From a bacterium (GTDB taxonomy: Bacteria > Patescibacteriota > Microgenomatia > UBA1400 > UBA12108), in contig JAZDDW010000003.1 of NCBI GenBank assembly GCA_043809365.1, positions 1-56,576 of the forward strand: a stretch of DNA of 56,576 bases, read 5' to 3'. The first letter of the stretch is position 1. The number at the start of each line of letters is the position of its first letter. Under the pieces are notes generated by a model. That model was not told the origin of the DNA and did not search any database. It saw only the letters and a program-made list of their open reading frames with translations. This document shows, piece after piece, positions 1 through 56,576 of this stretch. A program made the translations under genes and the position numbers.

Positions 1-1023
1 AAAAAAGCTCTGATTGTCAGCCCCTACTTAGATCATCTGGGGGGAGGGGAGCGCTACATGCTCTCGGTAGCCTCAGTGCTGGAGTCACTTGGTCACGACA
101 TTTATTTTGCCTGGGACAATCTCGAAGAAATTTATACTCTCTCGAATATGCTCGGCATTCACTTAAACAATTCTCACCTAGACCCCTCAATAAAAAAATT
201 GTACATTGGTCATAGACCATTGGCCATGTTCCTTGCTACCCGTCCCTACAATGTAGTCGTGTACTTATCCGATGGTTCAATCCCGCTCCTCGGGGGCAAG
301 CACAATCTCCTTCATATGCAGGTTCCCTTTCACGGGGTAGGAGGCAAATCCTGGCAAAATCAACTCAAAAAACGACTCATCTCAACTGTGCTCGTCAACT
401 CTCATTTCACCAAGCAAATCATTGATACTGAATTTGGGCTCAACTCAACCATTCTCTATCCACCTGTCACCCCAATCAAGTCTAGCCCCAAAGAAAAACT
501 CATTTTGTCCGTTGGCCGCTTTGAGCCGTCTCTCAACACCAAGCATCAAGACGTTTTAATTGAGGCTTGGCGTGCTCTCTCCTCACAATTGCCGGGATGG
601 AAGCTAATCTTGGCTGGTGCTACCAGTAGTGAAGACTGGGTTAATCATCTACGCAAACTCGCCGAAGGGCTCCCCATCGAATTTATTATTAATGCTGGCT
701 ATGATGAACTCTGTAAGCTGTATGCCGTAAGCCAAATATATTGGCACGCCGCTGGCTACCAAGTAGACGAAACAAAAAATCCCGAACTCACCGAGCACTT
801 TGGGATCAGCACGGTCGAAGCAATTTCTGCCGGATGTGTCCCTCTCGTTGTCCCCGTAGGAGGTCAAAAAGAAATTGTACAAGACCCTGCTCTGCACTGG
901 GCAACTATCGAAGAATTAATCACCAAAACTATCTGGCTCTCCCAAAATCCGCAAACTATTCAGCTTGACATCTCTTCCTATTCAGTCGAGAATTTTACCG
1001 AGCAACTCAAAAACATACTATGA
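1..1023 (+). CDS. Glycosyltransferase family 4 (GT-B fold), 5' end outside window
   Basis: Frame 1 is open from nt 1 (KKALIVSPYLDHLGGGERY precedes the first ATG at 58), so the start is upstream of the window. C-terminal EHFGISTVEAISAGCVPLV is the GT4 E-x7-E region. ATGA overlap with the next gene. Confidence 0.8.
   Translation, partial: KKALIVSPYLDHLGGGERYMLSVASVLESLGHDIYFAWDNLEEIYTLSNMLGIHLNNSHLDPSIKKLYIGHRPLAMFLATRPYNVVVYLSDGSIPLLGGKHNLLHMQVPFHGVGGKSWQNQLKKRLISTVLVNSHFTKQIIDTEFGLNSTILYPPVTPIKSSPKEKLILSVGRFEPSLNTKHQDVLIEAWRALSSQLPGWKLILAGATSSEDWVNHLRKLAEGLPIEFIINAGYDELCKLYAVSQIYWHAAGYQVDETKNPELTEHFGISTVEAISAGCVPLVVPVGGQKEIVQDPALHWATIEELITKTIWLSQNPQTIQLDISSYSVENFTEQLKNIL
204..231 (+). repeat. 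Heptad array I (CAT phased every 7 bp, 4 units)
   Basis: CATTGGT CATAGAC CATTGGC CATGTTC, with CAT at 204, 211, 218 and 225. Inside the GT4 gene, read as YIGHRPLAMF. Confidence 0.9.
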
Positions 1024-2276
1024 CTATTAAACAAATTATCACTTCAAAAATATTTTTGTTCGGACTCTTGATCCGATTACTACTTATGCCCTTCACCGGT
1101 CACTGGGATATCCGGGGGATTAATTTTGCAGTCTACAACCTCCCCTTTAAAGGTATCACCAATGTTTACGAAGTAGCCGCAAGTGGCCCAGTTGATTACG
1201 CCGTCAATGTCAATTTTGGGCGTGACTACTTTATCTATCCTCCACTTACCTACTTTACTCTGGGAGGAGTCATGACCGCTCTCAAACCATTCTATGGCGG
1301 TGAGTTTGTCCGCTGGATAGAAGGATATGGTAACGATCTCCTCTCCGTCATTACTCATCCCCACGTTTGGCGCTATCTCTTTTTAATGAAGATACCATAT
1401 CTGTTATTTGATTTTTTGGCGCTCTTTTTTCTCTTACGTTTTTTCTCCAAAGAGTCTGAGCAAAAGCTCGCTCTCAAATACTGGTGGCTCAATCCAATCG
1501 TGATCTATTTGCCTTACGTGTGGGGTCAATTTGATATTATCCCAACCGCCCTGATGTTAGTTGGAGTTTGGTTGGGAAGTAAAAATAAACCCTACACTTG
1601 TGCACTGTTATTTGGTTTGGCGGCGTCATTTAAAAATTATCCTCTCTTACTTTTACCCTTCTTAGCAGTGATCTTGGGCAAAAATCTGTGGCAGATGGCT
1701 AAACTTTTCTTTGTCGGGCTCTTGCCCTTTATTCTCACTACCATGCCATTTTGGTCTCACGCTTTCTTTCGCAGTACTGTCCTCTTCTCCTGGCAATCAC
1801 AGAAGATGTTGGATTTTATGTGGGCCATCGGCGGGTTTGATGGAGTCTACCCCTTCTTTATTGGTTATGCTCTCATTTTCTTGTGGACTGCTTACAAGCT
1901 TCGCGGCAAATTATCTTCGCTCTCTACTCCCATGGTCATGATCCTCCTCTGGTATTATGCCACTACCAACTTCCATCAACAGTGGTTTATGTGGATCATT
2001 CCTTACCTAGTAATCGCCGCTGTTCGCGATGCTCGCTTACGCCTTATCGGCCTGTGGGTAATTGGTTTGTTCTTTTTCCGCCTCTTAGAAATCCAAGCCA
2101 ATGTTACCAATGAGCTCTTGATTTGGCTTGCTCCCGCCTTTGACGATCTCCCTAAATCGCGCTATCTTTTGAGTCTCGCCTACGACATCAATCGCCTACG
2201 TAATCTCGTCAATAGTCTTTTTATGGGTACCGCCTTATTCTTGAGTTGGTATTTAGGGAGAGACAAAAATGCATAG
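1020..2276 (+). CDS. Polytopic membrane protein, GT-C-like (DUF2029/GT87-like candidate)
   Basis: 418 aa, hydrophobic throughout. First-loop pattern HWDIRG...DYFIYPPLTYF resembles DUF2029/GT87 enzymes (recognised from memory). ATGA coupling to the upstream GT4. Confidence 0.55.
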   Translation: MTIKQIITSKIFLFGLLIRLLLMPFTGHWDIRGINFAVYNLPFKGITNVYEVAASGPVDYAVNVNFGRDYFIYPPLTYFTLGGVMTALKPFYGGEFVRWIEGYGNDLLSVITHPHVWRYLFLMKIPYLLFDFLALFFLLRFFSKESEQKLALKYWWLNPIVIYLPYVWGQFDIIPTALMLVGVWLGSKNKPYTCALLFGLAASFKNYPLLLLPFLAVILGKNLWQMAKLFFVGLLPFILTTMPFWSHAFFRSTVLFSWQSQKMLDFMWAIGGFDGVYPFFIGYALIFLWTAYKLRGKLSSLSTPMVMILLWYYATTNFHQQWFMWIIPYLVIAAVRDARLRLIGLWVIGLFFFRLLEIQANVTNELLIWLAPAFDDLPKSRYLLSLAYDINRLRNLVNSLFMGTALFLSWYLGRDKNA

Positions 2277-2799
2277 ATTAGATGTTCACCAACCTCTCAC
2301 TACCTCACTTCTTCACTTCGGTCAAGGTAGTCAGATTTCTCAAACTTTTTATAGTACTCGCAATAATTTGGATATCGTCAGTGTCTGTTTGCGTAATCCC
2401 GATCGGAATCAAATTTCTTTTCCTCTTCAATTTGTCTTGAGTGAGGGGAAACAAGTTGTTCGCAGCCTAGATTTTAGTAGTGCCAATATCGATTTTCAGG
2501 ACTGTACCAAATTTCAGTTTCCGAAAATTGCCGATTCTGCCAACAAAACGTATCAAGTTGAAATTATTGCTCCCAAATCGACCGACCCTCTCCAAATTCG
2601 CCCACTCATTTTGGACGTAGAGGCTCATAACGGTGATCTACATTTCAAAACTTTCTATTATCAATCTATCCAAGATACTTTCGTCGAGTCTCTCCAACAG
2701 ATCCCTCCGCGTATTTTAGCTGATTGGGGATTTTTTGTGATTTGGGGCTCTTTGGTGGGTCTGGTTCTTTCCCGCTTGTTAAAGAGAAATCGTAAGTAA
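2269..2799 (+). CDS. Hypothetical protein with C-terminal membrane anchor
   Basis: 176 aa. About 150 soluble residues are followed by WGFFVIWGSLVGLVLSRLL and a basic KRNRK tail. Overlaps the upstream gene by 8 nt and ends 1 nt before the next gene. GGGAGAG Shine-Dalgarno-like run about 6 nt upstream. Confidence 0.5.
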   Translation: MHRLDVHQPLTTSLLHFGQGSQISQTFYSTRNNLDIVSVCLRNPDRNQISFPLQFVLSEGKQVVRSLDFSSANIDFQDCTKFQFPKIADSANKTYQVEIIAPKSTDPLQIRPLILDVEAHNGDLHFKTFYYQSIQDTFVESLQQIPPRILADWGFFVIWGSLVGLVLSRLLKRNRK

Positions 2800-2800
2800 C

Positions 2801-4156
2801 ATGAAACAAAAAATTTTCCTTATCTTTGTCATTACCTTGGCTGCAATCATGTTGCGTATCTATAACTACGAAGGACGCACAAATTATGGTTGGGATCAAA
2901 CTCGCGATGTGAGTGTACTCGAACAATCACTTAAATCCGGTCATCTTCCTCTCCTTGGCCCGATTGTCCGGGGTGATATTGGTGGGTTTTATTTAGGGCC
3001 ACTCTACCATTACCTGGTACAGCCTGTTTATGCGCTAACTAGTCACAACCCCCTCTCTCTTGTCTGGATATCAATAACACTAGACATTGCCGTAGCCATC
3101 GGTCTCTCAGTTTGGATCTCTCCTTTGGCTGGAATTATCTGGGCAGTATCATCGCTCCTCATCAATTCTTCCCTTACCCCCTGGAACGTCTCACTGGTCC
3201 ATCCTTGGGTGATTCTTGTGCTAGTCTTGGCGACTCGTCTCTTGTCTCATCCTTCGCCACTTCTAATTATTTTATTTCTGCTCATCTTGGCCTCCTCAAC
3301 CAGCATCCATCTCACTCTCCTCCCTGTAGCCGCTGTCCTGCTACTTTATCTCGCTGTCCCCATTTGCCGTGCCACTCGTCATTTCTCTCATTGGCTACTC
3401 TATCTCGTTAGCGTATTCTTACCTCAATTGCCCCTGGTTTTGTCTGATCTCAAAACTAGTGGGAGTAACATCCGTGCATTTAAAGATTATCTATTTGTTA
3501 AATCAAACGAGACTCCCGTCGCCATCTTGGAGTTTGCTCAAGTTCTTATCAATAAAATTGGCTATACCACCTCTCGGTTATTTGTGGGTGAACCATACTT
3601 GGTTCTGGGTTGTCTCTTCTTTTTGATCCTCATTTGCTACGCTTTTATTCATTTGAAGGCAAATATCAAAGTCCAACTTTCCCTTCTCATTATTGTTACC
3701 CTGATCCTTTCCCTCCTTTTGTATCGTGATCCTGGATTTGCCGAATATTATTTAAATGCCATGCTCATCCCCCTCGTCATCCTATCCACTCAACTGCTTT
3801 CTATTTTGCCTCGTCCAGTTATGTACCTCGCCATCGTCCTCGTTGTAGGTCTCAACTTTCACTCCCTAGATTTTCGTACTGGTCCCGGTAGCATGCGCAC
3901 CAAAAAAGATTTACTTACTTCCGCCACTCCCTATCTCCAGGATGGAGTCGAGTTGCGCCTGCTCTTACCAGAATCACAGCAGTTTGGGTTTGCCTACTAT
4001 CTCAATCAGCTAAATATTTCTAACCAATCGGCTAATCGGCTCAAACTTTACGTTGCTGATTCTGGGCTAGACCATATTCCCGCACCTGCAGAAGCACCAT
4101 CAGTGACTTATCAAAATTCTCTGGCCGGATTTAGGTTGGTAGTTTTTAGTAACTAG
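2801..4156 (+). CDS. GT-C fold membrane glycosyltransferase, GT39/ArnT-like
   Basis: 451 aa polytopic protein. N-terminus LRIYNYEGRTNYGWDQTRD...GPLYHYL fits the first-loop acidic motif region of PMT_2/ArnT-like proteins. Confidence 0.55.
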   Translation: MKQKIFLIFVITLAAIMLRIYNYEGRTNYGWDQTRDVSVLEQSLKSGHLPLLGPIVRGDIGGFYLGPLYHYLVQPVYALTSHNPLSLVWISITLDIAVAIGLSVWISPLAGIIWAVSSLLINSSLTPWNVSLVHPWVILVLVLATRLLSHPSPLLIILFLLILASSTSIHLTLLPVAAVLLLYLAVPICRATRHFSHWLLYLVSVFLPQLPLVLSDLKTSGSNIRAFKDYLFVKSNETPVAILEFAQVLINKIGYTTSRLFVGEPYLVLGCLFFLILICYAFIHLKANIKVQLSLLIIVTLILSLLLYRDPGFAEYYLNAMLIPLVILSTQLLSILPRPVMYLAIVLVVGLNFHSLDFRTGPGSMRTKKDLLTSATPYLQDGVELRLLLPESQQFGFAYYLNQLNISNQSANRLKLYVADSGLDHIPAPAEAPSVTYQNSLAGFRLVVFSN

Positions 4157-4158
4157 GT

Positions 4159-4164
4159 TAAAAT
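4159..4164 (+). promoter_or_regulatory. -10-like box abutting a start codon (leaderless-type)
   Basis: TAAAAT, 7 nt before the ATG at 4172. No Shine-Dalgarno sequence. Confidence 0.4.
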
Positions 4165-4171
4165 CATAGTC

Positions 4172-5071
4172 ATGTATCAACCCAAAGTCAGCATTGTCAT
4201 CCCCAGTTGGAACAGTGAAAGTCAGCTCAAACAAAATTTGCCCCATGTCTTCCAAGCCGCCGCCAAGGTCAAGGCAGAGATTGTGGTTGTGGATGATGCC
4301 AGTGCGCATGACTTGTCAGCCGTCTATCTCCGTTCCCTGGGTTCCAAAATCCGCTTCTATGCCAATCCGGAGAATGGGGGGTTTTCCTATACCGTCAATC
4401 GGGGGGTCAAACTCGCCAAAGGGGATATCGTCATCCCCCTAAACACCGACGTGCGCCCCTCCCCAGACTGTTTTGCGAATTGTCTCAAACAGTTTTCTGA
4501 TCCCTCTGTTTTTGCCGTGACTTTTAATAGTGGTGAGGCTTGGGCAGGGGGTGGGTGGGAAGGTGGTCTCCTCCAGCACGCCAAAGTCGAGCCCACTAAG
4601 GAGAATATCAAATTAACTAACCCTAGTCTCTGGGCCTCAGGTGGCCAAGCCGCCTTTGACCGCCAGAAATGGTTGAGTCTGGGGGGGATGGATCTTATGT
4701 ATAAACCTTTCTACTGGGAAGATGTGGACTTGGGCTACCGTGCCTGGAAAAGGGGATGGCGGATCGTCTGGGATCCCCAGTGTAAATGTGTTCACGATCA
4801 CCCAAAGAGTGTGATTGCCAGTAATTTCACTTCTGAATTTGTGAAAGCTACCGCTCAACGTAACCAATTCCTTTTTGTCTGGAAAAATATTCATGAATCA
4901 AGTCTATTCTGGTCTCACCTCTTCAAAATCCCCAGCTTTATCAAAAACTATCCTAGACCATTTTTCGCCGCACTCGCCTTGCTCCCGCAAGCTCTACGTG
5001 GACGCCACATCGAAAAACTCGCCTCTACCTGCAGTGATATGAAGGTTCTATCCCTATGGCAAAACCACTAG
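4172..5071 (+). CDS. Glycosyltransferase family 2
   Basis: VSIVIPSWNSE...IVVVDDASAHD...NTD and WEDVDLGYRAW motifs typical of GT2 (GT-A fold). Confidence 0.85.
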   Translation: MYQPKVSIVIPSWNSESQLKQNLPHVFQAAAKVKAEIVVVDDASAHDLSAVYLRSLGSKIRFYANPENGGFSYTVNRGVKLAKGDIVIPLNTDVRPSPDCFANCLKQFSDPSVFAVTFNSGEAWAGGGWEGGLLQHAKVEPTKENIKLTNPSLWASGGQAAFDRQKWLSLGGMDLMYKPFYWEDVDLGYRAWKRGWRIVWDPQCKCVHDHPKSVIASNFTSEFVKATAQRNQFLFVWKNIHESSLFWSHLFKIPSFIKNYPRPFFAALALLPQALRGRHIEKLASTCSDMKVLSLWQNH

Positions 5072-6861
5072 TTAGTGTCATCATCGTCAACTACAACGCA
5101 GGTCAATTTCTCGCTCGATCGGTCAAGTCCGTAAGCAATTTTCCTGGTGCAGAAGTTATTGTGATCGACAATTCTCCCCCCAATCCCAATCTTGGTTTTA
5201 GTCGAGCAGTCAATCTTGGGGCGGAAAAATGTCATGGTGAATATATTTTTCTCTTGAACCCCGATACTTCTGTAAGCAAAACTGCCCTTGCCAGGATGAT
5301 AACCACAGTCAGGTCCTACCACAATCGTGCGATCATCGCCCCCGCGCTCGTTAATCCAGATGGCACTCCCCAAGCATCTTGTTACCGTCCCCAAACCATT
5401 GGCAACGCAGTCAAAGAATATTGGTTCAACATCAAGGGTGCCTATGGCAAGTACTTGCCAGCAGGTAAATCTCTCCGTCGTGTCCATGCCGCGGTGGCCG
5501 CAGCTTGGCTCATTCCCCGCGCTGTCTGGGAGGAACTGGGTGGATTAAGCCCTCGGTTCTTTCTCTATTTTGAAGATCTCGATATGTGTGACCGCGCGGG
5601 GCATGCTGGTATCCCCGTGATCTACGATCCGCGTGCAAAGGTCATTCACACCCACGGCGTCTCTTCCCGGACCAACCCCATTGTGCTCAAGTTATTTACC
5701 GATTCGGCTTGGGAGTATCACGGACGCCTCAAGAAAATCCTCATTGATTTGATTATCCATGCGCGTGATTTATTTGTTCCGCCTGTCTCTCCGAAAAAAA
5801 CGCTCGGGATTATTCTCCTCTATTCCCTTTTTGTCCTTGGGGTTACTGCGCTTGGGTATTTCTTACTTCCCATGCGCTATGCTCCATCTAGCGCTATAGC
5901 CAGTTTTTATCATCGCAACTTTTTGCTTTGGAGCTGGGCCAACTTTGACGGCGCTCACTATCTAAATATTGCCGTTAATGGTTACCAAACTATTCTGGGT
6001 CAATCCGAATATGCCTTTTTCCCGCTCTTCCCGCTTCTTATAAATTTAGTCAGTAAAACTGGTTTAGATCTTTATTTATCCGCACACCTCGTGAGTTTGC
6101 TCTCTTCAATCGGTTTTATCGTTGTCTTGTTAAAATGGGTGTCAAGCTACCTAAAGAATCCACTTACCTTATTATGGCTCGTATTATTATCTCCGGGCGC
6201 AATTTTTCTTTCCGCTATCTACACCGAACCATTATTTTTGTTTCTCACCGTCCTTACCTTTTATTTTGCCGATAGGGGAGAATCAGGCAAAGCGGTCTTA
6301 ACGACAGCTCTTGCCACAGCGACTCGGATTAATGGTATTTTTCTCGTGTTGTTTTTACTGTTTAAGTTCCGCCGTTCCCTCCTCCCAATCCTTGGGCTCT
6401 CTGGCTTATTTGCCTACATGACTTACCTCTATTTCCAAACAGGGAGTGCCCTCGCTTGGTACTCTGCTCAGTCTGGTTGGGGCAAAGCCAACCCCACAGC
6501 TCCCTGGATCACGCTCGGCAATTACTTTCGCGCGCTCACCTTTGAATTTATTCCCGACTTAACTCACCTGGTTGTCTTAATCGAAGTAATAGTTACTACT
6601 ATTTTTATCTATCTTCTCATTCGTTTTTGGCGGCAAACTAAACTGGATTCTGCTTACAAATATTATGCCCTCGCTACCCTAGCTCTGCCACTCTCCACCG
6701 GTTCTCTCGGTTCTATGCCCCGTTTTTCTCTGACTCTCTTCCCGCTTTTTCTCATGATCCCCATACTCCCTCGCACGTTGCGCATTGTCCATTGGTCATT
6801 GTTCATTGTCATGAGTATAATCGGTATCATCTTGTTTACTCGGGGGTATTGGTATGCTTAA
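5056..6861 (+). CDS. Fusion: N-terminal GT2 domain + C-terminal PIG-V-like (Mannosyl_trans2-like) polytopic membrane domain
   Basis: N-terminal VSVIIVNYNAGQFL...VIDN...FEDLDMCDRA (GT2). From about aa 250 it is polytopic, with WANFDGAHYLNIAVNGYQ...EYAFFPLFPLL, the PIG-V/GPI-mannosyltransferase-2-like signature. Paralogous to 14279-15271. Confidence 0.7.
   Translation: MAKPLVSVIIVNYNAGQFLARSVKSVSNFPGAEVIVIDNSPPNPNLGFSRAVNLGAEKCHGEYIFLLNPDTSVSKTALARMITTVRSYHNRAIIAPALVNPDGTPQASCYRPQTIGNAVKEYWFNIKGAYGKYLPAGKSLRRVHAAVAAAWLIPRAVWEELGGLSPRFFLYFEDLDMCDRAGHAGIPVIYDPRAKVIHTHGVSSRTNPIVLKLFTDSAWEYHGRLKKILIDLIIHARDLFVPPVSPKKTLGIILLYSLFVLGVTALGYFLLPMRYAPSSAIASFYHRNFLLWSWANFDGAHYLNIAVNGYQTILGQSEYAFFPLFPLLINLVSKTGLDLYLSAHLVSLLSSIGFIVVLLKWVSSYLKNPLTLLWLVLLSPGAIFLSAIYTEPLFLFLTVLTFYFADRGESGKAVLTTALATATRINGIFLVLFLLFKFRRSLLPILGLSGLFAYMTYLYFQTGSALAWYSAQSGWGKANPTAPWITLGNYFRALTFEFIPDLTHLVVLIEVIVTTIFIYLLIRFWRQTKLDSAYKYYALATLALPLSTGSLGSMPRFSLTLFPLFLMIPILPRTLRIVHWSLFIVMSIIGIILFTRGYWYA
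6783..6812 (+). repeat. Heptad array A (4 units + 1 off by one)
   Basis: CATTGTC CATTGGT CATTGTT CATTGT CAT, with CAT at 6783, 6790, 6797, 6804 and 6810. At the 3' end of the GT2-PIG-V fusion, about 45 nt upstream of the next start. Confidence 0.85.
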
Positions 6862-8422
6862 GTGGATTATTATTCTTGCGGCTGTTCTACGTTTATTGTG
6901 GCTACCCTCTGTCCCGCCTTCTCTCAACTGGGATGAAGTTTCCATGGGATACACAGCTTACACTGTAGGTGAGACGGGGATGGACGAGTGGGGGAGTCGC
7001 ATGCCCCTCTTGTTTCGCTCCTACGGAGAGTGGAAGTCCGCGGTCTATATTTATCTGTTAGTCCCTTTTATCAAAATCTTGGGGTTAAACGCTTGGGCAG
7101 TGCGCCTACCCTCTGCCCTCGCTGGCATTATAGCTGTTTATCTCACTTATCTCCTAGGCAAAAAACTCTATAGTGAAAAAGTCGGTTTGTGGTCTGCCTT
7201 GTTCCTCGCAATTTCTCCCTGGCACCTGTTACTTTCGCGACCCGCTTTTGAGGCCAATGTCTCCCTCACTCTGATACTTGCTGGACTATATTTTTTTCTC
7301 CAAAATCGATATCTATGGTCAGCCATCTTTTTTGGTCTCGCTCCCCATACCTACAATAGCGCCAAGGTTGTTGTCCCTTTGCTCGCACTTTACCTAATTT
7401 GGTCGACCAAACTCTACAAGAATCTTAAAGCGGTAGCACTTTTTTTGGGCGTGTTAGCTTTGTTTGCTGCGCCCCTAATTATTGATCTATTCTCCGGCCG
7501 CTCCCAATTCCGCTACTCCCAAGTAGGGGTGAGCACCAATCAGACCGCCCTCGCCGAGTTTGTAGACTATCGTCAAAATCCCATGCTCCCCAAAATGGCC
7601 GGCAAGTTAATCTTTAATAAATACACTTATTCTCTCCATCAGTTTAGTGCCAACTGGTTAACCTACTATAATCCTTCCTTTTTACTCCTAGAAGCTGGGA
7701 GTCATAAGCAACATCACGTGCCCTATTTTGGGGTACTTTACTTGGCAGAATTTATTTTTCTATTGGCTGGGCTACGCAGTCTTAAACAATATTCCTCTTC
7801 CACTAAATATCTTCCCTTGATCATCATTGGTTTGGGGATTATCCCTGCCGCCTTGACTCGTGATCAAGGTCATGTCTTGCGTAGTCTCTTGACTTTACCT
7901 GGTTGGCAACTCTTGGCAGGTATTGGAGCCTCGACAATGAAAGTTCCTTGGCGCCGCATTATCCTTTTCCTCCTTGGTATCCAAGCCATCATCTTTATTC
8001 TGGCCTATTTCTTTTGGTATCCCAAGGCCTTTGCGCGAGATTGGCAATACGGTTACAAAGAAGTAGCAGAATATTTGAGTCAACACGAGAGTGAATACTC
8101 GCAAATCGTGATGACCAAATGGTATGGTGAGGGTCAGCTCTTCCTGGCTTTTTACAACCACTGGGATCCTCGCTGGTATATCAAAGCTAACCTTCCCAAT
8201 CTTGAGTACGAGCGCCAGGGCAAGTTATGGCTAGATCAACTGGGGGAATATAGTTTGGGTAAATATACTTTTAAATATCTTGATTATGCCAATGAGAAGC
8301 GGACCAAAGATATTTTGTATATCGGCAAGGCCGATGACTTTTTCGAAAACCCCGCAACCATAAAAACGATATACTTCCCCGATGGTTCCGTCGCCTTTCA
8401 CCTCATGAGGGGAGATAAATAA
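6854..8422 (+). CDS. GT39/PMT_2-family membrane glycosyltransferase (ArnT/PMT-like)
   Basis: LRLLWLPSVPPSLNWDEVSMGYTAYTV...WAVRLPSALAGIIAVYLTYLLGKKLY is the canonical PMT_2 N-terminus. 522 aa with a C-terminal soluble domain. Confidence 0.75.
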   Translation: MLKWIIILAAVLRLLWLPSVPPSLNWDEVSMGYTAYTVGETGMDEWGSRMPLLFRSYGEWKSAVYIYLLVPFIKILGLNAWAVRLPSALAGIIAVYLTYLLGKKLYSEKVGLWSALFLAISPWHLLLSRPAFEANVSLTLILAGLYFFLQNRYLWSAIFFGLAPHTYNSAKVVVPLLALYLIWSTKLYKNLKAVALFLGVLALFAAPLIIDLFSGRSQFRYSQVGVSTNQTALAEFVDYRQNPMLPKMAGKLIFNKYTYSLHQFSANWLTYYNPSFLLLEAGSHKQHHVPYFGVLYLAEFIFLLAGLRSLKQYSSSTKYLPLIIIGLGIIPAALTRDQGHVLRSLLTLPGWQLLAGIGASTMKVPWRRIILFLLGIQAIIFILAYFFWYPKAFARDWQYGYKEVAEYLSQHESEYSQIVMTKWYGEGQLFLAFYNHWDPRWYIKANLPNLEYERQGKLWLDQLGEYSLGKYTFKYLDYANEKRTKDILYIGKADDFFENPATIKTIYFPDGSVAFHLMRGDK

Positions 8423-8424
8423 GC

Positions 8425-8430
8425 TATACT
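8425..8430 (+). promoter_or_regulatory. -10-like box abutting a start codon (leaderless-type)
   Basis: TATACT, 8 nt before the ATG at 8439. Confidence 0.45.
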
Positions 8431-8438
8431 CTAATCAT

Positions 8439-9227
8439 ATGGAGCCTCAAACAGTTAAACTTTCGGTCGCCCTCGCAGTTTATAACGAAGAAGATACTCT
8501 GGGTGAGTGTCTAGAAACTATCAAATCTATTGCAGGTGAGATCGTGATCGTCGACGGACAATCGACTGATAAAACAGTCGAGATTGCCACAAAATATGGA
8601 GCGAAAGTCATAGAGGAGGTCAATCGTCCCAATTTCCACATCAACAAACAGCATGCAATCGATGCCTGTAGCGGTGAGTGGATCCTTCAACTCGATGCCG
8701 ATGAGCGAGTCAGCTCTATGCTCGCCAAAGAGATTAGTACAATTGTGAGTGCACCCGCTAACACTCAACCTGCCGCTTATTACCTCAAGCGTCGCAATTA
8801 CTTCCTCGGCCGCTGGATGACCAAGGGCGGGATGTATCCAGATCCCGTGATCAGACTTTTCCAGCGCGGCCAAGCTAGATTACCCCAAGCCTCTGTCCAC
8901 GAACTTATGGAAGTTACGGGAGCCACCAAGTGGTTATCGGAGGATCTCCTCCACATCGCCGATCCCAATTTTTCGCGTTATTTGTTGCGTAGTAACCGCT
9001 ATACTAGTCTACAAGCCGAGGATTGGTTGAAAGAAGACAAGCTAGGCACTGACACTTGGACTATCATCCAATATATTCTCTTTAAACCTTTTATTCGTTT
9101 CCTTTCAATTTATCTCCGTCACAAGGGTTTTCTGGATGGCTTCCCCGGTTTTATCTTCGCCTGGTATTCGGGTCTTCATATTGCGAGCTCCTATGTCAAA
9201 TATTGGGAAAAGAAGATAGGTCACTAA
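8439..9227 (+). CDS. Glycosyltransferase family 2
   Basis: LSVALAVYNEEDTLGECL...IVIVDGQSTDKTVEIA...LQLDADE motifs. Confidence 0.8.
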   Translation: MEPQTVKLSVALAVYNEEDTLGECLETIKSIAGEIVIVDGQSTDKTVEIATKYGAKVIEEVNRPNFHINKQHAIDACSGEWILQLDADERVSSMLAKEISTIVSAPANTQPAAYYLKRRNYFLGRWMTKGGMYPDPVIRLFQRGQARLPQASVHELMEVTGATKWLSEDLLHIADPNFSRYLLRSNRYTSLQAEDWLKEDKLGTDTWTIIQYILFKPFIRFLSIYLRHKGFLDGFPGFIFAWYSGLHIASSYVKYWEKKIGH

Positions 9228-11539
9228 TGGTTAAATTACGCGCTCACTGGCCCTACATCTTGGCGCTGTGTTTGCTCACAATATTTCTGACTCGAAATAT
9301 CTGGGGTACTCGTGCTTGGATTGAGACTCATGACGGTATTTTCCATGTGATCCGGCTCGAGGCTTTTGTCGATGCCCTCAAAAGTGGCCAGTTTCCGGTC
9401 CGCTGGGCTGGTAACCTAGATAATGGTTTTGGCCTGCCACTTTTTAATTATGTTTATCCTGGCCCCTATTATCTTGGAGCCCCTCTCCTGCTTATTGGGC
9501 TTAGCGCTAAATGGGCGATCAAACTTATCTCTCTAGGCTTTTATTTCTTTGGTGGACTAGGTGTTTATGCTCTCTTTGCCAAGGTTTCTCGTTCACGCGC
9601 TCTTTTTGCCGCTCTGATTTTCTTAACCACACCCTATCTCATGCTTAATCTCTTTGTGCGCGGGGCGCTCGGAGAATTTATGGCTATCTGTTTGTTACCT
9701 TGGGTCATTCTGTCACTTTATGATCTAAACAAGAGTAACAAACTATTGTGGTATCATCCGTTGGCGTATTTTGGACTTTTTCTTAGTCACAACTTTTTAA
9801 GTTTTTTGTTCCTTCCGCTCTATCTATTGCTCATATTGAGACAATCACGCCATACTCAAATCAAAGCAGTAACTAGTTTGGTCATATCCACCCTCCTTGC
9901 TGGGTTTTTTCTCTTCCCTTTTATTTTTGAGTCCTCGCTGATTTATTCTGGTGCAGCCGCCAATTTCACTTATAACTTTGCCGACCATTTTCTCTACCCC
10001 CTCCAGCTTATTTGGAGCAGATGGGGGAGCGGTCACTCGGTGGCTGGAGCAGGAGATGGTTTATCTTTTCAGTTGGGTATTGCCAATCTGTTGTTGCTGG
10101 GTATCGCTATTTGGCTCTGGTTAAAACATAAAGGCTCTCACCATCTCAGGTTTTGGCTTGTTACTGTGTTGACCTCTCTCTTCATGCTTTTACCCCTTGC
10201 ACTCCCCCTTTGGCGGTTATTTTTTCCTATACAAATTATTCAATTCCCTTGGCGCCTACTTGCACTCTTCACCATTGCCTCTCCCATGATCGCTTTTTAT
10301 GTAGCTCCCAGGAAATCTCTCATGATCTTTCTCGGCATTATCGCCCTCGGGTTTGGATTCTACTTTTCGACTCCCCCTTACTTCCAAAACAACGAACAAT
10401 TTGCTACTCAAATGTATGTTCATCGTTTTAAAACGACCACCTCATCTCGTCTCGAATTACTCCCTCGCTGGGCCCCCAGGACAGAAAAATGGAAAGGTGA
10501 CGAGGAAATCCGCATTGCCTCGGGCAATGCAGAGCTCAAACTCATGAGTACTAACTCTAGTGGTCTTACCGTGAGCTCAACAACTTCTGATTTTGACACT
10601 ACTTACTTAATCCGGCGTAACTATTTTCCCTCCTGGACTGCCCAAAACGAAAAAGGGGAAACTCTTCCTCTTTCAATCAGCCCCGATGGTGAGATCATCT
10701 TTCGCCCAGCACAGGGTAATCATATCTATCATATCTTTGTCAGTAGTACCCAGGTCGAAACTCTAGGGAACCTACTTTCTCTCTTAGGCTCCATCCTGAT
10801 TCTGGGATTAATTATTCGTCCTTGGCTCAAGCGTTACCTCGACTCCCATTTTGACGGTTGGGATATCTCTATCGCTCTGCGTTATTTACCCATTGTTACT
10901 GAATTAAAGCGGATTTCTCATCCATCCGACAAAATCCTGGAGATTGGCTCCGAAATTCATGGGATTACGACCTACTACCCGCGTCGTGTGACTGGACTCG
11001 ATCGAGGTTTTGACTATACCAAGCAAAATCGCTACCTCAAACCCGTGATTGGCAGCGCCACCCATCTACCCTTTCAAGCTAATTCCTTTGACTATGTCAT
11101 TTCTGTTGACTGTCTTGAGCACGTGCCCACCAAATTACGTGCTCAGGCTGTCAAGGAGATGCTTCGCGTTGCTACTCAAAAAGTCTATCTCACTTTCCCC
11201 GTTGGCTCTGCTTCACAAGATATTGACCGCCGGCTCGATCAATATTTTTATCTTCGCAATGGGTCCCACTTTGGTTATTTGACAGAGCACGTCAAGAACG
11301 GTTTGCCCCCCTTCGATTATATCCCTCAATTACTTGCGCATAACCATAAGTGGTCTTATACCGTATCGGGCAATACTAGTAACTGGCTCTGGACCATCCT
11401 ACTTAAAATGGGGCTCTCCAATACTCCCTGGCAGACCAGTATTTATCGGCGACTACTATTGTTTTTGCCTATTCTCAAACACTGCAATTTTGGCCCATGC
11501 TATCGCCAATTATATATTCTCACAAGAATCAAATCATGA
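9227..11539 (+). CDS. Fusion: PTPS-related-type polytopic membrane protein (GT-C-like) + C-terminal class I SAM methyltransferase
   Basis: Start moved from the TTG at 9203 to the ATG at 9227 (TAATG overlap with the upstream stop). N-terminus THDGIFHVIRLEAFVDALKSGQFPVRWAGNLDNGFGLPLFNYVYPGPYY is paralogous to 44452-46068. C-terminal ILEIGSE...LPFQANSFDYVISVDCLEHV is a Methyltransf_11-like domain. Confidence 0.65.
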   Translation: MVKLRAHWPYILALCLLTIFLTRNIWGTRAWIETHDGIFHVIRLEAFVDALKSGQFPVRWAGNLDNGFGLPLFNYVYPGPYYLGAPLLLIGLSAKWAIKLISLGFYFFGGLGVYALFAKVSRSRALFAALIFLTTPYLMLNLFVRGALGEFMAICLLPWVILSLYDLNKSNKLLWYHPLAYFGLFLSHNFLSFLFLPLYLLLILRQSRHTQIKAVTSLVISTLLAGFFLFPFIFESSLIYSGAAANFTYNFADHFLYPLQLIWSRWGSGHSVAGAGDGLSFQLGIANLLLLGIAIWLWLKHKGSHHLRFWLVTVLTSLFMLLPLALPLWRLFFPIQIIQFPWRLLALFTIASPMIAFYVAPRKSLMIFLGIIALGFGFYFSTPPYFQNNEQFATQMYVHRFKTTTSSRLELLPRWAPRTEKWKGDEEIRIASGNAELKLMSTNSSGLTVSSTTSDFDTTYLIRRNYFPSWTAQNEKGETLPLSISPDGEIIFRPAQGNHIYHIFVSSTQVETLGNLLSLLGSILILGLIIRPWLKRYLDSHFDGWDISIALRYLPIVTELKRISHPSDKILEIGSEIHGITTYYPRRVTGLDRGFDYTKQNRYLKPVIGSATHLPFQANSFDYVISVDCLEHVPTKLRAQAVKEMLRVATQKVYLTFPVGSASQDIDRRLDQYFYLRNGSHFGYLTEHVKNGLPPFDYIPQLLAHNHKWSYTVSGNTSNWLWTILLKMGLSNTPWQTSIYRRLLLFLPILKHCNFGPCYRQLYILTRIKS

Positions 11540-12570
11540 AGATAGCTTTCTGTACCAGCCCACTCTCCCTCGCGAGTAAGACTAGAGGAGTTGGTGCCTA
11601 CACTAGAGAATTAATTTCTGCTCTCCGCTCGAGTTTCCCTGCCGATGAGTTCGTTGAGACGACAGGTAATCCCTACTCAACCAAAGTCGATCTCGTCCAC
11701 TACCCCTTTTTTGATCCCTACTTCCTCACGCTCCCTTGGCGATTTCCTGTCCCCACCATCGTGACAATTCACGACTTGATTCCGCTCAAATATCCCACTC
11801 ATTTCCCCGCCGGTAAAAGGGGGAAACTCAAGTGGCAAGTGCAAAAGTTCCTGGCTCACCGGACCAACGCGATCCTCACCGACTCAAATAGTTCTGCCTC
11901 CGATATTCACGCACTTATGGGTATTCCTCAGGAGCGTGTCCACGTGGTACCCCTAGCTTCGGCTACTGCCCGCACCACCCTCGCTCTTACTCCCAAACTC
12001 AAGAAACTTTATCATTTGCCTGATCGCTATATTCTCTATGTCGGGGACGTCAACTGGAACAAAAATCTCCCCGGGTTAATTCAAGCCTTTGCTCGTCTTG
12101 ATAATGCTTCCACTCATCTGGTACTGGTGGGCAAAGTGTTTGCCGATAAGCCTGCCATTCCCGAATATTTTGCTGTCGAGCAAGCCATTATTGATTCGAA
12201 AAAGCCCAAACATATTCATCTTTTGGGCTATGTCCCTAGCCACCACTTGGTAGCCATTTATCGTGAAGCCACGCTCTACTGTCAACCCTCTTGGGACGAA
12301 GGTTTTGGCTTGCCAATCCTTGAGGCCATGAAAGCTGGATGCCCGGTCTTGTCGAGCAATCAGGGTAGTCTGCCCGAAGTAGGCGGGGAGGCCGCCACAT
12401 ATTTTGATCCGCATCACGACAACTTGACTTCCGCTCTCCAATCTCTCTTGTCCTCTCCCGCCCAACGCACCTCGCTTGTGGAGCGAGGACTCGTCCAAGC
12501 CAAAAAATTTACTTGGTCGAAAACAGCAAACCTGACAAGAACCATATATGTTCAAACTTTATCATCATGA
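11536..12570 (+). CDS. Glycosyltransferase family 4
   Basis: ATG at 11536 gives an ATGA overlap with the upstream stop. MKIAFCTSPLS...GVGAYTREL and EGFGLPILEAMKAGCPVLSSNQGSLPEV (E-x7-E). Confidence 0.85.
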   Translation: MKIAFCTSPLSLASKTRGVGAYTRELISALRSSFPADEFVETTGNPYSTKVDLVHYPFFDPYFLTLPWRFPVPTIVTIHDLIPLKYPTHFPAGKRGKLKWQVQKFLAHRTNAILTDSNSSASDIHALMGIPQERVHVVPLASATARTTLALTPKLKKLYHLPDRYILYVGDVNWNKNLPGLIQAFARLDNASTHLVLVGKVFADKPAIPEYFAVEQAIIDSKKPKHIHLLGYVPSHHLVAIYREATLYCQPSWDEGFGLPILEAMKAGCPVLSSNQGSLPEVGGEAATYFDPHHDNLTSALQSLLSSPAQRTSLVERGLVQAKKFTWSKTANLTRTIYVQTLSS

Positions 12571-14288
12571 ATAAACTCCTTCCCTTTGTTATTACTGTCA
12601 TGGCCGGTCTCATCATTTTATTACGCTTTTTCCAGCTTGGCACTATTCCCCAAGGGATTCATGCCGATGAAGCTAGTTATGGTTATGATGCCTATTCTCT
12701 CTTAAAAACCGGTCGTGACCAATGGGGACAAGCCTGGCCTCTGTCCTTCAAATCATTTGGTGATTACAAACTCAACTTACCCTACCTAATCATCCCGGCC
12801 ATCAAACTCGTTGGTCTCACAACTACTGCCACCCGCCTTCCCTCCGCGATTTTCGGTCTCTTGACAGTCATCGTCCTCTACCTGACTCTCCAGCTTTTCC
12901 GGCGCTCACCAATCTTAAATGGTTTTCTCACCTTAATATTTGCTACTTCGCCCTGGGCTTTTGGGATTAGTCGATTATTTTTCGAGTCCAACGTGGCCTT
13001 ATTTTTCTATACGGCAGGTATGTATAGTATGGTTCGAGCTATTCATACCCAGCGGATTGATAGGATTTATTACTTGGGGATTATTCTCTTTTCTCTAGCT
13101 GGCTATTTTTACGCCCCATTGCGTTTTATAGGTTTAGCGACTGTTATCCTAGGCCTTTGTTATACTCGCCTGGCTGTCGTCAAAACGATTATCCTTTACT
13201 TGCTGGTGGCTCTCCCTATCTTGTCTCAATTTTTCTCGGGGGTAGGTTTGACCAGGTTAAACCAGGAAAGCAGTCTTCGGGCATTTGAATACAGTCTGGT
13301 TATCAATGAGAATCGCGATTTCTGCTATCAATCACTTAACCATAATCCTCTCCTTACTAAAGCCTGTTACCTGTATTGGAACAAGCCTTTGATGCGGATC
13401 GAAGCTGTTATCCAAACTATCTTTGCGGAGTTTAGTCCTCATTATTTATTTCTTGAGTCGGCCGACAACTATATCGTTCCTCCCTCAACCGGGCCATATT
13501 TATATTATCTTTTGCCATTATTTTTACTTGGTGCTCTCGCACTATTTATGTCTAAGCAAAGATTCTTTTTTATTTTCTTCTTCGTCGCCCTGGCAGTGGC
13601 TGCTTCCGCCGCCAAAGTCTCACTCTACCGCAATACTGTGGGTCTCTACCTGGCATTTTTCCCTATCGCTGCCGGTTTTTATTTCATACTTGACTACTGT
13701 CGATCTCGCCTGCCTGATCTTACCAAGCCACTCATGCTCGCGTTTGTCTTGATCTCCCTGTTCTTCCAATCCCGCTATCTCGCGCATTACTTTTTGGTCT
13801 ACTCAAGGTCCACCACTTTTGCTTGGAGTGCCGACGCAGAGTATATCGCCAGGTACATTGGCAAGGTGAGCAATGAGTATCGGACAGTAATTGACAAAAG
13901 TGCGGGTGATTTTGGTCCTCTTTATGTTATTTTTTACAACGTTTATGATCCCAAAATTGTTCAAAGCAGAGCCGAGTGGACTACTGGCGATCCCCGCGGC
14001 TGGACTCGGATTGGCAAACTCGGTAATATCGCTTCTGCTGATCCTCGCACCATCAGAGATCTCATTTGTGAAAAAGCCTCCGCTCCTCAAGATGATCTTA
14101 GTGCTCTCTATATTACATTTCCTCTCGAAGATTACAGTCGCTTTGCCGATCAAGTAACCCGTGATTGGCGGGACACAAAGACCATCCACGAAATATATGA
14201 CATCGACTCTCTATTCTCCCAATTAATGAGTGATAATCCCGCAAATCTTACCAGACTCTGCCCAATCGAGACCGCAAGATGGAAATGA
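12567..14288 (+). CDS. GT39/PMT_2-family membrane glycosyltransferase
   Basis: ATG at 12567 gives an ATGA overlap. GIHADEASYGYDAYSLLKTGRDQWG...ATRLPSAIFGLLTVIVLYL matches the PMT_2 N-terminus. Confidence 0.75.
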   Translation: MNKLLPFVITVMAGLIILLRFFQLGTIPQGIHADEASYGYDAYSLLKTGRDQWGQAWPLSFKSFGDYKLNLPYLIIPAIKLVGLTTTATRLPSAIFGLLTVIVLYLTLQLFRRSPILNGFLTLIFATSPWAFGISRLFFESNVALFFYTAGMYSMVRAIHTQRIDRIYYLGIILFSLAGYFYAPLRFIGLATVILGLCYTRLAVVKTIILYLLVALPILSQFFSGVGLTRLNQESSLRAFEYSLVINENRDFCYQSLNHNPLLTKACYLYWNKPLMRIEAVIQTIFAEFSPHYLFLESADNYIVPPSTGPYLYYLLPLFLLGALALFMSKQRFFFIFFFVALAVAASAAKVSLYRNTVGLYLAFFPIAAGFYFILDYCRSRLPDLTKPLMLAFVLISLFFQSRYLAHYFLVYSRSTTFAWSADAEYIARYIGKVSNEYRTVIDKSAGDFGPLYVIFYNVYDPKIVQSRAEWTTGDPRGWTRIGKLGNIASADPRTIRDLICEKASAPQDDLSALYITFPLEDYSRFADQVTRDWRDTKTIHEIYDIDSLFSQLMSDNPANLTRLCPIETARWK

Positions 14289-15271
14289 GTTTTCCCTACT
14301 ACGATACCGATCTTGCCCCTTTTTATTCTCGCTTTTGGGCGACCTTCGCCCACTTTGACGGTATCCATTATTTGCGCGTTGCCACTCACGGCTATGCTGA
14401 CTGGGGGAGTCAAGCTTTTTTTCCTCTTTATCCACTCCTCATCAATTTTTTTACCAGGGTTGTTGGTGATCCACTCTACTCTGGAGTGATCCTCTCTCTA
14501 CTCTCTCTCGTCCTCGCACTTATCGCTCTACGACGCCTCTTCCCCACTCGCCCCCAGCTTTTCTTACTTGTATTATCTTTTCCTACGGCTTTTTTCTTTC
14601 TTACGCTCTACACCGAGTCACTTTTTTTTGCCCTTTCTCTGTGGTTTTTTGTTGCACTCCGTGAAAAGCATTTTTGGCTTGCTGCCATTCTTGCTGGACT
14701 CGCCTCCGCTACCCGTTTAGTTGGTGCTTTTCTCGCCATCAGTTTACTCATTGAACTACTTCCTCGAACATTAACCATCGTCCATCGCTCATTCTTTTTT
14801 CTCCTTTCCCTCTCTGGTCTTTTGCTATATATGTTCTTTCTTTATCGCGCAGTAGGAGACCCCTTACTTTTCTTTCATATCCAGCCAGTGTTTGGCGCAG
14901 GCCGCAGTGGGGGAGAGCTCATCCTACTTCCGCAAGTTATTTATCGTTACGGGAAAATTTTTGTGACCACTAGTTTCCAAACTTTTCCCTTTTGGCGGGC
15001 ACTTTTGGAGTTTAGTCTTTTCTCCTGGGCGTTCTCGACACTTGTGCTCAAATTTAGAAAACTTCCGCCTTCCGTTACTGCTTATCTCGCACTCTCTCTC
15101 CTTTTGCCATCCTTGACTGGCACGCTCTCCTCTCTTCCGCGCTACATTCTCGTCCTCACCCCTTGGCTCATTCCAGAGACACGTCGGGGTATCTGGGTTT
15201 ATTTAGTATTTTGTCTACCTCTAGCAATTATTTGTTTCATCCAGTTTGCTCGCGGGATCTTTGTCAGTTAG
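14279..15271 (+). CDS. PIG-V-like (Mannosyl_trans2-like) polytopic membrane glycosyltransferase candidate
   Basis: FAHFDGIHYLRVATHGYADWGSQAFFPLYPLL. Collinear by eye with the C-terminal half of 5056-6861. An alternative ATG at 14285 would give an ATGA overlap. Confidence 0.65.
   Translation: MEMSFPYYDTDLAPFYSRFWATFAHFDGIHYLRVATHGYADWGSQAFFPLYPLLINFFTRVVGDPLYSGVILSLLSLVLALIALRRLFPTRPQLFLLVLSFPTAFFFLTLYTESLFFALSLWFFVALREKHFWLAAILAGLASATRLVGAFLAISLLIELLPRTLTIVHRSFFFLLSLSGLLLYMFFLYRAVGDPLLFFHIQPVFGAGRSGGELILLPQVIYRYGKIFVTTSFQTFPFWRALLEFSLFSWAFSTLVLKFRKLPPSVTAYLALSLLLPSLTGTLSSLPRYILVLTPWLIPETRRGIWVYLVFCLPLAIICFIQFARGIFVS
14769..14796 (+). repeat. Heptad array B (4 units)
   Basis: CATTAAC CATCGTC CATCGCT CATTCTT, with CAT at 14769, 14776, 14783 and 14790. 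Read as TLTIVHRSF. Confidence 0.9.
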
Positions 15272-15273
15272 GC

Positions 15274-15279
15274 TATACT
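15274..15279 (+). promoter_or_regulatory. -10-like box abutting a start codon (leaderless-type)
   Basis: TATACT, 6 nt before the ATG at 15286. Confidence 0.45.
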
Positions 15280-15285
15280 ATTTTT

Positions 15286-16371
15286 ATGAAAAAAGACTTG
15301 TTAATCATTACCTTAGTATTTGCTTTTCTTTCCAGTGCATTCTTTCTCTTTGCCAAAACTACTCGTGGCGGGATGAGTAGTGTCTTCAAAGCTTGGGATG
15401 GCCCGAGTTATGTAATTGCCGCCCAAAGTCTCTACGTGCCAGAGGACGCTGTTCGCTATAACAGTATCCAGTCGAAAGATATTAGAGCTAATTTTACTTT
15501 TCTTCCCGCCCACTTTCCCCTCTACCCGCTGTTCATTCGTAGTTTTTCGTTCATCGGTTATTATCAATCCATGCTCATGTTCTCCCTGGTTTTTAGTCTA
15601 GCTTTCTTGCTTGCCTTCTATCTGCTCTCCCGTGAGCTACATTTATTTAACCCTCTCCTCCTCACGCTCCCGATGATTTTACTCCCTCCTCGCTGGTTTA
15701 TTGTCAGCCATACCGGTAGCTCGGAACCTCTCTTTTTATTCCTTGTGATCAGTAGTCTTTTATTCTACTTCCGTCATTCTCCCTGGAGCTCCGCAGCTCT
15801 TGCTGCCCTAGCCATGCTTACTCGTCCCCAAGGCGCCCTTCTCGGATTAACTTACCTAGTTATCGCCTCCATAGACCTCTATCGCTCTAAGTCTCTCCGG
15901 CTCACCCTCAACCGCTACTCTCCCTATCTCTTGGTCCCCCTCGCTCTCTTGGGCGTATTTTGTTTTTATCTGCGTCAGGCCGGAGATTTTTGGGCTTTCT
16001 TCTCTGCGATCTCGATCTTTCATCATTTTAAACTAACCATTTTCCCCACTTTTAATTATGGCGCGCCCAACATTGAAACTTTTTGGCAAGAGGCGAGCGT
16101 CCTTTATTATTTTTTGTATTTGGTTTCGATAATCCGCCTCTTTAGTCGTAAAACTTGGCAGTTGGGTGTCTTGGGGATTATTTTCTACCTGCCTCTTATT
16201 TTTCTTCAGCACGAAGATATTAGCCGTTATGCTCTCCCCCTTATGCCCCTCGCCTTTATTGCTTTCTCAAAAGTTGCCTCAACCCGCTCGTTCTCTCTCG
16301 CGGCCCTCCTCTCTAGCCCCGCCATTTTCCTCTACACCACCAATTTTATCCTCCACAACCGCGCGCTCTAA
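15286..16371 (+). CDS. Polytopic membrane protein, distant PIG-V-like paralog
   Basis: ATG at 15286 chosen (MKKDLLIITLVF; the track ORF extends into the upstream gene). WDGPSYVIAAQSLY...LPAHFPLYPLF echoes the PIG-V-like signature. Confidence 0.55.
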   Translation: MKKDLLIITLVFAFLSSAFFLFAKTTRGGMSSVFKAWDGPSYVIAAQSLYVPEDAVRYNSIQSKDIRANFTFLPAHFPLYPLFIRSFSFIGYYQSMLMFSLVFSLAFLLAFYLLSRELHLFNPLLLTLPMILLPPRWFIVSHTGSSEPLFLFLVISSLLFYFRHSPWSSAALAALAMLTRPQGALLGLTYLVIASIDLYRSKSLRLTLNRYSPYLLVPLALLGVFCFYLRQAGDFWAFFSAISIFHHFKLTIFPTFNYGAPNIETFWQEASVLYYFLYLVSIIRLFSRKTWQLGVLGIIFYLPLIFLQHEDISRYALPLMPLAFIAFSKVASTRSFSLAALLSSPAIFLYTTNFILHNRAL

Positions 16372-16379
16372 TTTTGCTC

Positions 16380-16385
16380 TATAAT
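16380..16385 (+). promoter_or_regulatory. -10-like box abutting a start codon (leaderless-type)
   Basis: TATAAT, 7 nt before the ATG at 16393. Confidence 0.5.
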
Positions 16386-16392
16386 ACTCTCT

Positions 16393-17160
16393 ATGTCACT
16401 CTCGCATTACGTAGAACTCACCCGTGAACTCACAGCACGAGAGATCAAGGCTCGCTACAAACAATCTATTCTGGGTTACGCTTGGGTCATTCTCAACCCC
16501 CTCTTCCAGATGTTAGTTATGGCTTTTGTCTTTTCCCATATCGTGCGTTTTCCCACTGTTGGTACTCCCTATACCGTGTTCCTTTACGCCGGCCTCTTGC
16601 CCTGGACACTTTTTGCCAATTCGCTCGTTGGAGCCACCAACTCACTTGTCTCTAGTGCCAATCTGATCAAAAAAATCTATTTTCCTCGTGAGATCTTTGT
16701 GATTAGTATTGTTCTTTCCAAAATTGTCGATTTTCTCCTTGCTTCCACTGTCTTTGTAATTTTCTTGATCATCGCCCATAGTGCATTGACCATTAACTTG
16801 TTGTGGGTTATCCCCATTTTTATTATCCAGCAAATTTTTACCTACGGGCTGTGTCTCATCCTCGCTGCCATTAATCTGTTTTATCGCGATATTCAGTACG
16901 TCCTCTCGCTCATCCTCACGATCGGCATGTACTTGACCCCCGTGATCTATCCGACCGAGATTTTTCCAGATCAATACCGGTGGATCTTTCAGCTCAATCC
17001 GATGGCTGTGATCATCAATGCCTATCGTGAATCCATTCTCTCTGGAGGCATACCCAACTTAGTTAGTCTGGGAATTGCCCTTCTTGTCTCTAGTCTCATT
17101 ACCTTTGTGGGTTATCGGTTATTCAAACGCCTAGAAGGAGTCTTTGCCGATGTCGTCTAA
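16393..17160 (+). CDS. ABC-2 type polysaccharide/teichoic-acid export permease (Wzm/TagG-like)
   Basis: ELTAREIKARYKQSILGYAWVILNPLFQMLV is the ABC-2 permease signature. 6 TM segments. Confidence 0.85.
   Translation: MSLSHYVELTRELTAREIKARYKQSILGYAWVILNPLFQMLVMAFVFSHIVRFPTVGTPYTVFLYAGLLPWTLFANSLVGATNSLVSSANLIKKIYFPREIFVISIVLSKIVDFLLASTVFVIFLIIAHSALTINLLWVIPIFIIQQIFTYGLCLILAAINLFYRDIQYVLSLILTIGMYLTPVIYPTEIFPDQYRWIFQLNPMAVIINAYRESILSGGIPNLVSLGIALLVSSLITFVGYRLFKRLEGVFADVV
16770..16797 (+). repeat. Heptad array H (4 units)
   Basis: CATCGCC CATAGTG CATTGAC CATTAAC, with CAT at 16770, 16777, 16784 and 16791. Inside the ABC permease gene, read as IIAHSALTIN. Confidence 0.9.
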
Positions 17161-17833
17161 TCAAACAGCCATCAAAATAACTGGCGTAAGCAAGTTATTT
17201 TTCAAACAAGAGCAAAAAACGTTTAAAGAGTTTTTGCCTGCCTTCTTTATGGGCAAGAAAACGCGCGAGTGGTTCTGGGCTCTCCAAGATATTAATCTGG
17301 ATATTAAGAGGGGGGAGTCGGTGGGGATTATGGGCCCCAATGGGAGCGGCAAGTCTACCCTCCTCAAGTTGATTGCCGGGGTTTCACAGCCCACCAAGGG
17401 TACAATTACGACCAAGGGCAGACTAGCCCCGCTTATTGAGTTAGGCGCCGGTTTCCATCCCGAGCTCACGGGACGCGAGAATGTCTATCTCAATGGAGTA
17501 ATCCTGGGTATGAGCCGGAGCGAAGTCGAGTCCAAATTCAAGGCTATTGTCAATTTTGCCGAGCTTTGGGACTTTATCGATATTCCCGTCAAACATTATA
17601 GTTCCGGTATGTATCTCCGCCTCGCTTTCTCCGTTGCCATCCACACGGGTCCTGACATCCTCTTGATTGACGAGATTCTAGCGGTTGGTGATGCAAGCTT
17701 CCAAAAGAAATGTTTTGCCAAACTCCAAGAACTGCATACCCAGGAGGTCACTCTCCTCATTGTTTCCCACAACCAACCCCTCCTGCACAAAATGACCAAG
17801 CGGATCATCCAACTAGATCACGGAATGATTTAA
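17150..17833 (+). CDS. ABC transporter ATP-binding protein (Wzt/TagH-like), nucleotide-binding domain only
   Basis: ATG at 17150 is preceded by AAGGAG 9 nt upstream (the track start at 17144 is TTG). Walker A GPNGSGKST, signature YSSGMYLRLAF, Walker B LLIDE. 227 aa, so no C-terminal glycan-binding domain. Confidence 0.85.
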   Translation: MSSNQTAIKITGVSKLFFKQEQKTFKEFLPAFFMGKKTREWFWALQDINLDIKRGESVGIMGPNGSGKSTLLKLIAGVSQPTKGTITTKGRLAPLIELGAGFHPELTGRENVYLNGVILGMSRSEVESKFKAIVNFAELWDFIDIPVKHYSSGMYLRLAFSVAIHTGPDILLIDEILAVGDASFQKKCFAKLQELHTQEVTLLIVSHNQPLLHKMTKRIIQLDHGMI

Positions 17834-17838
17834 TAGAC

Positions 17839-18897
17839 TCAACCCCGTATATGGGCTACGACATTCCTCTTAAGTTGACGTAGCAAATCAATCAGCAACT
17901 CCAAATTAATATTTGCATATATCAGTTTTCCTGAGAGAAACTTACGCATTTTGGGAGTATACCAATTTGCGATCTCTCGATTTCTCAGCCCCGCATAACT
18001 CGGAGTCATCTTGAAAGGGATTACTCCCAAAGACAAAAAATGTGAAGAATTAACACAATAACTGCAAACGCACGATTTGCCCATAGCCTCAAACTTGATC
18101 GGTTTAGTTACGTCCGCAAATATGTTTTGGGGCAGTGGATCACTATAACAACGCCTCATTTCTCCTGTCGCCAAGTTTAATACTCCCGACCATTTACCAG
18201 CATAGCAATATTCTTTTCTTTTGACCATAAAATTCTTCAATGTAAAATCATACAATGGTGAAGCAAATTTCTTTCCCAACTCATGGTATCTTGCTTTAGA
18301 GAGATTAGTGAGCAAGGAAAATGGCGTAGTTAATTCGTTTCTCGTTGCCGCTATCTGCGGAGGCGCCCCCACTTCTCGGACACAAATTGATCTAATTTTA
18401 TCAAGATGAGGGATGTACTCGTCTACCATATTGAGCTGTACTACAAAGGAGCACCCGGCAGCTCTGACCTTTTTAATATTATTAAAGAAAACATCAATTT
18501 GTTTTCGCTTAATCAACTCCAAATAGTGGAAAGAAAAAGCAAAATGCAATCTTGATCTATATTCCGTCGGCATCTCCATGAGTTCGTTAAATCTAGTGGT
18601 TTGAGTACCATTCGTCGTGATATTTACATAATGCCCGTTAGCCAGTAGAGCACGAACGATGTCCACAAGCTCAACCGGTATCATTGTCTCCCCAGCTCCA
18701 CAGATACTTATATAAGATATGCCGCCGAGACGTTCTTTGGATAGCGCGGCGGCGATAGTCTTGACGTCATATTTAAATTTAGGTAACTCATTAGTTCTGC
18801 GTCTTTCCTGCAATACATAGCAATAACTACATTTCAAGTTACAAAGAGTCACGGGGAGCAAACATTCAATAAACCGCTTTATTCTTACCATATTCAT
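17839..18897 (-). CDS. Radical SAM protein with Cys-rich C-terminal (SPASM/twitch-like) region
   Basis: CNLKCSYC (C-x3-C-x2-C) verified at 18820-18843. C-terminal CYAGKW...C...CVCSYC cluster. Low-GC gene. Confidence 0.8.
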   Translation of the reverse strand: MNMVRIKRFIECLLPVTLCNLKCSYCYVLQERRRTNELPKFKYDVKTIAAALSKERLGGISYISICGAGETMIPVELVDIVRALLANGHYVNITTNGTQTTRFNELMEMPTEYRSRLHFAFSFHYLELIKRKQIDVFFNNIKKVRAAGCSFVVQLNMVDEYIPHLDKIRSICVREVGAPPQIAATRNELTTPFSLLTNLSKARYHELGKKFASPLYDFTLKNFMVKRKEYCYAGKWSGVLNLATGEMRRCYSDPLPQNIFADVTKPIKFEAMGKSCVCSYCVNSSHFLSLGVIPFKMTPSYAGLRNREIANWYTPKMRKFLSGKLIYANINLELLIDLLRQLKRNVVAHIRG

Positions 18898-20152
18898 CTT
18901 CTATCTTAACACCTAGCCAAGGAAATAATTGATCTAAGGAAAATATATCCATTCTTTTGGATAGTTTTTCGTTATTTTTTTCTAGTTTCCCTTCTTCCGC
19001 TTTTCGTTTACTTATTAGTGATTTCAATTTATTTGTGACTTCAACTTCGGCTGATGGTTGACCCAAGTCAACAAAGTATTTCAGGTAATGGTCTCCATAG
19101 AGAAATTTGAGGGCATTAATATTCTTATGATTATAGTATTCCCCGCTCGATAAAACTAATACCGGTGTGTTTGTCGACAGGCTGAAAATCAGTCCGTGAT
19201 ACCTGGTAACTACCATGACATCACAACAACTCGTGAGATATTTGATCGTTTGGGCCTGGCTTGATCCCGAGCTAACAATCTTCGTATAACTCGGGGCGGT
19301 TACTTTGATGTTTGAGGGTAATCTTTTCACAAGTTGTTTCATATACCACTTGCCCCACTCCTTATTATTTTCCTTGATCAAGATATGCGGGATCAATACA
19401 AGTTCAACTCGCTCAATTTCGGCTAAATCCGTCAATGCGTGAGCCACGGACTCTAAAATCACCTGTTCACAACCTCGCAACTGGTGCAGACTAATCCCAA
19501 TTCTTAGCCTCTTAGTTCTTGGTAGTAGCAAACCTGTCTTTGTTGGGAGGTTGTAAGCGGAGTCCAGCATGCTAACTATTCTTGGTTTATCAACTCCATA
19601 GTTATCCAACAGATTCGGCGTATTGAGCGGCTTGCGTAGACCAATCAAGCTAGGTAGATTTAAGAAATATCTGGCGAATATTCTGTCAATTCCCTGGAGT
19701 GGTCCAATCGTTTGGCTTGTCATAATCACCTTCCTTTTGTGGAGCGAAAATAGAAACATCAAAAAGAAGGCATAATACAGCCAAGAAGGGCAAAGACTAT
19801 AGATATTTCCTCCCCCTGTAAAATGTAATATGTTATAGCGCAACACACTGCGTACAAACGAGAGTTGTTCTGTCCGAAATAGGTTAATCCCCCATCGATA
19901 GTCCAAAACCGACTTCACCATCAACTTCAGACAATACAGTATTGCTTGATGACCAGCCAGAGGAAAGGGTAGATGTAAATATGCTGATATTCCAAGATAA
20001 GTATGAGACACTGATCTCGCCAAAACTCCCAGTTCAATGGTGGGTTGATGTCTTTTGTACCATTTTATCACCTCTTCAAACATCGCCTCATCTCCCACAT
20101 GATAAAAGCCAGTCTCATTTGTCCCGATATCCGCCAACAACAGTATTTTCAT
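18866..20152 (-). CDS. Polysaccharide pyruvyl transferase family protein (CsaB/WcaK-like)
   Basis: MKILLLADIG...FYHVGDEAM N-terminus and the TRYHGLIFSL motif typical of the PS_pyruv_trans family. Overlaps the radical SAM gene by 32 nt. Confidence 0.7.
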   Translation of the reverse strand: MKILLLADIGTNETGFYHVGDEAMFEEVIKWYKRHQPTIELGVLARSVSHTYLGISAYLHLPFPLAGHQAILYCLKLMVKSVLDYRWGINLFRTEQLSFVRSVLRYNILHFTGGGNIYSLCPSWLYYAFFLMFLFSLHKRKVIMTSQTIGPLQGIDRIFARYFLNLPSLIGLRKPLNTPNLLDNYGVDKPRIVSMLDSAYNLPTKTGLLLPRTKRLRIGISLHQLRGCEQVILESVAHALTDLAEIERVELVLIPHILIKENNKEWGKWYMKQLVKRLPSNIKVTAPSYTKIVSSGSSQAQTIKYLTSCCDVMVVTRYHGLIFSLSTNTPVLVLSSGEYYNHKNINALKFLYGDHYLKYFVDLGQPSAEVEVTNKLKSLISKRKAEEGKLEKNNEKLSKRMDIFSLDQLFPWLGVKIEDEYGKNKAVY

Positions 20153-20173
20153 ATGCTATGCTTATTATATCTT

Positions 20174-20803
20174 ATGAAAAATTCTACAATTAATCATCTA
20201 GTAAAAACACTGCAAGGATACTATTCCAAGCCACAAGTATTAAAGCGGGCCAGAATTCCAGGAGAAATTATTCATTCGGATATTGAATCTGGCGTAATTT
20301 GGGATTTAGCCAAGAAAGCCATCAAGCCACACGGCTTTGCGCTCGAAGTCGGAACCTGGAAGGGGAATAGTGGTTATATTATTGCCAGTATTTGTGCCAT
20401 GCGTCAAGCTCACCTAATTTGCATCGATAGTTTTAATGGTGATATGGCTTTTGGTGGAGAGGCACACAATCTCGATTTTCTCCGCGATCACGCCCTGGCA
20501 CATCTAAGTAGTTTACCTGTCAGCTTCCTCGTCATGAACTCCACCCAAGCTCACCAGGTCATTGCCGACCACACTTTTGATTTTTGTTTCGTTGATGGAG
20601 ATCATACCGAGCCTGTCGTCAGTCAAGACATCAAGAATTACTACTCCAAAGTCAAACCCGGAGGTATTTATAGTGGCCACGATTATGGTTTTGTGCACGC
20701 TGATCCCAAAATTATTTTTAAAGTCAAAGAAAATGTTGATAAAGTCTGTGGTCGGGTTAAGGTGATTGACACTATCTGGTTCCGTCAAATACCCAATAAA
20801 TAA
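20174..20803 (+). CDS. Class I SAM-dependent methyltransferase (Methyltransf_24-like)
   Basis: ALEVGTWKGNSG...FCFVDGDHTEPVVSQDIKNYYSKVKPGGIYSGHDY. ATG at 20174 chosen because earlier in-frame ATGs overlap the divergent gene. Confidence 0.7.
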   Translation: MKNSTINHLVKTLQGYYSKPQVLKRARIPGEIIHSDIESGVIWDLAKKAIKPHGFALEVGTWKGNSGYIIASICAMRQAHLICIDSFNGDMAFGGEAHNLDFLRDHALAHLSSLPVSFLVMNSTQAHQVIADHTFDFCFVDGDHTEPVVSQDIKNYYSKVKPGGIYSGHDYGFVHADPKIIFKVKENVDKVCGRVKVIDTIWFRQIPNK

Positions 20804-20809
20804 ACGATT

Positions 20810-22354
20810 ATGATTCCTAAAATTATTCACTATGTCTGGTTAGGTGGCAACGATCAATCTATCAAGCCATACGTCAAAAGTTGGCGGCGTACCAATCCTA
20901 ATTATCACATCATGCTCTGGAACGAAAAAAATATCGACCTTTCTCTTCCTTACTTGCGGGAAACAATTGCGAAAAAAGAGTGGGCGCATGCTTCCAACTT
21001 GATCAGGCTCTTAGCGGTTCAACAATATGGTGGGATCTATCTCGATACCGATATCAAATTACTCAAATCCCTGGACCCACTTCTGCTCAATAAGTGTTTC
21101 TTTGGCTTTCAATTGGTCAAAAAAAACCGCGACTGGGTGAATAACGCAGTTTTCGGAGCCGAAAAAAACCACTGGTTTATCACCAAAATGATAGACCAAT
21201 ATTTATCCGGGCAATACCTGGGCGCAAACATTATCTATACCTTATCTCCCACGATCACAATCGCGCTCTTGGAAGCCGAAGGCTTAACCCACTATTCTGC
21301 CCACGGAGTTTTGGTCAAAGACATTCGGATCTATCCCCGCCCATATTTTTATCCTTACTCCTGGAAAGAAAAAGACATTCGCCCTCGGATTTCCCCACAT
21401 ACTTATACTGAACACACCTGGCTCAAGCGCTGGGATCTACCCGCAGTTATTCCTCCTCTCAAGTTTAGCGCTCACGCAGTTAAATTAGTCATGACCTTGC
21501 TCGTACGGGACGAATCCGACATTGTCGAAGACAATATTTGTTTTCATCTTGCTCACGGTGTGGATCATATTATCGCGATGGATAATAATTCGCTAGACGG
21601 TACGGCTCACATCCTTCACAAATATGAAAAACTAGGAGTATTAACCTATCTACATCAACCTGACAATACTTACGAACAAAGTAAATGGGTTTCCCAAATG
21701 GCGAGCCTGGCGGTCGAAAAACAGGGCGCCACCCATCTCTTTCACGCTGATGCGGATGAGTTTTGGTACCCAGACTCAGGTAATCTCAAAGATGATTTAC
21801 CCGCCAACAATCAAGTCTATTATGTGAACTCGCTCTCCTATTTACCCCCCATCGGAGTCGGGAGATTCTTGGGCATTTTTTGGGTAGTGAACTCACCCAT
21901 TCCCTATTTTGCCCAGATGGATCGGGAGTTAAGCTATCGCTACCTCCTCTACCGCTATCAACCCAAGGTTATGACTTCCAACCTCTTCACTCACATCACC
22001 CAAGGCAATCACAATGTAATCACCAAACTACCCCTTGTCTCTATCACTCCCCCCCATATCCTTATTCATCATTTTCCCGTTAGGTCATATCGTCAGTTTC
22101 GCAACAAAGTTGTCAAAGGAGGAGAGTCTTATCTTCACCACCCCCACCAGGATCCAAGTATCGGTTGGCAGTGGAAAGAGTGGTACCGCCTATATCGAGC
22201 TGGCTTGCTTCGGGATATCTACCGCGCAACTTGTCTGACCTCCCCTGAACGCAAAATTCTTTACTACCGGGGGATTATCAAACGGATTTTTGTTCCTCAA
22301 TCTATCCGCTTTGCCAAATGGGTTTATTGGTTCGGCAAACTTCAACCCAAATAA
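20810..22354 (+). CDS. Two-domain glycosyltransferase: N-terminal GT32-like (Gly_transf_sug, DXD) + C-terminal GT2-like (Glyco_tranf_2_4-like)
   Basis: IPKIIHYVWLGGN...YGGIYLDTDI (GT32-like), then VMTLLVRDESDIVEDNICFHLAHGVDHIIAMDNNSLDGT. Confidence 0.7.
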   Translation: MIPKIIHYVWLGGNDQSIKPYVKSWRRTNPNYHIMLWNEKNIDLSLPYLRETIAKKEWAHASNLIRLLAVQQYGGIYLDTDIKLLKSLDPLLLNKCFFGFQLVKKNRDWVNNAVFGAEKNHWFITKMIDQYLSGQYLGANIIYTLSPTITIALLEAEGLTHYSAHGVLVKDIRIYPRPYFYPYSWKEKDIRPRISPHTYTEHTWLKRWDLPAVIPPLKFSAHAVKLVMTLLVRDESDIVEDNICFHLAHGVDHIIAMDNNSLDGTAHILHKYEKLGVLTYLHQPDNTYEQSKWVSQMASLAVEKQGATHLFHADADEFWYPDSGNLKDDLPANNQVYYVNSLSYLPPIGVGRFLGIFWVVNSPIPYFAQMDRELSYRYLLYRYQPKVMTSNLFTHITQGNHNVITKLPLVSITPPHILIHHFPVRSYRQFRNKVVKGGESYLHHPHQDPSIGWQWKEWYRLYRAGLLRDIYRATCLTSPERKILYYRGIIKRIFVPQSIRFAKWVYWFGKLQPK

Positions 22355-22369
22355 TTGTCAACTTTATGC

Positions 22370-22375
22370 TAAACT
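22370..22375 (+). promoter_or_regulatory. -10-like box abutting a start codon (leaderless-type)
   Basis: TAAACT, 7 nt before the ATG at 22383. Confidence 0.35.
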
Positions 22376-22382
22376 TAACCAT

Positions 22383-23060
22383 ATGCAACTCCAGAGAAAA
22401 ATCGCCAAAGCTCGTCAAGTAATTCTTTCCGCCAAAGATAAATGGCCGAGTAAAAATATTGCCATCGCTTGGACGGGTGGTAAGGATTCTACCGTGGTCC
22501 TTCACCTCGTTAGAGAACTTTTTGAGGGCAAGGTTCCTTTTCGCGTGATGTTTAACGATTCCACCCTTGAGTTTCCTGAGATTTATGCTTTTGTCCACAA
22601 ATATACCCAAGAATGGAATCTTGATCTTTTATGGGTCAAGCACCTTCCCCAAGATCTCCAAGCTTATACAAGAGCCAAGAGTAACGAAGAAAAAATGGAA
22701 ATCCTGCGTCTTGCCAAGATTAATGCTCTTAATTATGCCCTTAAAGAGTACCAGCTCCAGGCGTTTTTGTCCGGTATTCGTTGGGATGAGCACGAGGCAC
22801 GTAGTCAAGAAACATATTTTTCTCCTCGCAAAACTCACGTTAGAGTTCACCCTATTCTTAATTTTACTTTGGGCGATATCTGGGAATATATTCGCACTTA
22901 TCAAGTGCCCTACGTCGATCTTTATGATAAAGGCTACAAATCACTCGGCGAAGCACCCTTTACTAAACCAGTCACTGACCCAAGCGGATTAGAACGTGAC
23001 GGCAGAGAAGCCACCAAAGAAAAAACCATGGCCAGATTAAGAAAACTAGGTTATTGGTGA
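22383..23060 (+). CDS. PAPS reductase / CysD-like PP-loop ATP pyrophosphatase family protein
   Basis: PP-loop AWTGGKDST (22473-22490). C-terminal ERDGREATKEKTMARLRKLGYW resembles the CysD C-terminus. Lacks the CysH-type C-terminal catalytic Cys motif. Confidence 0.7.
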   Translation: MQLQRKIAKARQVILSAKDKWPSKNIAIAWTGGKDSTVVLHLVRELFEGKVPFRVMFNDSTLEFPEIYAFVHKYTQEWNLDLLWVKHLPQDLQAYTRAKSNEEKMEILRLAKINALNYALKEYQLQAFLSGIRWDEHEARSQETYFSPRKTHVRVHPILNFTLGDIWEYIRTYQVPYVDLYDKGYKSLGEAPFTKPVTDPSGLERDGREATKEKTMARLRKLGYW

Positions 23061-23066
23061 TTAACT

Positions 23067-24632
23067 ATGTCCAATCTATTTCTGATCACGCTAGACGCTG
23101 TTAGGCGAGATCACCTAGGTTGTTACGGGTATTCTCGCAAGATTACACCCAATTTGGATAAATTAGCCAAAGAATATCAAAAAATAGATTGGTGCTTTAC
23201 CCCCGCCAGCTATACTTCCGCCTCCGTCCCCTCCATTCTTTCCGCCAAATATCCCACTCACATTTCCACAAGATTTGGAATCACTCTACCCTACGCTTCT
23301 TCCCTGAACGACTTGGCACCCATTACTCAATTAAAAAAGATGGGATATAAAACGGCCGCTTTTACGGCTAATCCCATCACTTCTTCATCTATGAATCGAA
23401 CGCTCAATTTATTTTTTGATTATTTCAGCGATACCTATTCAGAGACCAAACAATCAACACCCTATAAAACATCATCCGAAGTTCTCTCCGAAGTAGTTGC
23501 TTATCTCAAGCAAAATCCTGACAATAATTTTATCTGGATTCACCTCATGGATGCACATGGACCCTACGTACCCTATACAATCAGTAAGTTTGTAGGAGAC
23601 AGACTCTGGAAAAAACAACAAAGTTTACCTCACCTAACGCGAATTATATCTGATACCTTTGATCATGAAACCATTGAAAGTATCTTAACCAAACCAGGCA
23701 CTCAATTTTATCAATTAAGAGATGTTCTCAAAGATGACCAGGGCGGAATTATCGATTTTCAAAAAGATCCTCGGTATTATATTGCTCAATATGATTTAGG
23801 TATTCAACTCATGGATCACACTTTGGGAAGACTTTTTCAATATTTACAACTCCATAATTTATGGGAAGATGCCACCATCGCCATCCATTCGGATCATGGT
23901 GAAACGATGGGCGAAAATGGTTTGTACTTTAATCATGCCTATCTCACCACCCCCGAACTAGCCCTTAGCCCCCTGATCTTTAAATTCGGCCGGCAACAGA
24001 AAGCTAGCGGGAATGTTGCCTCTGCAATCGATATTTTACCGACCCTTCTCGCTTCCAAATCTATTCCTCTGCCCAGGGGGTTGGACGGAATCTCTCTCTT
24101 TGCCTCTAGCTCACGAGTAAATATCTACACAATTGGTCCAAAAGATATCTCTATTATTAATCAAACAAAGCGTACAATCACATCCTTTCATCAGGGAGAT
24201 CTAGATTACAAAGCGCATAAACAACCACAAGCTCAATTACTGCCTATCAAAGTTGCTCAACCTCTCAATCCCCTCAACTTTGCCAATCTCTATTGTTTTA
24301 AATATAAATATCACAAGCATACGGTTCAATTCATTTCTCATTCGTATGACGAACAAGACATTAGTCTCCTGGAACAATGCCGACTCGATCTCCTCAAAAA
24401 TTCCGACAAAGGCAATACTCGCCTAAATTTATCCCCAGCCAGAATTGACAATCTGATCGAGACACTAGTTAGTGAAGATTCACGTAGTGTAATCGAAGTT
24501 CAAGATCAACTGGCAGAATACACAACATGGGTCAAAATACTACAAGCCGAAAACAAAGCCTTAAAGAGAAAAATTTTTCCAGGTCTTAAATTACCCAAAT
24601 GGTTTTCCCAATTCCGCTCTAACAAGATATAA
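23067..24632 (+). CDS. Sulfatase-fold (alkaline phosphatase superfamily) protein with Thr at the nucleophile position
   Basis: LITLDAVRRDHLGCYGY...TPNLDKLA...YTSASVPSILSAKYP aligns to the sulfatase N-terminus, with T50 (23214-23216) where Cys/Ser-x-Pro-x-Arg is expected. C-terminal about 150 aa extension with a coiled-coil-like LQAENKALKRK. Confidence 0.65.
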   Translation: MSNLFLITLDAVRRDHLGCYGYSRKITPNLDKLAKEYQKIDWCFTPASYTSASVPSILSAKYPTHISTRFGITLPYASSLNDLAPITQLKKMGYKTAAFTANPITSSSMNRTLNLFFDYFSDTYSETKQSTPYKTSSEVLSEVVAYLKQNPDNNFIWIHLMDAHGPYVPYTISKFVGDRLWKKQQSLPHLTRIISDTFDHETIESILTKPGTQFYQLRDVLKDDQGGIIDFQKDPRYYIAQYDLGIQLMDHTLGRLFQYLQLHNLWEDATIAIHSDHGETMGENGLYFNHAYLTTPELALSPLIFKFGRQQKASGNVASAIDILPTLLASKSIPLPRGLDGISLFASSSRVNIYTIGPKDISIINQTKRTITSFHQGDLDYKAHKQPQAQLLPIKVAQPLNPLNFANLYCFKYKYHKHTVQFISHSYDEQDISLLEQCRLDLLKNSDKGNTRLNLSPARIDNLIETLVSEDSRSVIEVQDQLAEYTTWVKILQAENKALKRKIFPGLKLPKWFSQFRSNKI

Positions 24633-24633
24633 T
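24628..24633 (+). promoter_or_regulatory. -10-like box abutting a start codon (leaderless-type)
   Basis: TATAAT, 7 nt before the ATG at 24641. Overlaps the TAA stop of the upstream gene. Confidence 0.45.
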
Positions 24634-24640
24634 CAATTCC

Positions 24641-26905
24641 ATGCGCCGCTCACTTAGTCATCTAAAAATTGTTCCTATCTTTATTTCCTCGTTCACTTTT
24701 CGTTTGTGGCAGCAATATTGTCGGTTGCGAGATCAGTTTTCACCCATGGTGGGGGGTAGTCATAAGTACTATACCCACAAGTTAAGTGAGGGCAATATTC
24801 GCAAATATATCTTGCCCAGCCAGACTTTCAAGCTTTGGAGGTATACTTATCAAGGGCGACAATTTATCTTCCTCAAGTTCATGCAACCAATCACCAAACA
24901 TCTTCTAGCTCTCATTCCTCAATCGGTAAAGAACCAAATTAAACTATTCGGTTCTCTTTTCCATTTTTCTCAAGCCAGTCTCGATCCCCGGATCATCCGC
25001 GAATGGGAACTGTGGAACAAAGCCAGGCCAGACGCCAGTCTCGATATCCTCAATTTTGGGGTCATTTCCTATGATTATCGTTTTCAACGTCCCCAACAAC
25101 TCGCCGTGGCGCTCGCAAAACGTCATCATCGTATCTTTTATATTGAAACAGAATTTTCCTATGCTCTCTCTTCACAGGTAGCCAAAATCAAGGTTAGAAA
25201 AGCCGCGTCAAACGTTTATGTGGTCACCCTCTCCGCTCCCGCCAATTATTTTATCTACCGCGACACGCCTCGCCAGAAAGGGGTTGACATTCTGATGGCT
25301 TCGCTCAAAATCCTCCTCCGCCAAGCTAGGATTATCAATCCAGTTGCCAAGTTGGACCATCCTTTTTGGGGAGTTCTCCGCAGTTCCCTAAGCATGCCCA
25401 TAATCTATGACGTGATGGATTTACACGTTGGGTTCAAAGAATCGGGTAAAACTATCCTAGACAAACATCGCGATCTAGTCCAAAACTCCGATTTAGTGCT
25501 TGCCAGTTCTAACTATCTCAAACGCACCCTTGTCCAAGAAACCACCAACCTGATTATGCTCAAGAATGCCAGTGAGTACTCTCATTTTCGCTCTGCTAGC
25601 AAACCAGGATATTCCCGCCCAAGCGATCTGCGCGAACTCCAAGGACCCATTCTCGGTTACTATGGAGCTCTCGCAGACTGGTTAGACACTGATCTGATTG
25701 AGGACTCCGCTCGCGCCTTCCCCTCCGCCTCCTTAGTTTTTATCGGTCGTATCCAAAATAACCAACTCGAAGTATTAGCCAAAAAGTACCCAAACATTCA
25801 CCTCCTAGGCGAAAAACCTTACCAGGACTTACCCCAATACCTCTCCTACTTCGATGTCTGCCTGATTCCCTTCAAGCTCACACAGTTGATCCAAGCCACC
25901 AACCCCGTTAAGATCTACGAATATTTCGCCGCCGGCAAACCAGTCGTCGCCACTCCCATTCCCGAGCTGAAGGTATATGCCAAACTGCTGTATTTTGGGT
26001 CGACCAGCACACAATTTTGTTCTGCCATCAGCCATGCAATTAAGGAACATTCTACAGAATTGCGCCGTGCCCGTCAGCTAGTTTCCTCCCAAAATACGTG
26101 GGTTATGCGTGCCGAAACTTTGCATACCCAACTAATGCAATTTTTCCCCAAAGTCAGCGTCGTTATTCTCGTTTATAACCATACCGATCTATCAAAAATA
26201 TCCATCGATAGTACCCTCAAACGATCTAAGTATCCCAATCTCGAACTATTAGCTGTTGACAACAAATCAGATGCTAAAACACGCAAAATGCTCAATACCT
26301 ATAGGGGAGTGCCCAATGTCAAAGTGGTCCTTAATCCCGCAAATTATGGTTTTGCCAAGGGAAACAATGTCGGGATGAAGCTAGCCAGCGGGGAGTATAT
26401 CATCCTCTTAAACAATGATGTATGCGTAACGCCTGGTTGGATCGAGCGTCTGGTCTATCATGCTAGAGGCAAGGATATTGGTTTGGTTGGGCCAGTCACC
26501 AATAGTATTGGCAACGAAAGTAAGATTGAGATCGAGTACGACGGGGATAAGGCCAAGGAAATCGAGGAAAAATCTGCTGACTACATCTATGCTCACTGGG
26601 GGGAAGCCCTCAAATTACGCAACATAGCGGCTTTCGCCTGGCTCAAATCTAAAGCTGTCTACCAAAAGCTCGGCGGACTCGACGAGCGTTTTGGCAGAGG
26701 ACTTTTTGAAGATGATGATTATTGCATGAGAGTGTCCAAGGCCAACTTGAAGATCCTGTGTACGAAAGACGCTTTTGTTCATCACTACGGCGGGGCTAGT
26801 ACCAATTGGGGTAGTCCCGAGTATCAACTGCTCTTTAACACTAACAAGGCCAAATTTGAGGCTAAATGGGGAGTGAAGTGGACCCCCCACCAGTATCGTA
26901 AATAA
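24641..26905 (+). CDS. Two-domain glycosyltransferase: N-terminal GT-B (GT4/TuaH-like) + C-terminal GT2
   Basis: YDYRFQRPQQLAVALAKRHHRIFYIE...NPVKIYEYFAAGKPVVAT (GT-B), then VSVVILVYNH...LAVDNKSDAKT...FAKGNNVG...FEDDDYCMR (GT2). Confidence 0.75.
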   Translation: MRRSLSHLKIVPIFISSFTFRLWQQYCRLRDQFSPMVGGSHKYYTHKLSEGNIRKYILPSQTFKLWRYTYQGRQFIFLKFMQPITKHLLALIPQSVKNQIKLFGSLFHFSQASLDPRIIREWELWNKARPDASLDILNFGVISYDYRFQRPQQLAVALAKRHHRIFYIETEFSYALSSQVAKIKVRKAASNVYVVTLSAPANYFIYRDTPRQKGVDILMASLKILLRQARIINPVAKLDHPFWGVLRSSLSMPIIYDVMDLHVGFKESGKTILDKHRDLVQNSDLVLASSNYLKRTLVQETTNLIMLKNASEYSHFRSASKPGYSRPSDLRELQGPILGYYGALADWLDTDLIEDSARAFPSASLVFIGRIQNNQLEVLAKKYPNIHLLGEKPYQDLPQYLSYFDVCLIPFKLTQLIQATNPVKIYEYFAAGKPVVATPIPELKVYAKLLYFGSTSTQFCSAISHAIKEHSTELRRARQLVSSQNTWVMRAETLHTQLMQFFPKVSVVILVYNHTDLSKISIDSTLKRSKYPNLELLAVDNKSDAKTRKMLNTYRGVPNVKVVLNPANYGFAKGNNVGMKLASGEYIILLNNDVCVTPGWIERLVYHARGKDIGLVGPVTNSIGNESKIEIEYDGDKAKEIEEKSADYIYAHWGEALKLRNIAAFAWLKSKAVYQKLGGLDERFGRGLFEDDDYCMRVSKANLKILCTKDAFVHHYGGASTNWGSPEYQLLFNTNKAKFEAKWGVKWTPHQYRK

Positions 26906-26915
26906 AGCTTAATAA

Positions 26916-26944
26916 TTGACAGATCTTATATAATCTTATATAAT
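26916..26944 (+). promoter_or_regulatory. Consensus sigma70-type promoter of the fic-wecB unit
   Basis: TTGACA (26916-26921), a 17-bp spacer, then TATAAT (26939-26944). The ATG at 26954 is only 9 nt downstream of the -10 box. Confidence 0.7.
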
Positions 26945-26952
26945 CTTATATA
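26923..26952 (+). repeat. Three perfect tandem copies of ATCTTATATA
   Basis: Copies at 26923-26932, 26933-26942 and 26943-26952. They span the promoter spacer, the -10 box and the predicted transcription start, and end 1 nt before the fic ATG. Confidence 0.95.
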
Positions 26953-26953
26953 G

Positions 26954-28012
26954 ATGAAAACCAAGTTCGATCAGCGCTTGATAAATATATCCCAAAGTAT
27001 TTGGCTCAAGATTGCCGAAATTGAGTCTCTCCGGGGACAGTGGACGGGTAGTACCAAATTTAGCCCTCAAATTTTGGGAAGGTTAAAAAAATCGGTTTTA
27101 GTCACTTCTACCGGTTCCTCTACTCGGATAGAGGGTTCTCGCCTTTCTGACGCCGATATCGAGAAAATGTTGCGGGGTATCTCTATTCAAAAGTTTACTA
27201 ACCGTGATCAGCAGGAAGCTCAGGGTTATTACGAGCTTCTGCACAACGTCTTTGAATCATGGGAAAGCCTCTCTTTCAGCGAAAATTTGCTCAAGCATTT
27301 TCACCAAGAATTACTGAAATATGTTACCAAAGACTCCATTCATCGCGGGGAGTATAAACATCAGGAGAATGCCGTCGCGATGGTAGATGATACCGGTAAA
27401 TCCGTTGGAGTCTTATTTGCTACCACCAAAGCTTATCTTACTCCTAAAGAAATGAACGAACTGATTGACTGGACAATTTCCGCACTCAATCACAAGCTAT
27501 ACCATCCTCTCCTCATTATTGGCAATTTTGTCGTGGAATTCCTCCTCATCCACCCTTTTACCGATGGTAATGGTCGCCTATCTCGTATCCTGACCAACTT
27601 GCTTTTGCTTTCACAAGCTTATTTGTATATGCCATATATCTCTCACGAAAAAATCATCGAAGATAACAAGCCAGAGTATTACTTGGCACTTCGTCAGTCT
27701 CAACAAACCCTTCGTACCAAGAATCAAGACCTTTCTCCTTGGCTCCACTTTTTTCTAGACATTATTTTGGCTCAATCTCGCCTCGCCATCCAACTGTTGT
27801 CCAAGCAAAATCCCGAAAGTACCCTCTCCCCATCTCAACTACTTGTCTTGAATTATCTCCAAACCATTGATACAGCTACCCCAGCCGAAATTGTCAAAGA
27901 GGCGGGAGTTGCGAGGCCCACCATTAACCAAGTCGTCAACAAACTGATAAAATTATCTCTTATAGAGAGGATCGGACAAGGATCAACCACTCGCTATCGG
28001 AGAAAATTATGA
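26954..28012 (+). CDS. Fic family protein with in-cis inhibitory helix motif and C-terminal winged-helix DNA-binding domain
   Basis: Fic motif HPFTDGNGRLSR (27551-27586). STRIEG (27119-27136) matches the [ST]xxxE[GN] inhibitory motif N-terminal to the core. C-terminal LNYLQTIDTATPAEIVKEAGVARPTINQVVNKLIKLSLIER is wHTH-like. Confidence 0.85.
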   Translation: MKTKFDQRLINISQSIWLKIAEIESLRGQWTGSTKFSPQILGRLKKSVLVTSTGSSTRIEGSRLSDADIEKMLRGISIQKFTNRDQQEAQGYYELLHNVFESWESLSFSENLLKHFHQELLKYVTKDSIHRGEYKHQENAVAMVDDTGKSVGVLFATTKAYLTPKEMNELIDWTISALNHKLYHPLLIIGNFVVEFLLIHPFTDGNGRLSRILTNLLLLSQAYLYMPYISHEKIIEDNKPEYYLALRQSQQTLRTKNQDLSPWLHFFLDIILAQSRLAIQLLSKQNPESTLSPSQLLVLNYLQTIDTATPAEIVKEAGVARPTINQVVNKLIKLSLIERIGQGSTTRYRRKL

Positions 28013-29076
28013 AAATCGCCATAATCTTGGGTACTAGACCAGAAATCATTAAAATGTCCCCGATTATTCGGGAACTGCAAAATCGTAAGCTTGATTATTT
28101 TATTCTCCACACTAACCAGCATTACTCGGCAGGGATGGACAAGGTATTTTTTGACGAACTCCAACTTCCTCAACCTCGATATAATCTCGATGTTCATGAT
28201 CTCCCCCAAGGAACGATGGTTGGCAAGATGCTCATTGGGATCGAGCCTATTCTAGAGCAGGAAAAACCCGATTGGGTCCTGGTAGAAGGGGATACCAACA
28301 CCGTCCTAGCCGGTGCTCTCGCCGCTGCCAAACTGGGGATCAAGGTGGGGCACATTGAGGCTGGCCTACGTAGCTACGATCGCGCCATGCCCGAGGAGCT
28401 CAATCGGATCGTTGCCGATCATCTCTCTGACGCGCTTTTTTGTCCTACGCATCATGCCGCCCAAATCGCAATCGGGGAGGGGATACTCAAAAACAAGGTC
28501 ACCTTGACGGGTAATACTATCGTCGATGCCCTAAAGCAGAATCTTGTGCTTGCTCGACAATCAATCTTTGCAAATAAATACTCATCCGCGCCCTACCTAC
28601 TCCTCACCATGCACCGTCCCCACAACGTCGATACTTATGAGGCTCTCACCCAAGCCATCCAATCTCTCGAAGGCCTCGCAGACGAACTCGGTCTCCCCAT
28701 TATCTTCCCAGTTCATCCCAGGACCTCTGCATCCCTCAAACGTTTTGCCCTCACTCCTGACCCAGTCAAAATCAAGCTGATTGAACCTGTGAGCTACCTC
28801 GAGATGCTCATCCTCCTGCAAGGCGCCAAACTTATTGTGACCGACTCCGGTGGCATCCAAGAAGAGGCCTGTATCCTCCGCGTTCCTTGTATTACCATTC
28901 GCGACAATACCGAACGACCAGAAACAGTGAGTGTTGGGGCTAACCTCATTGTGGGTAACTCCAAGGCCAAGGTAATTGAGGGAGCCAGAACCATGCTCGC
29001 CAAACCAAGAGATTGGCCCAATCCCTTTGGCGATGGTCATACGGCAGAGAAAATTATCAAGCTTATACTTTCTTAG
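28009..29076 (+). CDS. wecB: UDP-N-acetylglucosamine 2-epimerase (non-hydrolysing)
   Basis: MKIAIILGTRPEIIKMSPII...VEGDTNTVLAGALAA...HIEAGLRS...EELNR...TDSGGIQEEA are canonical Epimerase_2 motifs. ATGA overlap with the fic stop. Confidence 0.9.
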   Translation: MKIAIILGTRPEIIKMSPIIRELQNRKLDYFILHTNQHYSAGMDKVFFDELQLPQPRYNLDVHDLPQGTMVGKMLIGIEPILEQEKPDWVLVEGDTNTVLAGALAAAKLGIKVGHIEAGLRSYDRAMPEELNRIVADHLSDALFCPTHHAAQIAIGEGILKNKVTLTGNTIVDALKQNLVLARQSIFANKYSSAPYLLLTMHRPHNVDTYEALTQAIQSLEGLADELGLPIIFPVHPRTSASLKRFALTPDPVKIKLIEPVSYLEMLILLQGAKLIVTDSGGIQEEACILRVPCITIRDNTERPETVSVGANLIVGNSKAKVIEGARTMLAKPRDWPNPFGDGHTAEKIIKLILS

Positions 29077-30007
29077 TATATACGCCAAAGAAAGTTTCTG
29101 GCTTTAAAACTCCGCTGGTAACCAATTTTTCGTCGAATGATGTAATAAATTCAAAAAAATCACAATCCCACTGTTTATTCAAGTTAAAATTTGGACCAAA
29201 CTTGGTATCAAAAAATCTCCTAACCATTGCGAAAGCTGGAACGTACACTTCTTCTCGCAAGTTTTTCCGCAGTGCCGGGATAATCGCCTCGGAATTTGCA
29301 CACTCAAAAGAATTGATCGCATAATCTACATTGGGGAAAGTAGCCATATAGATTGGAATTTTAGATATAGTGTGATCCCATTTATATTTCGCGGGGATTA
29401 TTTTCCATAAGGCGTCAACAATCTCTTTAGTTTCATCCCATAGCAAATATCCGTTACGCGAAGGAATATCTACCGTTGTAAAAATCCCCTTCGGTTTGAG
29501 CGCTTTATTAATTTCTTTGGCCACATGGTCTAATTTTTCGAAATGGTGGAGTGCCGCGAAGGCCATAATCACATCGTAGGAATTAGGCTCTAACTTGAGT
29601 TTATTAATATCTTGGGCAATCCCCCGAAACATCACTTGCCTTTTTTCCGCCTCAATTTCCGCCTGGGCCAACACTTCTTCATTGATATCCACTGATGTTA
29701 ACTCAATCACACAACCCACTTCAGCCAATTTGGGGGCCAATACCGCCAGTTCCACCCCGCAAGCTCCCGAACCGAGGCTCAAAACCTTGACTTTTTTCCT
29801 CCCCTTGATCTTTCTCACTATATATTCAGGTAATCCACGTACCCCGGTTTTCTTCTCTATCTGATCGGCAAATTTCTTTTCTACCTCATTCCAAATCGAT
29901 GGCACCTGCTGGAATAACCCATGTTTAAAGATTTGCCGATAATGCTTAATTTCATTGGCTACCCGATCACTGTAACTAGATTTTCTCATTGTTCTATCGT
30001 AGCACAT
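29063..30007 (-). CDS. Class I SAM-dependent methyltransferase
   Basis: VKVLSLGSGACGVELAV (motif I) ...YDVIMAFAALHHF. An alternative ATG at 29989 exists. The 3' end overlaps wecB convergently by 14 nt. Confidence 0.75.
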   Translation of the reverse strand: MCYDRTMRKSSYSDRVANEIKHYRQIFKHGLFQQVPSIWNEVEKKFADQIEKKTGVRGLPEYIVRKIKGRKKVKVLSLGSGACGVELAVLAPKLAEVGCVIELTSVDINEEVLAQAEIEAEKRQVMFRGIAQDINKLKLEPNSYDVIMAFAALHHFEKLDHVAKEINKALKPKGIFTTVDIPSRNGYLLWDETKEIVDALWKIIPAKYKWDHTISKIPIYMATFPNVDYAINSFECANSEAIIPALRKNLREEVYVPAFAMVRRFFDTKFGPNFNLNKQWDCDFFEFITSFDEKLVTSGVLKPETFFGVYTKKV

Positions 30008-30023
30008 AGATTATCATATAAAA

Positions 30024-31487
30024 GTGAGTAAAAAAACTGGGTTAATTATCGCTCTCGTCATCGCCAGCTTATTTTTTTTCGCATACGCTACCATCTCTCT
30101 CAAACTATATAATGCGCATCAAACCAGGGGAGATTTAACTGCCTACGCCCAAAGCCTGTGGAACACGCTACATGGCAATTTTATGCAAACCACCTTCAAT
30201 TATAGTGTCCATAATTATTGGGACAAAGTGTTCCGCGAGATTACCACCCAAAACAGCAATCTCTTTGGGATCCACTTTAGTCCTATCATGTTATTTCTTT
30301 TGCCTATTTATGCGATTTTCCCTCAACCCCCCACTCTCCTTGTCATTCAGGCTCTTTTCACTGCCTTGGGTGGTTTACTGATATATGTCTTAGCCTGCCA
30401 AGTCCTTCAAAAGCGTTGGCTAGCCATTATCCTTGAGTTTAGTTATTTACTCTATTTTCCGACCGTTTCCGCCACCCTAAGTCAGTTTCACGCTTATACA
30501 CTTGTTCTCTTTTTCGGTCCGCTCCTTATTATCTATTCTCGCCAGAAAAATATGCTCGGATATTATTTAAGCCTATTAGCCTTTCTCTTTATCCAAGAAA
30601 ACACCTCAATAGTTGCCTGTTTCTTTGGATTTTCGTTAATGATCTCCCCTTTGACTAGACGAACTGGCATTATCACCGTCTTATTTAGCATGCTTTATTT
30701 TGTCATCGTTCTTCAATATGTCATCCCCGCACTCTCCCCATATCACGGCTATTTGTTTGGGAGTATCTACGGGAATAAACTTGGTGGCAACATATTTCAA
30801 ATTATCCGCGGGTCTTTTCTGCATCCCGTACTCCTCTTTCAATCAATCTTCACCCCTGCCAATATGACCTATCTCGGTAATTTATTCATTGGCATTGGTC
30901 CTTTTGCACTTTTCTCACCCCTGATGTTACTGGTCGGGGTTTCTTCTCTAATGCAGAATATCCTTTCCTCATCATTGGGCTTAAAATCTCAAATAATGCA
31001 CTACGAGTCAGGTAGTGCACCTTTTCTTTTTTATGCTCTTATTCTCGGGATTGGTATCTTTATTGCCAAAAGCAGTTTTGGTAAAACCAAAAAAGGCTTA
31101 TTCGCTCTTTGCCTACTTCTTATTATGACTGCAGGCTTTAGCTACAAAAAATTTACCTCGTTACGTTTTAATCTCACTCTACTCACCACCCCGCTTTACA
31201 CCGAAAGGGATTTAGAAATGGACAGTTTATTATCCCAGATTCCCCCTAGTGGGTCTGTCTCGACCCAAGATTATCTTTCAGCCCATCTATCTAATCGTGC
31301 CCATCTTTACAACTTCCCCGTCTATTATGACCGAGTTGATTACCTTCTCCTTTCCAAGGGGGATGCCTCCTGGCCACTAACACCAACAGAACAAACTCAA
31401 ATTTTGAGCGAAATCAATCAAAATCCATCCTACCGTTCTTTTGCACAAACCCCCAATTTTATTTTGTACTCTCGGCAATCTTTTTAG
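30024..31487 (+). CDS. DUF2079-family polytopic membrane protein (GT-C-like)
   Basis: GTG start at 30024. GDLTAYAQSLWNTLHGNFMQTT...GIHFSPIMLFLLPIY is the DUF2079 signature as I remember it. Confidence 0.6.
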   Translation: MSKKTGLIIALVIASLFFFAYATISLKLYNAHQTRGDLTAYAQSLWNTLHGNFMQTTFNYSVHNYWDKVFREITTQNSNLFGIHFSPIMLFLLPIYAIFPQPPTLLVIQALFTALGGLLIYVLACQVLQKRWLAIILEFSYLLYFPTVSATLSQFHAYTLVLFFGPLLIIYSRQKNMLGYYLSLLAFLFIQENTSIVACFFGFSLMISPLTRRTGIITVLFSMLYFVIVLQYVIPALSPYHGYLFGSIYGNKLGGNIFQIIRGSFLHPVLLFQSIFTPANMTYLGNLFIGIGPFALFSPLMLLVGVSSLMQNILSSSLGLKSQIMHYESGSAPFLFYALILGIGIFIAKSSFGKTKKGLFALCLLLIMTAGFSYKKFTSLRFNLTLLTTPLYTERDLEMDSLLSQIPPSGSVSTQDYLSAHLSNRAHLYNFPVYYDRVDYLLLSKGDASWPLTPTEQTQILSEINQNPSYRSFAQTPNFILYSRQSF

Positions 31488-32760
31488 CAGCTATCTCTCC
31501 CATCGAAATAGCATAATTGGTTCCACGATCCCAGGGATATACCATATCCATATTTGCAAAATATATATTTTTAATGGGAGTTAACATTGGGGGTAGTCTA
31601 TTGCGATAGCCCACATTCACAATTGGTTGTGCATCAGGCATATTAAATAATTTAACATCCAACAAATGTTTGCGGTAATTTGGATTTATCTTTGTAAGCT
31701 GATTATCAAATATTCCCAACATTTCTTTTGCTGACATTTTCAGGTAATTATGATCATCTGGAAGATAGTTACCCACATAGACTATATGTTGACCCCCATA
31801 ATGGCTACTATTCATAAAATTTGTGTGTTCAACTACACCTACGAATGGAGAATTACGATCTGTCAAATTTAACCAATATGTTTGCTTCATAAACTGTTTA
31901 TCTAGAATCAATATCAAAACCTGTGCCGATAGATGTTTAATGTTTTGGAGTTTACATCGATAACTTGCCGGGAAATCAGTAAACAATTTAGTCATTACGC
32001 TAGAGGGAGTAGTGACTAGTATCTTGTCAGCTCGAAGTATGACTCTCTTCTTTGTAGTTATTACAAATTCGCCCCTCTTTTTCTTGATATTTGTCACTTG
32101 CTCCTCCAACATTATCTGGCCCCCCGACTCACGTATTTTCCTCATTAGCGTCCCGGTGAAACTCGCAAATCCACCTTCCGGATAAGCTAGCGTCGCAGTA
32201 CGTTTCTTTATGCGTGCCCAGAACCAAACCAGAGAAATTTTGCTTCTAAATTTGCTAAACTTACCACGAAATAAAGGGTCCCAGACAATTGCGGTTACAG
32301 TCTTCCCCATCCATTTATTCATCCACGGCAAAGCTAGAACACTCTCCAGTTTCCGGTAGTTATTCACAAATTTTAGATAGCCCAGAGCTCCTCCTAGGCG
32401 GATCTTATCTATAAGTGAAAAAAATGGGAATGTAATAATAGATAATGGTGAGTCAAAAGAAAAATTTTTATCACGGTAAAATATGTCTGTTTTTGGTTTC
32501 TCAAATATTACTCTGTGTCCAATTTCTTTGGCCAAATTAAGGGCTGACCTATCATTGGCAAACCAGTGATGATAAAATTTCTCAAGTTTCCACCCCCATT
32601 TATTAGAGGTAAACGACTCTGCAAGTCCTCCAGGTTCAATATTTTTTTCTAATAGTGTAACTGCATAACCCAATTTTAGTAATTGGTATGCTCCCGAAAG
32701 CCCAGTTAAACCGGCTCCAACTATCACAACTCTTTGTTTCTTATTTCTTTTGACAATCAT
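31459..32760 (-). CDS. FAD-dependent oxidoreductase (amine oxidase / protoporphyrinogen-oxidase-like superfamily)
   Basis: ATG at 32760 gives MIVKRNKKQRVVIVGAGLTGLSGAYQLLKLGYAVTLLEKNIEPGG (dinucleotide-binding fold). The longer track ORF would run deep into the upstream gene. Confidence 0.7.
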   Translation of the reverse strand: MIVKRNKKQRVVIVGAGLTGLSGAYQLLKLGYAVTLLEKNIEPGGLAESFTSNKWGWKLEKFYHHWFANDRSALNLAKEIGHRVIFEKPKTDIFYRDKNFSFDSPLSIITFPFFSLIDKIRLGGALGYLKFVNNYRKLESVLALPWMNKWMGKTVTAIVWDPLFRGKFSKFRSKISLVWFWARIKKRTATLAYPEGGFASFTGTLMRKIRESGGQIMLEEQVTNIKKKRGEFVITTKKRVILRADKILVTTPSSVMTKLFTDFPASYRCKLQNIKHLSAQVLILILDKQFMKQTYWLNLTDRNSPFVGVVEHTNFMNSSHYGGQHIVYVGNYLPDDHNYLKMSAKEMLGIFDNQLTKINPNYRKHLLDVKLFNMPDAQPIVNVGYRNRLPPMLTPIKNIYFANMDMVYPWDRGTNYAISMGEIAAKKIAESTK

Positions 32761-34531
32761 AAATCCAGGTTTCTCCGAAATAATCATCTCGTTGAAAATA
32801 CTTATCCCGACCGATCTTACCCCTTTTTTGACACGCAAACGATTTCAAAATATCCAAATCATTTATTTGAGACTCATACGAATTATCTGTCAACAATATC
32901 ACTTTCTTCATAGACTTAACTTGTTGGAGATTGTTTTTAATGTTAGGGCTAATTTTCTTAGAAGAAAGAAGACTATCGTACTGGCTAGTAGTAACGCCGG
33001 ACACGACGGGCAACCCGTTCAAATACGCCATATATGCCACGTAAGTTACCGGTCCGCGGTACACCATAATTACCGCCTCATTATCCTCAAAAATTTTGCG
33101 ATATTCTAGACTGGACGCACCAACTGTATCTCGTCCCAAAAGTAGTAAACCTTCGCGGTATTTTTCTAAGAAATATGCATTGGCAGCTGGCGTCCTGATG
33201 GAAGGATTTGGTCTCCAAGATAAATCTGTTTTCAAGGAACTCGCGCCCCCGATCGCGATAATTGCCAAAATTACATATCGTTTTTTTCCAAGCCCGCTAA
33301 ACCATTTTGGTATATGTCTAATTTCTCCTACCAACATGATCACCGCAATCGCGTTCAGTGCCAAATAATATCTCGAATATCCGGTCAAAACCGACCACAG
33401 AAAATAACTCAACACCACACTTACATACTGCCAAGATTTCGTTCTCCAACTCATGATCATGGTTCCGACATACCCCAATATCGGTAAGGGAGCAAAAAAC
33501 ACTTTTGCAATTGGCGCAACCATTCCCTCTCCGAATCTGTCACTAAATTGACCAATTATCGGCCACACTGTCATCTGCCATATATTTTGGGGCCCAAAAA
33601 TCCTATTCGTAAAGTTTGAAAGAGGGAACAAGGGTGATTGAAAAATTCCATTATAAAGTCCCATTACCGGATTACCTGTCTCCAAATACAGTCTCACAAA
33701 ATACAGAGAACTTACTCCTGCCGCGAGTATCACGATTAGCCAATTTATTTTTCGTCTATTTTGCCACAAATAATATAGAAATATCGGCAAAACAAAGATT
33801 CCCGCCGATTGCTTAATTAAGATAGCCATCCCCATCGTCAAAGCCGCTAGGGTTTTATTTGTGGTTTTAGCAGTCGCCAAATATGTCGCTTCTAATACTA
33901 TGACCAATGCGAAATAATCCACCATTAGAGTTCCAGTCGTTGCAATTTGGTGTGGTACATACGGCAACACCATAAAAACAACCAGGAGCAGAAACTTCTG
34001 CAATCTATTTTTTGCGATTGCTCGCCACCTTGATGCAATCGAGGTTAACCAGATACTGATGATCAAGTATAATAATGCAATCGTCCATCTAATGCCCAAT
34101 ATCTTGAGAAACCAGGTATAACCCAAATCAACCGCAGGGTAAAAATAACTTCCCCATGCCGTAGACATAAAATTGTTATCATGGAATACCCTACTCGCGT
34201 AATCTCCTGCCATAAAATGGTAAGCCAGATCGTCATGAGTAGGGTAAACCAAAGGAAATCTGATCAAAATTGGTATTAAGTAGAAAGCTAATAATCCAAG
34301 TTCAATCCCTTCTATCTTAACCTTGAATTCTCGATAATATCTACTCAACCAGATTAAAGAGAACACCATCAAGCCCAGTCGAGCTAGTAAACCGTATTCT
34401 TCAGCAATTATTATCTCTGCAGGCAACACAGATAGCATCGCTATATACAGTATATTGCCGACTGTATAAACAAACAGTCCGAAAGGAAGAGATTGGAAAA
34501 TCACCGCAAGTCGCTTGATCATTTTAGCCAT
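32741..34531 (-). CDS. Large polytopic membrane protein with C-terminal soluble domain (GT-C-like candidate)
   Basis: ATG at 34531 chosen (the track start at 34564 is TTG; another ATG lies at 34522). More than 10 hydrophobic segments, acidic first-loop THDDLAYHFMAGDY, and about 150 aa of C-terminal soluble region. Confidence 0.45.
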   Translation of the reverse strand: MAKMIKRLAVIFQSLPFGLFVYTVGNILYIAMLSVLPAEIIIAEEYGLLARLGLMVFSLIWLSRYYREFKVKIEGIELGLLAFYLIPILIRFPLVYPTHDDLAYHFMAGDYASRVFHDNNFMSTAWGSYFYPAVDLGYTWFLKILGIRWTIALLYLIISIWLTSIASRWRAIAKNRLQKFLLLVVFMVLPYVPHQIATTGTLMVDYFALVIVLEATYLATAKTTNKTLAALTMGMAILIKQSAGIFVLPIFLYYLWQNRRKINWLIVILAAGVSSLYFVRLYLETGNPVMGLYNGIFQSPLFPLSNFTNRIFGPQNIWQMTVWPIIGQFSDRFGEGMVAPIAKVFFAPLPILGYVGTMIMSWRTKSWQYVSVVLSYFLWSVLTGYSRYYLALNAIAVIMLVGEIRHIPKWFSGLGKKRYVILAIIAIGGASSLKTDLSWRPNPSIRTPAANAYFLEKYREGLLLLGRDTVGASSLEYRKIFEDNEAVIMVYRGPVTYVAYMAYLNGLPVVSGVTTSQYDSLLSSKKISPNIKNNLQQVKSMKKVILLTDNSYESQINDLDILKSFACQKRGKIGRDKYFQRDDYFGETWIYDCQKK

Positions 34532-35039
34532 CCCAGTTAGCAAACTGCAAATGACTGCATGCAATATAATCCATAGGCAGCCACGGTGAATTTAATGGAG
34601 TAAATATTATCAGTTCACGAGGAACGTCTTGCATAGTAGACAACAAATTGATCAAAGCAGTTGGGTTATAAGTTAACAATCCTGGCTGGAATTTATACCG
34701 ACTAGACAGCTCACAAAAATATCTGATCAGTCGTTCATTGTTCAGGGCTATTGCCATATCTACCATTTGGTTGTGTAATCCAAAACACCCTTGTTCTTGA
34801 TCTAATAATTTAATAATTTCCAATTCGCACATTATCTTAATTCCTGTTGCAAAATCTTTCTTTAAGGCCTTCCCAGCGTAAGGAACATTATTCAGCGAGA
34901 AACGACAAAATTGAGTCAAAGATAACTGTCTGGCTCGTTTCACCATTATTCCGATTTGACTAGAGCTGGTCAACTCACGAGCTATTTCCTCGACATGTGG
35001 GACAATAAATTTGCTCGCTAATTTTGTTTTAATGATCAT
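34524..35039 (-). CDS. Hypothetical protein, no recognisable family
   Basis: 171 aa ORF. ATGA-coupled to the upstream SDR-Gfo gene and abuts or overlaps the downstream membrane protein gene. No motif recognised. Confidence 0.4.
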   Translation of the reverse strand: MIIKTKLASKFIVPHVEEIARELTSSSQIGIMVKRARQLSLTQFCRFSLNNVPYAGKALKKDFATGIKIMCELEIIKLLDQEQGCFGLHNQMVDMAIALNNERLIRYFCELSSRYKFQPGLLTYNPTALINLLSTMQDVPRELIIFTPLNSPWLPMDYIACSHLQFANWDG

Positions 35040-36922
35040 AATATTTGCTTACAATTTTGATAACTTCGAAATATTGTTGTCTCTACCTCTAAGGCAAATT
35101 TTAATGTATTTTTCGCTTCGACAGGCAATCCAGAAATCGTATCAAGAAACGCCTTATTTTCCAAATAAAATGCCTCTCCGTTTGCCTTAGGATTAATATT
35201 AAAAATCGGTTGATCAGTGGGGAGGTTTTCTTCGGTTATCTTTTTTGTGGTTCCGTTCTTTAGTCTTATTAATATCCGCTTGCCATCTACCTTCATGACT
35301 CCTTTCTCAAAGCTAATTTTCAAGAAGCTCACCGGTGTAATTCTTCCTTTTACACTCCACGATAACGACACTTTTCCTTGGAATTTCCCGTAATTTAGCC
35401 ATAGTTTTACCTCATCATCCAATTCAGGCACATATTTACATTTAATAGTTCCCGTTACTTTTTTAGGTCGTCCAAAAAATTGAGTTAAAAGGGAAAAAAA
35501 ATGTGGACCTGGATTCATCAATACTCCTCCCCCGGCCATTTGTTTATTAAACATCCATCCTTTCTTCGGACCAAAAACTTCACTATGCTCAAAATATCCG
35601 ACATAACCGATAACTTCTCCGTAACGTTTACTCTTAATTATTTTATTAACTTGCTGGTAAATCCGTGAATACAAAAGAGTATAGCCCACATGTACTACCT
35701 GTTTAGTAACTAGAGCTTGGAATGCCTTGGCTTGATCGGCATTCAAAACCGACGGCTTTTCCAAAAATACATGAGCACCATGAGAAACAGCCTCCTTTAG
35801 CAAATCGAAATGGGTAAATGTAGGGGTAATAATATATACCGCATCTATTTTTTCGCGCTTAAATGCTTCATTCAAAGTTGGATAAAAATTACCCCCTATG
35901 CCCATACTTTTTACTGTACTAAACAATTGTTTATTAGTGTCGACTAATGCGACTATTTCAACATTGGGGAACATACTCAACAAGGACAAATGAAACATTC
36001 CCATTTTCCCTAGTCCTACTACCGCAATCTGCAATTTAGTAGGGCGCAAAACGAGTTCAGCTCCAACCTTAAAAGGAGTAGGGTGATATGCAAATTTCTT
36101 TATGATCGATCTAGGGTTACAATGTGTGCTTTGAGTTGACCCCAACACATTGTCTTGGTAAAACGGAGGATTTTTAAACACGCGAAAAATCCTGGCTAAG
36201 ATTAGACCCATCCAAGTTGGGACGTGGACTAGTCTTGTTTTGTACCCTGCAATTGTCCTATACAGCATGTTGTACGTGATCGGTTTTTCACAACCGACAT
36301 CATAAATTGCCGCATTCAGTGATTTATCTTCAATCACTTTTTCGATGATGTTAGCAAAATCGTGTACTGCAATAGGATAAATTTTTGTTTTCCCATCACC
36401 AAACACCGGGATAAATGGCAACAGCTTAATCATACGTTTAATTTTGTTAAATAGCCCTCTCGCTCCACCTCCATACACCAAACTCGGTTTCAAAATTACG
36501 TAAGAAAGACCGCTCATCTTGACAATTTTATCGCTCTCGTTTTTTGTTCGCGCATATATTCCTTGAACACGGATCTTTGTGGCCTGTGAACTAATCTGAA
36601 TAAACTTTCGGACTTTCTTTTTGCTACACGCCATCGTCAGGTTAATTACGCCATCGACATTAACTTGCTGACTTAATATCTTGTCATTGCTATTGACCGC
36701 CAAATTTACAACTATCGAGTGCGAAGGGATACTTTTATATAATGAAGCATAGTTTGTCAAATCGCCATATACCACGTGGATATTATTCGATAGTGGAAAT
36801 GATGGGATAGAATATGCCCTTAGCAAAGCATAAACTTGATAGCCACTTCTAGCCAAAGTCGCAACTAGTGTTTGACCAATAAATCCATTTGCCCCAGTAA
36901 CATATATTAATGGTAATTTCAC
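35036..36922 (-). CDS. Fusion: NAD-dependent epimerase/dehydratase (SDR) + Gfo/Idh/MocA oxidoreductase
   Basis: The GTG at 36922 forms a GTGA overlap with the upstream stop and is preceded by GGAGG with a 5-nt spacer (the track start at 36937 is TTG). VTGANGFIGQTLV (SDR), then from about aa 300 IAVVGLGKMGMFHLSLL...FLEKP (Gfo/Idh/MocA). Confidence 0.75.
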   Translation of the reverse strand: MKLPLIYVTGANGFIGQTLVATLARSGYQVYALLRAYSIPSFPLSNNIHVVYGDLTNYASLYKSIPSHSIVVNLAVNSNDKILSQQVNVDGVINLTMACSKKKVRKFIQISSQATKIRVQGIYARTKNESDKIVKMSGLSYVILKPSLVYGGGARGLFNKIKRMIKLLPFIPVFGDGKTKIYPIAVHDFANIIEKVIEDKSLNAAIYDVGCEKPITYNMLYRTIAGYKTRLVHVPTWMGLILARIFRVFKNPPFYQDNVLGSTQSTHCNPRSIIKKFAYHPTPFKVGAELVLRPTKLQIAVVGLGKMGMFHLSLLSMFPNVEIVALVDTNKQLFSTVKSMGIGGNFYPTLNEAFKREKIDAVYIITPTFTHFDLLKEAVSHGAHVFLEKPSVLNADQAKAFQALVTKQVVHVGYTLLYSRIYQQVNKIIKSKRYGEVIGYVGYFEHSEVFGPKKGWMFNKQMAGGGVLMNPGPHFFSLLTQFFGRPKKVTGTIKCKYVPELDDEVKLWLNYGKFQGKVSLSWSVKGRITPVSFLKISFEKGVMKVDGKRILIRLKNGTTKKITEENLPTDQPIFNINPKANGEAFYLENKAFLDTISGLPVEAKNTLKFALEVETTIFRSYQNCKQIL

Positions 36923-37608
36923 AAGTTCCTCCACCAATAATTGGGTAATTGCGCAATAATTCTAAATCCGTCCCAGATAGAAAATCCTTTATATTTATCT
37001 AAATAGATTGTGTCAACCACAACTGTTTTAAATGGTAATTTTCTCCTTCCAATAATTGTGATCACTTCAGTTTCAACTCCGTAGTTATTTGATAACCAAC
37101 TTACACGCTCATAACCTTGTTTTGTAAAAGCTCGAAACCCGCACATGATGTCTGGAATCGCAATCATAAACAGTTTTCGCATTAATGTTGCCATAAGTAC
37201 ATTTCCAGCCTTACGATGCCAAGGAATTTCGGCTTTCAACAATCTAATCCCGATCACTATCTCATTGCCCCGCTTTAGCTCCCTAGCAAATTCCTTAATA
37301 TGTTTCGGGTGATGCTGATTGTCTCCGTCCATAAATATTACACCCTCCGCGCCTAACTTCCAGGCCAATTCAGCACCCATCCTCATTGCATAACCCTTTC
37401 CCCAATTTTTCTCCAGATGGATAGTTTTAATCCCCCTAATAGTATCGATAATTTCTCCAGTCTTATCTGTAGAACCATCGTTAACCACAATTATCTGGTG
37501 GCAATATGGTCTAATCTGATTGATACATTTACGAATATTTCTTGCTTCGTTGTAGGCAGGAATTATCACGAAGAAATTCAAATGTTCGTTCTTGGAAATT
37601 TTTCTCAT
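36919..37608 (-). CDS. GT2, polyprenyl-phosphate sugar synthase-like (GtrB/DPM1-like), no TM tail
   Basis: FVIIPAYNEARNIRKCI...IIVVNDGSTDKTGEII...GKGYAM...FMDGDNQH. Confidence 0.75.
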   Translation of the reverse strand: MRKISKNEHLNFFVIIPAYNEARNIRKCINQIRPYCHQIIVVNDGSTDKTGEIIDTIRGIKTIHLEKNWGKGYAMRMGAELAWKLGAEGVIFMDGDNQHHPKHIKEFARELKRGNEIVIGIRLLKAEIPWHRKAGNVLMATLMRKLFMIAIPDIMCGFRAFTKQGYERVSWLSNNYGVETEVITIIGRRKLPFKTVVVDTIYLDKYKGFSIWDGFRIIAQLPNYWWRNL

Positions 37609-38294
37609 AATTTTTTGATTAATAAAACTTGAGTAGTTTCCATCGGTTGAAGTTTTTCCGGCTTCCCTTTGATAAAATCATTGAAGGCTCGCCAGACTCC
37701 TTCGTTTTGGCCATAATCATGAGACAATATTCTCCCTCCTGGTATCATTCTCGGATAAAAAAACTTCAGCGCCTCGTTAGTGGAGTCTTGTAAGTCAACA
37801 TCCAAATGGACAAACGAAAATCTCAATCGGCTAATAGGACCAGCCGTATCTGGAAAATACCCGGGATAGATCTTGACTTTAGGGTATTTTTTAAGTCTTT
37901 GTCTCACTAATTGTTCATCAGCCGTGAACAATCCTTTCTTAAAACGCGCGTCCTTCTTGCCTACTTCAGGTAAACCCCGAAAAGTATCAAACAAATATAA
38001 CGGAGTTTTTCCCTTGGCTTCACAAATTAGTTTGGCCGAGGCCCCGCGGAAAACCCCCACTTCCGCGAATGCTCCCTGATCTTTCATAATCAAGGCCTGG
38101 GTCCAAACATTAAGCAACTCTCCAGGGTAAAATAAAACATTCTTCTCTTCATGATAGATCTTCTTTACTAAGTTTACCCCCGTTTTTTCCGTCGGGTTTC
38201 GCTTATAATAACCAAGTTTCGCTAGCTCTAAGCGCGCAATTATCTGTTTTGCAAGCATCACCAGACTAGTATTTACCAATTTGTCATCAATCAT
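37605..38294 (-). CDS. TylF/MycF-family O-methyltransferase
   Basis: GAFAEVGVFRGASAKLI...FVHLDVDLQDSTNEALKFFYPRMIPGGRILSHDY. AGGAG about 10 nt upstream of the ATG. Confidence 0.75.
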   Translation of the reverse strand: MIDDKLVNTSLVMLAKQIIARLELAKLGYYKRNPTEKTGVNLVKKIYHEEKNVLFYPGELLNVWTQALIMKDQGAFAEVGVFRGASAKLICEAKGKTPLYLFDTFRGLPEVGKKDARFKKGLFTADEQLVRQRLKKYPKVKIYPGYFPDTAGPISRLRFSFVHLDVDLQDSTNEALKFFYPRMIPGGRILSHDYGQNEGVWRAFNDFIKGKPEKLQPMETTQVLLIKKL

Positions 38295-38301
38295 AACAAT
38301 C

Positions 38302-39159
38302 TTACTCCTGGCTAATATTGTAGCGTATCTGATTCAGATTTTGTGAAAATACTTCCCCCATAGTTAAGCGCAAAGATGCTTGTTGGCAACTAATAATCTC
38401 GGCGATTTTATTCAAAGCCCCGTTAACTCCCAAGTAATGAATCCAGCTGTCTATGAGGGGCAACTGCATCCGAGGCGATAAAGAGTCAATCTCTCGGGGA
38501 TGAAGATAAAAAACTATTGGTTTTCCTGCTCTATTTAGTTGGTCACCAAATTTTCTTATCGCCCAAAAAGGTAGTATTCGCAGATAAAAACCGCCCGCAA
38601 ATCCCCAGTTTTTCCCCGCAATTTTTGTTACAGAAGCAGGGACCTCCCACACTCCAGCGTTTGTTAGATGGGGGGCTTGTGTGGCATCGGGGATACCATA
38701 AAGAGGAGTACTTACTGGGAATACCGACGATGAATATTTTATTTGGTTTTCAGCCAACACTTGGTAATACCAGCTCCGTATCTGTTTGTTGATTGACCAT
38801 GAAGGAGCACGGAACCCACGTACCTTCTTTCCCGTAATCTGTTCAAGAATATTTACTGATTCATTCAGGTCCTTGGTGAATTCCTTCGCAGTCATCTCCC
38901 AAACTAATCTATGGTGATTGCCGTGGGAGGCGATTTCGTGACCAGCTTGCGCAATGCTCTTGATCAACCCCTTTCTCTTGATCGCTACTTCGCCTACTAC
39001 AAAAAAAGTTGCTCTAACTGCATATTGCTCACATAATTCAAGTAATGTCTTTACCTGCCAATCTAGTCGCGAATACTTGTTCGCCTGCTTATTTTGGCGG
39101 ACACCTGCATAATTCGCGTGGTACCACTCCTCAATGTCAAAAGTCAAGAAATTGTCCAT
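38302..39159 (-). CDS. Polysaccharide deacetylase (CE4, DUF3473-containing subfamily)
   Basis: LTFDIEEWYH...ATFFVVGEVA...GHEIASHGNHH...FRAPSWS. Confidence 0.8.
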   Translation of the reverse strand: MDNFLTFDIEEWYHANYAGVRQNKQANKYSRLDWQVKTLLELCEQYAVRATFFVVGEVAIKRKGLIKSIAQAGHEIASHGNHHRLVWEMTAKEFTKDLNESVNILEQITGKKVRGFRAPSWSINKQIRSWYYQVLAENQIKYSSSVFPVSTPLYGIPDATQAPHLTNAGVWEVPASVTKIAGKNWGFAGGFYLRILPFWAIRKFGDQLNRAGKPIVFYLHPREIDSLSPRMQLPLIDSWIHYLGVNGALNKIAEIISCQQASLRLTMGEVFSQNLNQIRYNISQE

Positions 39160-39160
39160 C

Positions 39161-40909
39161 TTATCCTCGCCTCACATATTTCCAGTATTTTGGGTTAAGT
39201 GCCAGAACTCCAGTACAAACTATTGTGGCTATCGCTCCACGTAGATCCTGACGGTCCCACTCTTCACACAACTTTGGAATTCCTCGACAAAATTCCCACA
39301 AAGATTCATGAGCTTCTTGGGTTAAATATCGCAAAATATCTCCCGGAATCAACCATCGACATCTAATTCCATCTTGATATTTGGGTGCGGGTGGTAACAT
39401 TTCCCCCTTCGCCGCTTTCGCATATAACAAAGGAAAATTTACGTGAGCTCTTACCGCAAGCTCGAGACTCCCCCAAAAGCGGGGATTTATCTCCAGAAGG
39501 TGTGGGACATGGGTCAGCGGATCTGTTTTCCACTCAACCATGGCCACTCCTCGCCAATTTAGATGCTCTAATAGTTTTTGGCTCATTGATTCAAGGTGTT
39601 TGTAATGGATACTGATCCTGTCTGTGCTGGGTCCCCCCGTATTGGGATACTGCTGTAGTCTTTTGTGTGAGAACTGTGCTCTGCACTTACCTTTTTGGTC
39701 GTACAATAGACTCACACCATAGGCCTCGCCGCCCGAGCCTATTCGTTCTTGGACAATCAATTTCCCGTACTTTTGCCAATGGTCAATCCAGTTAATTTCT
39801 ATTCCAGGTTTTAGGTATACGAGCCCTTTGGATCCATTACCTTCAATTGGCTTTATCACCACTTGCTGGTGAGCCAAATTGTTTAGTAATGAGATGAGTT
39901 CTCCTGGATTTTTGGGGAAATAAGTTTTGGGAGTAGGGATACCCAATTTTCGTGCCGTCAACATGGTTAGCCCTTTATTGGCCGCAACTTTCAACATTTC
40001 CTTGTCAGGCAACAAGAAATCCGCATATTTTGCCAATTCTCCTCGATGCTCACTACACCAGCTGACCGTGGCGTCTTCCATGGGGAAGATCACGGGTCGA
40101 ACTTCGCTCTGTTTAACCAAATTTACGATTTGAGTGATAGGCGCGCTCATTCTCTTTGTGGTAAACCTAGACCAGTGACCAATCGTCCAAAAAGTGCCCC
40201 CGAGCACCGCTACGTCGTAGTTTGCTTTACCTAGTGATCTGATGACCGAGAGACTCTTCCGCCACAGTCCATCAGTTACGATGGCACATAAATCGTTGGG
40301 TACTCTTGGCATAATTTTCCGGTATGAAAACTGGGCAAGCGACAGTATCCCCTCATCACTCCTATGGTCACCGTAAGCATAGATCACCCGATCTCGATAA
40401 TTTGGATACAGTTTTTTGAAGGCCGATACTTTGTGGTTACCAAAGATATTTGTGGCGATTTCCGGCAAATAGTATTTCCCCTTTTCTTTGAGAGTTGAGG
40501 CCAGCACCGTCTTTATCTGATTATTCTCGGCCCAAGGCTTGATCCAGCTACCAAGCGACGCGCTCACCACAACTACTTCGTGTCCGCTCTTTTGGTGCCA
40601 ACGGATTCTCTCCAGTGCTTCTCTCTTGATTATATCTGGCAAACGATCCCTGGCATATTGCCATGTTTCTTTCTCCCAAGCCATCTTATTCACTTTACCT
40701 ACCAATTTTTGCAGGATTTTTTCCTTTGGCACTCTGTTATCTACAATTCCCATTAGATATAAAATAATCCAAAAAACATTGGTCATCGTGCTAGTTACAA
40801 ATTTCCACCACCCAAACCGATATCTCAAAAAATCATTAAAGCTATCTTTTGTAGTTATGGTTCCATCGAAATCAAATATTGCAAGCTTTGAATCTACATT
40901 TTTTGGCAT
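39161..40909 (-). CDS. Fusion: HAD-IB phosphatase-like domain + ATP-grasp ligase domain
   Basis: AIFDFDGTITTKDS...VVVVSASL...YGDHRSDEG (HAD motifs I-III). The C-terminal about 330 aa has an ATP-grasp pattern (VVIKPIEGNGSKG...VQERI...EINPRFWGS). Confidence 0.7.
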   Translation of the reverse strand: MPKNVDSKLAIFDFDGTITTKDSFNDFLRYRFGWWKFVTSTMTNVFWIILYLMGIVDNRVPKEKILQKLVGKVNKMAWEKETWQYARDRLPDIIKREALERIRWHQKSGHEVVVVSASLGSWIKPWAENNQIKTVLASTLKEKGKYYLPEIATNIFGNHKVSAFKKLYPNYRDRVIYAYGDHRSDEGILSLAQFSYRKIMPRVPNDLCAIVTDGLWRKSLSVIRSLGKANYDVAVLGGTFWTIGHWSRFTTKRMSAPITQIVNLVKQSEVRPVIFPMEDATVSWCSEHRGELAKYADFLLPDKEMLKVAANKGLTMLTARKLGIPTPKTYFPKNPGELISLLNNLAHQQVVIKPIEGNGSKGLVYLKPGIEINWIDHWQKYGKLIVQERIGSGGEAYGVSLLYDQKGKCRAQFSHKRLQQYPNTGGPSTDRISIHYKHLESMSQKLLEHLNWRGVAMVEWKTDPLTHVPHLLEINPRFWGSLELAVRAHVNFPLLYAKAAKGEMLPPAPKYQDGIRCRWLIPGDILRYLTQEAHESLWEFCRGIPKLCEEWDRQDLRGAIATIVCTGVLALNPKYWKYVRRG

Positions 40910-40919
40910 AATCTCTAAA

Positions 40920-41663
40920 TCACGAAGTTTTTTGTAGCAAAATAACCATCGACCATCTCAAATCTTCTGGCATTGGTATCAAGTCATACATACTACTCTC
41001 AATAATCGTAAAATTATTCCTCTCTAAAATATCCTTCCACTGTCGATACGATCTTTGGTGTTCAACGTCTGTATCTTTTTGAAGATGAGTCCTGATAAAA
41101 TGTTTTAACCTGAACGTGGGGGAAATATAATTTTCCTCATTGATTATCAGATAGCTATTTTTCGGCATATAATTTGAGAGTCTGTGAATAAATTTTTCTA
41201 CAGCAGGTAAATGGTGGAGTGCATAGGCAAGCACAGCAACATCAGGTTTACCTTTTAGTAATTTAGTGATATTTGTTTCCCATTTATCCCGAGCCACTAA
41301 ATCCGCGCGTAAATACTTGACTCTTGCGATTTTCGATTGCTTTACGAATAATTTTGCCAATAATAATTCGTCTTGATCACAATCAACTCCTACTACAAAG
41401 TTTTTTGGATAAGACAATGCTGAAGACACCAGCCCGCCTCCACAGGCGAAGTCCACGATTTTTATTGGTTTACCCAGCTTACGCGAAATATATCTTGAAT
41501 AATCCAAAATCGAAGCTAATCTTTTTTTGTTTAGAGCGGAAAATGGATGGTCGAGGAAATAGCCAAATGTTGGACCTAATTTTGGATATTTAGCTTTCCC
41601 CTTACTCATCTCATAGAATATTCTTGCTTGAGTTAATATTTTATCCACTATTTTTGATTTCAT
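40920..41663 (-). CDS. Class I SAM-dependent methyltransferase
   Basis: ATG at 41663 (MKSKIVDKIL) chosen. IVDFACGGGLVSSAL motif I...VAVLAYALHHL. Confidence 0.7.
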   Translation of the reverse strand: MKSKIVDKILTQARIFYEMSKGKAKYPKLGPTFGYFLDHPFSALNKKRLASILDYSRYISRKLGKPIKIVDFACGGGLVSSALSYPKNFVVGVDCDQDELLLAKLFVKQSKIARVKYLRADLVARDKWETNITKLLKGKPDVAVLAYALHHLPAVEKFIHRLSNYMPKNSYLIINEENYISPTFRLKHFIRTHLQKDTDVEHQRSYRQWKDILERNNFTIIESSMYDLIPMPEDLRWSMVILLQKTS

Positions 41664-41669
41664 GCGTAT

Positions 41670-41675
41670 AGTATA
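41670..41675 (-). promoter_or_regulatory. -10-like box abutting a start codon (leaderless-type)
   Basis: TATACT on the minus strand, 6 nt before the start at 41663. Confidence 0.45.
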
Positions 41676-41695
41676 GACAAATCCAGCCAATTTGC

Positions 41696-41701
41696 TACAT
41701 T
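41696..41701 (+). promoter_or_regulatory. -10-like box abutting a start codon (leaderless-type)
   Basis: TACATT, 6 nt before the ATG at 41708. Confidence 0.35.
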
Positions 41702-41707
41702 TAACCC

Positions 41708-42313
41708 ATGGTAGACAACCTCGATTTATCCGAGCGGGCGAGTGAAGGTAAGAAAACAATTGGCAGATCGGTCTCAATCAACGGAGTTCACGCCATTGAT
41801 CTGGACGTCAAACAATCCGCAAACTTGAGTGACCCGCTCCTCGATATCAATTTTAAAGTGAACAATCCAATCGGTCGTCTGTGGTTGGCATTAAAAAGAA
41901 TCTGGAAATCACAGAATACTATTATCTCCCTCCGTTTTACTATCCCCCTCCTTGTGCTCCCTATTGCCCTCTACGTTCTCTATGTGTTGTGGCAGGGTAG
42001 GGGACTCAACCTCCCTATGTCCAAGCTCGGGGTCATTCACCAAGTCAATATGGCCGGGACCCCCAGGGATATCTTGGTTCTGCCCACTTCGGACGTCTAT
42101 GTCATCGACTATGCCAGCGCTTTTAATCAAACCACCCGTCTGACGGAAAAACCCGTGATCGTCGTAGGTACCTACCACTCCCCGAGTAACACCCTCAAAG
42201 TCGAGAGTCTTACCCCCTATTCTCAACTAGACCTCCCTCCGACCGTCGTAGTCCCAGGTTCACCGCGCTCCGTCTGGGACAACATCTGGCAGTTCATCAC
42301 CCAGTTTCGCTAG
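41708..42313 (+). CDS. Hypothetical single-pass membrane protein
   Basis: 201 aa with one TM segment (FTIPLLVLPIALYVLYVLW). No recognisable domain. Confidence 0.45.
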   Translation: MVDNLDLSERASEGKKTIGRSVSINGVHAIDLDVKQSANLSDPLLDINFKVNNPIGRLWLALKRIWKSQNTIISLRFTIPLLVLPIALYVLYVLWQGRGLNLPMSKLGVIHQVNMAGTPRDILVLPTSDVYVIDYASAFNQTTRLTEKPVIVVGTYHSPSNTLKVESLTPYSQLDLPPTVVVPGSPRSVWDNIWQFITQFR

Positions 42314-42316
42314 TGC

Positions 42317-42322
42317 TACAAT
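42317..42322 (+). promoter_or_regulatory. -10-like box abutting a start codon (leaderless-type)
   Basis: TACAAT, 6 nt before the ATG at 42329. Confidence 0.45.
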
Positions 42323-42328
42323 TAGCTT

Positions 42329-42760
42329 ATGCCAGGGGGTAAAGAAGTCATCGAAAAAAATGGGCAGATCTTTGCTCACGTGATCCGCAAGGGGTATCGT
42401 CCCGCCGGAGTCAATTTCTTGACCCCCGACGACTACACTCTCCAGCTGGGGCTTATTGGTCATCCCTCGGGCCGCCATATTCGTGACCATATTCACAACC
42501 CCCATATCCATTATCAGGTTGACACCACCCAAGAATTTCTCTATGTCGAACAAGGTAAAGTCAAAGCCACCATCTACGACTATGGCTGGAATGTGATCAA
42601 AGAAGTAACTCTCAATCAGGGCGACATTCTTCTCCAAGTCTCGGGTGGTCATGGTTTTGACGTGCTCGAACCTAGTTACTTGATCGAGATCAAACAAGGT
42701 CCTTTCCCCGGTGACAAACTCATGAAATTTTACAAAGAAGAGCCTACGGTAAAGCCATGA
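42329..42760 (+). CDS. Cupin-fold protein (possible sugar ketoisomerase, FdtA/WxcM-like)
   Basis: His-rich GRHIRDHIHNPHIH and GDILLQVSGGHGF resemble cupin motifs 1 and 2. ATGA-coupled to the DegT aminotransferase. Confidence 0.5.
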   Translation: MPGGKEVIEKNGQIFAHVIRKGYRPAGVNFLTPDDYTLQLGLIGHPSGRHIRDHIHNPHIHYQVDTTQEFLYVEQGKVKATIYDYGWNVIKEVTLNQGDILLQVSGGHGFDVLEPSYLIEIKQGPFPGDKLMKFYKEEPTVKP

Positions 42761-43863
42761 TTCCCGTCAATGCACCCTTAATTACTGACGAGTCTAAGCA
42801 GTTAGTTCTAGATGCGTTGAATGAGGGTTGGATCAGTTCTGCTGGGCCCTACATTACCAGGTTCGAAAAGGAATTTGCTCAGTACTTGGGTGTCAAACAC
42901 TCCATCCTCGTTAATACCGGTACCGCTGCCCTCCACGTGGCCTTGCTCGCCTCTGGGATTGGGCTAGGCGACGAGGTCATTGTTCCAGCCTTCACCATGG
43001 CTTCTTCCTACCTGGCAGTCATGTACACTGGCGCCACTCCTGTTTTTGTAGATGTCGAGCCCGACATCTTTACCCTCGATCCTGCTTCAATCGCCGGCGC
43101 AATCACCGCCCATACCAAAGCTATTATGCCCGTTCATATCTACGGTCACCCCGCCGACCTAGACCCCATTTTGCACCTGGCCAAACAACATCATCTCCTG
43201 GTGATTGAGGATGCCGCCGAAGCTCATGGAGCTACCTACCGCGGAATCAAAGTAGGGAGCCTAGGGGATATCAATGCTTTTAGTTTTTATGCCAACAAAA
43301 TTGTCACAACCGGGGAGGGGGGGATGGTGACCACCAACAATGATCATCTCGCGAGTCTCGCTCGCCGTTACCGTGATCTCTGCCACTCTCCCAAAAAGCG
43401 TTTTATCCATGATGATCTCGGTTACAACTATCGCGCGACTTCTCTCCAGGCCGCCCTCGGCCTGGGCTCGCTCCATGCCATTAGTGACTCGCTCCGTCAA
43501 AAACAGCACATGGCAGAACTCTATAAGCAGGGTTTGTCCGGTATCCCCGGTCTTACCTTACCCACAACGAGAGATTGGGCCACCAATGTTTACTGGATGT
43601 ATGCGATTTTGGTCGATCCAAAGAAATTTGGGATGAATAAAGATCAGCTTCGCATAGAACTGCTCAAACACGGCGTTGATACCCGCGATTTCTTCTATGC
43701 CCCCTCCGACCAACCCATTCTCCACTCCAAAAAACACTTTCCCGTCACCGAAAAAATTGCGGCTCATGGTCTCTACCTCCCCTCTGGTCTTGCTTTGACC
43801 GACGCGCAAATCCAATCCGTCTGCCGCACTATTTCCCGCATCTCAGCCGCCAAGCCTCTCTAG
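42757..43863 (+). CDS. DegT/DnrJ/EryC1/StrS-family PLP-dependent sugar aminotransferase
   Basis: GTAALHVAL...EDAAEAHGA...FSFYANKIVTTGEGGMV (PLP Lys) ...YNYR. Confidence 0.85.
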   Translation: MIPVNAPLITDESKQLVLDALNEGWISSAGPYITRFEKEFAQYLGVKHSILVNTGTAALHVALLASGIGLGDEVIVPAFTMASSYLAVMYTGATPVFVDVEPDIFTLDPASIAGAITAHTKAIMPVHIYGHPADLDPILHLAKQHHLLVIEDAAEAHGATYRGIKVGSLGDINAFSFYANKIVTTGEGGMVTTNNDHLASLARRYRDLCHSPKKRFIHDDLGYNYRATSLQAALGLGSLHAISDSLRQKQHMAELYKQGLSGIPGLTLPTTRDWATNVYWMYAILVDPKKFGMNKDQLRIELLKHGVDTRDFFYAPSDQPILHSKKHFPVTEKIAAHGLYLPSGLALTDAQIQSVCRTISRISAAKPL

Positions 43864-44515
43864 TATAAGCCAGTGCCATATTCAACAACTTAGACTTACT
43901 CGCTCCTCCGAGGCGCGGTTGGTAACGAGTGGGTACCTCGACAATTTTCCATCCTGCTTGTTTGGCATAATAAACGAGACGAAGATGATAATCTCCGTAG
44001 CCATAATAAATCCTGCTAAGTCCCAATTTCTCCAGATCTACTTTCTTTACCGCGTAATATCCACTCGTGTTGTCCCAGATCGGGAGTCCAAACAATCTAA
44101 ACATGGCGTTAAATAAGAAAGTCGGCAACATTCTCCACCCTTTCATCCCTCCCTCGCCCTTAAATCGCGAAGCCACCACCAGCTTGGTTTCCCCGGTTAA
44201 ATTTTTCAGAATATTGGGTAGATCGCAAGGATCATGGTTCCCATCCGCATCCATTCCGATAATGATGTTCCCCTTAGCTTCTTCAATCCCACGTCCTATC
44301 GACAACCCCAGTCCACGGTCTTTCGTCCGGACGATCACTCTCACTTGGGGATTATTTAGCTTTCTCACCGCTTCGGCCGTTCCGTCTGGGCTATTATCAT
44401 CCACCACGACCACCTCAAACCTTCTCTTATTTAAGATCTCACAAATCTGGGTTACGTTTTTGACAATCGCTTCACGTTCGTTATATGTAGGTAAAATGAC
44501 ACTGACAAAATCCAT
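43829..44515 (-). CDS. GT2, polyprenyl-phosphate mannose/glucose synthase-like (DPM1/Ppm1-like)
   Basis: VSVILPTYNEREAIVKNV...VVVVDDNSPDGTAEAVRKL...GMDADGNHDP. The 3' end overlaps DegT convergently by 35 nt. Confidence 0.8.
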   Translation of the reverse strand: MDFVSVILPTYNEREAIVKNVTQICEILNKRRFEVVVVDDNSPDGTAEAVRKLNNPQVRVIVRTKDRGLGLSIGRGIEEAKGNIIIGMDADGNHDPCDLPNILKNLTGETKLVVASRFKGEGGMKGWRMLPTFLFNAMFRLFGLPIWDNTSGYYAVKKVDLEKLGLSRIYYGYGDYHLRLVYYAKQAGWKIVEVPTRYQPRLGGASKSKLLNMALAYTREAWRLRCGK

Positions 44516-46068
44516 AAATACACTCCTATGCCGACTAATGTTATCAGGTTTCCAACTTTCTGCACAATAGGCGCCTCAAATTTAATTTCCAATACCTGCT
44601 CACCCTTTTTGACACGGCAACCAATCAGTCCCGAGTCATCTATATGTGAGAGCCTTCGCTTTGTCACAAAACAATTCTCCGGTATTACCCATCCAGGGAA
44701 AAATGCTGTATTGATCCTCACCACTCCCTCTCCCTCACTTACAATTTTAAATTTTTTGTAATTTGATCTATCGCTCAACTGCTCTATGGATCCATGGCCC
44801 CCAATAAACTCGGCTCTCTTCCCAAAAGGTGCACTATCCCGAGTGGCTCTGGTACGCGGGGCATATTCTCCGTAACTATCCCCTGTCTCCCCCGCAAAAA
44901 ACTCCTCACCCTTATCCCAATACTTATCAGTGTGGGCAATCGGCAGTGACTGTAACACCAATATCACAGTTATGACACAAACAACTACATTTGAGATTTG
45001 CCATTTAAGATTTGAGATTATTTTTGCTCCTATCCATGCAGTTGCAAATACCAAACACATCAGTAGTCGCCACGGAAAATCAATAATTGTTGACAGATGT
45101 AGAACTTTGTATACCGGTAGTGAGATAGGTAGGATGAAAAACAAAACTAACAAGCTGGTACCAACTAAGTATCGCAGTTCACTCTTTTTTTGGCGTAGTG
45201 CCACCCACGCCCCTGCCAAGAGTGCTCCCCATTGTACGCCTCCCAACTCAAAGGACATCCCATCACCACCACCCGGTAACGAAACTCCGTATCCCCACGG
45301 AGAGCGGATTAATTGGTTGAGCGTCGGGAACATCAGGAGTGTATCCGACAACTCCGGGCTGTAATAGGTGTATTGGGTGAGCGCGAGGGTGGGGATTAGG
45401 TTAAATGCCGACAGTAGTAGCCCTAGTCCAAACGAGACTCCAAACAGCGTGAGTCGCTCAATTCTTTTGGCTTTGTCTCCTACCCATAAGCAGTATCCGA
45501 GGAAAAAAACCGAAAAAGCCGCCGAAGCTAGGGGATGTGTCAAAAATAATCCCGCCCACCCTACGGTCAGAAGAGGTAGGAACGAGCGGGTAAATCCCCA
45601 GATTAGTAGTGGGGGGAACACAAATGCCAGCGACTCCCCGAGCGCTCCCCGTACATAAATATCCACCAGGTGATAGGGCGCCAAAGTATAGATCAGACTA
45701 CCAATCCATGCGGCGCTCATCCCAAATCGTTTGCGTAATGCCAGATACATAAGTACTCCCGATAACACATAAGACAGACCCAAGGAAAACTTATAGCTAT
45801 CAAAATAGGACAGTCCCAGGCGATGCCAGATCTCTCCTAGCATATAAGGCAGTTGGTAATTGAGCATCATGACCGGTGACCCAATCCCTCCCAGTACTTC
45901 CTTTGCCCACATGGGAGGGAACTGGCCATCGAGTAGCGCTGTATGGTAGCCGATGGCGCGGGAGATATGGGGATTAGAGTCGTGCATCATGGGAAGGCCA
46001 AGTTTTGCCAAGTCCCGCATAAAGAAAGAGAGTAGTAAACCAAGACATATCCCCAGCAACCATTTCAT
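44452..46068 (-). CDS. PTPS-related-type polytopic membrane protein (GT-C-like), paralog of 9227-11539 without the methyltransferase
   Basis: MHDSNPHISRAIGYHTALLDGQFPPMWAKEVLGGIGSPVMMLNYQLPYML parallels the N-terminus of the 9227 gene. Same TM-bundle + beta-rich domain + terminal TM layout. Confidence 0.6.
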   Translation of the reverse strand: MKWLLGICLGLLLSFFMRDLAKLGLPMMHDSNPHISRAIGYHTALLDGQFPPMWAKEVLGGIGSPVMMLNYQLPYMLGEIWHRLGLSYFDSYKFSLGLSYVLSGVLMYLALRKRFGMSAAWIGSLIYTLAPYHLVDIYVRGALGESLAFVFPPLLIWGFTRSFLPLLTVGWAGLFLTHPLASAAFSVFFLGYCLWVGDKAKRIERLTLFGVSFGLGLLLSAFNLIPTLALTQYTYYSPELSDTLLMFPTLNQLIRSPWGYGVSLPGGGDGMSFELGGVQWGALLAGAWVALRQKKSELRYLVGTSLLVLFFILPISLPVYKVLHLSTIIDFPWRLLMCLVFATAWIGAKIISNLKWQISNVVVCVITVILVLQSLPIAHTDKYWDKGEEFFAGETGDSYGEYAPRTRATRDSAPFGKRAEFIGGHGSIEQLSDRSNYKKFKIVSEGEGVVRINTAFFPGWVIPENCFVTKRRLSHIDDSGLIGCRVKKGEQVLEIKFEAPIVQKVGNLITLVGIGVYLWILSVSFYLHITNVKRLSKT

Positions 46069-46076
46069 ATCCTCAT

Positions 46077-46084
46077 AGTATACT
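46077..46084. promoter_or_regulatory. Palindrome AGTATACT giving a TATACT -10 box on both strands of a 22-bp divergent gap
   Basis: Plus-strand TATACT at 46079-46084 is 6 nt before the ATG at 46091. Minus-strand TATACT at 46077-46082 is 8 nt before the start at 46068. Confidence 0.5.
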
Positions 46085-46090
46085 TAAATC

Positions 46091-47416
46091 ATGTTTTATA
46101 TCCTAGGACTTGCGGCTGTCTTGCGACTCGTGCTCATCAACCAATCTCTGTGGCTCGACGAAGCCATCGAAGCTTTGGCGCTCCGTGGTCATTTCGGCCC
46201 CATTCTCTCTTACGCTCTCTCTGACTTTCAGCCTCCCCTCTATCACCTCCTTGGCCTCGCTTGGACTCGCCTCTTTGGTTTTTCTGAAATAGCGCTTCGT
46301 ACTCCCTCGCTCCTCGCTGGCCTCGTGCTTGTATATTTCGTCTTTAAGCTCGGGGAGTTGATCGGTACCAAGAAACTCGCCATCATAGCTAGTCTCCTAG
46401 TTGCCACCAATCCCTTGCTGATTTATTATTCGGGGGAAGGTCGTACCTATATCCTCACTACTCTGCTCGTGACTGCCAGTTTCTACTACCTTGTACTCTC
46501 CTTGCGCCGTCGCACTCTCTCATCCATTATTCATTATTCATTATTCATCACCCTGACTCTCTGGACCTCTTATCTCTCTTGGTTTGTTGCGCTCTCTCAG
46601 GGAATCTATCTTATCTGTAAAAAGCGCTGGGATCTACTTGCCGCCCTCGCTTTGGCAGTCTCTTCCCTCCTCCTCTGGCTACCTTCACTACTACGATCTC
46701 TGGCAATCGGGGTAGGGGATGCCAGAACTATCCCTGGGTGGGGACAAGTGGTAGGCGGGACCTCCCTCAAAGCCCTCGCCCTGACTTGGGTCAAAATGAA
46801 TATTGGTAGAATCAGTTTTGACAATAAATTACTCTACGGTCTCATTGTCAGTCTTATTGGATTATTACATTTATCCATTTTTCGTAAGATGCGCCCATTG
46901 ACCATTGACCATCGCCCATTGCTCATTTGGCTCATTGCACCGGTTGTCCTCGCAAGCATTGTCTCGGTCTGGGTGCCAATTTATAGCTACACTCGTGTAC
47001 TATTTATTGTGCCTGCGTATTTGCTCTTGCTCTCACTGGCTCTTGTCCAGTTGCCTATTCGCTACACGGCACTCGTTCTTTCTCTTAATCTTCTCTTCCT
47101 TTCCCTTTTTTGGTTTAATCCTCGCTTCCATAGAGAAGATTGGCGCAGTCTCACCAGCTATCTCAATGCCCAAGAGGGGACTGTGGTCCTCCCTAGCCTC
47201 AAACAAGATGCTCCCTTTATCTACTACAATCTGACCTTGCCCCTACAATCAACGCTTGATCCAGTAGATACTAAGCATGTTTACTATGTCAAATATGTCG
47301 AAGATACCTTTGATCCTGGACATCTCGGTCCTGCCAATCTTGCTCGCCTCGGTTATACTATTAGTAGTCAGCGTACCTACCCCGGGATTGCCGTAGATAT
47401 TTATGCAAAAAAATAA
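46091..47416 (+). CDS. GT39/ArnT-like membrane glycosyltransferase
   Basis: LRLVLINQSLWLDEAIEAL...FQPPLYHLL...ALRTPSLLAGLVLVYFVFKLG. Contains two heptad arrays. Confidence 0.65.
   Translation: MFYILGLAAVLRLVLINQSLWLDEAIEALALRGHFGPILSYALSDFQPPLYHLLGLAWTRLFGFSEIALRTPSLLAGLVLVYFVFKLGELIGTKKLAIIASLLVATNPLLIYYSGEGRTYILTTLLVTASFYYLVLSLRRRTLSSIIHYSLFITLTLWTSYLSWFVALSQGIYLICKKRWDLLAALALAVSSLLLWLPSLLRSLAIGVGDARTIPGWGQVVGGTSLKALALTWVKMNIGRISFDNKLLYGLIVSLIGLLHLSIFRKMRPLTIDHRPLLIWLIAPVVLASIVSVWVPIYSYTRVLFIVPAYLLLLSLALVQLPIRYTALVLSLNLLFLSLFWFNPRFHREDWRSLTSYLNAQEGTVVLPSLKQDAPFIYYNLTLPLQSTLDPVDTKHVYYVKYVEDTFDPGHLGPANLARLGYTISSQRTYPGIAVDIYAKK
46525..46552 (+). repeat. Heptad array G (4 units, 3 identical)
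   Basis: CATTATT CATTATT CATTATT CATCACC, with CAT at 46525, 46532, 46539 and 46546. Confidence 0.9.
46896..46930 (+). repeat. Heptad array C (5 units)
   Basis: CATTGAC CATTGAC CATCGCC CATTGCT CATTTGG, with CAT at 46896, 46903, 46910, 46917 and 46924. Read as RPLTIDHRPLLIW. Confidence 0.9.
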
Positions 47417-48518
47417 TGTCCCGATCCCATCAACCATTAAACATCGACCATTAACCATTGCTATCGATGTTTCTCAAATGGCTTACTCCGGTACTGGCGT
47501 CGCTCGGTATGTTTCTGGACTAACCAAGGCTCTCTTGCTCTCCGGCTCAAGCCATCAATTTATCTTTTACGCCGGAGCGCTCCGTCAACGTTCTTTCTTT
47601 AGCAAACTCTCCCTCACCTCGCCCTGGAATCGTGCCGCTTGGCGTATTCTCCCTCTCCCCCCCAAAATAGCCAGTTCTGTGCTGGGGTCACTCCCCATCC
47701 CCTTTGAGTGGTTAACTGGTTCCGCCGATCTCCTTCACTCTTCTGATTGGGTCGAGCCATCTTCTCGTCTCCCCATGTGTACGACCATTCATGATTTGGT
47801 TTTTCACCAATATCCTTCGACTGTAGATCCACTAATTCGCCGCGCCCAGGAGGGGCGTCTGGTGAGACTTACTCACAACCACACCCAGATTATCGCCGAT
47901 TCAGAGAGTACAAAAAATGATCTTATGGAGATTTATAATTTTGCCCCATCTCGTTTAAATGTCATCTATCCAGGTGTGGAATCTCAGTATGCCCCCCAAT
48001 CGAAAAAAGAAATTGATCGAGTGAAAAGAAAGTACAATTTACCTGATCAATACATACTTTCCTTGGGTACCCAAGAGCCTCGCAAAAATATCACAAGACT
48101 TATCGAGGCAATCGAAGGTCTCAATTTTCCTCTTATCATCGTAGGGAAATATGGTTGGGGAGAGCAAACACAATCGCTTGGGTTTGTCCCTGAGGTGGAC
48201 CTACCTGGCCTCTACTCAGGCGCCACGGTTTTTGCCTACCCCTCCCTCTACGAGGGGTTTGGTTTCCCGGTAATCGAGGCGATGGCTTGTGGTGCTCCCG
48301 TTGTGACCTCAAACGTCTCTTCACTACCAGAGATCGCGGGTGATGCCGCGGTTCTGGTAGATCCAGAAGACATCTCCTCTATTCGTGCAGGTATAGAAGA
48401 GGCCATCTCCACCCGCTCCAAATTAATCGGTTTGGGTTTGATTCAAGCCCAAAAATTTACTTGGAAACATTGTGCCCAGCAAGTTCTGGAGGTTTATGAC
48501 AAAATCATTGGCCATTAA
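47403..48518 (+). CDS. Glycosyltransferase family 4
   Basis: IAIDVSQMAYSGTGVARYVSGL...[28 protein letters not shown]. Overlaps the upstream gene by 14 nt. Confidence 0.85.
   Translation: MQKNNVPIPSTIKHRPLTIAIDVSQMAYSGTGVARYVSGLTKALLLSGSSHQFIFYAGALRQRSFFSKLSLTSPWNRAAWRILPLPPKIASSVLGSLPIPFEWLTGSADLLHSSDWVEPSSRLPMCTTIHDLVFHQYPSTVDPLIRRAQEGRLVRLTHNHTQIIADSESTKNDLMEIYNFAPSRLNVIYPGVESQYAPQSKKEIDRVKRKYNLPDQYILSLGTQEPRKNITRLIEAIEGLNFPLIIVGKYGWGEQTQSLGFVPEVDLPGLYSGATVFAYPSLYEGFGFPVIEAMACGAPVVTSNVSSLPEIAGDAAVLVDPEDISSIRAGIEEAISTRSKLIGLGLIQAQKFTWKHCAQQVLEVYDKIIGH
47428..47462 (+). repeat. Heptad array D (5 units) at the 5' end of a GT4 gene
   Basis: CATCAAC CATTAAA CATCGAC CATTAAC CATTGCT, with CAT at 47428, 47435, 47442, 47449 and 47456. 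Read as PSTIKHRPLTIA. Confidence 0.9.
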
Positions 48519-49617
48519 CCATCGATCATTGACCATCGGCATAGATATCAACGAAGCCAATGTCAAAGAGCGTGTCGGCACCGGCCAATATTGTTACCAT
48601 GTTCTAAAACATAGTAACACCCGCACTGATATCGATTTTCACCTTTATCATCGAGATGATCTCCAAGAAGACCTCCCTCCCGAATCTGCCCACTGGCACT
48701 ACCACCGCGTCAAGCCCTTTCGGGGTTGGCTTCGTTTCGGTTTACCGTTTTACTTATTAACTCACTCCCAAAATGATATTTTCTGGTCACCCGCCCACTA
48801 CATGCCGGTTTATACGGGGTGTCAAAGCGTAGTCACCATTCACGACCTAGCCTACGAATACTTCCCCGAGCTATTCCTGCCCAGTGACTTGTACAAACTC
48901 AAAACCTGGACTCGCGTTGCTACCAAGCAGGCAACCAAAGTCATTGCGGTCTCCGCCGCGACCAAGCATGATCTAGTCAAGCTTTACGACCTTCCAAAAG
49001 ACAAAATCACCGTGGTTCACAACGGTTACGACTCCAACGTTTTCAACATCACGGATAAAGCCGATACTAAGATTCTTAAATCATATCTCTTAAATCCAAA
49101 ATCCTACATTCTTTTCCTCGGTACCATTCAGCCTCGTAAAAATGCTCTCAAACTAGTCCAAGCTTTCCATTTGCTCCGTCAGTCTGGTTACAAGGGAAAA
49201 CTGGTCATTGCCGGGCGAGTTGGCTGGCTGGCTGATGAGACACTTTCAGTCATCAAAAACTCACCAGAAGCCCAAGATATTGTGCTCACCGGCTATGTGA
49301 GCGATAGCACTCGCAAAGCCCTCTACACTTATGCAGATGTCTATGTCCTGCCCTCATTTTACGAGGGATTTGGCGTGCCAGCCATCGAGGCTATGGCTTG
49401 CGGCGCCCCGGTGGCGGTGGCCAATAACTCTTCTCTCCCTGAGGTAGTGGGCAATGCGGGCTTACTTTTTAACCCCGCCGACCCCGCCGATATTGCCCGC
49501 GCCATCCTCGAAATCAAAAAAGACCGTTCCACCTGGGTCAAAAAAAGTCTCGCCCGCGCCAAGCATTTCTCTTGGGAGAAGTGTGCAGAGGAAACGCTCT
49601 CTATTCTGCTACAATAG
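48496..49617 (+). CDS. Glycosyltransferase family 4 (tandem paralog)
   Basis: ATG at 48496 chosen (the track start at 48472 is GTG). [19 protein letters not shown]...[28 protein letters not shown]. 23-nt overlap with the upstream gene. Confidence 0.85.
48506..48540 (+). repeat. Heptad array E (5 units) across a GT4/GT4 gene overlap
   Basis: CATTGGC CATTAAC CATCGAT CATTGAC CATCGGC, with CAT at 48506, 48513, 48520, 48527 and 48534. The unit at 48513 supplies His-stop (CAT TAA) of the upstream gene. Confidence 0.9.
49610..49615 (+). promoter_or_regulatory. -10-like box abutting a start codon (leaderless-type)
   Basis: TACAAT, 6 nt before the ATG at 49622. Overlaps the TAG stop of the upstream gene. 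Confidence 0.45.
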
Positions 49618-49621
49618 CTCT

Positions 49622-50227
49622 ATGCACTTCCCACTTCATGACAAACACGGTAAAAGTATGACCTGGGAAGAGGGGATCCACAAAATCACCGCCAGGTTCG
49701 AGAGTTATTTCCTTGACTTTGGGCTCATGTTCCTCCATTTGACCACCTGGATCCCTCTCCACTTTCTCCGCAACTGGATCTGGCGCTTATCCGGTCTCGC
49801 CCTGGGTCGAGACAGCACTCTCCACACAGGTGTTCGCGTTTTTGATCCTCGCAATATTCAGATAGGGGAGGGGACCATCATTGGCTACTCATGTTTTATC
49901 GATGGTCGAGACCAAGTTAAGATCGGTAATCACACCGATATCGCTTCCGAAGTGATGATCTACAGTAGTGAACATGATCTAAGCTCTCCCGAATTTACCG
50001 CTGTCTCTGCTCCAGTTAAGATCGGTAACTATGTTTTTATTGGTCCTCGCGCCATTATTCTGCCAGGAGTCACGATCGGCGATCTTGCTGTGGTTGGAGC
50101 CGGCGCTGTCGTTACCAAGGACGTTGCTCCAAGCTCAATTGTAGGTGGCGTGCCAGCCAAAGTGATCGGTGAACGTGCTCTCCAGAATCCCCATTACCAA
50201 CTAGGTAGGTTCAAACTCTTCCAATGA
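49622..50227 (+). CDS. Hexapeptide-repeat O-acetyltransferase (WcaF-like)
   Basis: ATG at 49622. [13 protein letters not shown]...[33 protein letters not shown] are left-handed beta-helix repeats. Confidence 0.8.
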
Positions 50228-51138
50228 AGCCACTAGTGTCCGTAATAATAGTTAGCTTTAATACAAGAAAGCTGACGATCAAAAGCATCAAAAGTGCCTA
50301 CGCTAGTCGTGGTTTTAAAAAGGGAGAGATCGAAGTCATCGTCGTTGACAATCACTCCGCCGACGACACAGTCGCTTATCTCAAGGCGAATCTACCCCAG
50401 GTCAAACTGATCATAAACACAGACAATCGCGGTTTTGGTGGGGGTAACAATCAGGGGGCAAGTATTGCCCAAGGCAAATATCTCTTACTGCTCAATTCTG
50501 ACGCCTTCCTCTCTCCCGACTCGCTTCGCACTATGGTCGACCTTATGGATCATAGGCCAGACGTTGTCTCGGTAGGCCCCCAACTTCGTTACTTGGATGG
50601 CTCAATACAAGCTTCCGCTGGCTATCTCCCCACTCCCTTGAGAGTCATGGCTTGGATGTGGTGGTTAGACAAACTACCTCTCGTCAAAAAGCTTTTTTCT
50701 ACTCCGTATCACGTTTTTGATTTGACTTGGCACAAAAGGGATCACTATCCAGATTGGCTTATGGGAGCCTGTATCATCTTTCGCAAAGACGAATTCCTCG
50801 CCGCTCATGGGTTTGACGAACAAATATTTATGTATGCGGAAGAGGTTGAACTATACCAAAGATTGTATGAGAGTCTGCATAAAAAAGTATTGTTTACTAC
50901 AAAAACCCAAGTAGTTCACGTCAAAGGAGTTAGTACCAAAAAAGCCCATGCCTATCGCCTCACTTGCGAACTCCGGGGGATAGAATACCTATATCAGAAA
51001 CATTACCCAAATCTATTGTGGTTTATCAAGTTTGTCATCAATACTGGCGTGATTATGCGCATTGTGTTATTTAGCATTATTCCCAGCCATCGTGGTACGC
51101 TAGTAGAATACAAAAAGTTTTTTAGAAAGGCAAAATGA
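50224..51138 (+). CDS. Glycosyltransferase family 2
   Basis: [14 protein letters not shown]...[10 protein letters not shown]...GFGGGNNQG...LLLNSDA. ATGA overlap. Confidence 0.85.
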
Positions 51139-52772
51139 AAATAAATCTTCTCCTCATCTTATCCGGCGTCTTACTTATTGTAATCCCTGCTTACCCCAAG
51201 CTTCCTCTAGCCGATCTCATGGAGGGCTATATTGTCCGACTGCGCCTCGAAGATATCTTGGTCTTGTTCACTTTTCTTGTATATCTTGTCCAACTCTTGC
51301 GCCGTAAAATCACTTTCCCCAAGAATATTGTCGCCAAATTTATCGTTGCCTACCTTGTGTTTGGTTTTCTCTCTACTCTTAGTGCTCTGTTTATCACCCA
51401 CACCGTTCCCCTCATACAGCAACACATCTTTAAACTCTACTTGCATTTTTTCCGTCGGGTCGAGTATTTTTCTCTCTTCTTCATCGCCTACTCCGCCATC
51501 CGTACTCGGAAAGACATCTTGACTCTCCTCAAAATCAGTGGCATTACTCTCCTTGCCGTGGTGATCTATGGTTATGGCCAAAAATATTTCTTGTGGCCAG
51601 CTTTCTCCACCATGAACCGCGAGTTCAGCAAGGGGGCACGACTTTATTTGACCGCTAACTCACGCGTCATGAGTACCTTTGCCGGTCACTACGACTATGC
51701 CGCCTATCTCATGATGTCCCTTTCCCTGATTGTGGCTTATATCTGGACCAATAAAAAATGGTGGTCCAACGTCTTAATCATTGGCTTTGGTCTCGCGGTT
51801 TACTGGTCGCTCATCTTAACCGCTTCGCGCACCTCCTTTATCGGTTATCTCGTGGGGATCTCCGTTGTGGCCCTGATACTGCGTCAACTCCCAACAAAAA
51901 TACATGTCTTTTGGCGCTGGCTGGGAGTCATGGTAGTTAGTTTTGCCATCATGCTCACCATGGGAGATTTGTCAGATCGATTTTTCCAGGTTATCCGCAA
52001 TCCAGATCTCATTATTCATGATATTACCCAAGTAACCCCAATCAAAAGAGAGTGGATAGAGAACCCCCTTTCTCTCTTTAGCTCTTCCCTAAGTTCCTAT
52101 GGCGACAAATTATTAGCCATGCGTCAAAAATTAAATTCCAGTCTCGCCACCCCTCCACCCAACTCGCTCTCTACTGACGAAATTGAAAAAGTAGCCGCCC
52201 TCTCTGACGCCCCTCCCTCTACCACTCCCCCACTCCCACCTGACGTCTCCTTGGCCGAAGATGCCTTCCGTAAAGAGCAAGAAGCTTTGCAAAATGCTCC
52301 TTCGCCTTCCCCTGGCTCCGGTTACTCCCCCAACGCTCTCAAATATGGACTCTCTGTAGCGATTAGACTTGATGCTCTTTGGCCAAGAGCCAGAGACGCC
52401 TTCTGGCGTAATCCCTTACTTGGTTCCGGGTATTCCACGCTTACTAAAGTGGAGAACGAAGAATTTACCCAGGCCGAATCTACCGACAACGATTACTTGC
52501 GCATGCTCGGGGAGACCGGACTACTAGGAACCCTTACCTTCCTCGCGATTCCTCTTCTTGTAGCCTTCTACGGGTACCGTCTCGCTCACGATCCACGGGA
52601 AAAACACTTTAGCTTTTTCGGGTTAGCGATGATCGGAGTTGTCATTAGTCTCTTGGTCAACGCTACATATATCGATGTCTTTGAATCCAGTAAGATCGCC
52701 TATCTGTTCTGGATGATGTGCGCGCTTGTGGTGCGTGCCAACGAATTGAGGCCTCATGACGAAGCTACTTAG
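51135..52772 (+). CDS. Wzy_C / O-antigen-ligase-like polytopic membrane protein (ligase, polymerase or O-oligosaccharyltransferase)
   Basis: TASRTSFIGYLVG and DNDYLRMLGETGLLG match the Wzy_C family pattern. A Pro/Ser-rich insert of about 60 aa lies at 52147-52335. Confidence 0.7.
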   Translation: MKINLLLILSGVLLIVIPAYPKLPLADLMEGYIVRLRLEDILVLFTFLVYLVQLLRRKITFPKNIVAKFIVAYLVFGFLSTLSALFITHTVPLIQQHIFKLYLHFFRRVEYFSLFFIAYSAIRTRKDILTLLKISGITLLAVVIYGYGQKYFLWPAFSTMNREFSKGARLYLTANSRVMSTFAGHYDYAAYLMMSLSLIVAYIWTNKKWWSNVLIIGFGLAVYWSLILTASRTSFIGYLVGISVVALILRQLPTKIHVFWRWLGVMVVSFAIMLTMGDLSDRFFQVIRNPDLIIHDITQVTPIKREWIENPLSLFSSSLSSYGDKLLAMRQKLNSSLATPPPNSLSTDEIEKVAALSDAPPSTTPPLPPDVSLAEDAFRKEQEALQNAPSPSPGSGYSPNALKYGLSVAIRLDALWPRARDAFWRNPLLGSGYSTLTKVENEEFTQAESTDNDYLRMLGETGLLGTLTFLAIPLLVAFYGYRLAHDPREKHFSFFGLAMIGVVISLLVNATYIDVFESSKIAYLFWMMCALVVRANELRPHDEAT

Positions 52773-54168
52773 TCTCGTTCTCATCCTGGGTCTATTTATT
52801 TGGGTCAGAACTTATCGGCTCAATACTCCCCTAGCTGATTGGCACAGTTGGCGTCAAGCTGACACGGCGGCCGTGGCTCGTAATTTTATTCAAGAGAGAT
52901 TTAACTTGCTCTATCCCCAGTCTGATTCGCTTTGGTCTCTCTCTCCTACCCAGCTCCCCAATCCCCATCGTTATTTTATGAACGAATTTCCGCTCTACAA
53001 TGCAACTGTTGCTCTCATCTACCAATATGTCGGTATTAACCATGTTTACGGACGTCTCGTTAGTATCGCGGTCTCTGCCCTCGGGGCACTCTACCTCTTT
53101 CTCTTAGTCCAAAAGTTACTCGGCTTCCCCACCGCCATTACTTCGTTACTCTATTACTCCTTGCTCCCCTTTAACATTTATTACAACAGGGTATTCATGC
53201 CCGATCCCACTTTTGCGGCACTCTCGATTATCACTCTCTATTACACTGTTTCTTGGACTGCCTCGCGCAAACTCTCAGATGGAATCTTGATGATGGTTAC
53301 CTTTGCCCTGGCAACCCTAGTCAAGCCTTATGCAATCTTTATGGCACTCCCCATGGTCTATTGGGTCATCCGCAATCGTGGACTCGAAGTTTTCCGCCAC
53401 ATCAGTACCTACCTCCTTGTCCTTGGCGCTATTCTGCCTCTCGTCCTCTGGCGTTATCATTTGAGCCTGCACCCAGAGGGATCATTTGCGACCGGCTGGT
53501 TACTGAACGGGGACAAAATCCGCTTTACCGGCGCCTTCTTCCGTTGGCTCATCTTTGATCGCTTGAACCGACTGGTCTTTGCTACCGGGGGATTTGTTCT
53601 GTTTATGGTAGGCCTATTTACCGCTCATCTTAAGAAGAATACTTCTCTTTTTTTCGTCTGGACGCTTGCCATCTTTCTCTACTTTACAATTTTTGCTAAA
53701 GGTAATGTCAATCATGATTACTACCAATTACCGATTGTTGCCCCTGGCGTAGTTCTTTGTGTGATTGGAGCTACCAACCTCATTAATCATGCAAAAACTC
53801 GTTTCTCACGATGGCTCAACAGCTCTCTCGCTCTCTCGCTCTTAATCATCTCCCTCGCCTTCGGTTGGTTTGAAGTGCGCGGATACTTTAACATTAACAA
53901 TCCAGCGATTGTTGCCGCGGGTCAGGCGGTAGATCAACTCTTGCCAGAGGATGCGGTGGTGATTGCGCCCTATCAGGGCGATCCTGCTTTCCTTTATCAA
54001 ACCAACCGCAACGGCTGGCCTATCGGCGGCAATATCGAGGAGCGGATGGCAAATGGTGCCACTTACTATGTGACAACTAGTCGCGACGGTGAATATCAAG
54101 AACTTAAGAACAAATACACGCTCCTATTTGAAAACGACACCTACTCTATTATCCAACTGGTACCATAA
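52756..54168 (+). CDS. GT39/ArnT-like membrane glycosyltransferase
   Basis: LADWHSWRQADTAAVARNF...EFPLYNATVALIY is the ArnT/PMT_2-like N-terminus. 470 aa, polytopic. Confidence 0.7.
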   Translation: MTKLLSLVLILGLFIWVRTYRLNTPLADWHSWRQADTAAVARNFIQERFNLLYPQSDSLWSLSPTQLPNPHRYFMNEFPLYNATVALIYQYVGINHVYGRLVSIAVSALGALYLFLLVQKLLGFPTAITSLLYYSLLPFNIYYNRVFMPDPTFAALSIITLYYTVSWTASRKLSDGILMMVTFALATLVKPYAIFMALPMVYWVIRNRGLEVFRHISTYLLVLGAILPLVLWRYHLSLHPEGSFATGWLLNGDKIRFTGAFFRWLIFDRLNRLVFATGGFVLFMVGLFTAHLKKNTSLFFVWTLAIFLYFTIFAKGNVNHDYYQLPIVAPGVVLCVIGATNLINHAKTRFSRWLNSSLALSLLIISLAFGWFEVRGYFNINNPAIVAAGQAVDQLLPEDAVVIAPYQGDPAFLYQTNRNGWPIGGNIEERMANGATYYVTTSRDGEYQELKNKYTLLFENDTYSIIQLVP

Positions 54169-54170
54169 CT

Positions 54171-54196
54171 TTATGACTTTACGACGTTATGACTTT
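54171..54196 (+). repeat. Direct repeat TTATGACTTT x2 (16-bp period) in an intergenic gap
   Basis: TTATGACTTT at 54171-54180 and 54187-54196. It also reads as three 8-bp units TGACTTTA CGACGTTA TGACTTTC. Lies in the 36-bp gap before the ATG at 54205. Confidence 0.8.
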
Positions 54197-54204
54197 CAAC
54201 TACT

Positions 54205-55392
54205 ATGAAAGTCCTCATGCTTACACCATATCTTCCGTACCCACTTGTCTCCGGTGGCCAGATCCGCACCTACAATCTCCTCAAACATTTATCTCTTCAT
54301 CATGACATCACCTTGTTTGCGCTCATCAAAGACGATAGTGAGAGGCAGTACCTGTCCGAATTGAAGAAATATTGTCGCCACATAGAGTTCTTCAAACGTA
54401 CCAAAAACCCCTTTGTGCTTCGCAACATCCTACTGGCCGGCTTTTCTCCATATCCTTTTGTGGTAACTCGAAACCTCCCCCTCGGCATGAAACGCTCTGT
54501 CCAAGCCGAGTTGGCTCGCTCGCGTTACGATCTCATCCACGCCGAGACCTTTTACATGATGCCCAATATTCCAGGCACCCTAGTCCCCATCATCTTAGCC
54601 GAGCAAACTATCGAGTACCTGGGGTATCAAGATTATATGAAAAAGTCCAATCTAATTCTTCGCCCCATCTTGGCAATCGATGTGATGAAAATAAAGTATT
54701 GGGAGCGTTATTTCTGGCGCAAAGCCGACAAATTGATCACCATGTCGGAGGAAGACAAAACCTTTATCGAACGCGAACTGGGTGAGTCCACGAGTACGAG
54801 CGTGGTCGCCAATGGAGTCGATCTTAAATTTTTCTCTGAAGTCAAAAAACGCTTGCCTGTTGACCCCACCGTGCTCTTTGTCGGGACTTTCAAGTGGCTT
54901 CCCAATATCGAAGCTGTAGAAGAAATTGTGCACAAAATCTGGCCTCTTATTTTGAATCGACTCCCGATGGCCAAGCTCAAAATCGTAGGTTTCTCCCCAA
55001 CCGCCAAAATTCAAGCTTACGGGGAAGACAAGAGTATCGAGGTTTTGGGTGGCATCGATGATATCAGAGACGCCTTCGCTTCCTCTCACATCCTCCTTGC
55101 CCCCATCAGGAGTGGCAAGGGAACTAGGTACAAGGTCTTGGAAGCCATGATTACCGGAACTCCAGTTGTGGCTACCACGCTGGCTGTCGAAGGACTTGAT
55201 CTGCAAAACGGTCAAGAAGTGCTCATCGCCGATACTTCCTCTGGCCTGGCAGATGCTGCCGTTACGCTCCTCACAGACCGATCACTGCAGCTCAAGTTAA
55301 GTAGGGCAGGGGAGGCTATTGTACGTCGCGGCTATAGCTGGGATATCATCGCCAAGGACTTGGACAAAGTCTATAAAGAGTTTAAATCATGA
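54205..55392 (+). CDS. Glycosyltransferase family 4
   Basis: MKVLMLTPYLPYPLVSGGQIRTYNLLKHL...GKGTRYKVLEAMITGTPVVAT. Confidence 0.85.
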   Translation: MKVLMLTPYLPYPLVSGGQIRTYNLLKHLSLHHDITLFALIKDDSERQYLSELKKYCRHIEFFKRTKNPFVLRNILLAGFSPYPFVVTRNLPLGMKRSVQAELARSRYDLIHAETFYMMPNIPGTLVPIILAEQTIEYLGYQDYMKKSNLILRPILAIDVMKIKYWERYFWRKADKLITMSEEDKTFIERELGESTSTSVVANGVDLKFFSEVKKRLPVDPTVLFVGTFKWLPNIEAVEEIVHKIWPLILNRLPMAKLKIVGFSPTAKIQAYGEDKSIEVLGGIDDIRDAFASSHILLAPIRSGKGTRYKVLEAMITGTPVVATTLAVEGLDLQNGQEVLIADTSSGLADAAVTLLTDRSLQLKLSRAGEAIVRRGYSWDIIAKDLDKVYKEFKS

Positions 55393-56318
55393 AACCAAAT
55401 CATCGACCATCGACCATCGACCATCGACCATTAATCAGTATTATTATTCTCAACTACAATGCCAAAGAATTCTTGCGGCAAACCCTCAAATCAGTCCTCT
55501 CACAAAAAGGTCTCCAAATTGAAACTATTGTAGTCGACAATAACTCGACTGATTCCTCCCATGCCATGGTGAGCAAAAAATTCCCGAGTGTGAAATGGGT
55601 AGGGCGCGATACCTCCATCGGTTTTTCTTCCGGGAATAATGCAGGCTTGCCTGCCGCCCACGCTGATACGATCCTCTTCCTCAATCCCGATGCCAGTTTT
55701 ACGAAACCCAACGATCTCAAGCGCTGCTACGACAAAATCTGGAGCGATGAGACAATCGGAGCCTTGACTGCCCGAGTCAATCTCGTCCTCACCGGCGGGA
55801 TCGATGAAACTTGTCATCGTGGTTTCCCCACTCCTTGGGCAGCCCTGACCCATTTTTTTGGTTTCTCCAAGTTGTTCCCCAACATCCCACTCTTTAATCA
55901 ATATACCAAGAGGTACTTGGGGTATACAGAGGAGCATGAAATTGATGCGGTCGGCGGGATGTTTATGCTCATGCGTCGATCAGTCGGGGAGCAAGTTGGC
56001 TGGTGGGACGAAGACTTCCCCCTATACGGTGAAGATTTGGATTTCTGCTATCGCCTCCATGAGGCTGGCTATCGCAATCTCTACTATCCCCAAGTTACCG
56101 TACTGCACTACAAGGGTGTCTCCACCGGGATGAGCAAGCAAAGCGCCAAGGTCACCACCGCCAAAAAAGAAACCATCCGCCATGTCAAGGGCTGGTCGAT
56201 TCAGGCCATGCGTTTGTTTTACGACAAACACTATAAGCAAAAATACCCCTTCTTCATCACCTGGCTCGTCCACCTCGGGATTCGCCTTATGTACTTCCGC
56301 CGTGTGACCCTGGCGTAA
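55389..56318 (+). CDS. Glycosyltransferase family 2 with heptad-repeat-encoded N-terminal extension
   Basis: ISIIILNYNAKEFL...VVDNNSTDSS...GFSSGNNAG...LNPDA...GEDLDFCYR. ATGA overlap with the upstream gene. Confidence 0.85.
   Translation: MKPNHRPSTIDHRPLISIIILNYNAKEFLRQTLKSVLSQKGLQIETIVVDNNSTDSSHAMVSKKFPSVKWVGRDTSIGFSSGNNAGLPAAHADTILFLNPDASFTKPNDLKRCYDKIWSDETIGALTARVNLVLTGGIDETCHRGFPTPWAALTHFFGFSKLFPNIPLFNQYTKRYLGYTEEHEIDAVGGMFMLMRRSVGEQVGWWDEDFPLYGEDLDFCYRLHEAGYRNLYYPQVTVLHYKGVSTGMSKQSAKVTTAKKETIRHVKGWSIQAMRLFYDKHYKQKYPFFITWLVHLGIRLMYFRRVTLA
55401..55435 (+). repeat. Heptad array F (4 perfect CATCGAC + CATTAAT) at the 5' end of a GT2 gene
   Basis: CATCGAC x4 (55401-55428), then CATTAAT. 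Read as HRPSTIDHRPLI, beginning 12 nt after the ATG. Confidence 0.95.
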
Positions 56319-56343
56319 CTTACAACCCTCGGGGTTCATAAGG

Positions 56344-56349
56344 TATACT
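56344..56349 (+). promoter_or_regulatory. -10-like box abutting a start codon (leaderless-type)
   Basis: TATACT, 6 nt before the ATG at 56356. Confidence 0.45.
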
Positions 56350-56355
56350 TTCACT

Positions 56356-56576
56356 ATGAATATTGCTATTGATGCACGGTTTTACGGGAGTGAGCATACT
56401 GGTCTTGGCAGATACACCACCAACGTCCTCAAGTACCTGCCTCACCACCTACAGGGTCGGACCCTGAAGGTTCTTCTGCGGCAAAAATACTTTGATACCC
56501 TCAAGCTGCCAACCAACTGCGAGGGTGTCCTTTGTGAGCTCCCTCATTATTCCTTCGCCGAGCAAATCTTCCTTCC
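56356..56576 (+). CDS. Glycosyltransferase family 4, 3' end outside window
   Basis: Own translation from the ATG at 56356: MNIAIDARFYGSEHTGLGRYTTNVLKYL..., open to the window end. Typical GT4 N-terminus. Not in the ORF track because no stop codon is reached. Confidence 0.7.
   Translation, partial: MNIAIDARFYGSEHTGLGRYTTNVLKYLPHHLQGRTLKVLLRQKYFDTLKLPTNCEGVLCELPHYSFAEQIFL

Follow-up and report, generated by a model that had tools for sequence, protein, structure and literature searches.

The window, by which we mean the whole 56,576-nt stretch that was analysed (contig JAZDDW010000003.1 of assembly GCA_043809365.1, + strand, positions 1 to 56,576), derives from a MAG of the Microgenomates (CPR), an uncultured ultra-small bacterium with close homologues that bear the names Microgenomates, Collierbacteria and Woesebacteria, and it is a glycan-biosynthesis region throughout. 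Nine arrays of four or five CAT triplets at exactly 7-nt spacing, described in an earlier note, were all recovered (Table 1), each in sense orientation within a long open frame. The host families were also as first described (GT4, GT2 with PIG-V, PMT_2/GT39-like and an ABC-2 permease), but the hosts cannot be called unrelated because the entire window is devoted to glycan biosynthesis, which links them functionally.

Table 1 Phased CAT arrays in the window, with their units, encoded peptides and host reading frames
Array	Position	Strand	Units	Peptide	Host
1	204..231	+	CATTGGT CATAGAC CATTGGC CATGTTC	YIGHRPLAMF	GT4 ORF, open from window start to 1023 (+)
2	6769..6812 (phased CATs begin at 6783)	+	degenerate CCTCGCA CGTTGCG, then CATTGTC CATTGGT CATTGTT CATTGTCAT	LPRTLRIVHWSLFIV	GT2+PIG-V-like ORF 5056-6861, C-terminal membrane segment
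3	14762..14796	+	degenerate CCTCGAA, then CATTAAC CATCGTC CATCGCT CATTCTT	LPRTLTIVHRSFF	PIG-V-like paralogue 14279-15271
4	16770..16797	+	CATCGCC CATAGTG CATTGAC CATTAAC	IIAHSALTIN	ABC-2 permease 16393-17160
5 (site E1)	46525..46552	+	CATTATT x3, then CATCACC		PMT_2/GT39-like ORF 46091-47416
6 (site E2)	46896..46930	+	CATTGAC CATTGAC CATCGCC CATTGCT CATTTGG	PLTIDHRPLLIW	ORF 46091-47416, as array 5
7	47428..47462	+	CATCAAC CATTAAA CATCGAC CATTAAC CATTGCT		GT4 47403-48518
8	48506..48540	+	CATTGGC CATTAAC CATCGAT CATTGAC CATCGGC		GT4/GT4 junction, ORF 47403-48518 and downstream GT4 (ATG at 48496)
9	55401..55435	+	CATCGAC x4, then CATTAAT		GT2 55389-56318

The arrays occupy positions where proteins tolerate extra residues. 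Some directly follow a start codon and precede the first beta-strand, others fall at gene junctions, and the rest lie in an interdomain linker or in inter-helix loops of membrane proteins. In an AlphaFold model of the PMT_2 protein (pLDDT 92), arrays 5 and 6 are both placed at inter-helix loops, the former at the loop and the first part of helix 143-157 and the latter covering loop 265-271 and the beginning of helix 272-294. Array 2 ends 42 nt upstream of the ATG of the next gene (6854). ORF 14279-15271, for which no Pfam match was found, is a paralogue (31% identity) of the PIG-V-like domain of 5056-6861, and arrays 2 and 3 sit at different places within that domain. In its GT4, array 7 follows the conserved ATG (47403) and precedes the first beta-strand (IAIDVSQ), while array 8 provides, as the earlier note had read it, the stop codon of the same ORF (CAT TAA, 48513-48518) and also encodes the N-terminal 12-letter peptide of the downstream GT4. 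Array 9 is a perfect 4.4-copy tract that starts 12 nt downstream of the ATG of its GT2.

Runs of at least four phased CATs occurred nine times on the + strand and never on the − strand of the whole window, and none appeared in Markov simulations of orders 1, 2 and 3 (100 each). In a survey of all non-homopolymer triplets at periods 4-12, CAT at period 7 gave nine arrays and the runner-up combination two. Four-unit scores from a unit PWM were at least 25 for the nine arrays and at most 7.2 for all other sequence. A scan that was independent of CAT, based on self-match at lags 4-12, showed an excess at lag 7 only, and its four strongest matches were four of the nine arrays.

The family unit is CAT-[C/T]-[G/A]-N-[C/T], with CATCGAC, CATTGAC and CATTAAC the commonest versions here; CAT and, in part, position 7 are invariant, and positions 4-6 vary between adjacent units and between orthologues. 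CATCGAC predominates in perfect arrays and is free of stops in every frame; it is likely the master unit, and the T and A variants are likely transitions from it. Since 3 × 7 = 21, translation passes through the arrays and yields HRP(L/S)TID-type heptads. Units whose CAT is read as His begin with CATCG or CATAG in all but two of the nine arrays, where they have CATTGG or CATTAT, and T at the fourth base is rarer in them (6 of 21) than in other units (35 of 59; Fisher p = 0.02). The avoidance of in-frame stops proposed in the earlier note is to this extent supported, whereas its premise that T is the default and C the stop-avoiding change is probably reversed, CATCGAC being the likelier master. 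No common flanking sequence emerged from comparison across arrays, so the array itself is the element. Adjacent identical units run at 55401 and 46525 and, in two related contigs, at L122 430 and L206 12353, indicating that slippage is active; slippage alone could renew the periodicity.

Alignment of the GT4, GT2 and PMT_2 hosts with their orthologues identified the arrays as indels, in the form of DNA-level insertions of 4-6 units. More than 100 of 120 listed orthologues of GT4 47403-48518 begin MKIAIDVSQ or a near variant and lack the array, where the window reads MQKNNVPIPSTIKHRPLTIAIDVSQ from the homologous ATG. Array 9 is a clean insertion of ~33 nt (HRPSTIDHRPL) compared to the orthologues in relatives L204 and L121, which read M.KPDVSIIILNYN, and the PMT_2 arrays coincide with gaps or different sequence in the same two relatives. 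At site E1, L122 and L206 carry family arrays, L210 has partial phasing, and in L121 the region is 7-10 aa shorter.

Six related contigs held 15 further arrays of the same family (CATCGAC and transition variants), often at orthologous sites and in the same codon register, including counterparts of array 7 in L122 and L209 and of array 8 in L122. The family total is thus 24 arrays at 13 distinct sites in 7 contigs, all sense-strand and all in open frames, among few compared lineages and in loci that are all glycan regions picked by homology. The closest relative, L204, had no arrays in 21 kb. Presence on the PMT_2 tree was patchy, a distribution that could also represent repeated independent gains at hot spots instead of ancient conservation.

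Conservation was followed at site E2 in seven relatives, six of them fetched on E2 peptide similarity and L122 for its GT4 N-terminus. The array was present in identical codon register in L122, L205, L207, L209 and L210; L208 and L211 had a decayed version, and L204, L121 and L206 lacked it. At least four phased CATs were thus found in five of the seven relatives and, with the window included, in six of eight lineages. The unit-by-unit register was identical in the six lineages that keep the array, which speaks against scrambling by slippage. Codons of the form xCA varied among CCA, GCA and TCA and those of the form xxC among ACC, GCC and CTC, the CAT bases staying while the residue changed; in L210 the peptide is RPLLITHHPLFIW, yet the DNA is CATTACT CATTACT CATCACC CATTATT CATTTGG. 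At orthologous sites, heptamer positions 4-6 and the encoded residues drift while the phased CAT persists. Third-position identity over the whole PMT_2 gene was only 0.35-0.42 and was not elevated in the E2 flanks, and synonymous sites are saturated. By codon resampling, the probability of the phasing given the peptide was 0.0003-0.006 in each of the five relatives at E2, and 0.0002-0.015 per window array given its own peptide and window codon usage. Judged from these alignments, the phased CAT is retained where synonymous sites are saturated and lost in lineages without other family arrays. A conserved peptide with unrelated codons, the pattern that the earlier note would have taken as a sign of a protein motif, was found in two of the eight lineages (L208 and L211) and not in the other six; no other arrays were detected in these two, and their E2 sequences look like decayed arrays in lineages without the family. 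With the CAT spacing kept despite altered residues, maintenance of the repeat seems to operate at the DNA or RNA level. The description of a DNA-level repeat family inside ORFs under ORF-preserving selection is borne out by the resampling, the indels and the retention of CAT despite residue change.

All arrays are on the sense strand, which is likewise the C-rich strand. The C-rich-strand bias, known in UBA1400 Microgenomates (PMC7143001), continues across both gene orientations, so that array orientation could be related to replication rather than to the transcript; the sense-strand bias of the arrays cannot be separated from this genome-wide bias of the lineage. About 7 of the 13 distinct sites are within 75 nt of a start codon, compared to ~14% expected. 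The six internal arrays are in membrane segments or loops far from start codons, and a translational role is not obvious for them. Folding predictions, which are weak evidence, leave the arrays unpaired and give weaker folding for array-bearing start regions than for orthologues without arrays.

We give slightly better than even chances to the reading that the arrays form one lineage-specific heptanucleotide direct-repeat family inside ORFs, born by slippage, filtered by the need for an open frame and with CAT phasing under nucleotide-level selection. Slipped-strand replication would give rise to the arrays and resize them, 7 being the preferred non-codon tandem period here and in numerous other bacterial sequences, selection would spare only in-frame versions without an in-frame TGA or TAA, and the phased CAT (CAU in mRNA) would itself be selected. 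Neither a trans-acting factor nor an effect on expression was seen, so we infer this function from conservation only.

A possible though less probable explanation is that the arrays are functionless microsatellites born by slippage and tolerated where an in-frame insertion is harmless, with slippage or ectopic conversion sustaining the periodicity. Among non-codon tandem periods, 7 dominates in every sequence set that was analysed, and heptameric SSRs are reported to be over-represented in bacteria, possibly from the polymerase footprint (PMC4692102). Other low-GC contigs have mid-ORF heptamer arrays with many different units, which fit a generic mutational process without function, and in L208 the E1 loop is occupied by another heptamer, TACTTAC x8. 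Identical adjacent units, patchy presence among orthologues, decay in L208 and L211 and confinement to permissive sites are likewise consistent with such an origin. However, slippage or conversion should make units alike over their full length, whereas invariance is confined to CAT and, in part, position 7, and the shared E2 register in six lineages shows no reshuffling. One unit at 13 sites is also unexpected from local seeds, as the seed at E2 would be CATTTGG, and tracts of 4-5 imperfect units should seldom slip.

It is unlikely that the 5′ arrays are contingency loci, in which gain or loss of one 7-nt unit would toggle glycosyltransferases ON or OFF and vary the surface glycan. The unit length is not divisible by 3, GT2/GT4 genes have an array 10-25 nt past the start codon three times in the window and several times in relatives, array 9 is a perfect tract, and surface-glycan genes are classic targets. 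There is also a precedent of equal layout in the NeuO poly-psi tract, a 5′ heptanucleotide VNTR, (AAGACTC)n, in a phage-borne capsule O-acetyltransferase, which lies a few bases past the start codon of a glycan-modifying enzyme and is translated such that three units make one heptad of a dispensable, probably disordered N-terminal extension (PMC3046976). In contrast, the hypervariable NeuO tract comprises 2-93 perfect copies and is OFF at any copy number not divisible by three (PMC3046976), whereas the arrays have 4-5 mostly imperfect units whose number and register are constant among orthologues of deeply diverged genomes, and about half lie mid-gene in membrane proteins. No sign of phase variation was seen: 24 of 24 arrays were in the ON frame, and no length variants occurred for 47403-48518 and 46091-47416, the two proteins whose 90% clusters were inspected (a single member each).

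Footprints of mobile elements (7-bp target-site duplications), or a tiny in-frame mobile insert, are very unlikely. One unit at many unrelated sites, patchiness among orthologues and clean insertions compared to close relatives are in favor, and 7-nt transposon duplications were raised as a possibility for the TAACTGA repeats (PMC4679880). Against this, no conserved flank, terminal repeat or palindrome surrounds the arrays, a Pfam scan of 39 ORFs gave no match to a transposase or integrase family, single units show no enrichment, and every known mobile element is far larger than the arrays. Rickettsia palindromic elements, an analogy drawn in the earlier note, are similar as DNA-level repeats in-frame in unrelated ORFs at permissive protein sites, but are 100-150 bp, palindromic and mobile-element-like, whereas the tandem arrays measure 28-42 nt, are not palindromic and have no conserved ends.

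Equally improbable is a conserved HRPLTID heptad under peptide-level selection, as a linker or interaction tag, with incidental DNA periodicity. One heptad peptide does recur in several glycan enzymes, L208 and L211 retain related peptides with other codons, and NeuO heptads modulate enzyme activity (PMC3046976). But the array peptides are diverse (IIAHSALTIN, SIIHYSLFIT, HRPSTID), the segment is absent from most of the listed GT4 orthologues, and a search of 5.8 billion proteins with (HRPLTID)6 returned three with E <= 10 (best E = 0.05). Codon resampling and phasing kept with changed residues at saturated synonymous sites exclude a protein motif as a sufficient explanation. Chance, or a side effect of base composition or codon usage, is rejected as next to impossible, as the earlier note had held, since despite a markedly C- and T-rich coding strand the 300 simulations gave no array, no other triplet and period behaves like CAT at 7, and the arrays recur in independent assemblies.

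The view that there is no described equivalent did not hold, given the TAACTGA heptamers with their in-ORF cases (PMC4679880), STRR and the NeuO tract (PMC3046976). TAACTGA direct repeats, dispersed in Beggiatoaceae, Cyanobacteria and Bacteroidetes (MacGregor 2015, PMC4679880), share a genome-specific heptamer in short sets (2-6 copies) at many loci, gene-relative orientation bias, many sets adjoining start codons, a lack of predicted secondary structure, and a few in-ORF cases at the protein periphery that encode a 7-aa repeat; the regulator proposed for them would act post-transcriptionally and bind single strands (S1, Csp or CsrA; PMC4679880). They differ in unit, are overwhelmingly intergenic and have stops in all frames of the forward unit (PMC4679880), whereas the arrays here are always inside ORFs, on the sense strand and read through, keep register across diverged genomes at orthologous sites and belong to a CPR host with almost no intergenic space. 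STRR of heterocystous cyanobacteria are also tandem heptanucleotides dispersed around the genome, and our pattern scan recovered many cyanobacterial CATTGGT, CATTAGT and CATTACT arrays. CATTGGT, which accounts for two window units, we take to be a circular permutation of STRR2 (TTGGTCA). STRR are longer, mostly outside long ORFs (97 of 133 arrays in the scan were not within a long open frame), and have another taxon and other dominant units.

For selection on the phased CAT, our leading guess from the sequence pattern is that the arrays may act as an mRNA or ssDNA binding platform. HutP (UAG-N4 repeats) and TRAP ((G/U)AG-N2-3 repeats) are ring-shaped proteins that read triplet-repeat RNA operators, with an invariant triplet, fixed short spacing (7 nt for HutP) and free spacers on one strand only, in 5′ leaders where they control termination. 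By analogy, the arrays resemble such operators in triplet, spacing, spacers and strand, but they are within coding sequence, scattered over many genes and without a known cognate protein. A multimeric single-strand nucleic-acid binder would read the triplet register, on mRNA or on the non-template strand, and the encoded peptide would be tolerated as a by-product. With roughly half of the distinct sites close to a start codon, one possible effect of this putative binder is the tuning of translation or coupling along extended glycan operons.

All nine arrays that an earlier note had described in this DNA, each of four or five CAT triplets at exact 7-nt spacing, were recovered at their positions (see table). 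Runs of at least four phased CATs number nine on the + strand of the window and zero on the − strand, and the array count was always 0 in simulated sequences (100 each at Markov orders 1, 2 and 3). Among all non-homopolymer triplets at periods 4–12 in the window, CAT at period 7 gave 9 arrays and the runner-up 2. Scored with a position weight matrix of the unit, the nine arrays had 4-unit scores of at least 25 and all other positions on either strand at most 7.2, while a self-match scan blind to CAT over lags 4–12 found an excess at lag 7 alone, with four of the nine arrays as its top four matches. Units follow the pattern CAT-[T/C]-[G/A]-N-[C/T], with CAT invariant and positions 4–6 variable. 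CATCGAC (5/40), CATTGAC (4/40) and CATTAAC (4/40) are the commonest units, and the other bases seen at positions 4 and 5 are transitions from CATCGAC, which is stop-free in every frame and composes perfect arrays. Perfect tracts occur only at 55401 (4.4 copies) and 46525 (3.4 copies), the remaining window arrays being imperfect; array size is 28–42 nt, and degenerate edge units lengthen the arrays at 6783 and 14769 to six units.

Less regular tracts lie on the + strand inside or near minus-strand genes. A weak period-7 tract at 44987–45019 (CATTTGA GATTTGC CATTTAA GATTTGA, 73% matches), inside the minus-strand ORF 44452–46068, is not a family member by matrix score. Two-unit proto- or relic arrays of the family are found close to the 5′ ends of minus-strand genes at 40763–40776 (CATTGGT CATCGTG) and 40947–40960 (CATCGAC CATCTCA). 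Tandem repeats of other periods are included in the table.

Positions of heptamer arrays, other tandem repeats and Fic, RhuM or Bro-N domain genes in the window and related loci
Locus	Position	Feature	Context
Window	204	array	
Window	6783	array	PIG-V-like domain
Window	14769	array	PIG-V-like domain
Window	16770	array	
Window	46525	array	PMT_2, site E1
Window	46896	array	PMT_2, site E2
Window	47428	array	GT4 N-terminus
Window	48506	array	GT4/GT4 junction
Window	55401	array	GT2 N-terminus
L122		5 arrays	in 3 kb
L206		3 arrays	
L205		2 arrays	
L207		2 arrays	
L209		2 arrays	
L121		1 array	
L210		1 array	extra E2 orthologue, left out of the family total
L204		0 arrays	closest relative, PMT_2 78% identical, 21 kb
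L123		0 arrays	
L208		0 arrays of the CAT family	
L211		0 arrays	
Window	26923–26952	perfect 10-nt tandem repeat, ATCTTATATA x3	short gap just upstream of Fic/MarR-domain gene 26954–28012
Window	54165–54196	8-nt tandem repeat, ACTTTATG, 3.6 copies	gap between PMT_2 52756–54168 and GT4 54205–55392
Window	26954–28012	Fic/RhuM/Bro-N	
L121	2388–2939	Fic/RhuM/Bro-N	
L204	4669–5661	Fic/RhuM/Bro-N	
L205	10776–12687	Fic/RhuM/Bro-N	
L206	833–1807	Fic/RhuM/Bro-N	
L206	10458–11309	Fic/RhuM/Bro-N	
L208	5911–6744	Fic/RhuM/Bro-N	

The ORFs of the window are long and tightly packed, and Pfam places nearly all of them in glycan biosynthesis (GT2, GT4, GT87, PMT/PMT_2, PIG-V-like, Wzy_C and ABC-2 exporter, with further matches to epimerases, aminotransferase, pyruvyl transferase, sulfatase and deacetylase); their nearest homologues in the protein collection carry the names Microgenomates, Collierbacteria or Woesebacteria. 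All nine arrays are sense-oriented in open frames and, as had been noticed before, translate into cyclic permutations of H-R-P-(L/S)-T-I-D. The + strand is C-rich in all 2-kb bins of the window (GC skew −0.06 to −0.25), including under the minus-strand genes at 17839–20152, 29063–30007, 31459–41777 and 43829–46068, and the same bias appears in all related loci once oriented alike. A G/C strand disparity spanning the whole chromosome has been reported for UBA1400 Microgenomates (PMC7143001), and the bias here matches it. Arrays are absent in either orientation from the minus-strand genes of these loci, which make up ~28% of the sequence. Because the sense strand is the C-rich strand for every array, RNA-level and replication-linked readings are inseparable here, which is the main caveat. 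Genes with Fic, RhuM and Bro-N domains are interspersed at varying places in the otherwise syntenic glycan loci and may mark mobile or defence-related insertions.

Loci of syntenic relatives, obtained through homologues, extended the family to 24 arrays at 13 distinct sites (9 arrays in the 56.6-kb window and 15 in relatives), every one on the sense strand and in an open frame. Arrays at PMT_2 site E1 are common to the window, L122 and L206, and those at site E2 to the window, L122, L205, L207, L209 and L210; the GT4 N-terminal array is common to the window, L122 and L209, and the GT4/GT4 junction array to the window and L122. Beyond the window set, L122, L205 and L206 have an array in the linker between the domains of the second GT4, L206 has one at the N-terminus of another GT2, and L121 and L207 have arrays at two gene junctions. 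A start codon lies within 75 nt of about 7 of the 13 distinct sites, most of these being just downstream of it, compared with ~14% expected from gene density, an excess on which the simple tolerance of N-termini to insertions also bears. A single gain of the E2 array is not supported by a neighbor-joining tree of 119 PMT_2 orthologues, on which array state is patchy and sister pairs differ; the tree does not tell losses, recombination and regain apart.

Several features of the related loci were observed alongside the arrays. Between the PMT_2 stop and the GT4 TTG start of L206 (~8250–8290) lies a heptamer-phased non-coding spacer, TTGTAAA TTGGAGT TTGTAAA TTGAAAA TTGCAAT, in which TTG is kept, CA is replaced by A-rich bases and GGAG is included; its sequence suggests an untranslated, degenerate form of the junction array in the window, L122 and L209. 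The second GT4 of L122 has an in-frame TGA at ~2867–2869 where its window counterpart (48472–49617) has Trp (KLKTWTRV in the window, KLKN*TRQ in L122), which may reflect nonsense mutation, sequencing error or local recoding. In the array-free L204, two GT4 genes (12352–13454 and 20185–21323) are called as split fragments (153 + 137 aa and 212 + 142 aa), suggesting pseudogenisation in that glycan locus.

Aligned with orthologues, a comparison proposed in the earlier note, the arrays prove to be insertions, and the sites that hold them are permissive. More than 100 of 120 listed orthologues of GT4 47403–48518 start MKIAIDVSQ or a near variant, and the window protein starts MQKNNVPIPSTIKHRPLTIAIDVSQ; its ATG is the homologous start, overlapping the end of the upstream gene, and the array lies between this ATG and the first beta-strand. 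GT2 55389–56318 reads MKPN-HRPSTIDHRPL-ISIIILNYN and the L204 and L121 orthologues read M.KPDVSIIILNYN, such that the array is a clean ~33-nt insertion of near-perfect repeat relative to both. In PMT_2 46091–47416, both arrays coincide with gaps in L121 and with other sequence in L204, and an AlphaFold model (mean pLDDT 92, confident) places them at the predicted loop before helix 143–157, and at loop 265–271 with the start of helix 272–294. The array at 48506 straddles its junction, where it encodes both the TAA stop of the upstream gene and the extended N-terminus of the downstream one, and the arrays at 6783 and 14769 occupy different positions within paralogous PIG-V-like domains. No flanking sequence is common to any pair of arrays, the LPRTL similarity of the latter two being one or two degenerate units, which indicates that the array itself is the repeated element; a larger mobile element carrying it was rejected on the same ground.

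The core interpretation of the earlier note, a DNA-level family residing inside ORFs, is supported by codon resampling and by comparison at site E2. Synonymous resampling of each array's peptide under window codon usage gave P = 0.0002–0.015 for the observed phasing. At E2 we compared seven relatives, six picked on E2 peptide similarity and one (L122) for its GT4 N-terminus, and at least four phased CATs occurred in 5/7 (P = 0.0003–0.006 each). Across the six intact lineages, including the window, codon third positions supplying the C or A of CAT are invariant, first positions of the same codons vary and alter the amino acid (CCA/GCA/TCA; ACC/GCC/CTC), and third positions falling on heptamer positions 4–6 vary freely. 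The E2 peptide of L210, RPLLITHHPLFIW, is very unlike RPLTIDHRPLLIW, and its DNA is still CATTACT CATTACT CATCACC CATTATT CATTTGG. Third-position identity over the whole gene is only 0.35–0.42 between the compared genomes, and similarity over the 20 codons either side of the E2 array does not exceed that of the remaining gene; the conservation is therefore explained neither by recent transfer nor by unsaturated divergence, and spread of the E2 array by recent recombination is likewise unsupported. The register is identical unit by unit in all six lineages (position 4 of the His-frame unit, for example, is always C), indicating no reshuffling by slippage since they split. L208 and L211, which have higher G+C and no other CAT-family array in 13.7 and 2.9 kb, respectively, encode a related peptide at E2 from other codons with phasing lost. 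A conserved protein repeat motif or domain was rejected, as the peptide is not conserved independently of codon choice, and a protein search with a synthetic (HRPLTID)6 returned 3 proteins at E ≤ 10 (best E = 0.05).

Of the non-codon tandem periods, 7 is dominant in the Microgenomates loci. As background we used 728 kb of unrelated GT4 loci (at most 42% identity) from a generic GT4-alignment search of metagenome contigs. Period 7 also dominated there, with 30 arrays at lag 7 against 24 at lag 6 and a combined 12 at lags 5, 8 and 9. Four distant low-GC GT4 loci (L124, L126, L128 and L141) have mid-ORF period-7 arrays, several per contig, with many different units (AAGCGCA, TAGCTAT, CACATCA, CTCGCAA, CCATTAT, TTTCCAA and others), and genomes of this type may widely carry heptamer arrays inside ORFs. 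CATTATC/CATTCTC arrays are inserted at other positions of the PMT_2 homologue of L128 (31% identical), and L208 carries a different heptamer, TACTTAC/TACTTGC, at the E1 loop (2786–2843; ~8 units, read YLLLTTC x2), a loop that seems generally prone to period-7 expansion. Identical adjacent units, found in the arrays at 55401 and 46525 and at L122 430 and L206 12353, show recent duplication. Together, period-7 dominance, varied heptamer arrays and identical-unit runs make slippage the likely source of the arrays; selection would then retain only in-frame, stop-free versions. Position 4 is T in 6/21 units read as His and in 35/59 others (p = 0.02), a depletion consistent with the ORF-preserving filter suggested previously.

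We lean, with modest confidence, towards the full statement that the family was born by slippage, filtered by the ORF and maintained at the nucleotide level. That the arrays are functionless microsatellites is an unlikely alternative. Slippage by itself does not account for why one unit is common to 13 sites in the lineage or why CAT only is fixed within the unit. Phase variation of the kind seen in NeuO, a phase-variable heptanucleotide tract (PMC3046976), is highly improbable: the layout of the three arrays in 5′ coding regions (47428, 48506 and 55401) fits, with a unit not divisible by 3 and read as a heptad, but 24/24 arrays are in frame, none being in an OFF state, and orthologous tracts are stable in unit number and register.

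As to the function of a family maintained at the nucleotide level, we infer that the phased CAU/CAT triplets may constitute a cis-element that is scattered through coding sequence and superimposed on the genetic code, the HRPLTID peptide being a tolerated by-product. The invariant triplet with free spacers, its restriction to one strand and the loss of phasing in lineages without the family point to single-stranded recognition in a 7-nt register. A multimeric single-strand binder would read this register on mRNA or the non-template DNA strand and could coordinate translation, coupling or transcription processivity along the glycan operons, which are very long in these ultra-small bacteria; a specific binding platform of this kind is doubtful, slightly more so than functionless repeats. 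Folding over 90 nt is weaker for start regions with arrays (−5 to −17 kcal/mol) than for those of array-less orthologues (−12 to −26 kcal/mol), in a small sample confounded by composition. Structured RNA was rejected, with fold z-scores near zero and arrays mostly unpaired, and Rfam had no match at the gathering threshold anywhere in the window. An oriented single motif like Chi or KOPS was also rejected: outside arrays, single units are neither enriched nor strand-skewed, except that CCATCGA shows a mild excess on the + strand (11 observed vs. 4 expected).

Among known systems, HutP reads UAG-N4 repeats, and the array pattern resembles this by analogy, sharing with HutP/TRAP-type operators an invariant triplet, fixed spacing, free spacers and a single strand. 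Those operators, bound by a cognate multimeric protein, lie in regulatory leaders, whereas the arrays lie in coding sequence, and the proposed element would be their coding-sequence-resident counterpart. The suggested likeness to cyanobacterial STRR repeats holds for the tandem 7-nt unit but not for unit sequence, host or location: STRR-consensus-type units (e.g., TTGGTCA) are rare here (CATTGGT, 2/40), the host is a Microgenomates MAG rather than a heterocystous cyanobacterium, and the arrays lie in ORFs instead of mainly between genes. Scanning genome contigs for CATYRNY x4 + CAT returned, among the matches listed, cyanobacterial and Bacteroidota heptamer arrays, mostly outside long ORFs. 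TAACTGA-type repeats likewise use one heptamer as short direct-repeat sets at many loci, and the array features resemble, as an analogy, the single-stranded nucleic-acid recognition proposed for them (PMC4679880); however, the unit differs, and TAACTGA sets are mostly intergenic, a few nt upstream of starts, whereas all arrays here are in coding sequence. An analogy with in-frame Rickettsia palindromic elements fails, since those are palindromic, conserved and ~100–150 bp long, in contrast to arrays of 28–42 nt with no shared flanks and no hairpin.

The arrays are a new ORF-resident variant, in a CPR lineage, of a known class of dispersed bacterial heptamer repeats, and we found no earlier description of such repeats in this lineage in the literature. 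Bacterial repeats of this dispersed heptamer kind, known since 1990, have been hard to study, being mostly intergenic and fast-evolving. This family is almost entirely inside genes, so orthologous copies can be aligned codon by codon and constraint at the nucleotide level separated from that on the protein. Such demonstrable nucleotide-level constraint is the distinctive value of the coding context: the CAT register is held in this sample while amino acids drift, making the functionality of heptamer repeats directly testable. The arrays also bear on annotation, as an N-terminal extension or loop insert in a CPR glycosyltransferase can derive from repeats instead of being a functional feature of the protein. 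Should the arrays modulate the expression of surface-glycan genes, they would add a regulatory layer in organisms that are apparently poor in conventional regulators.
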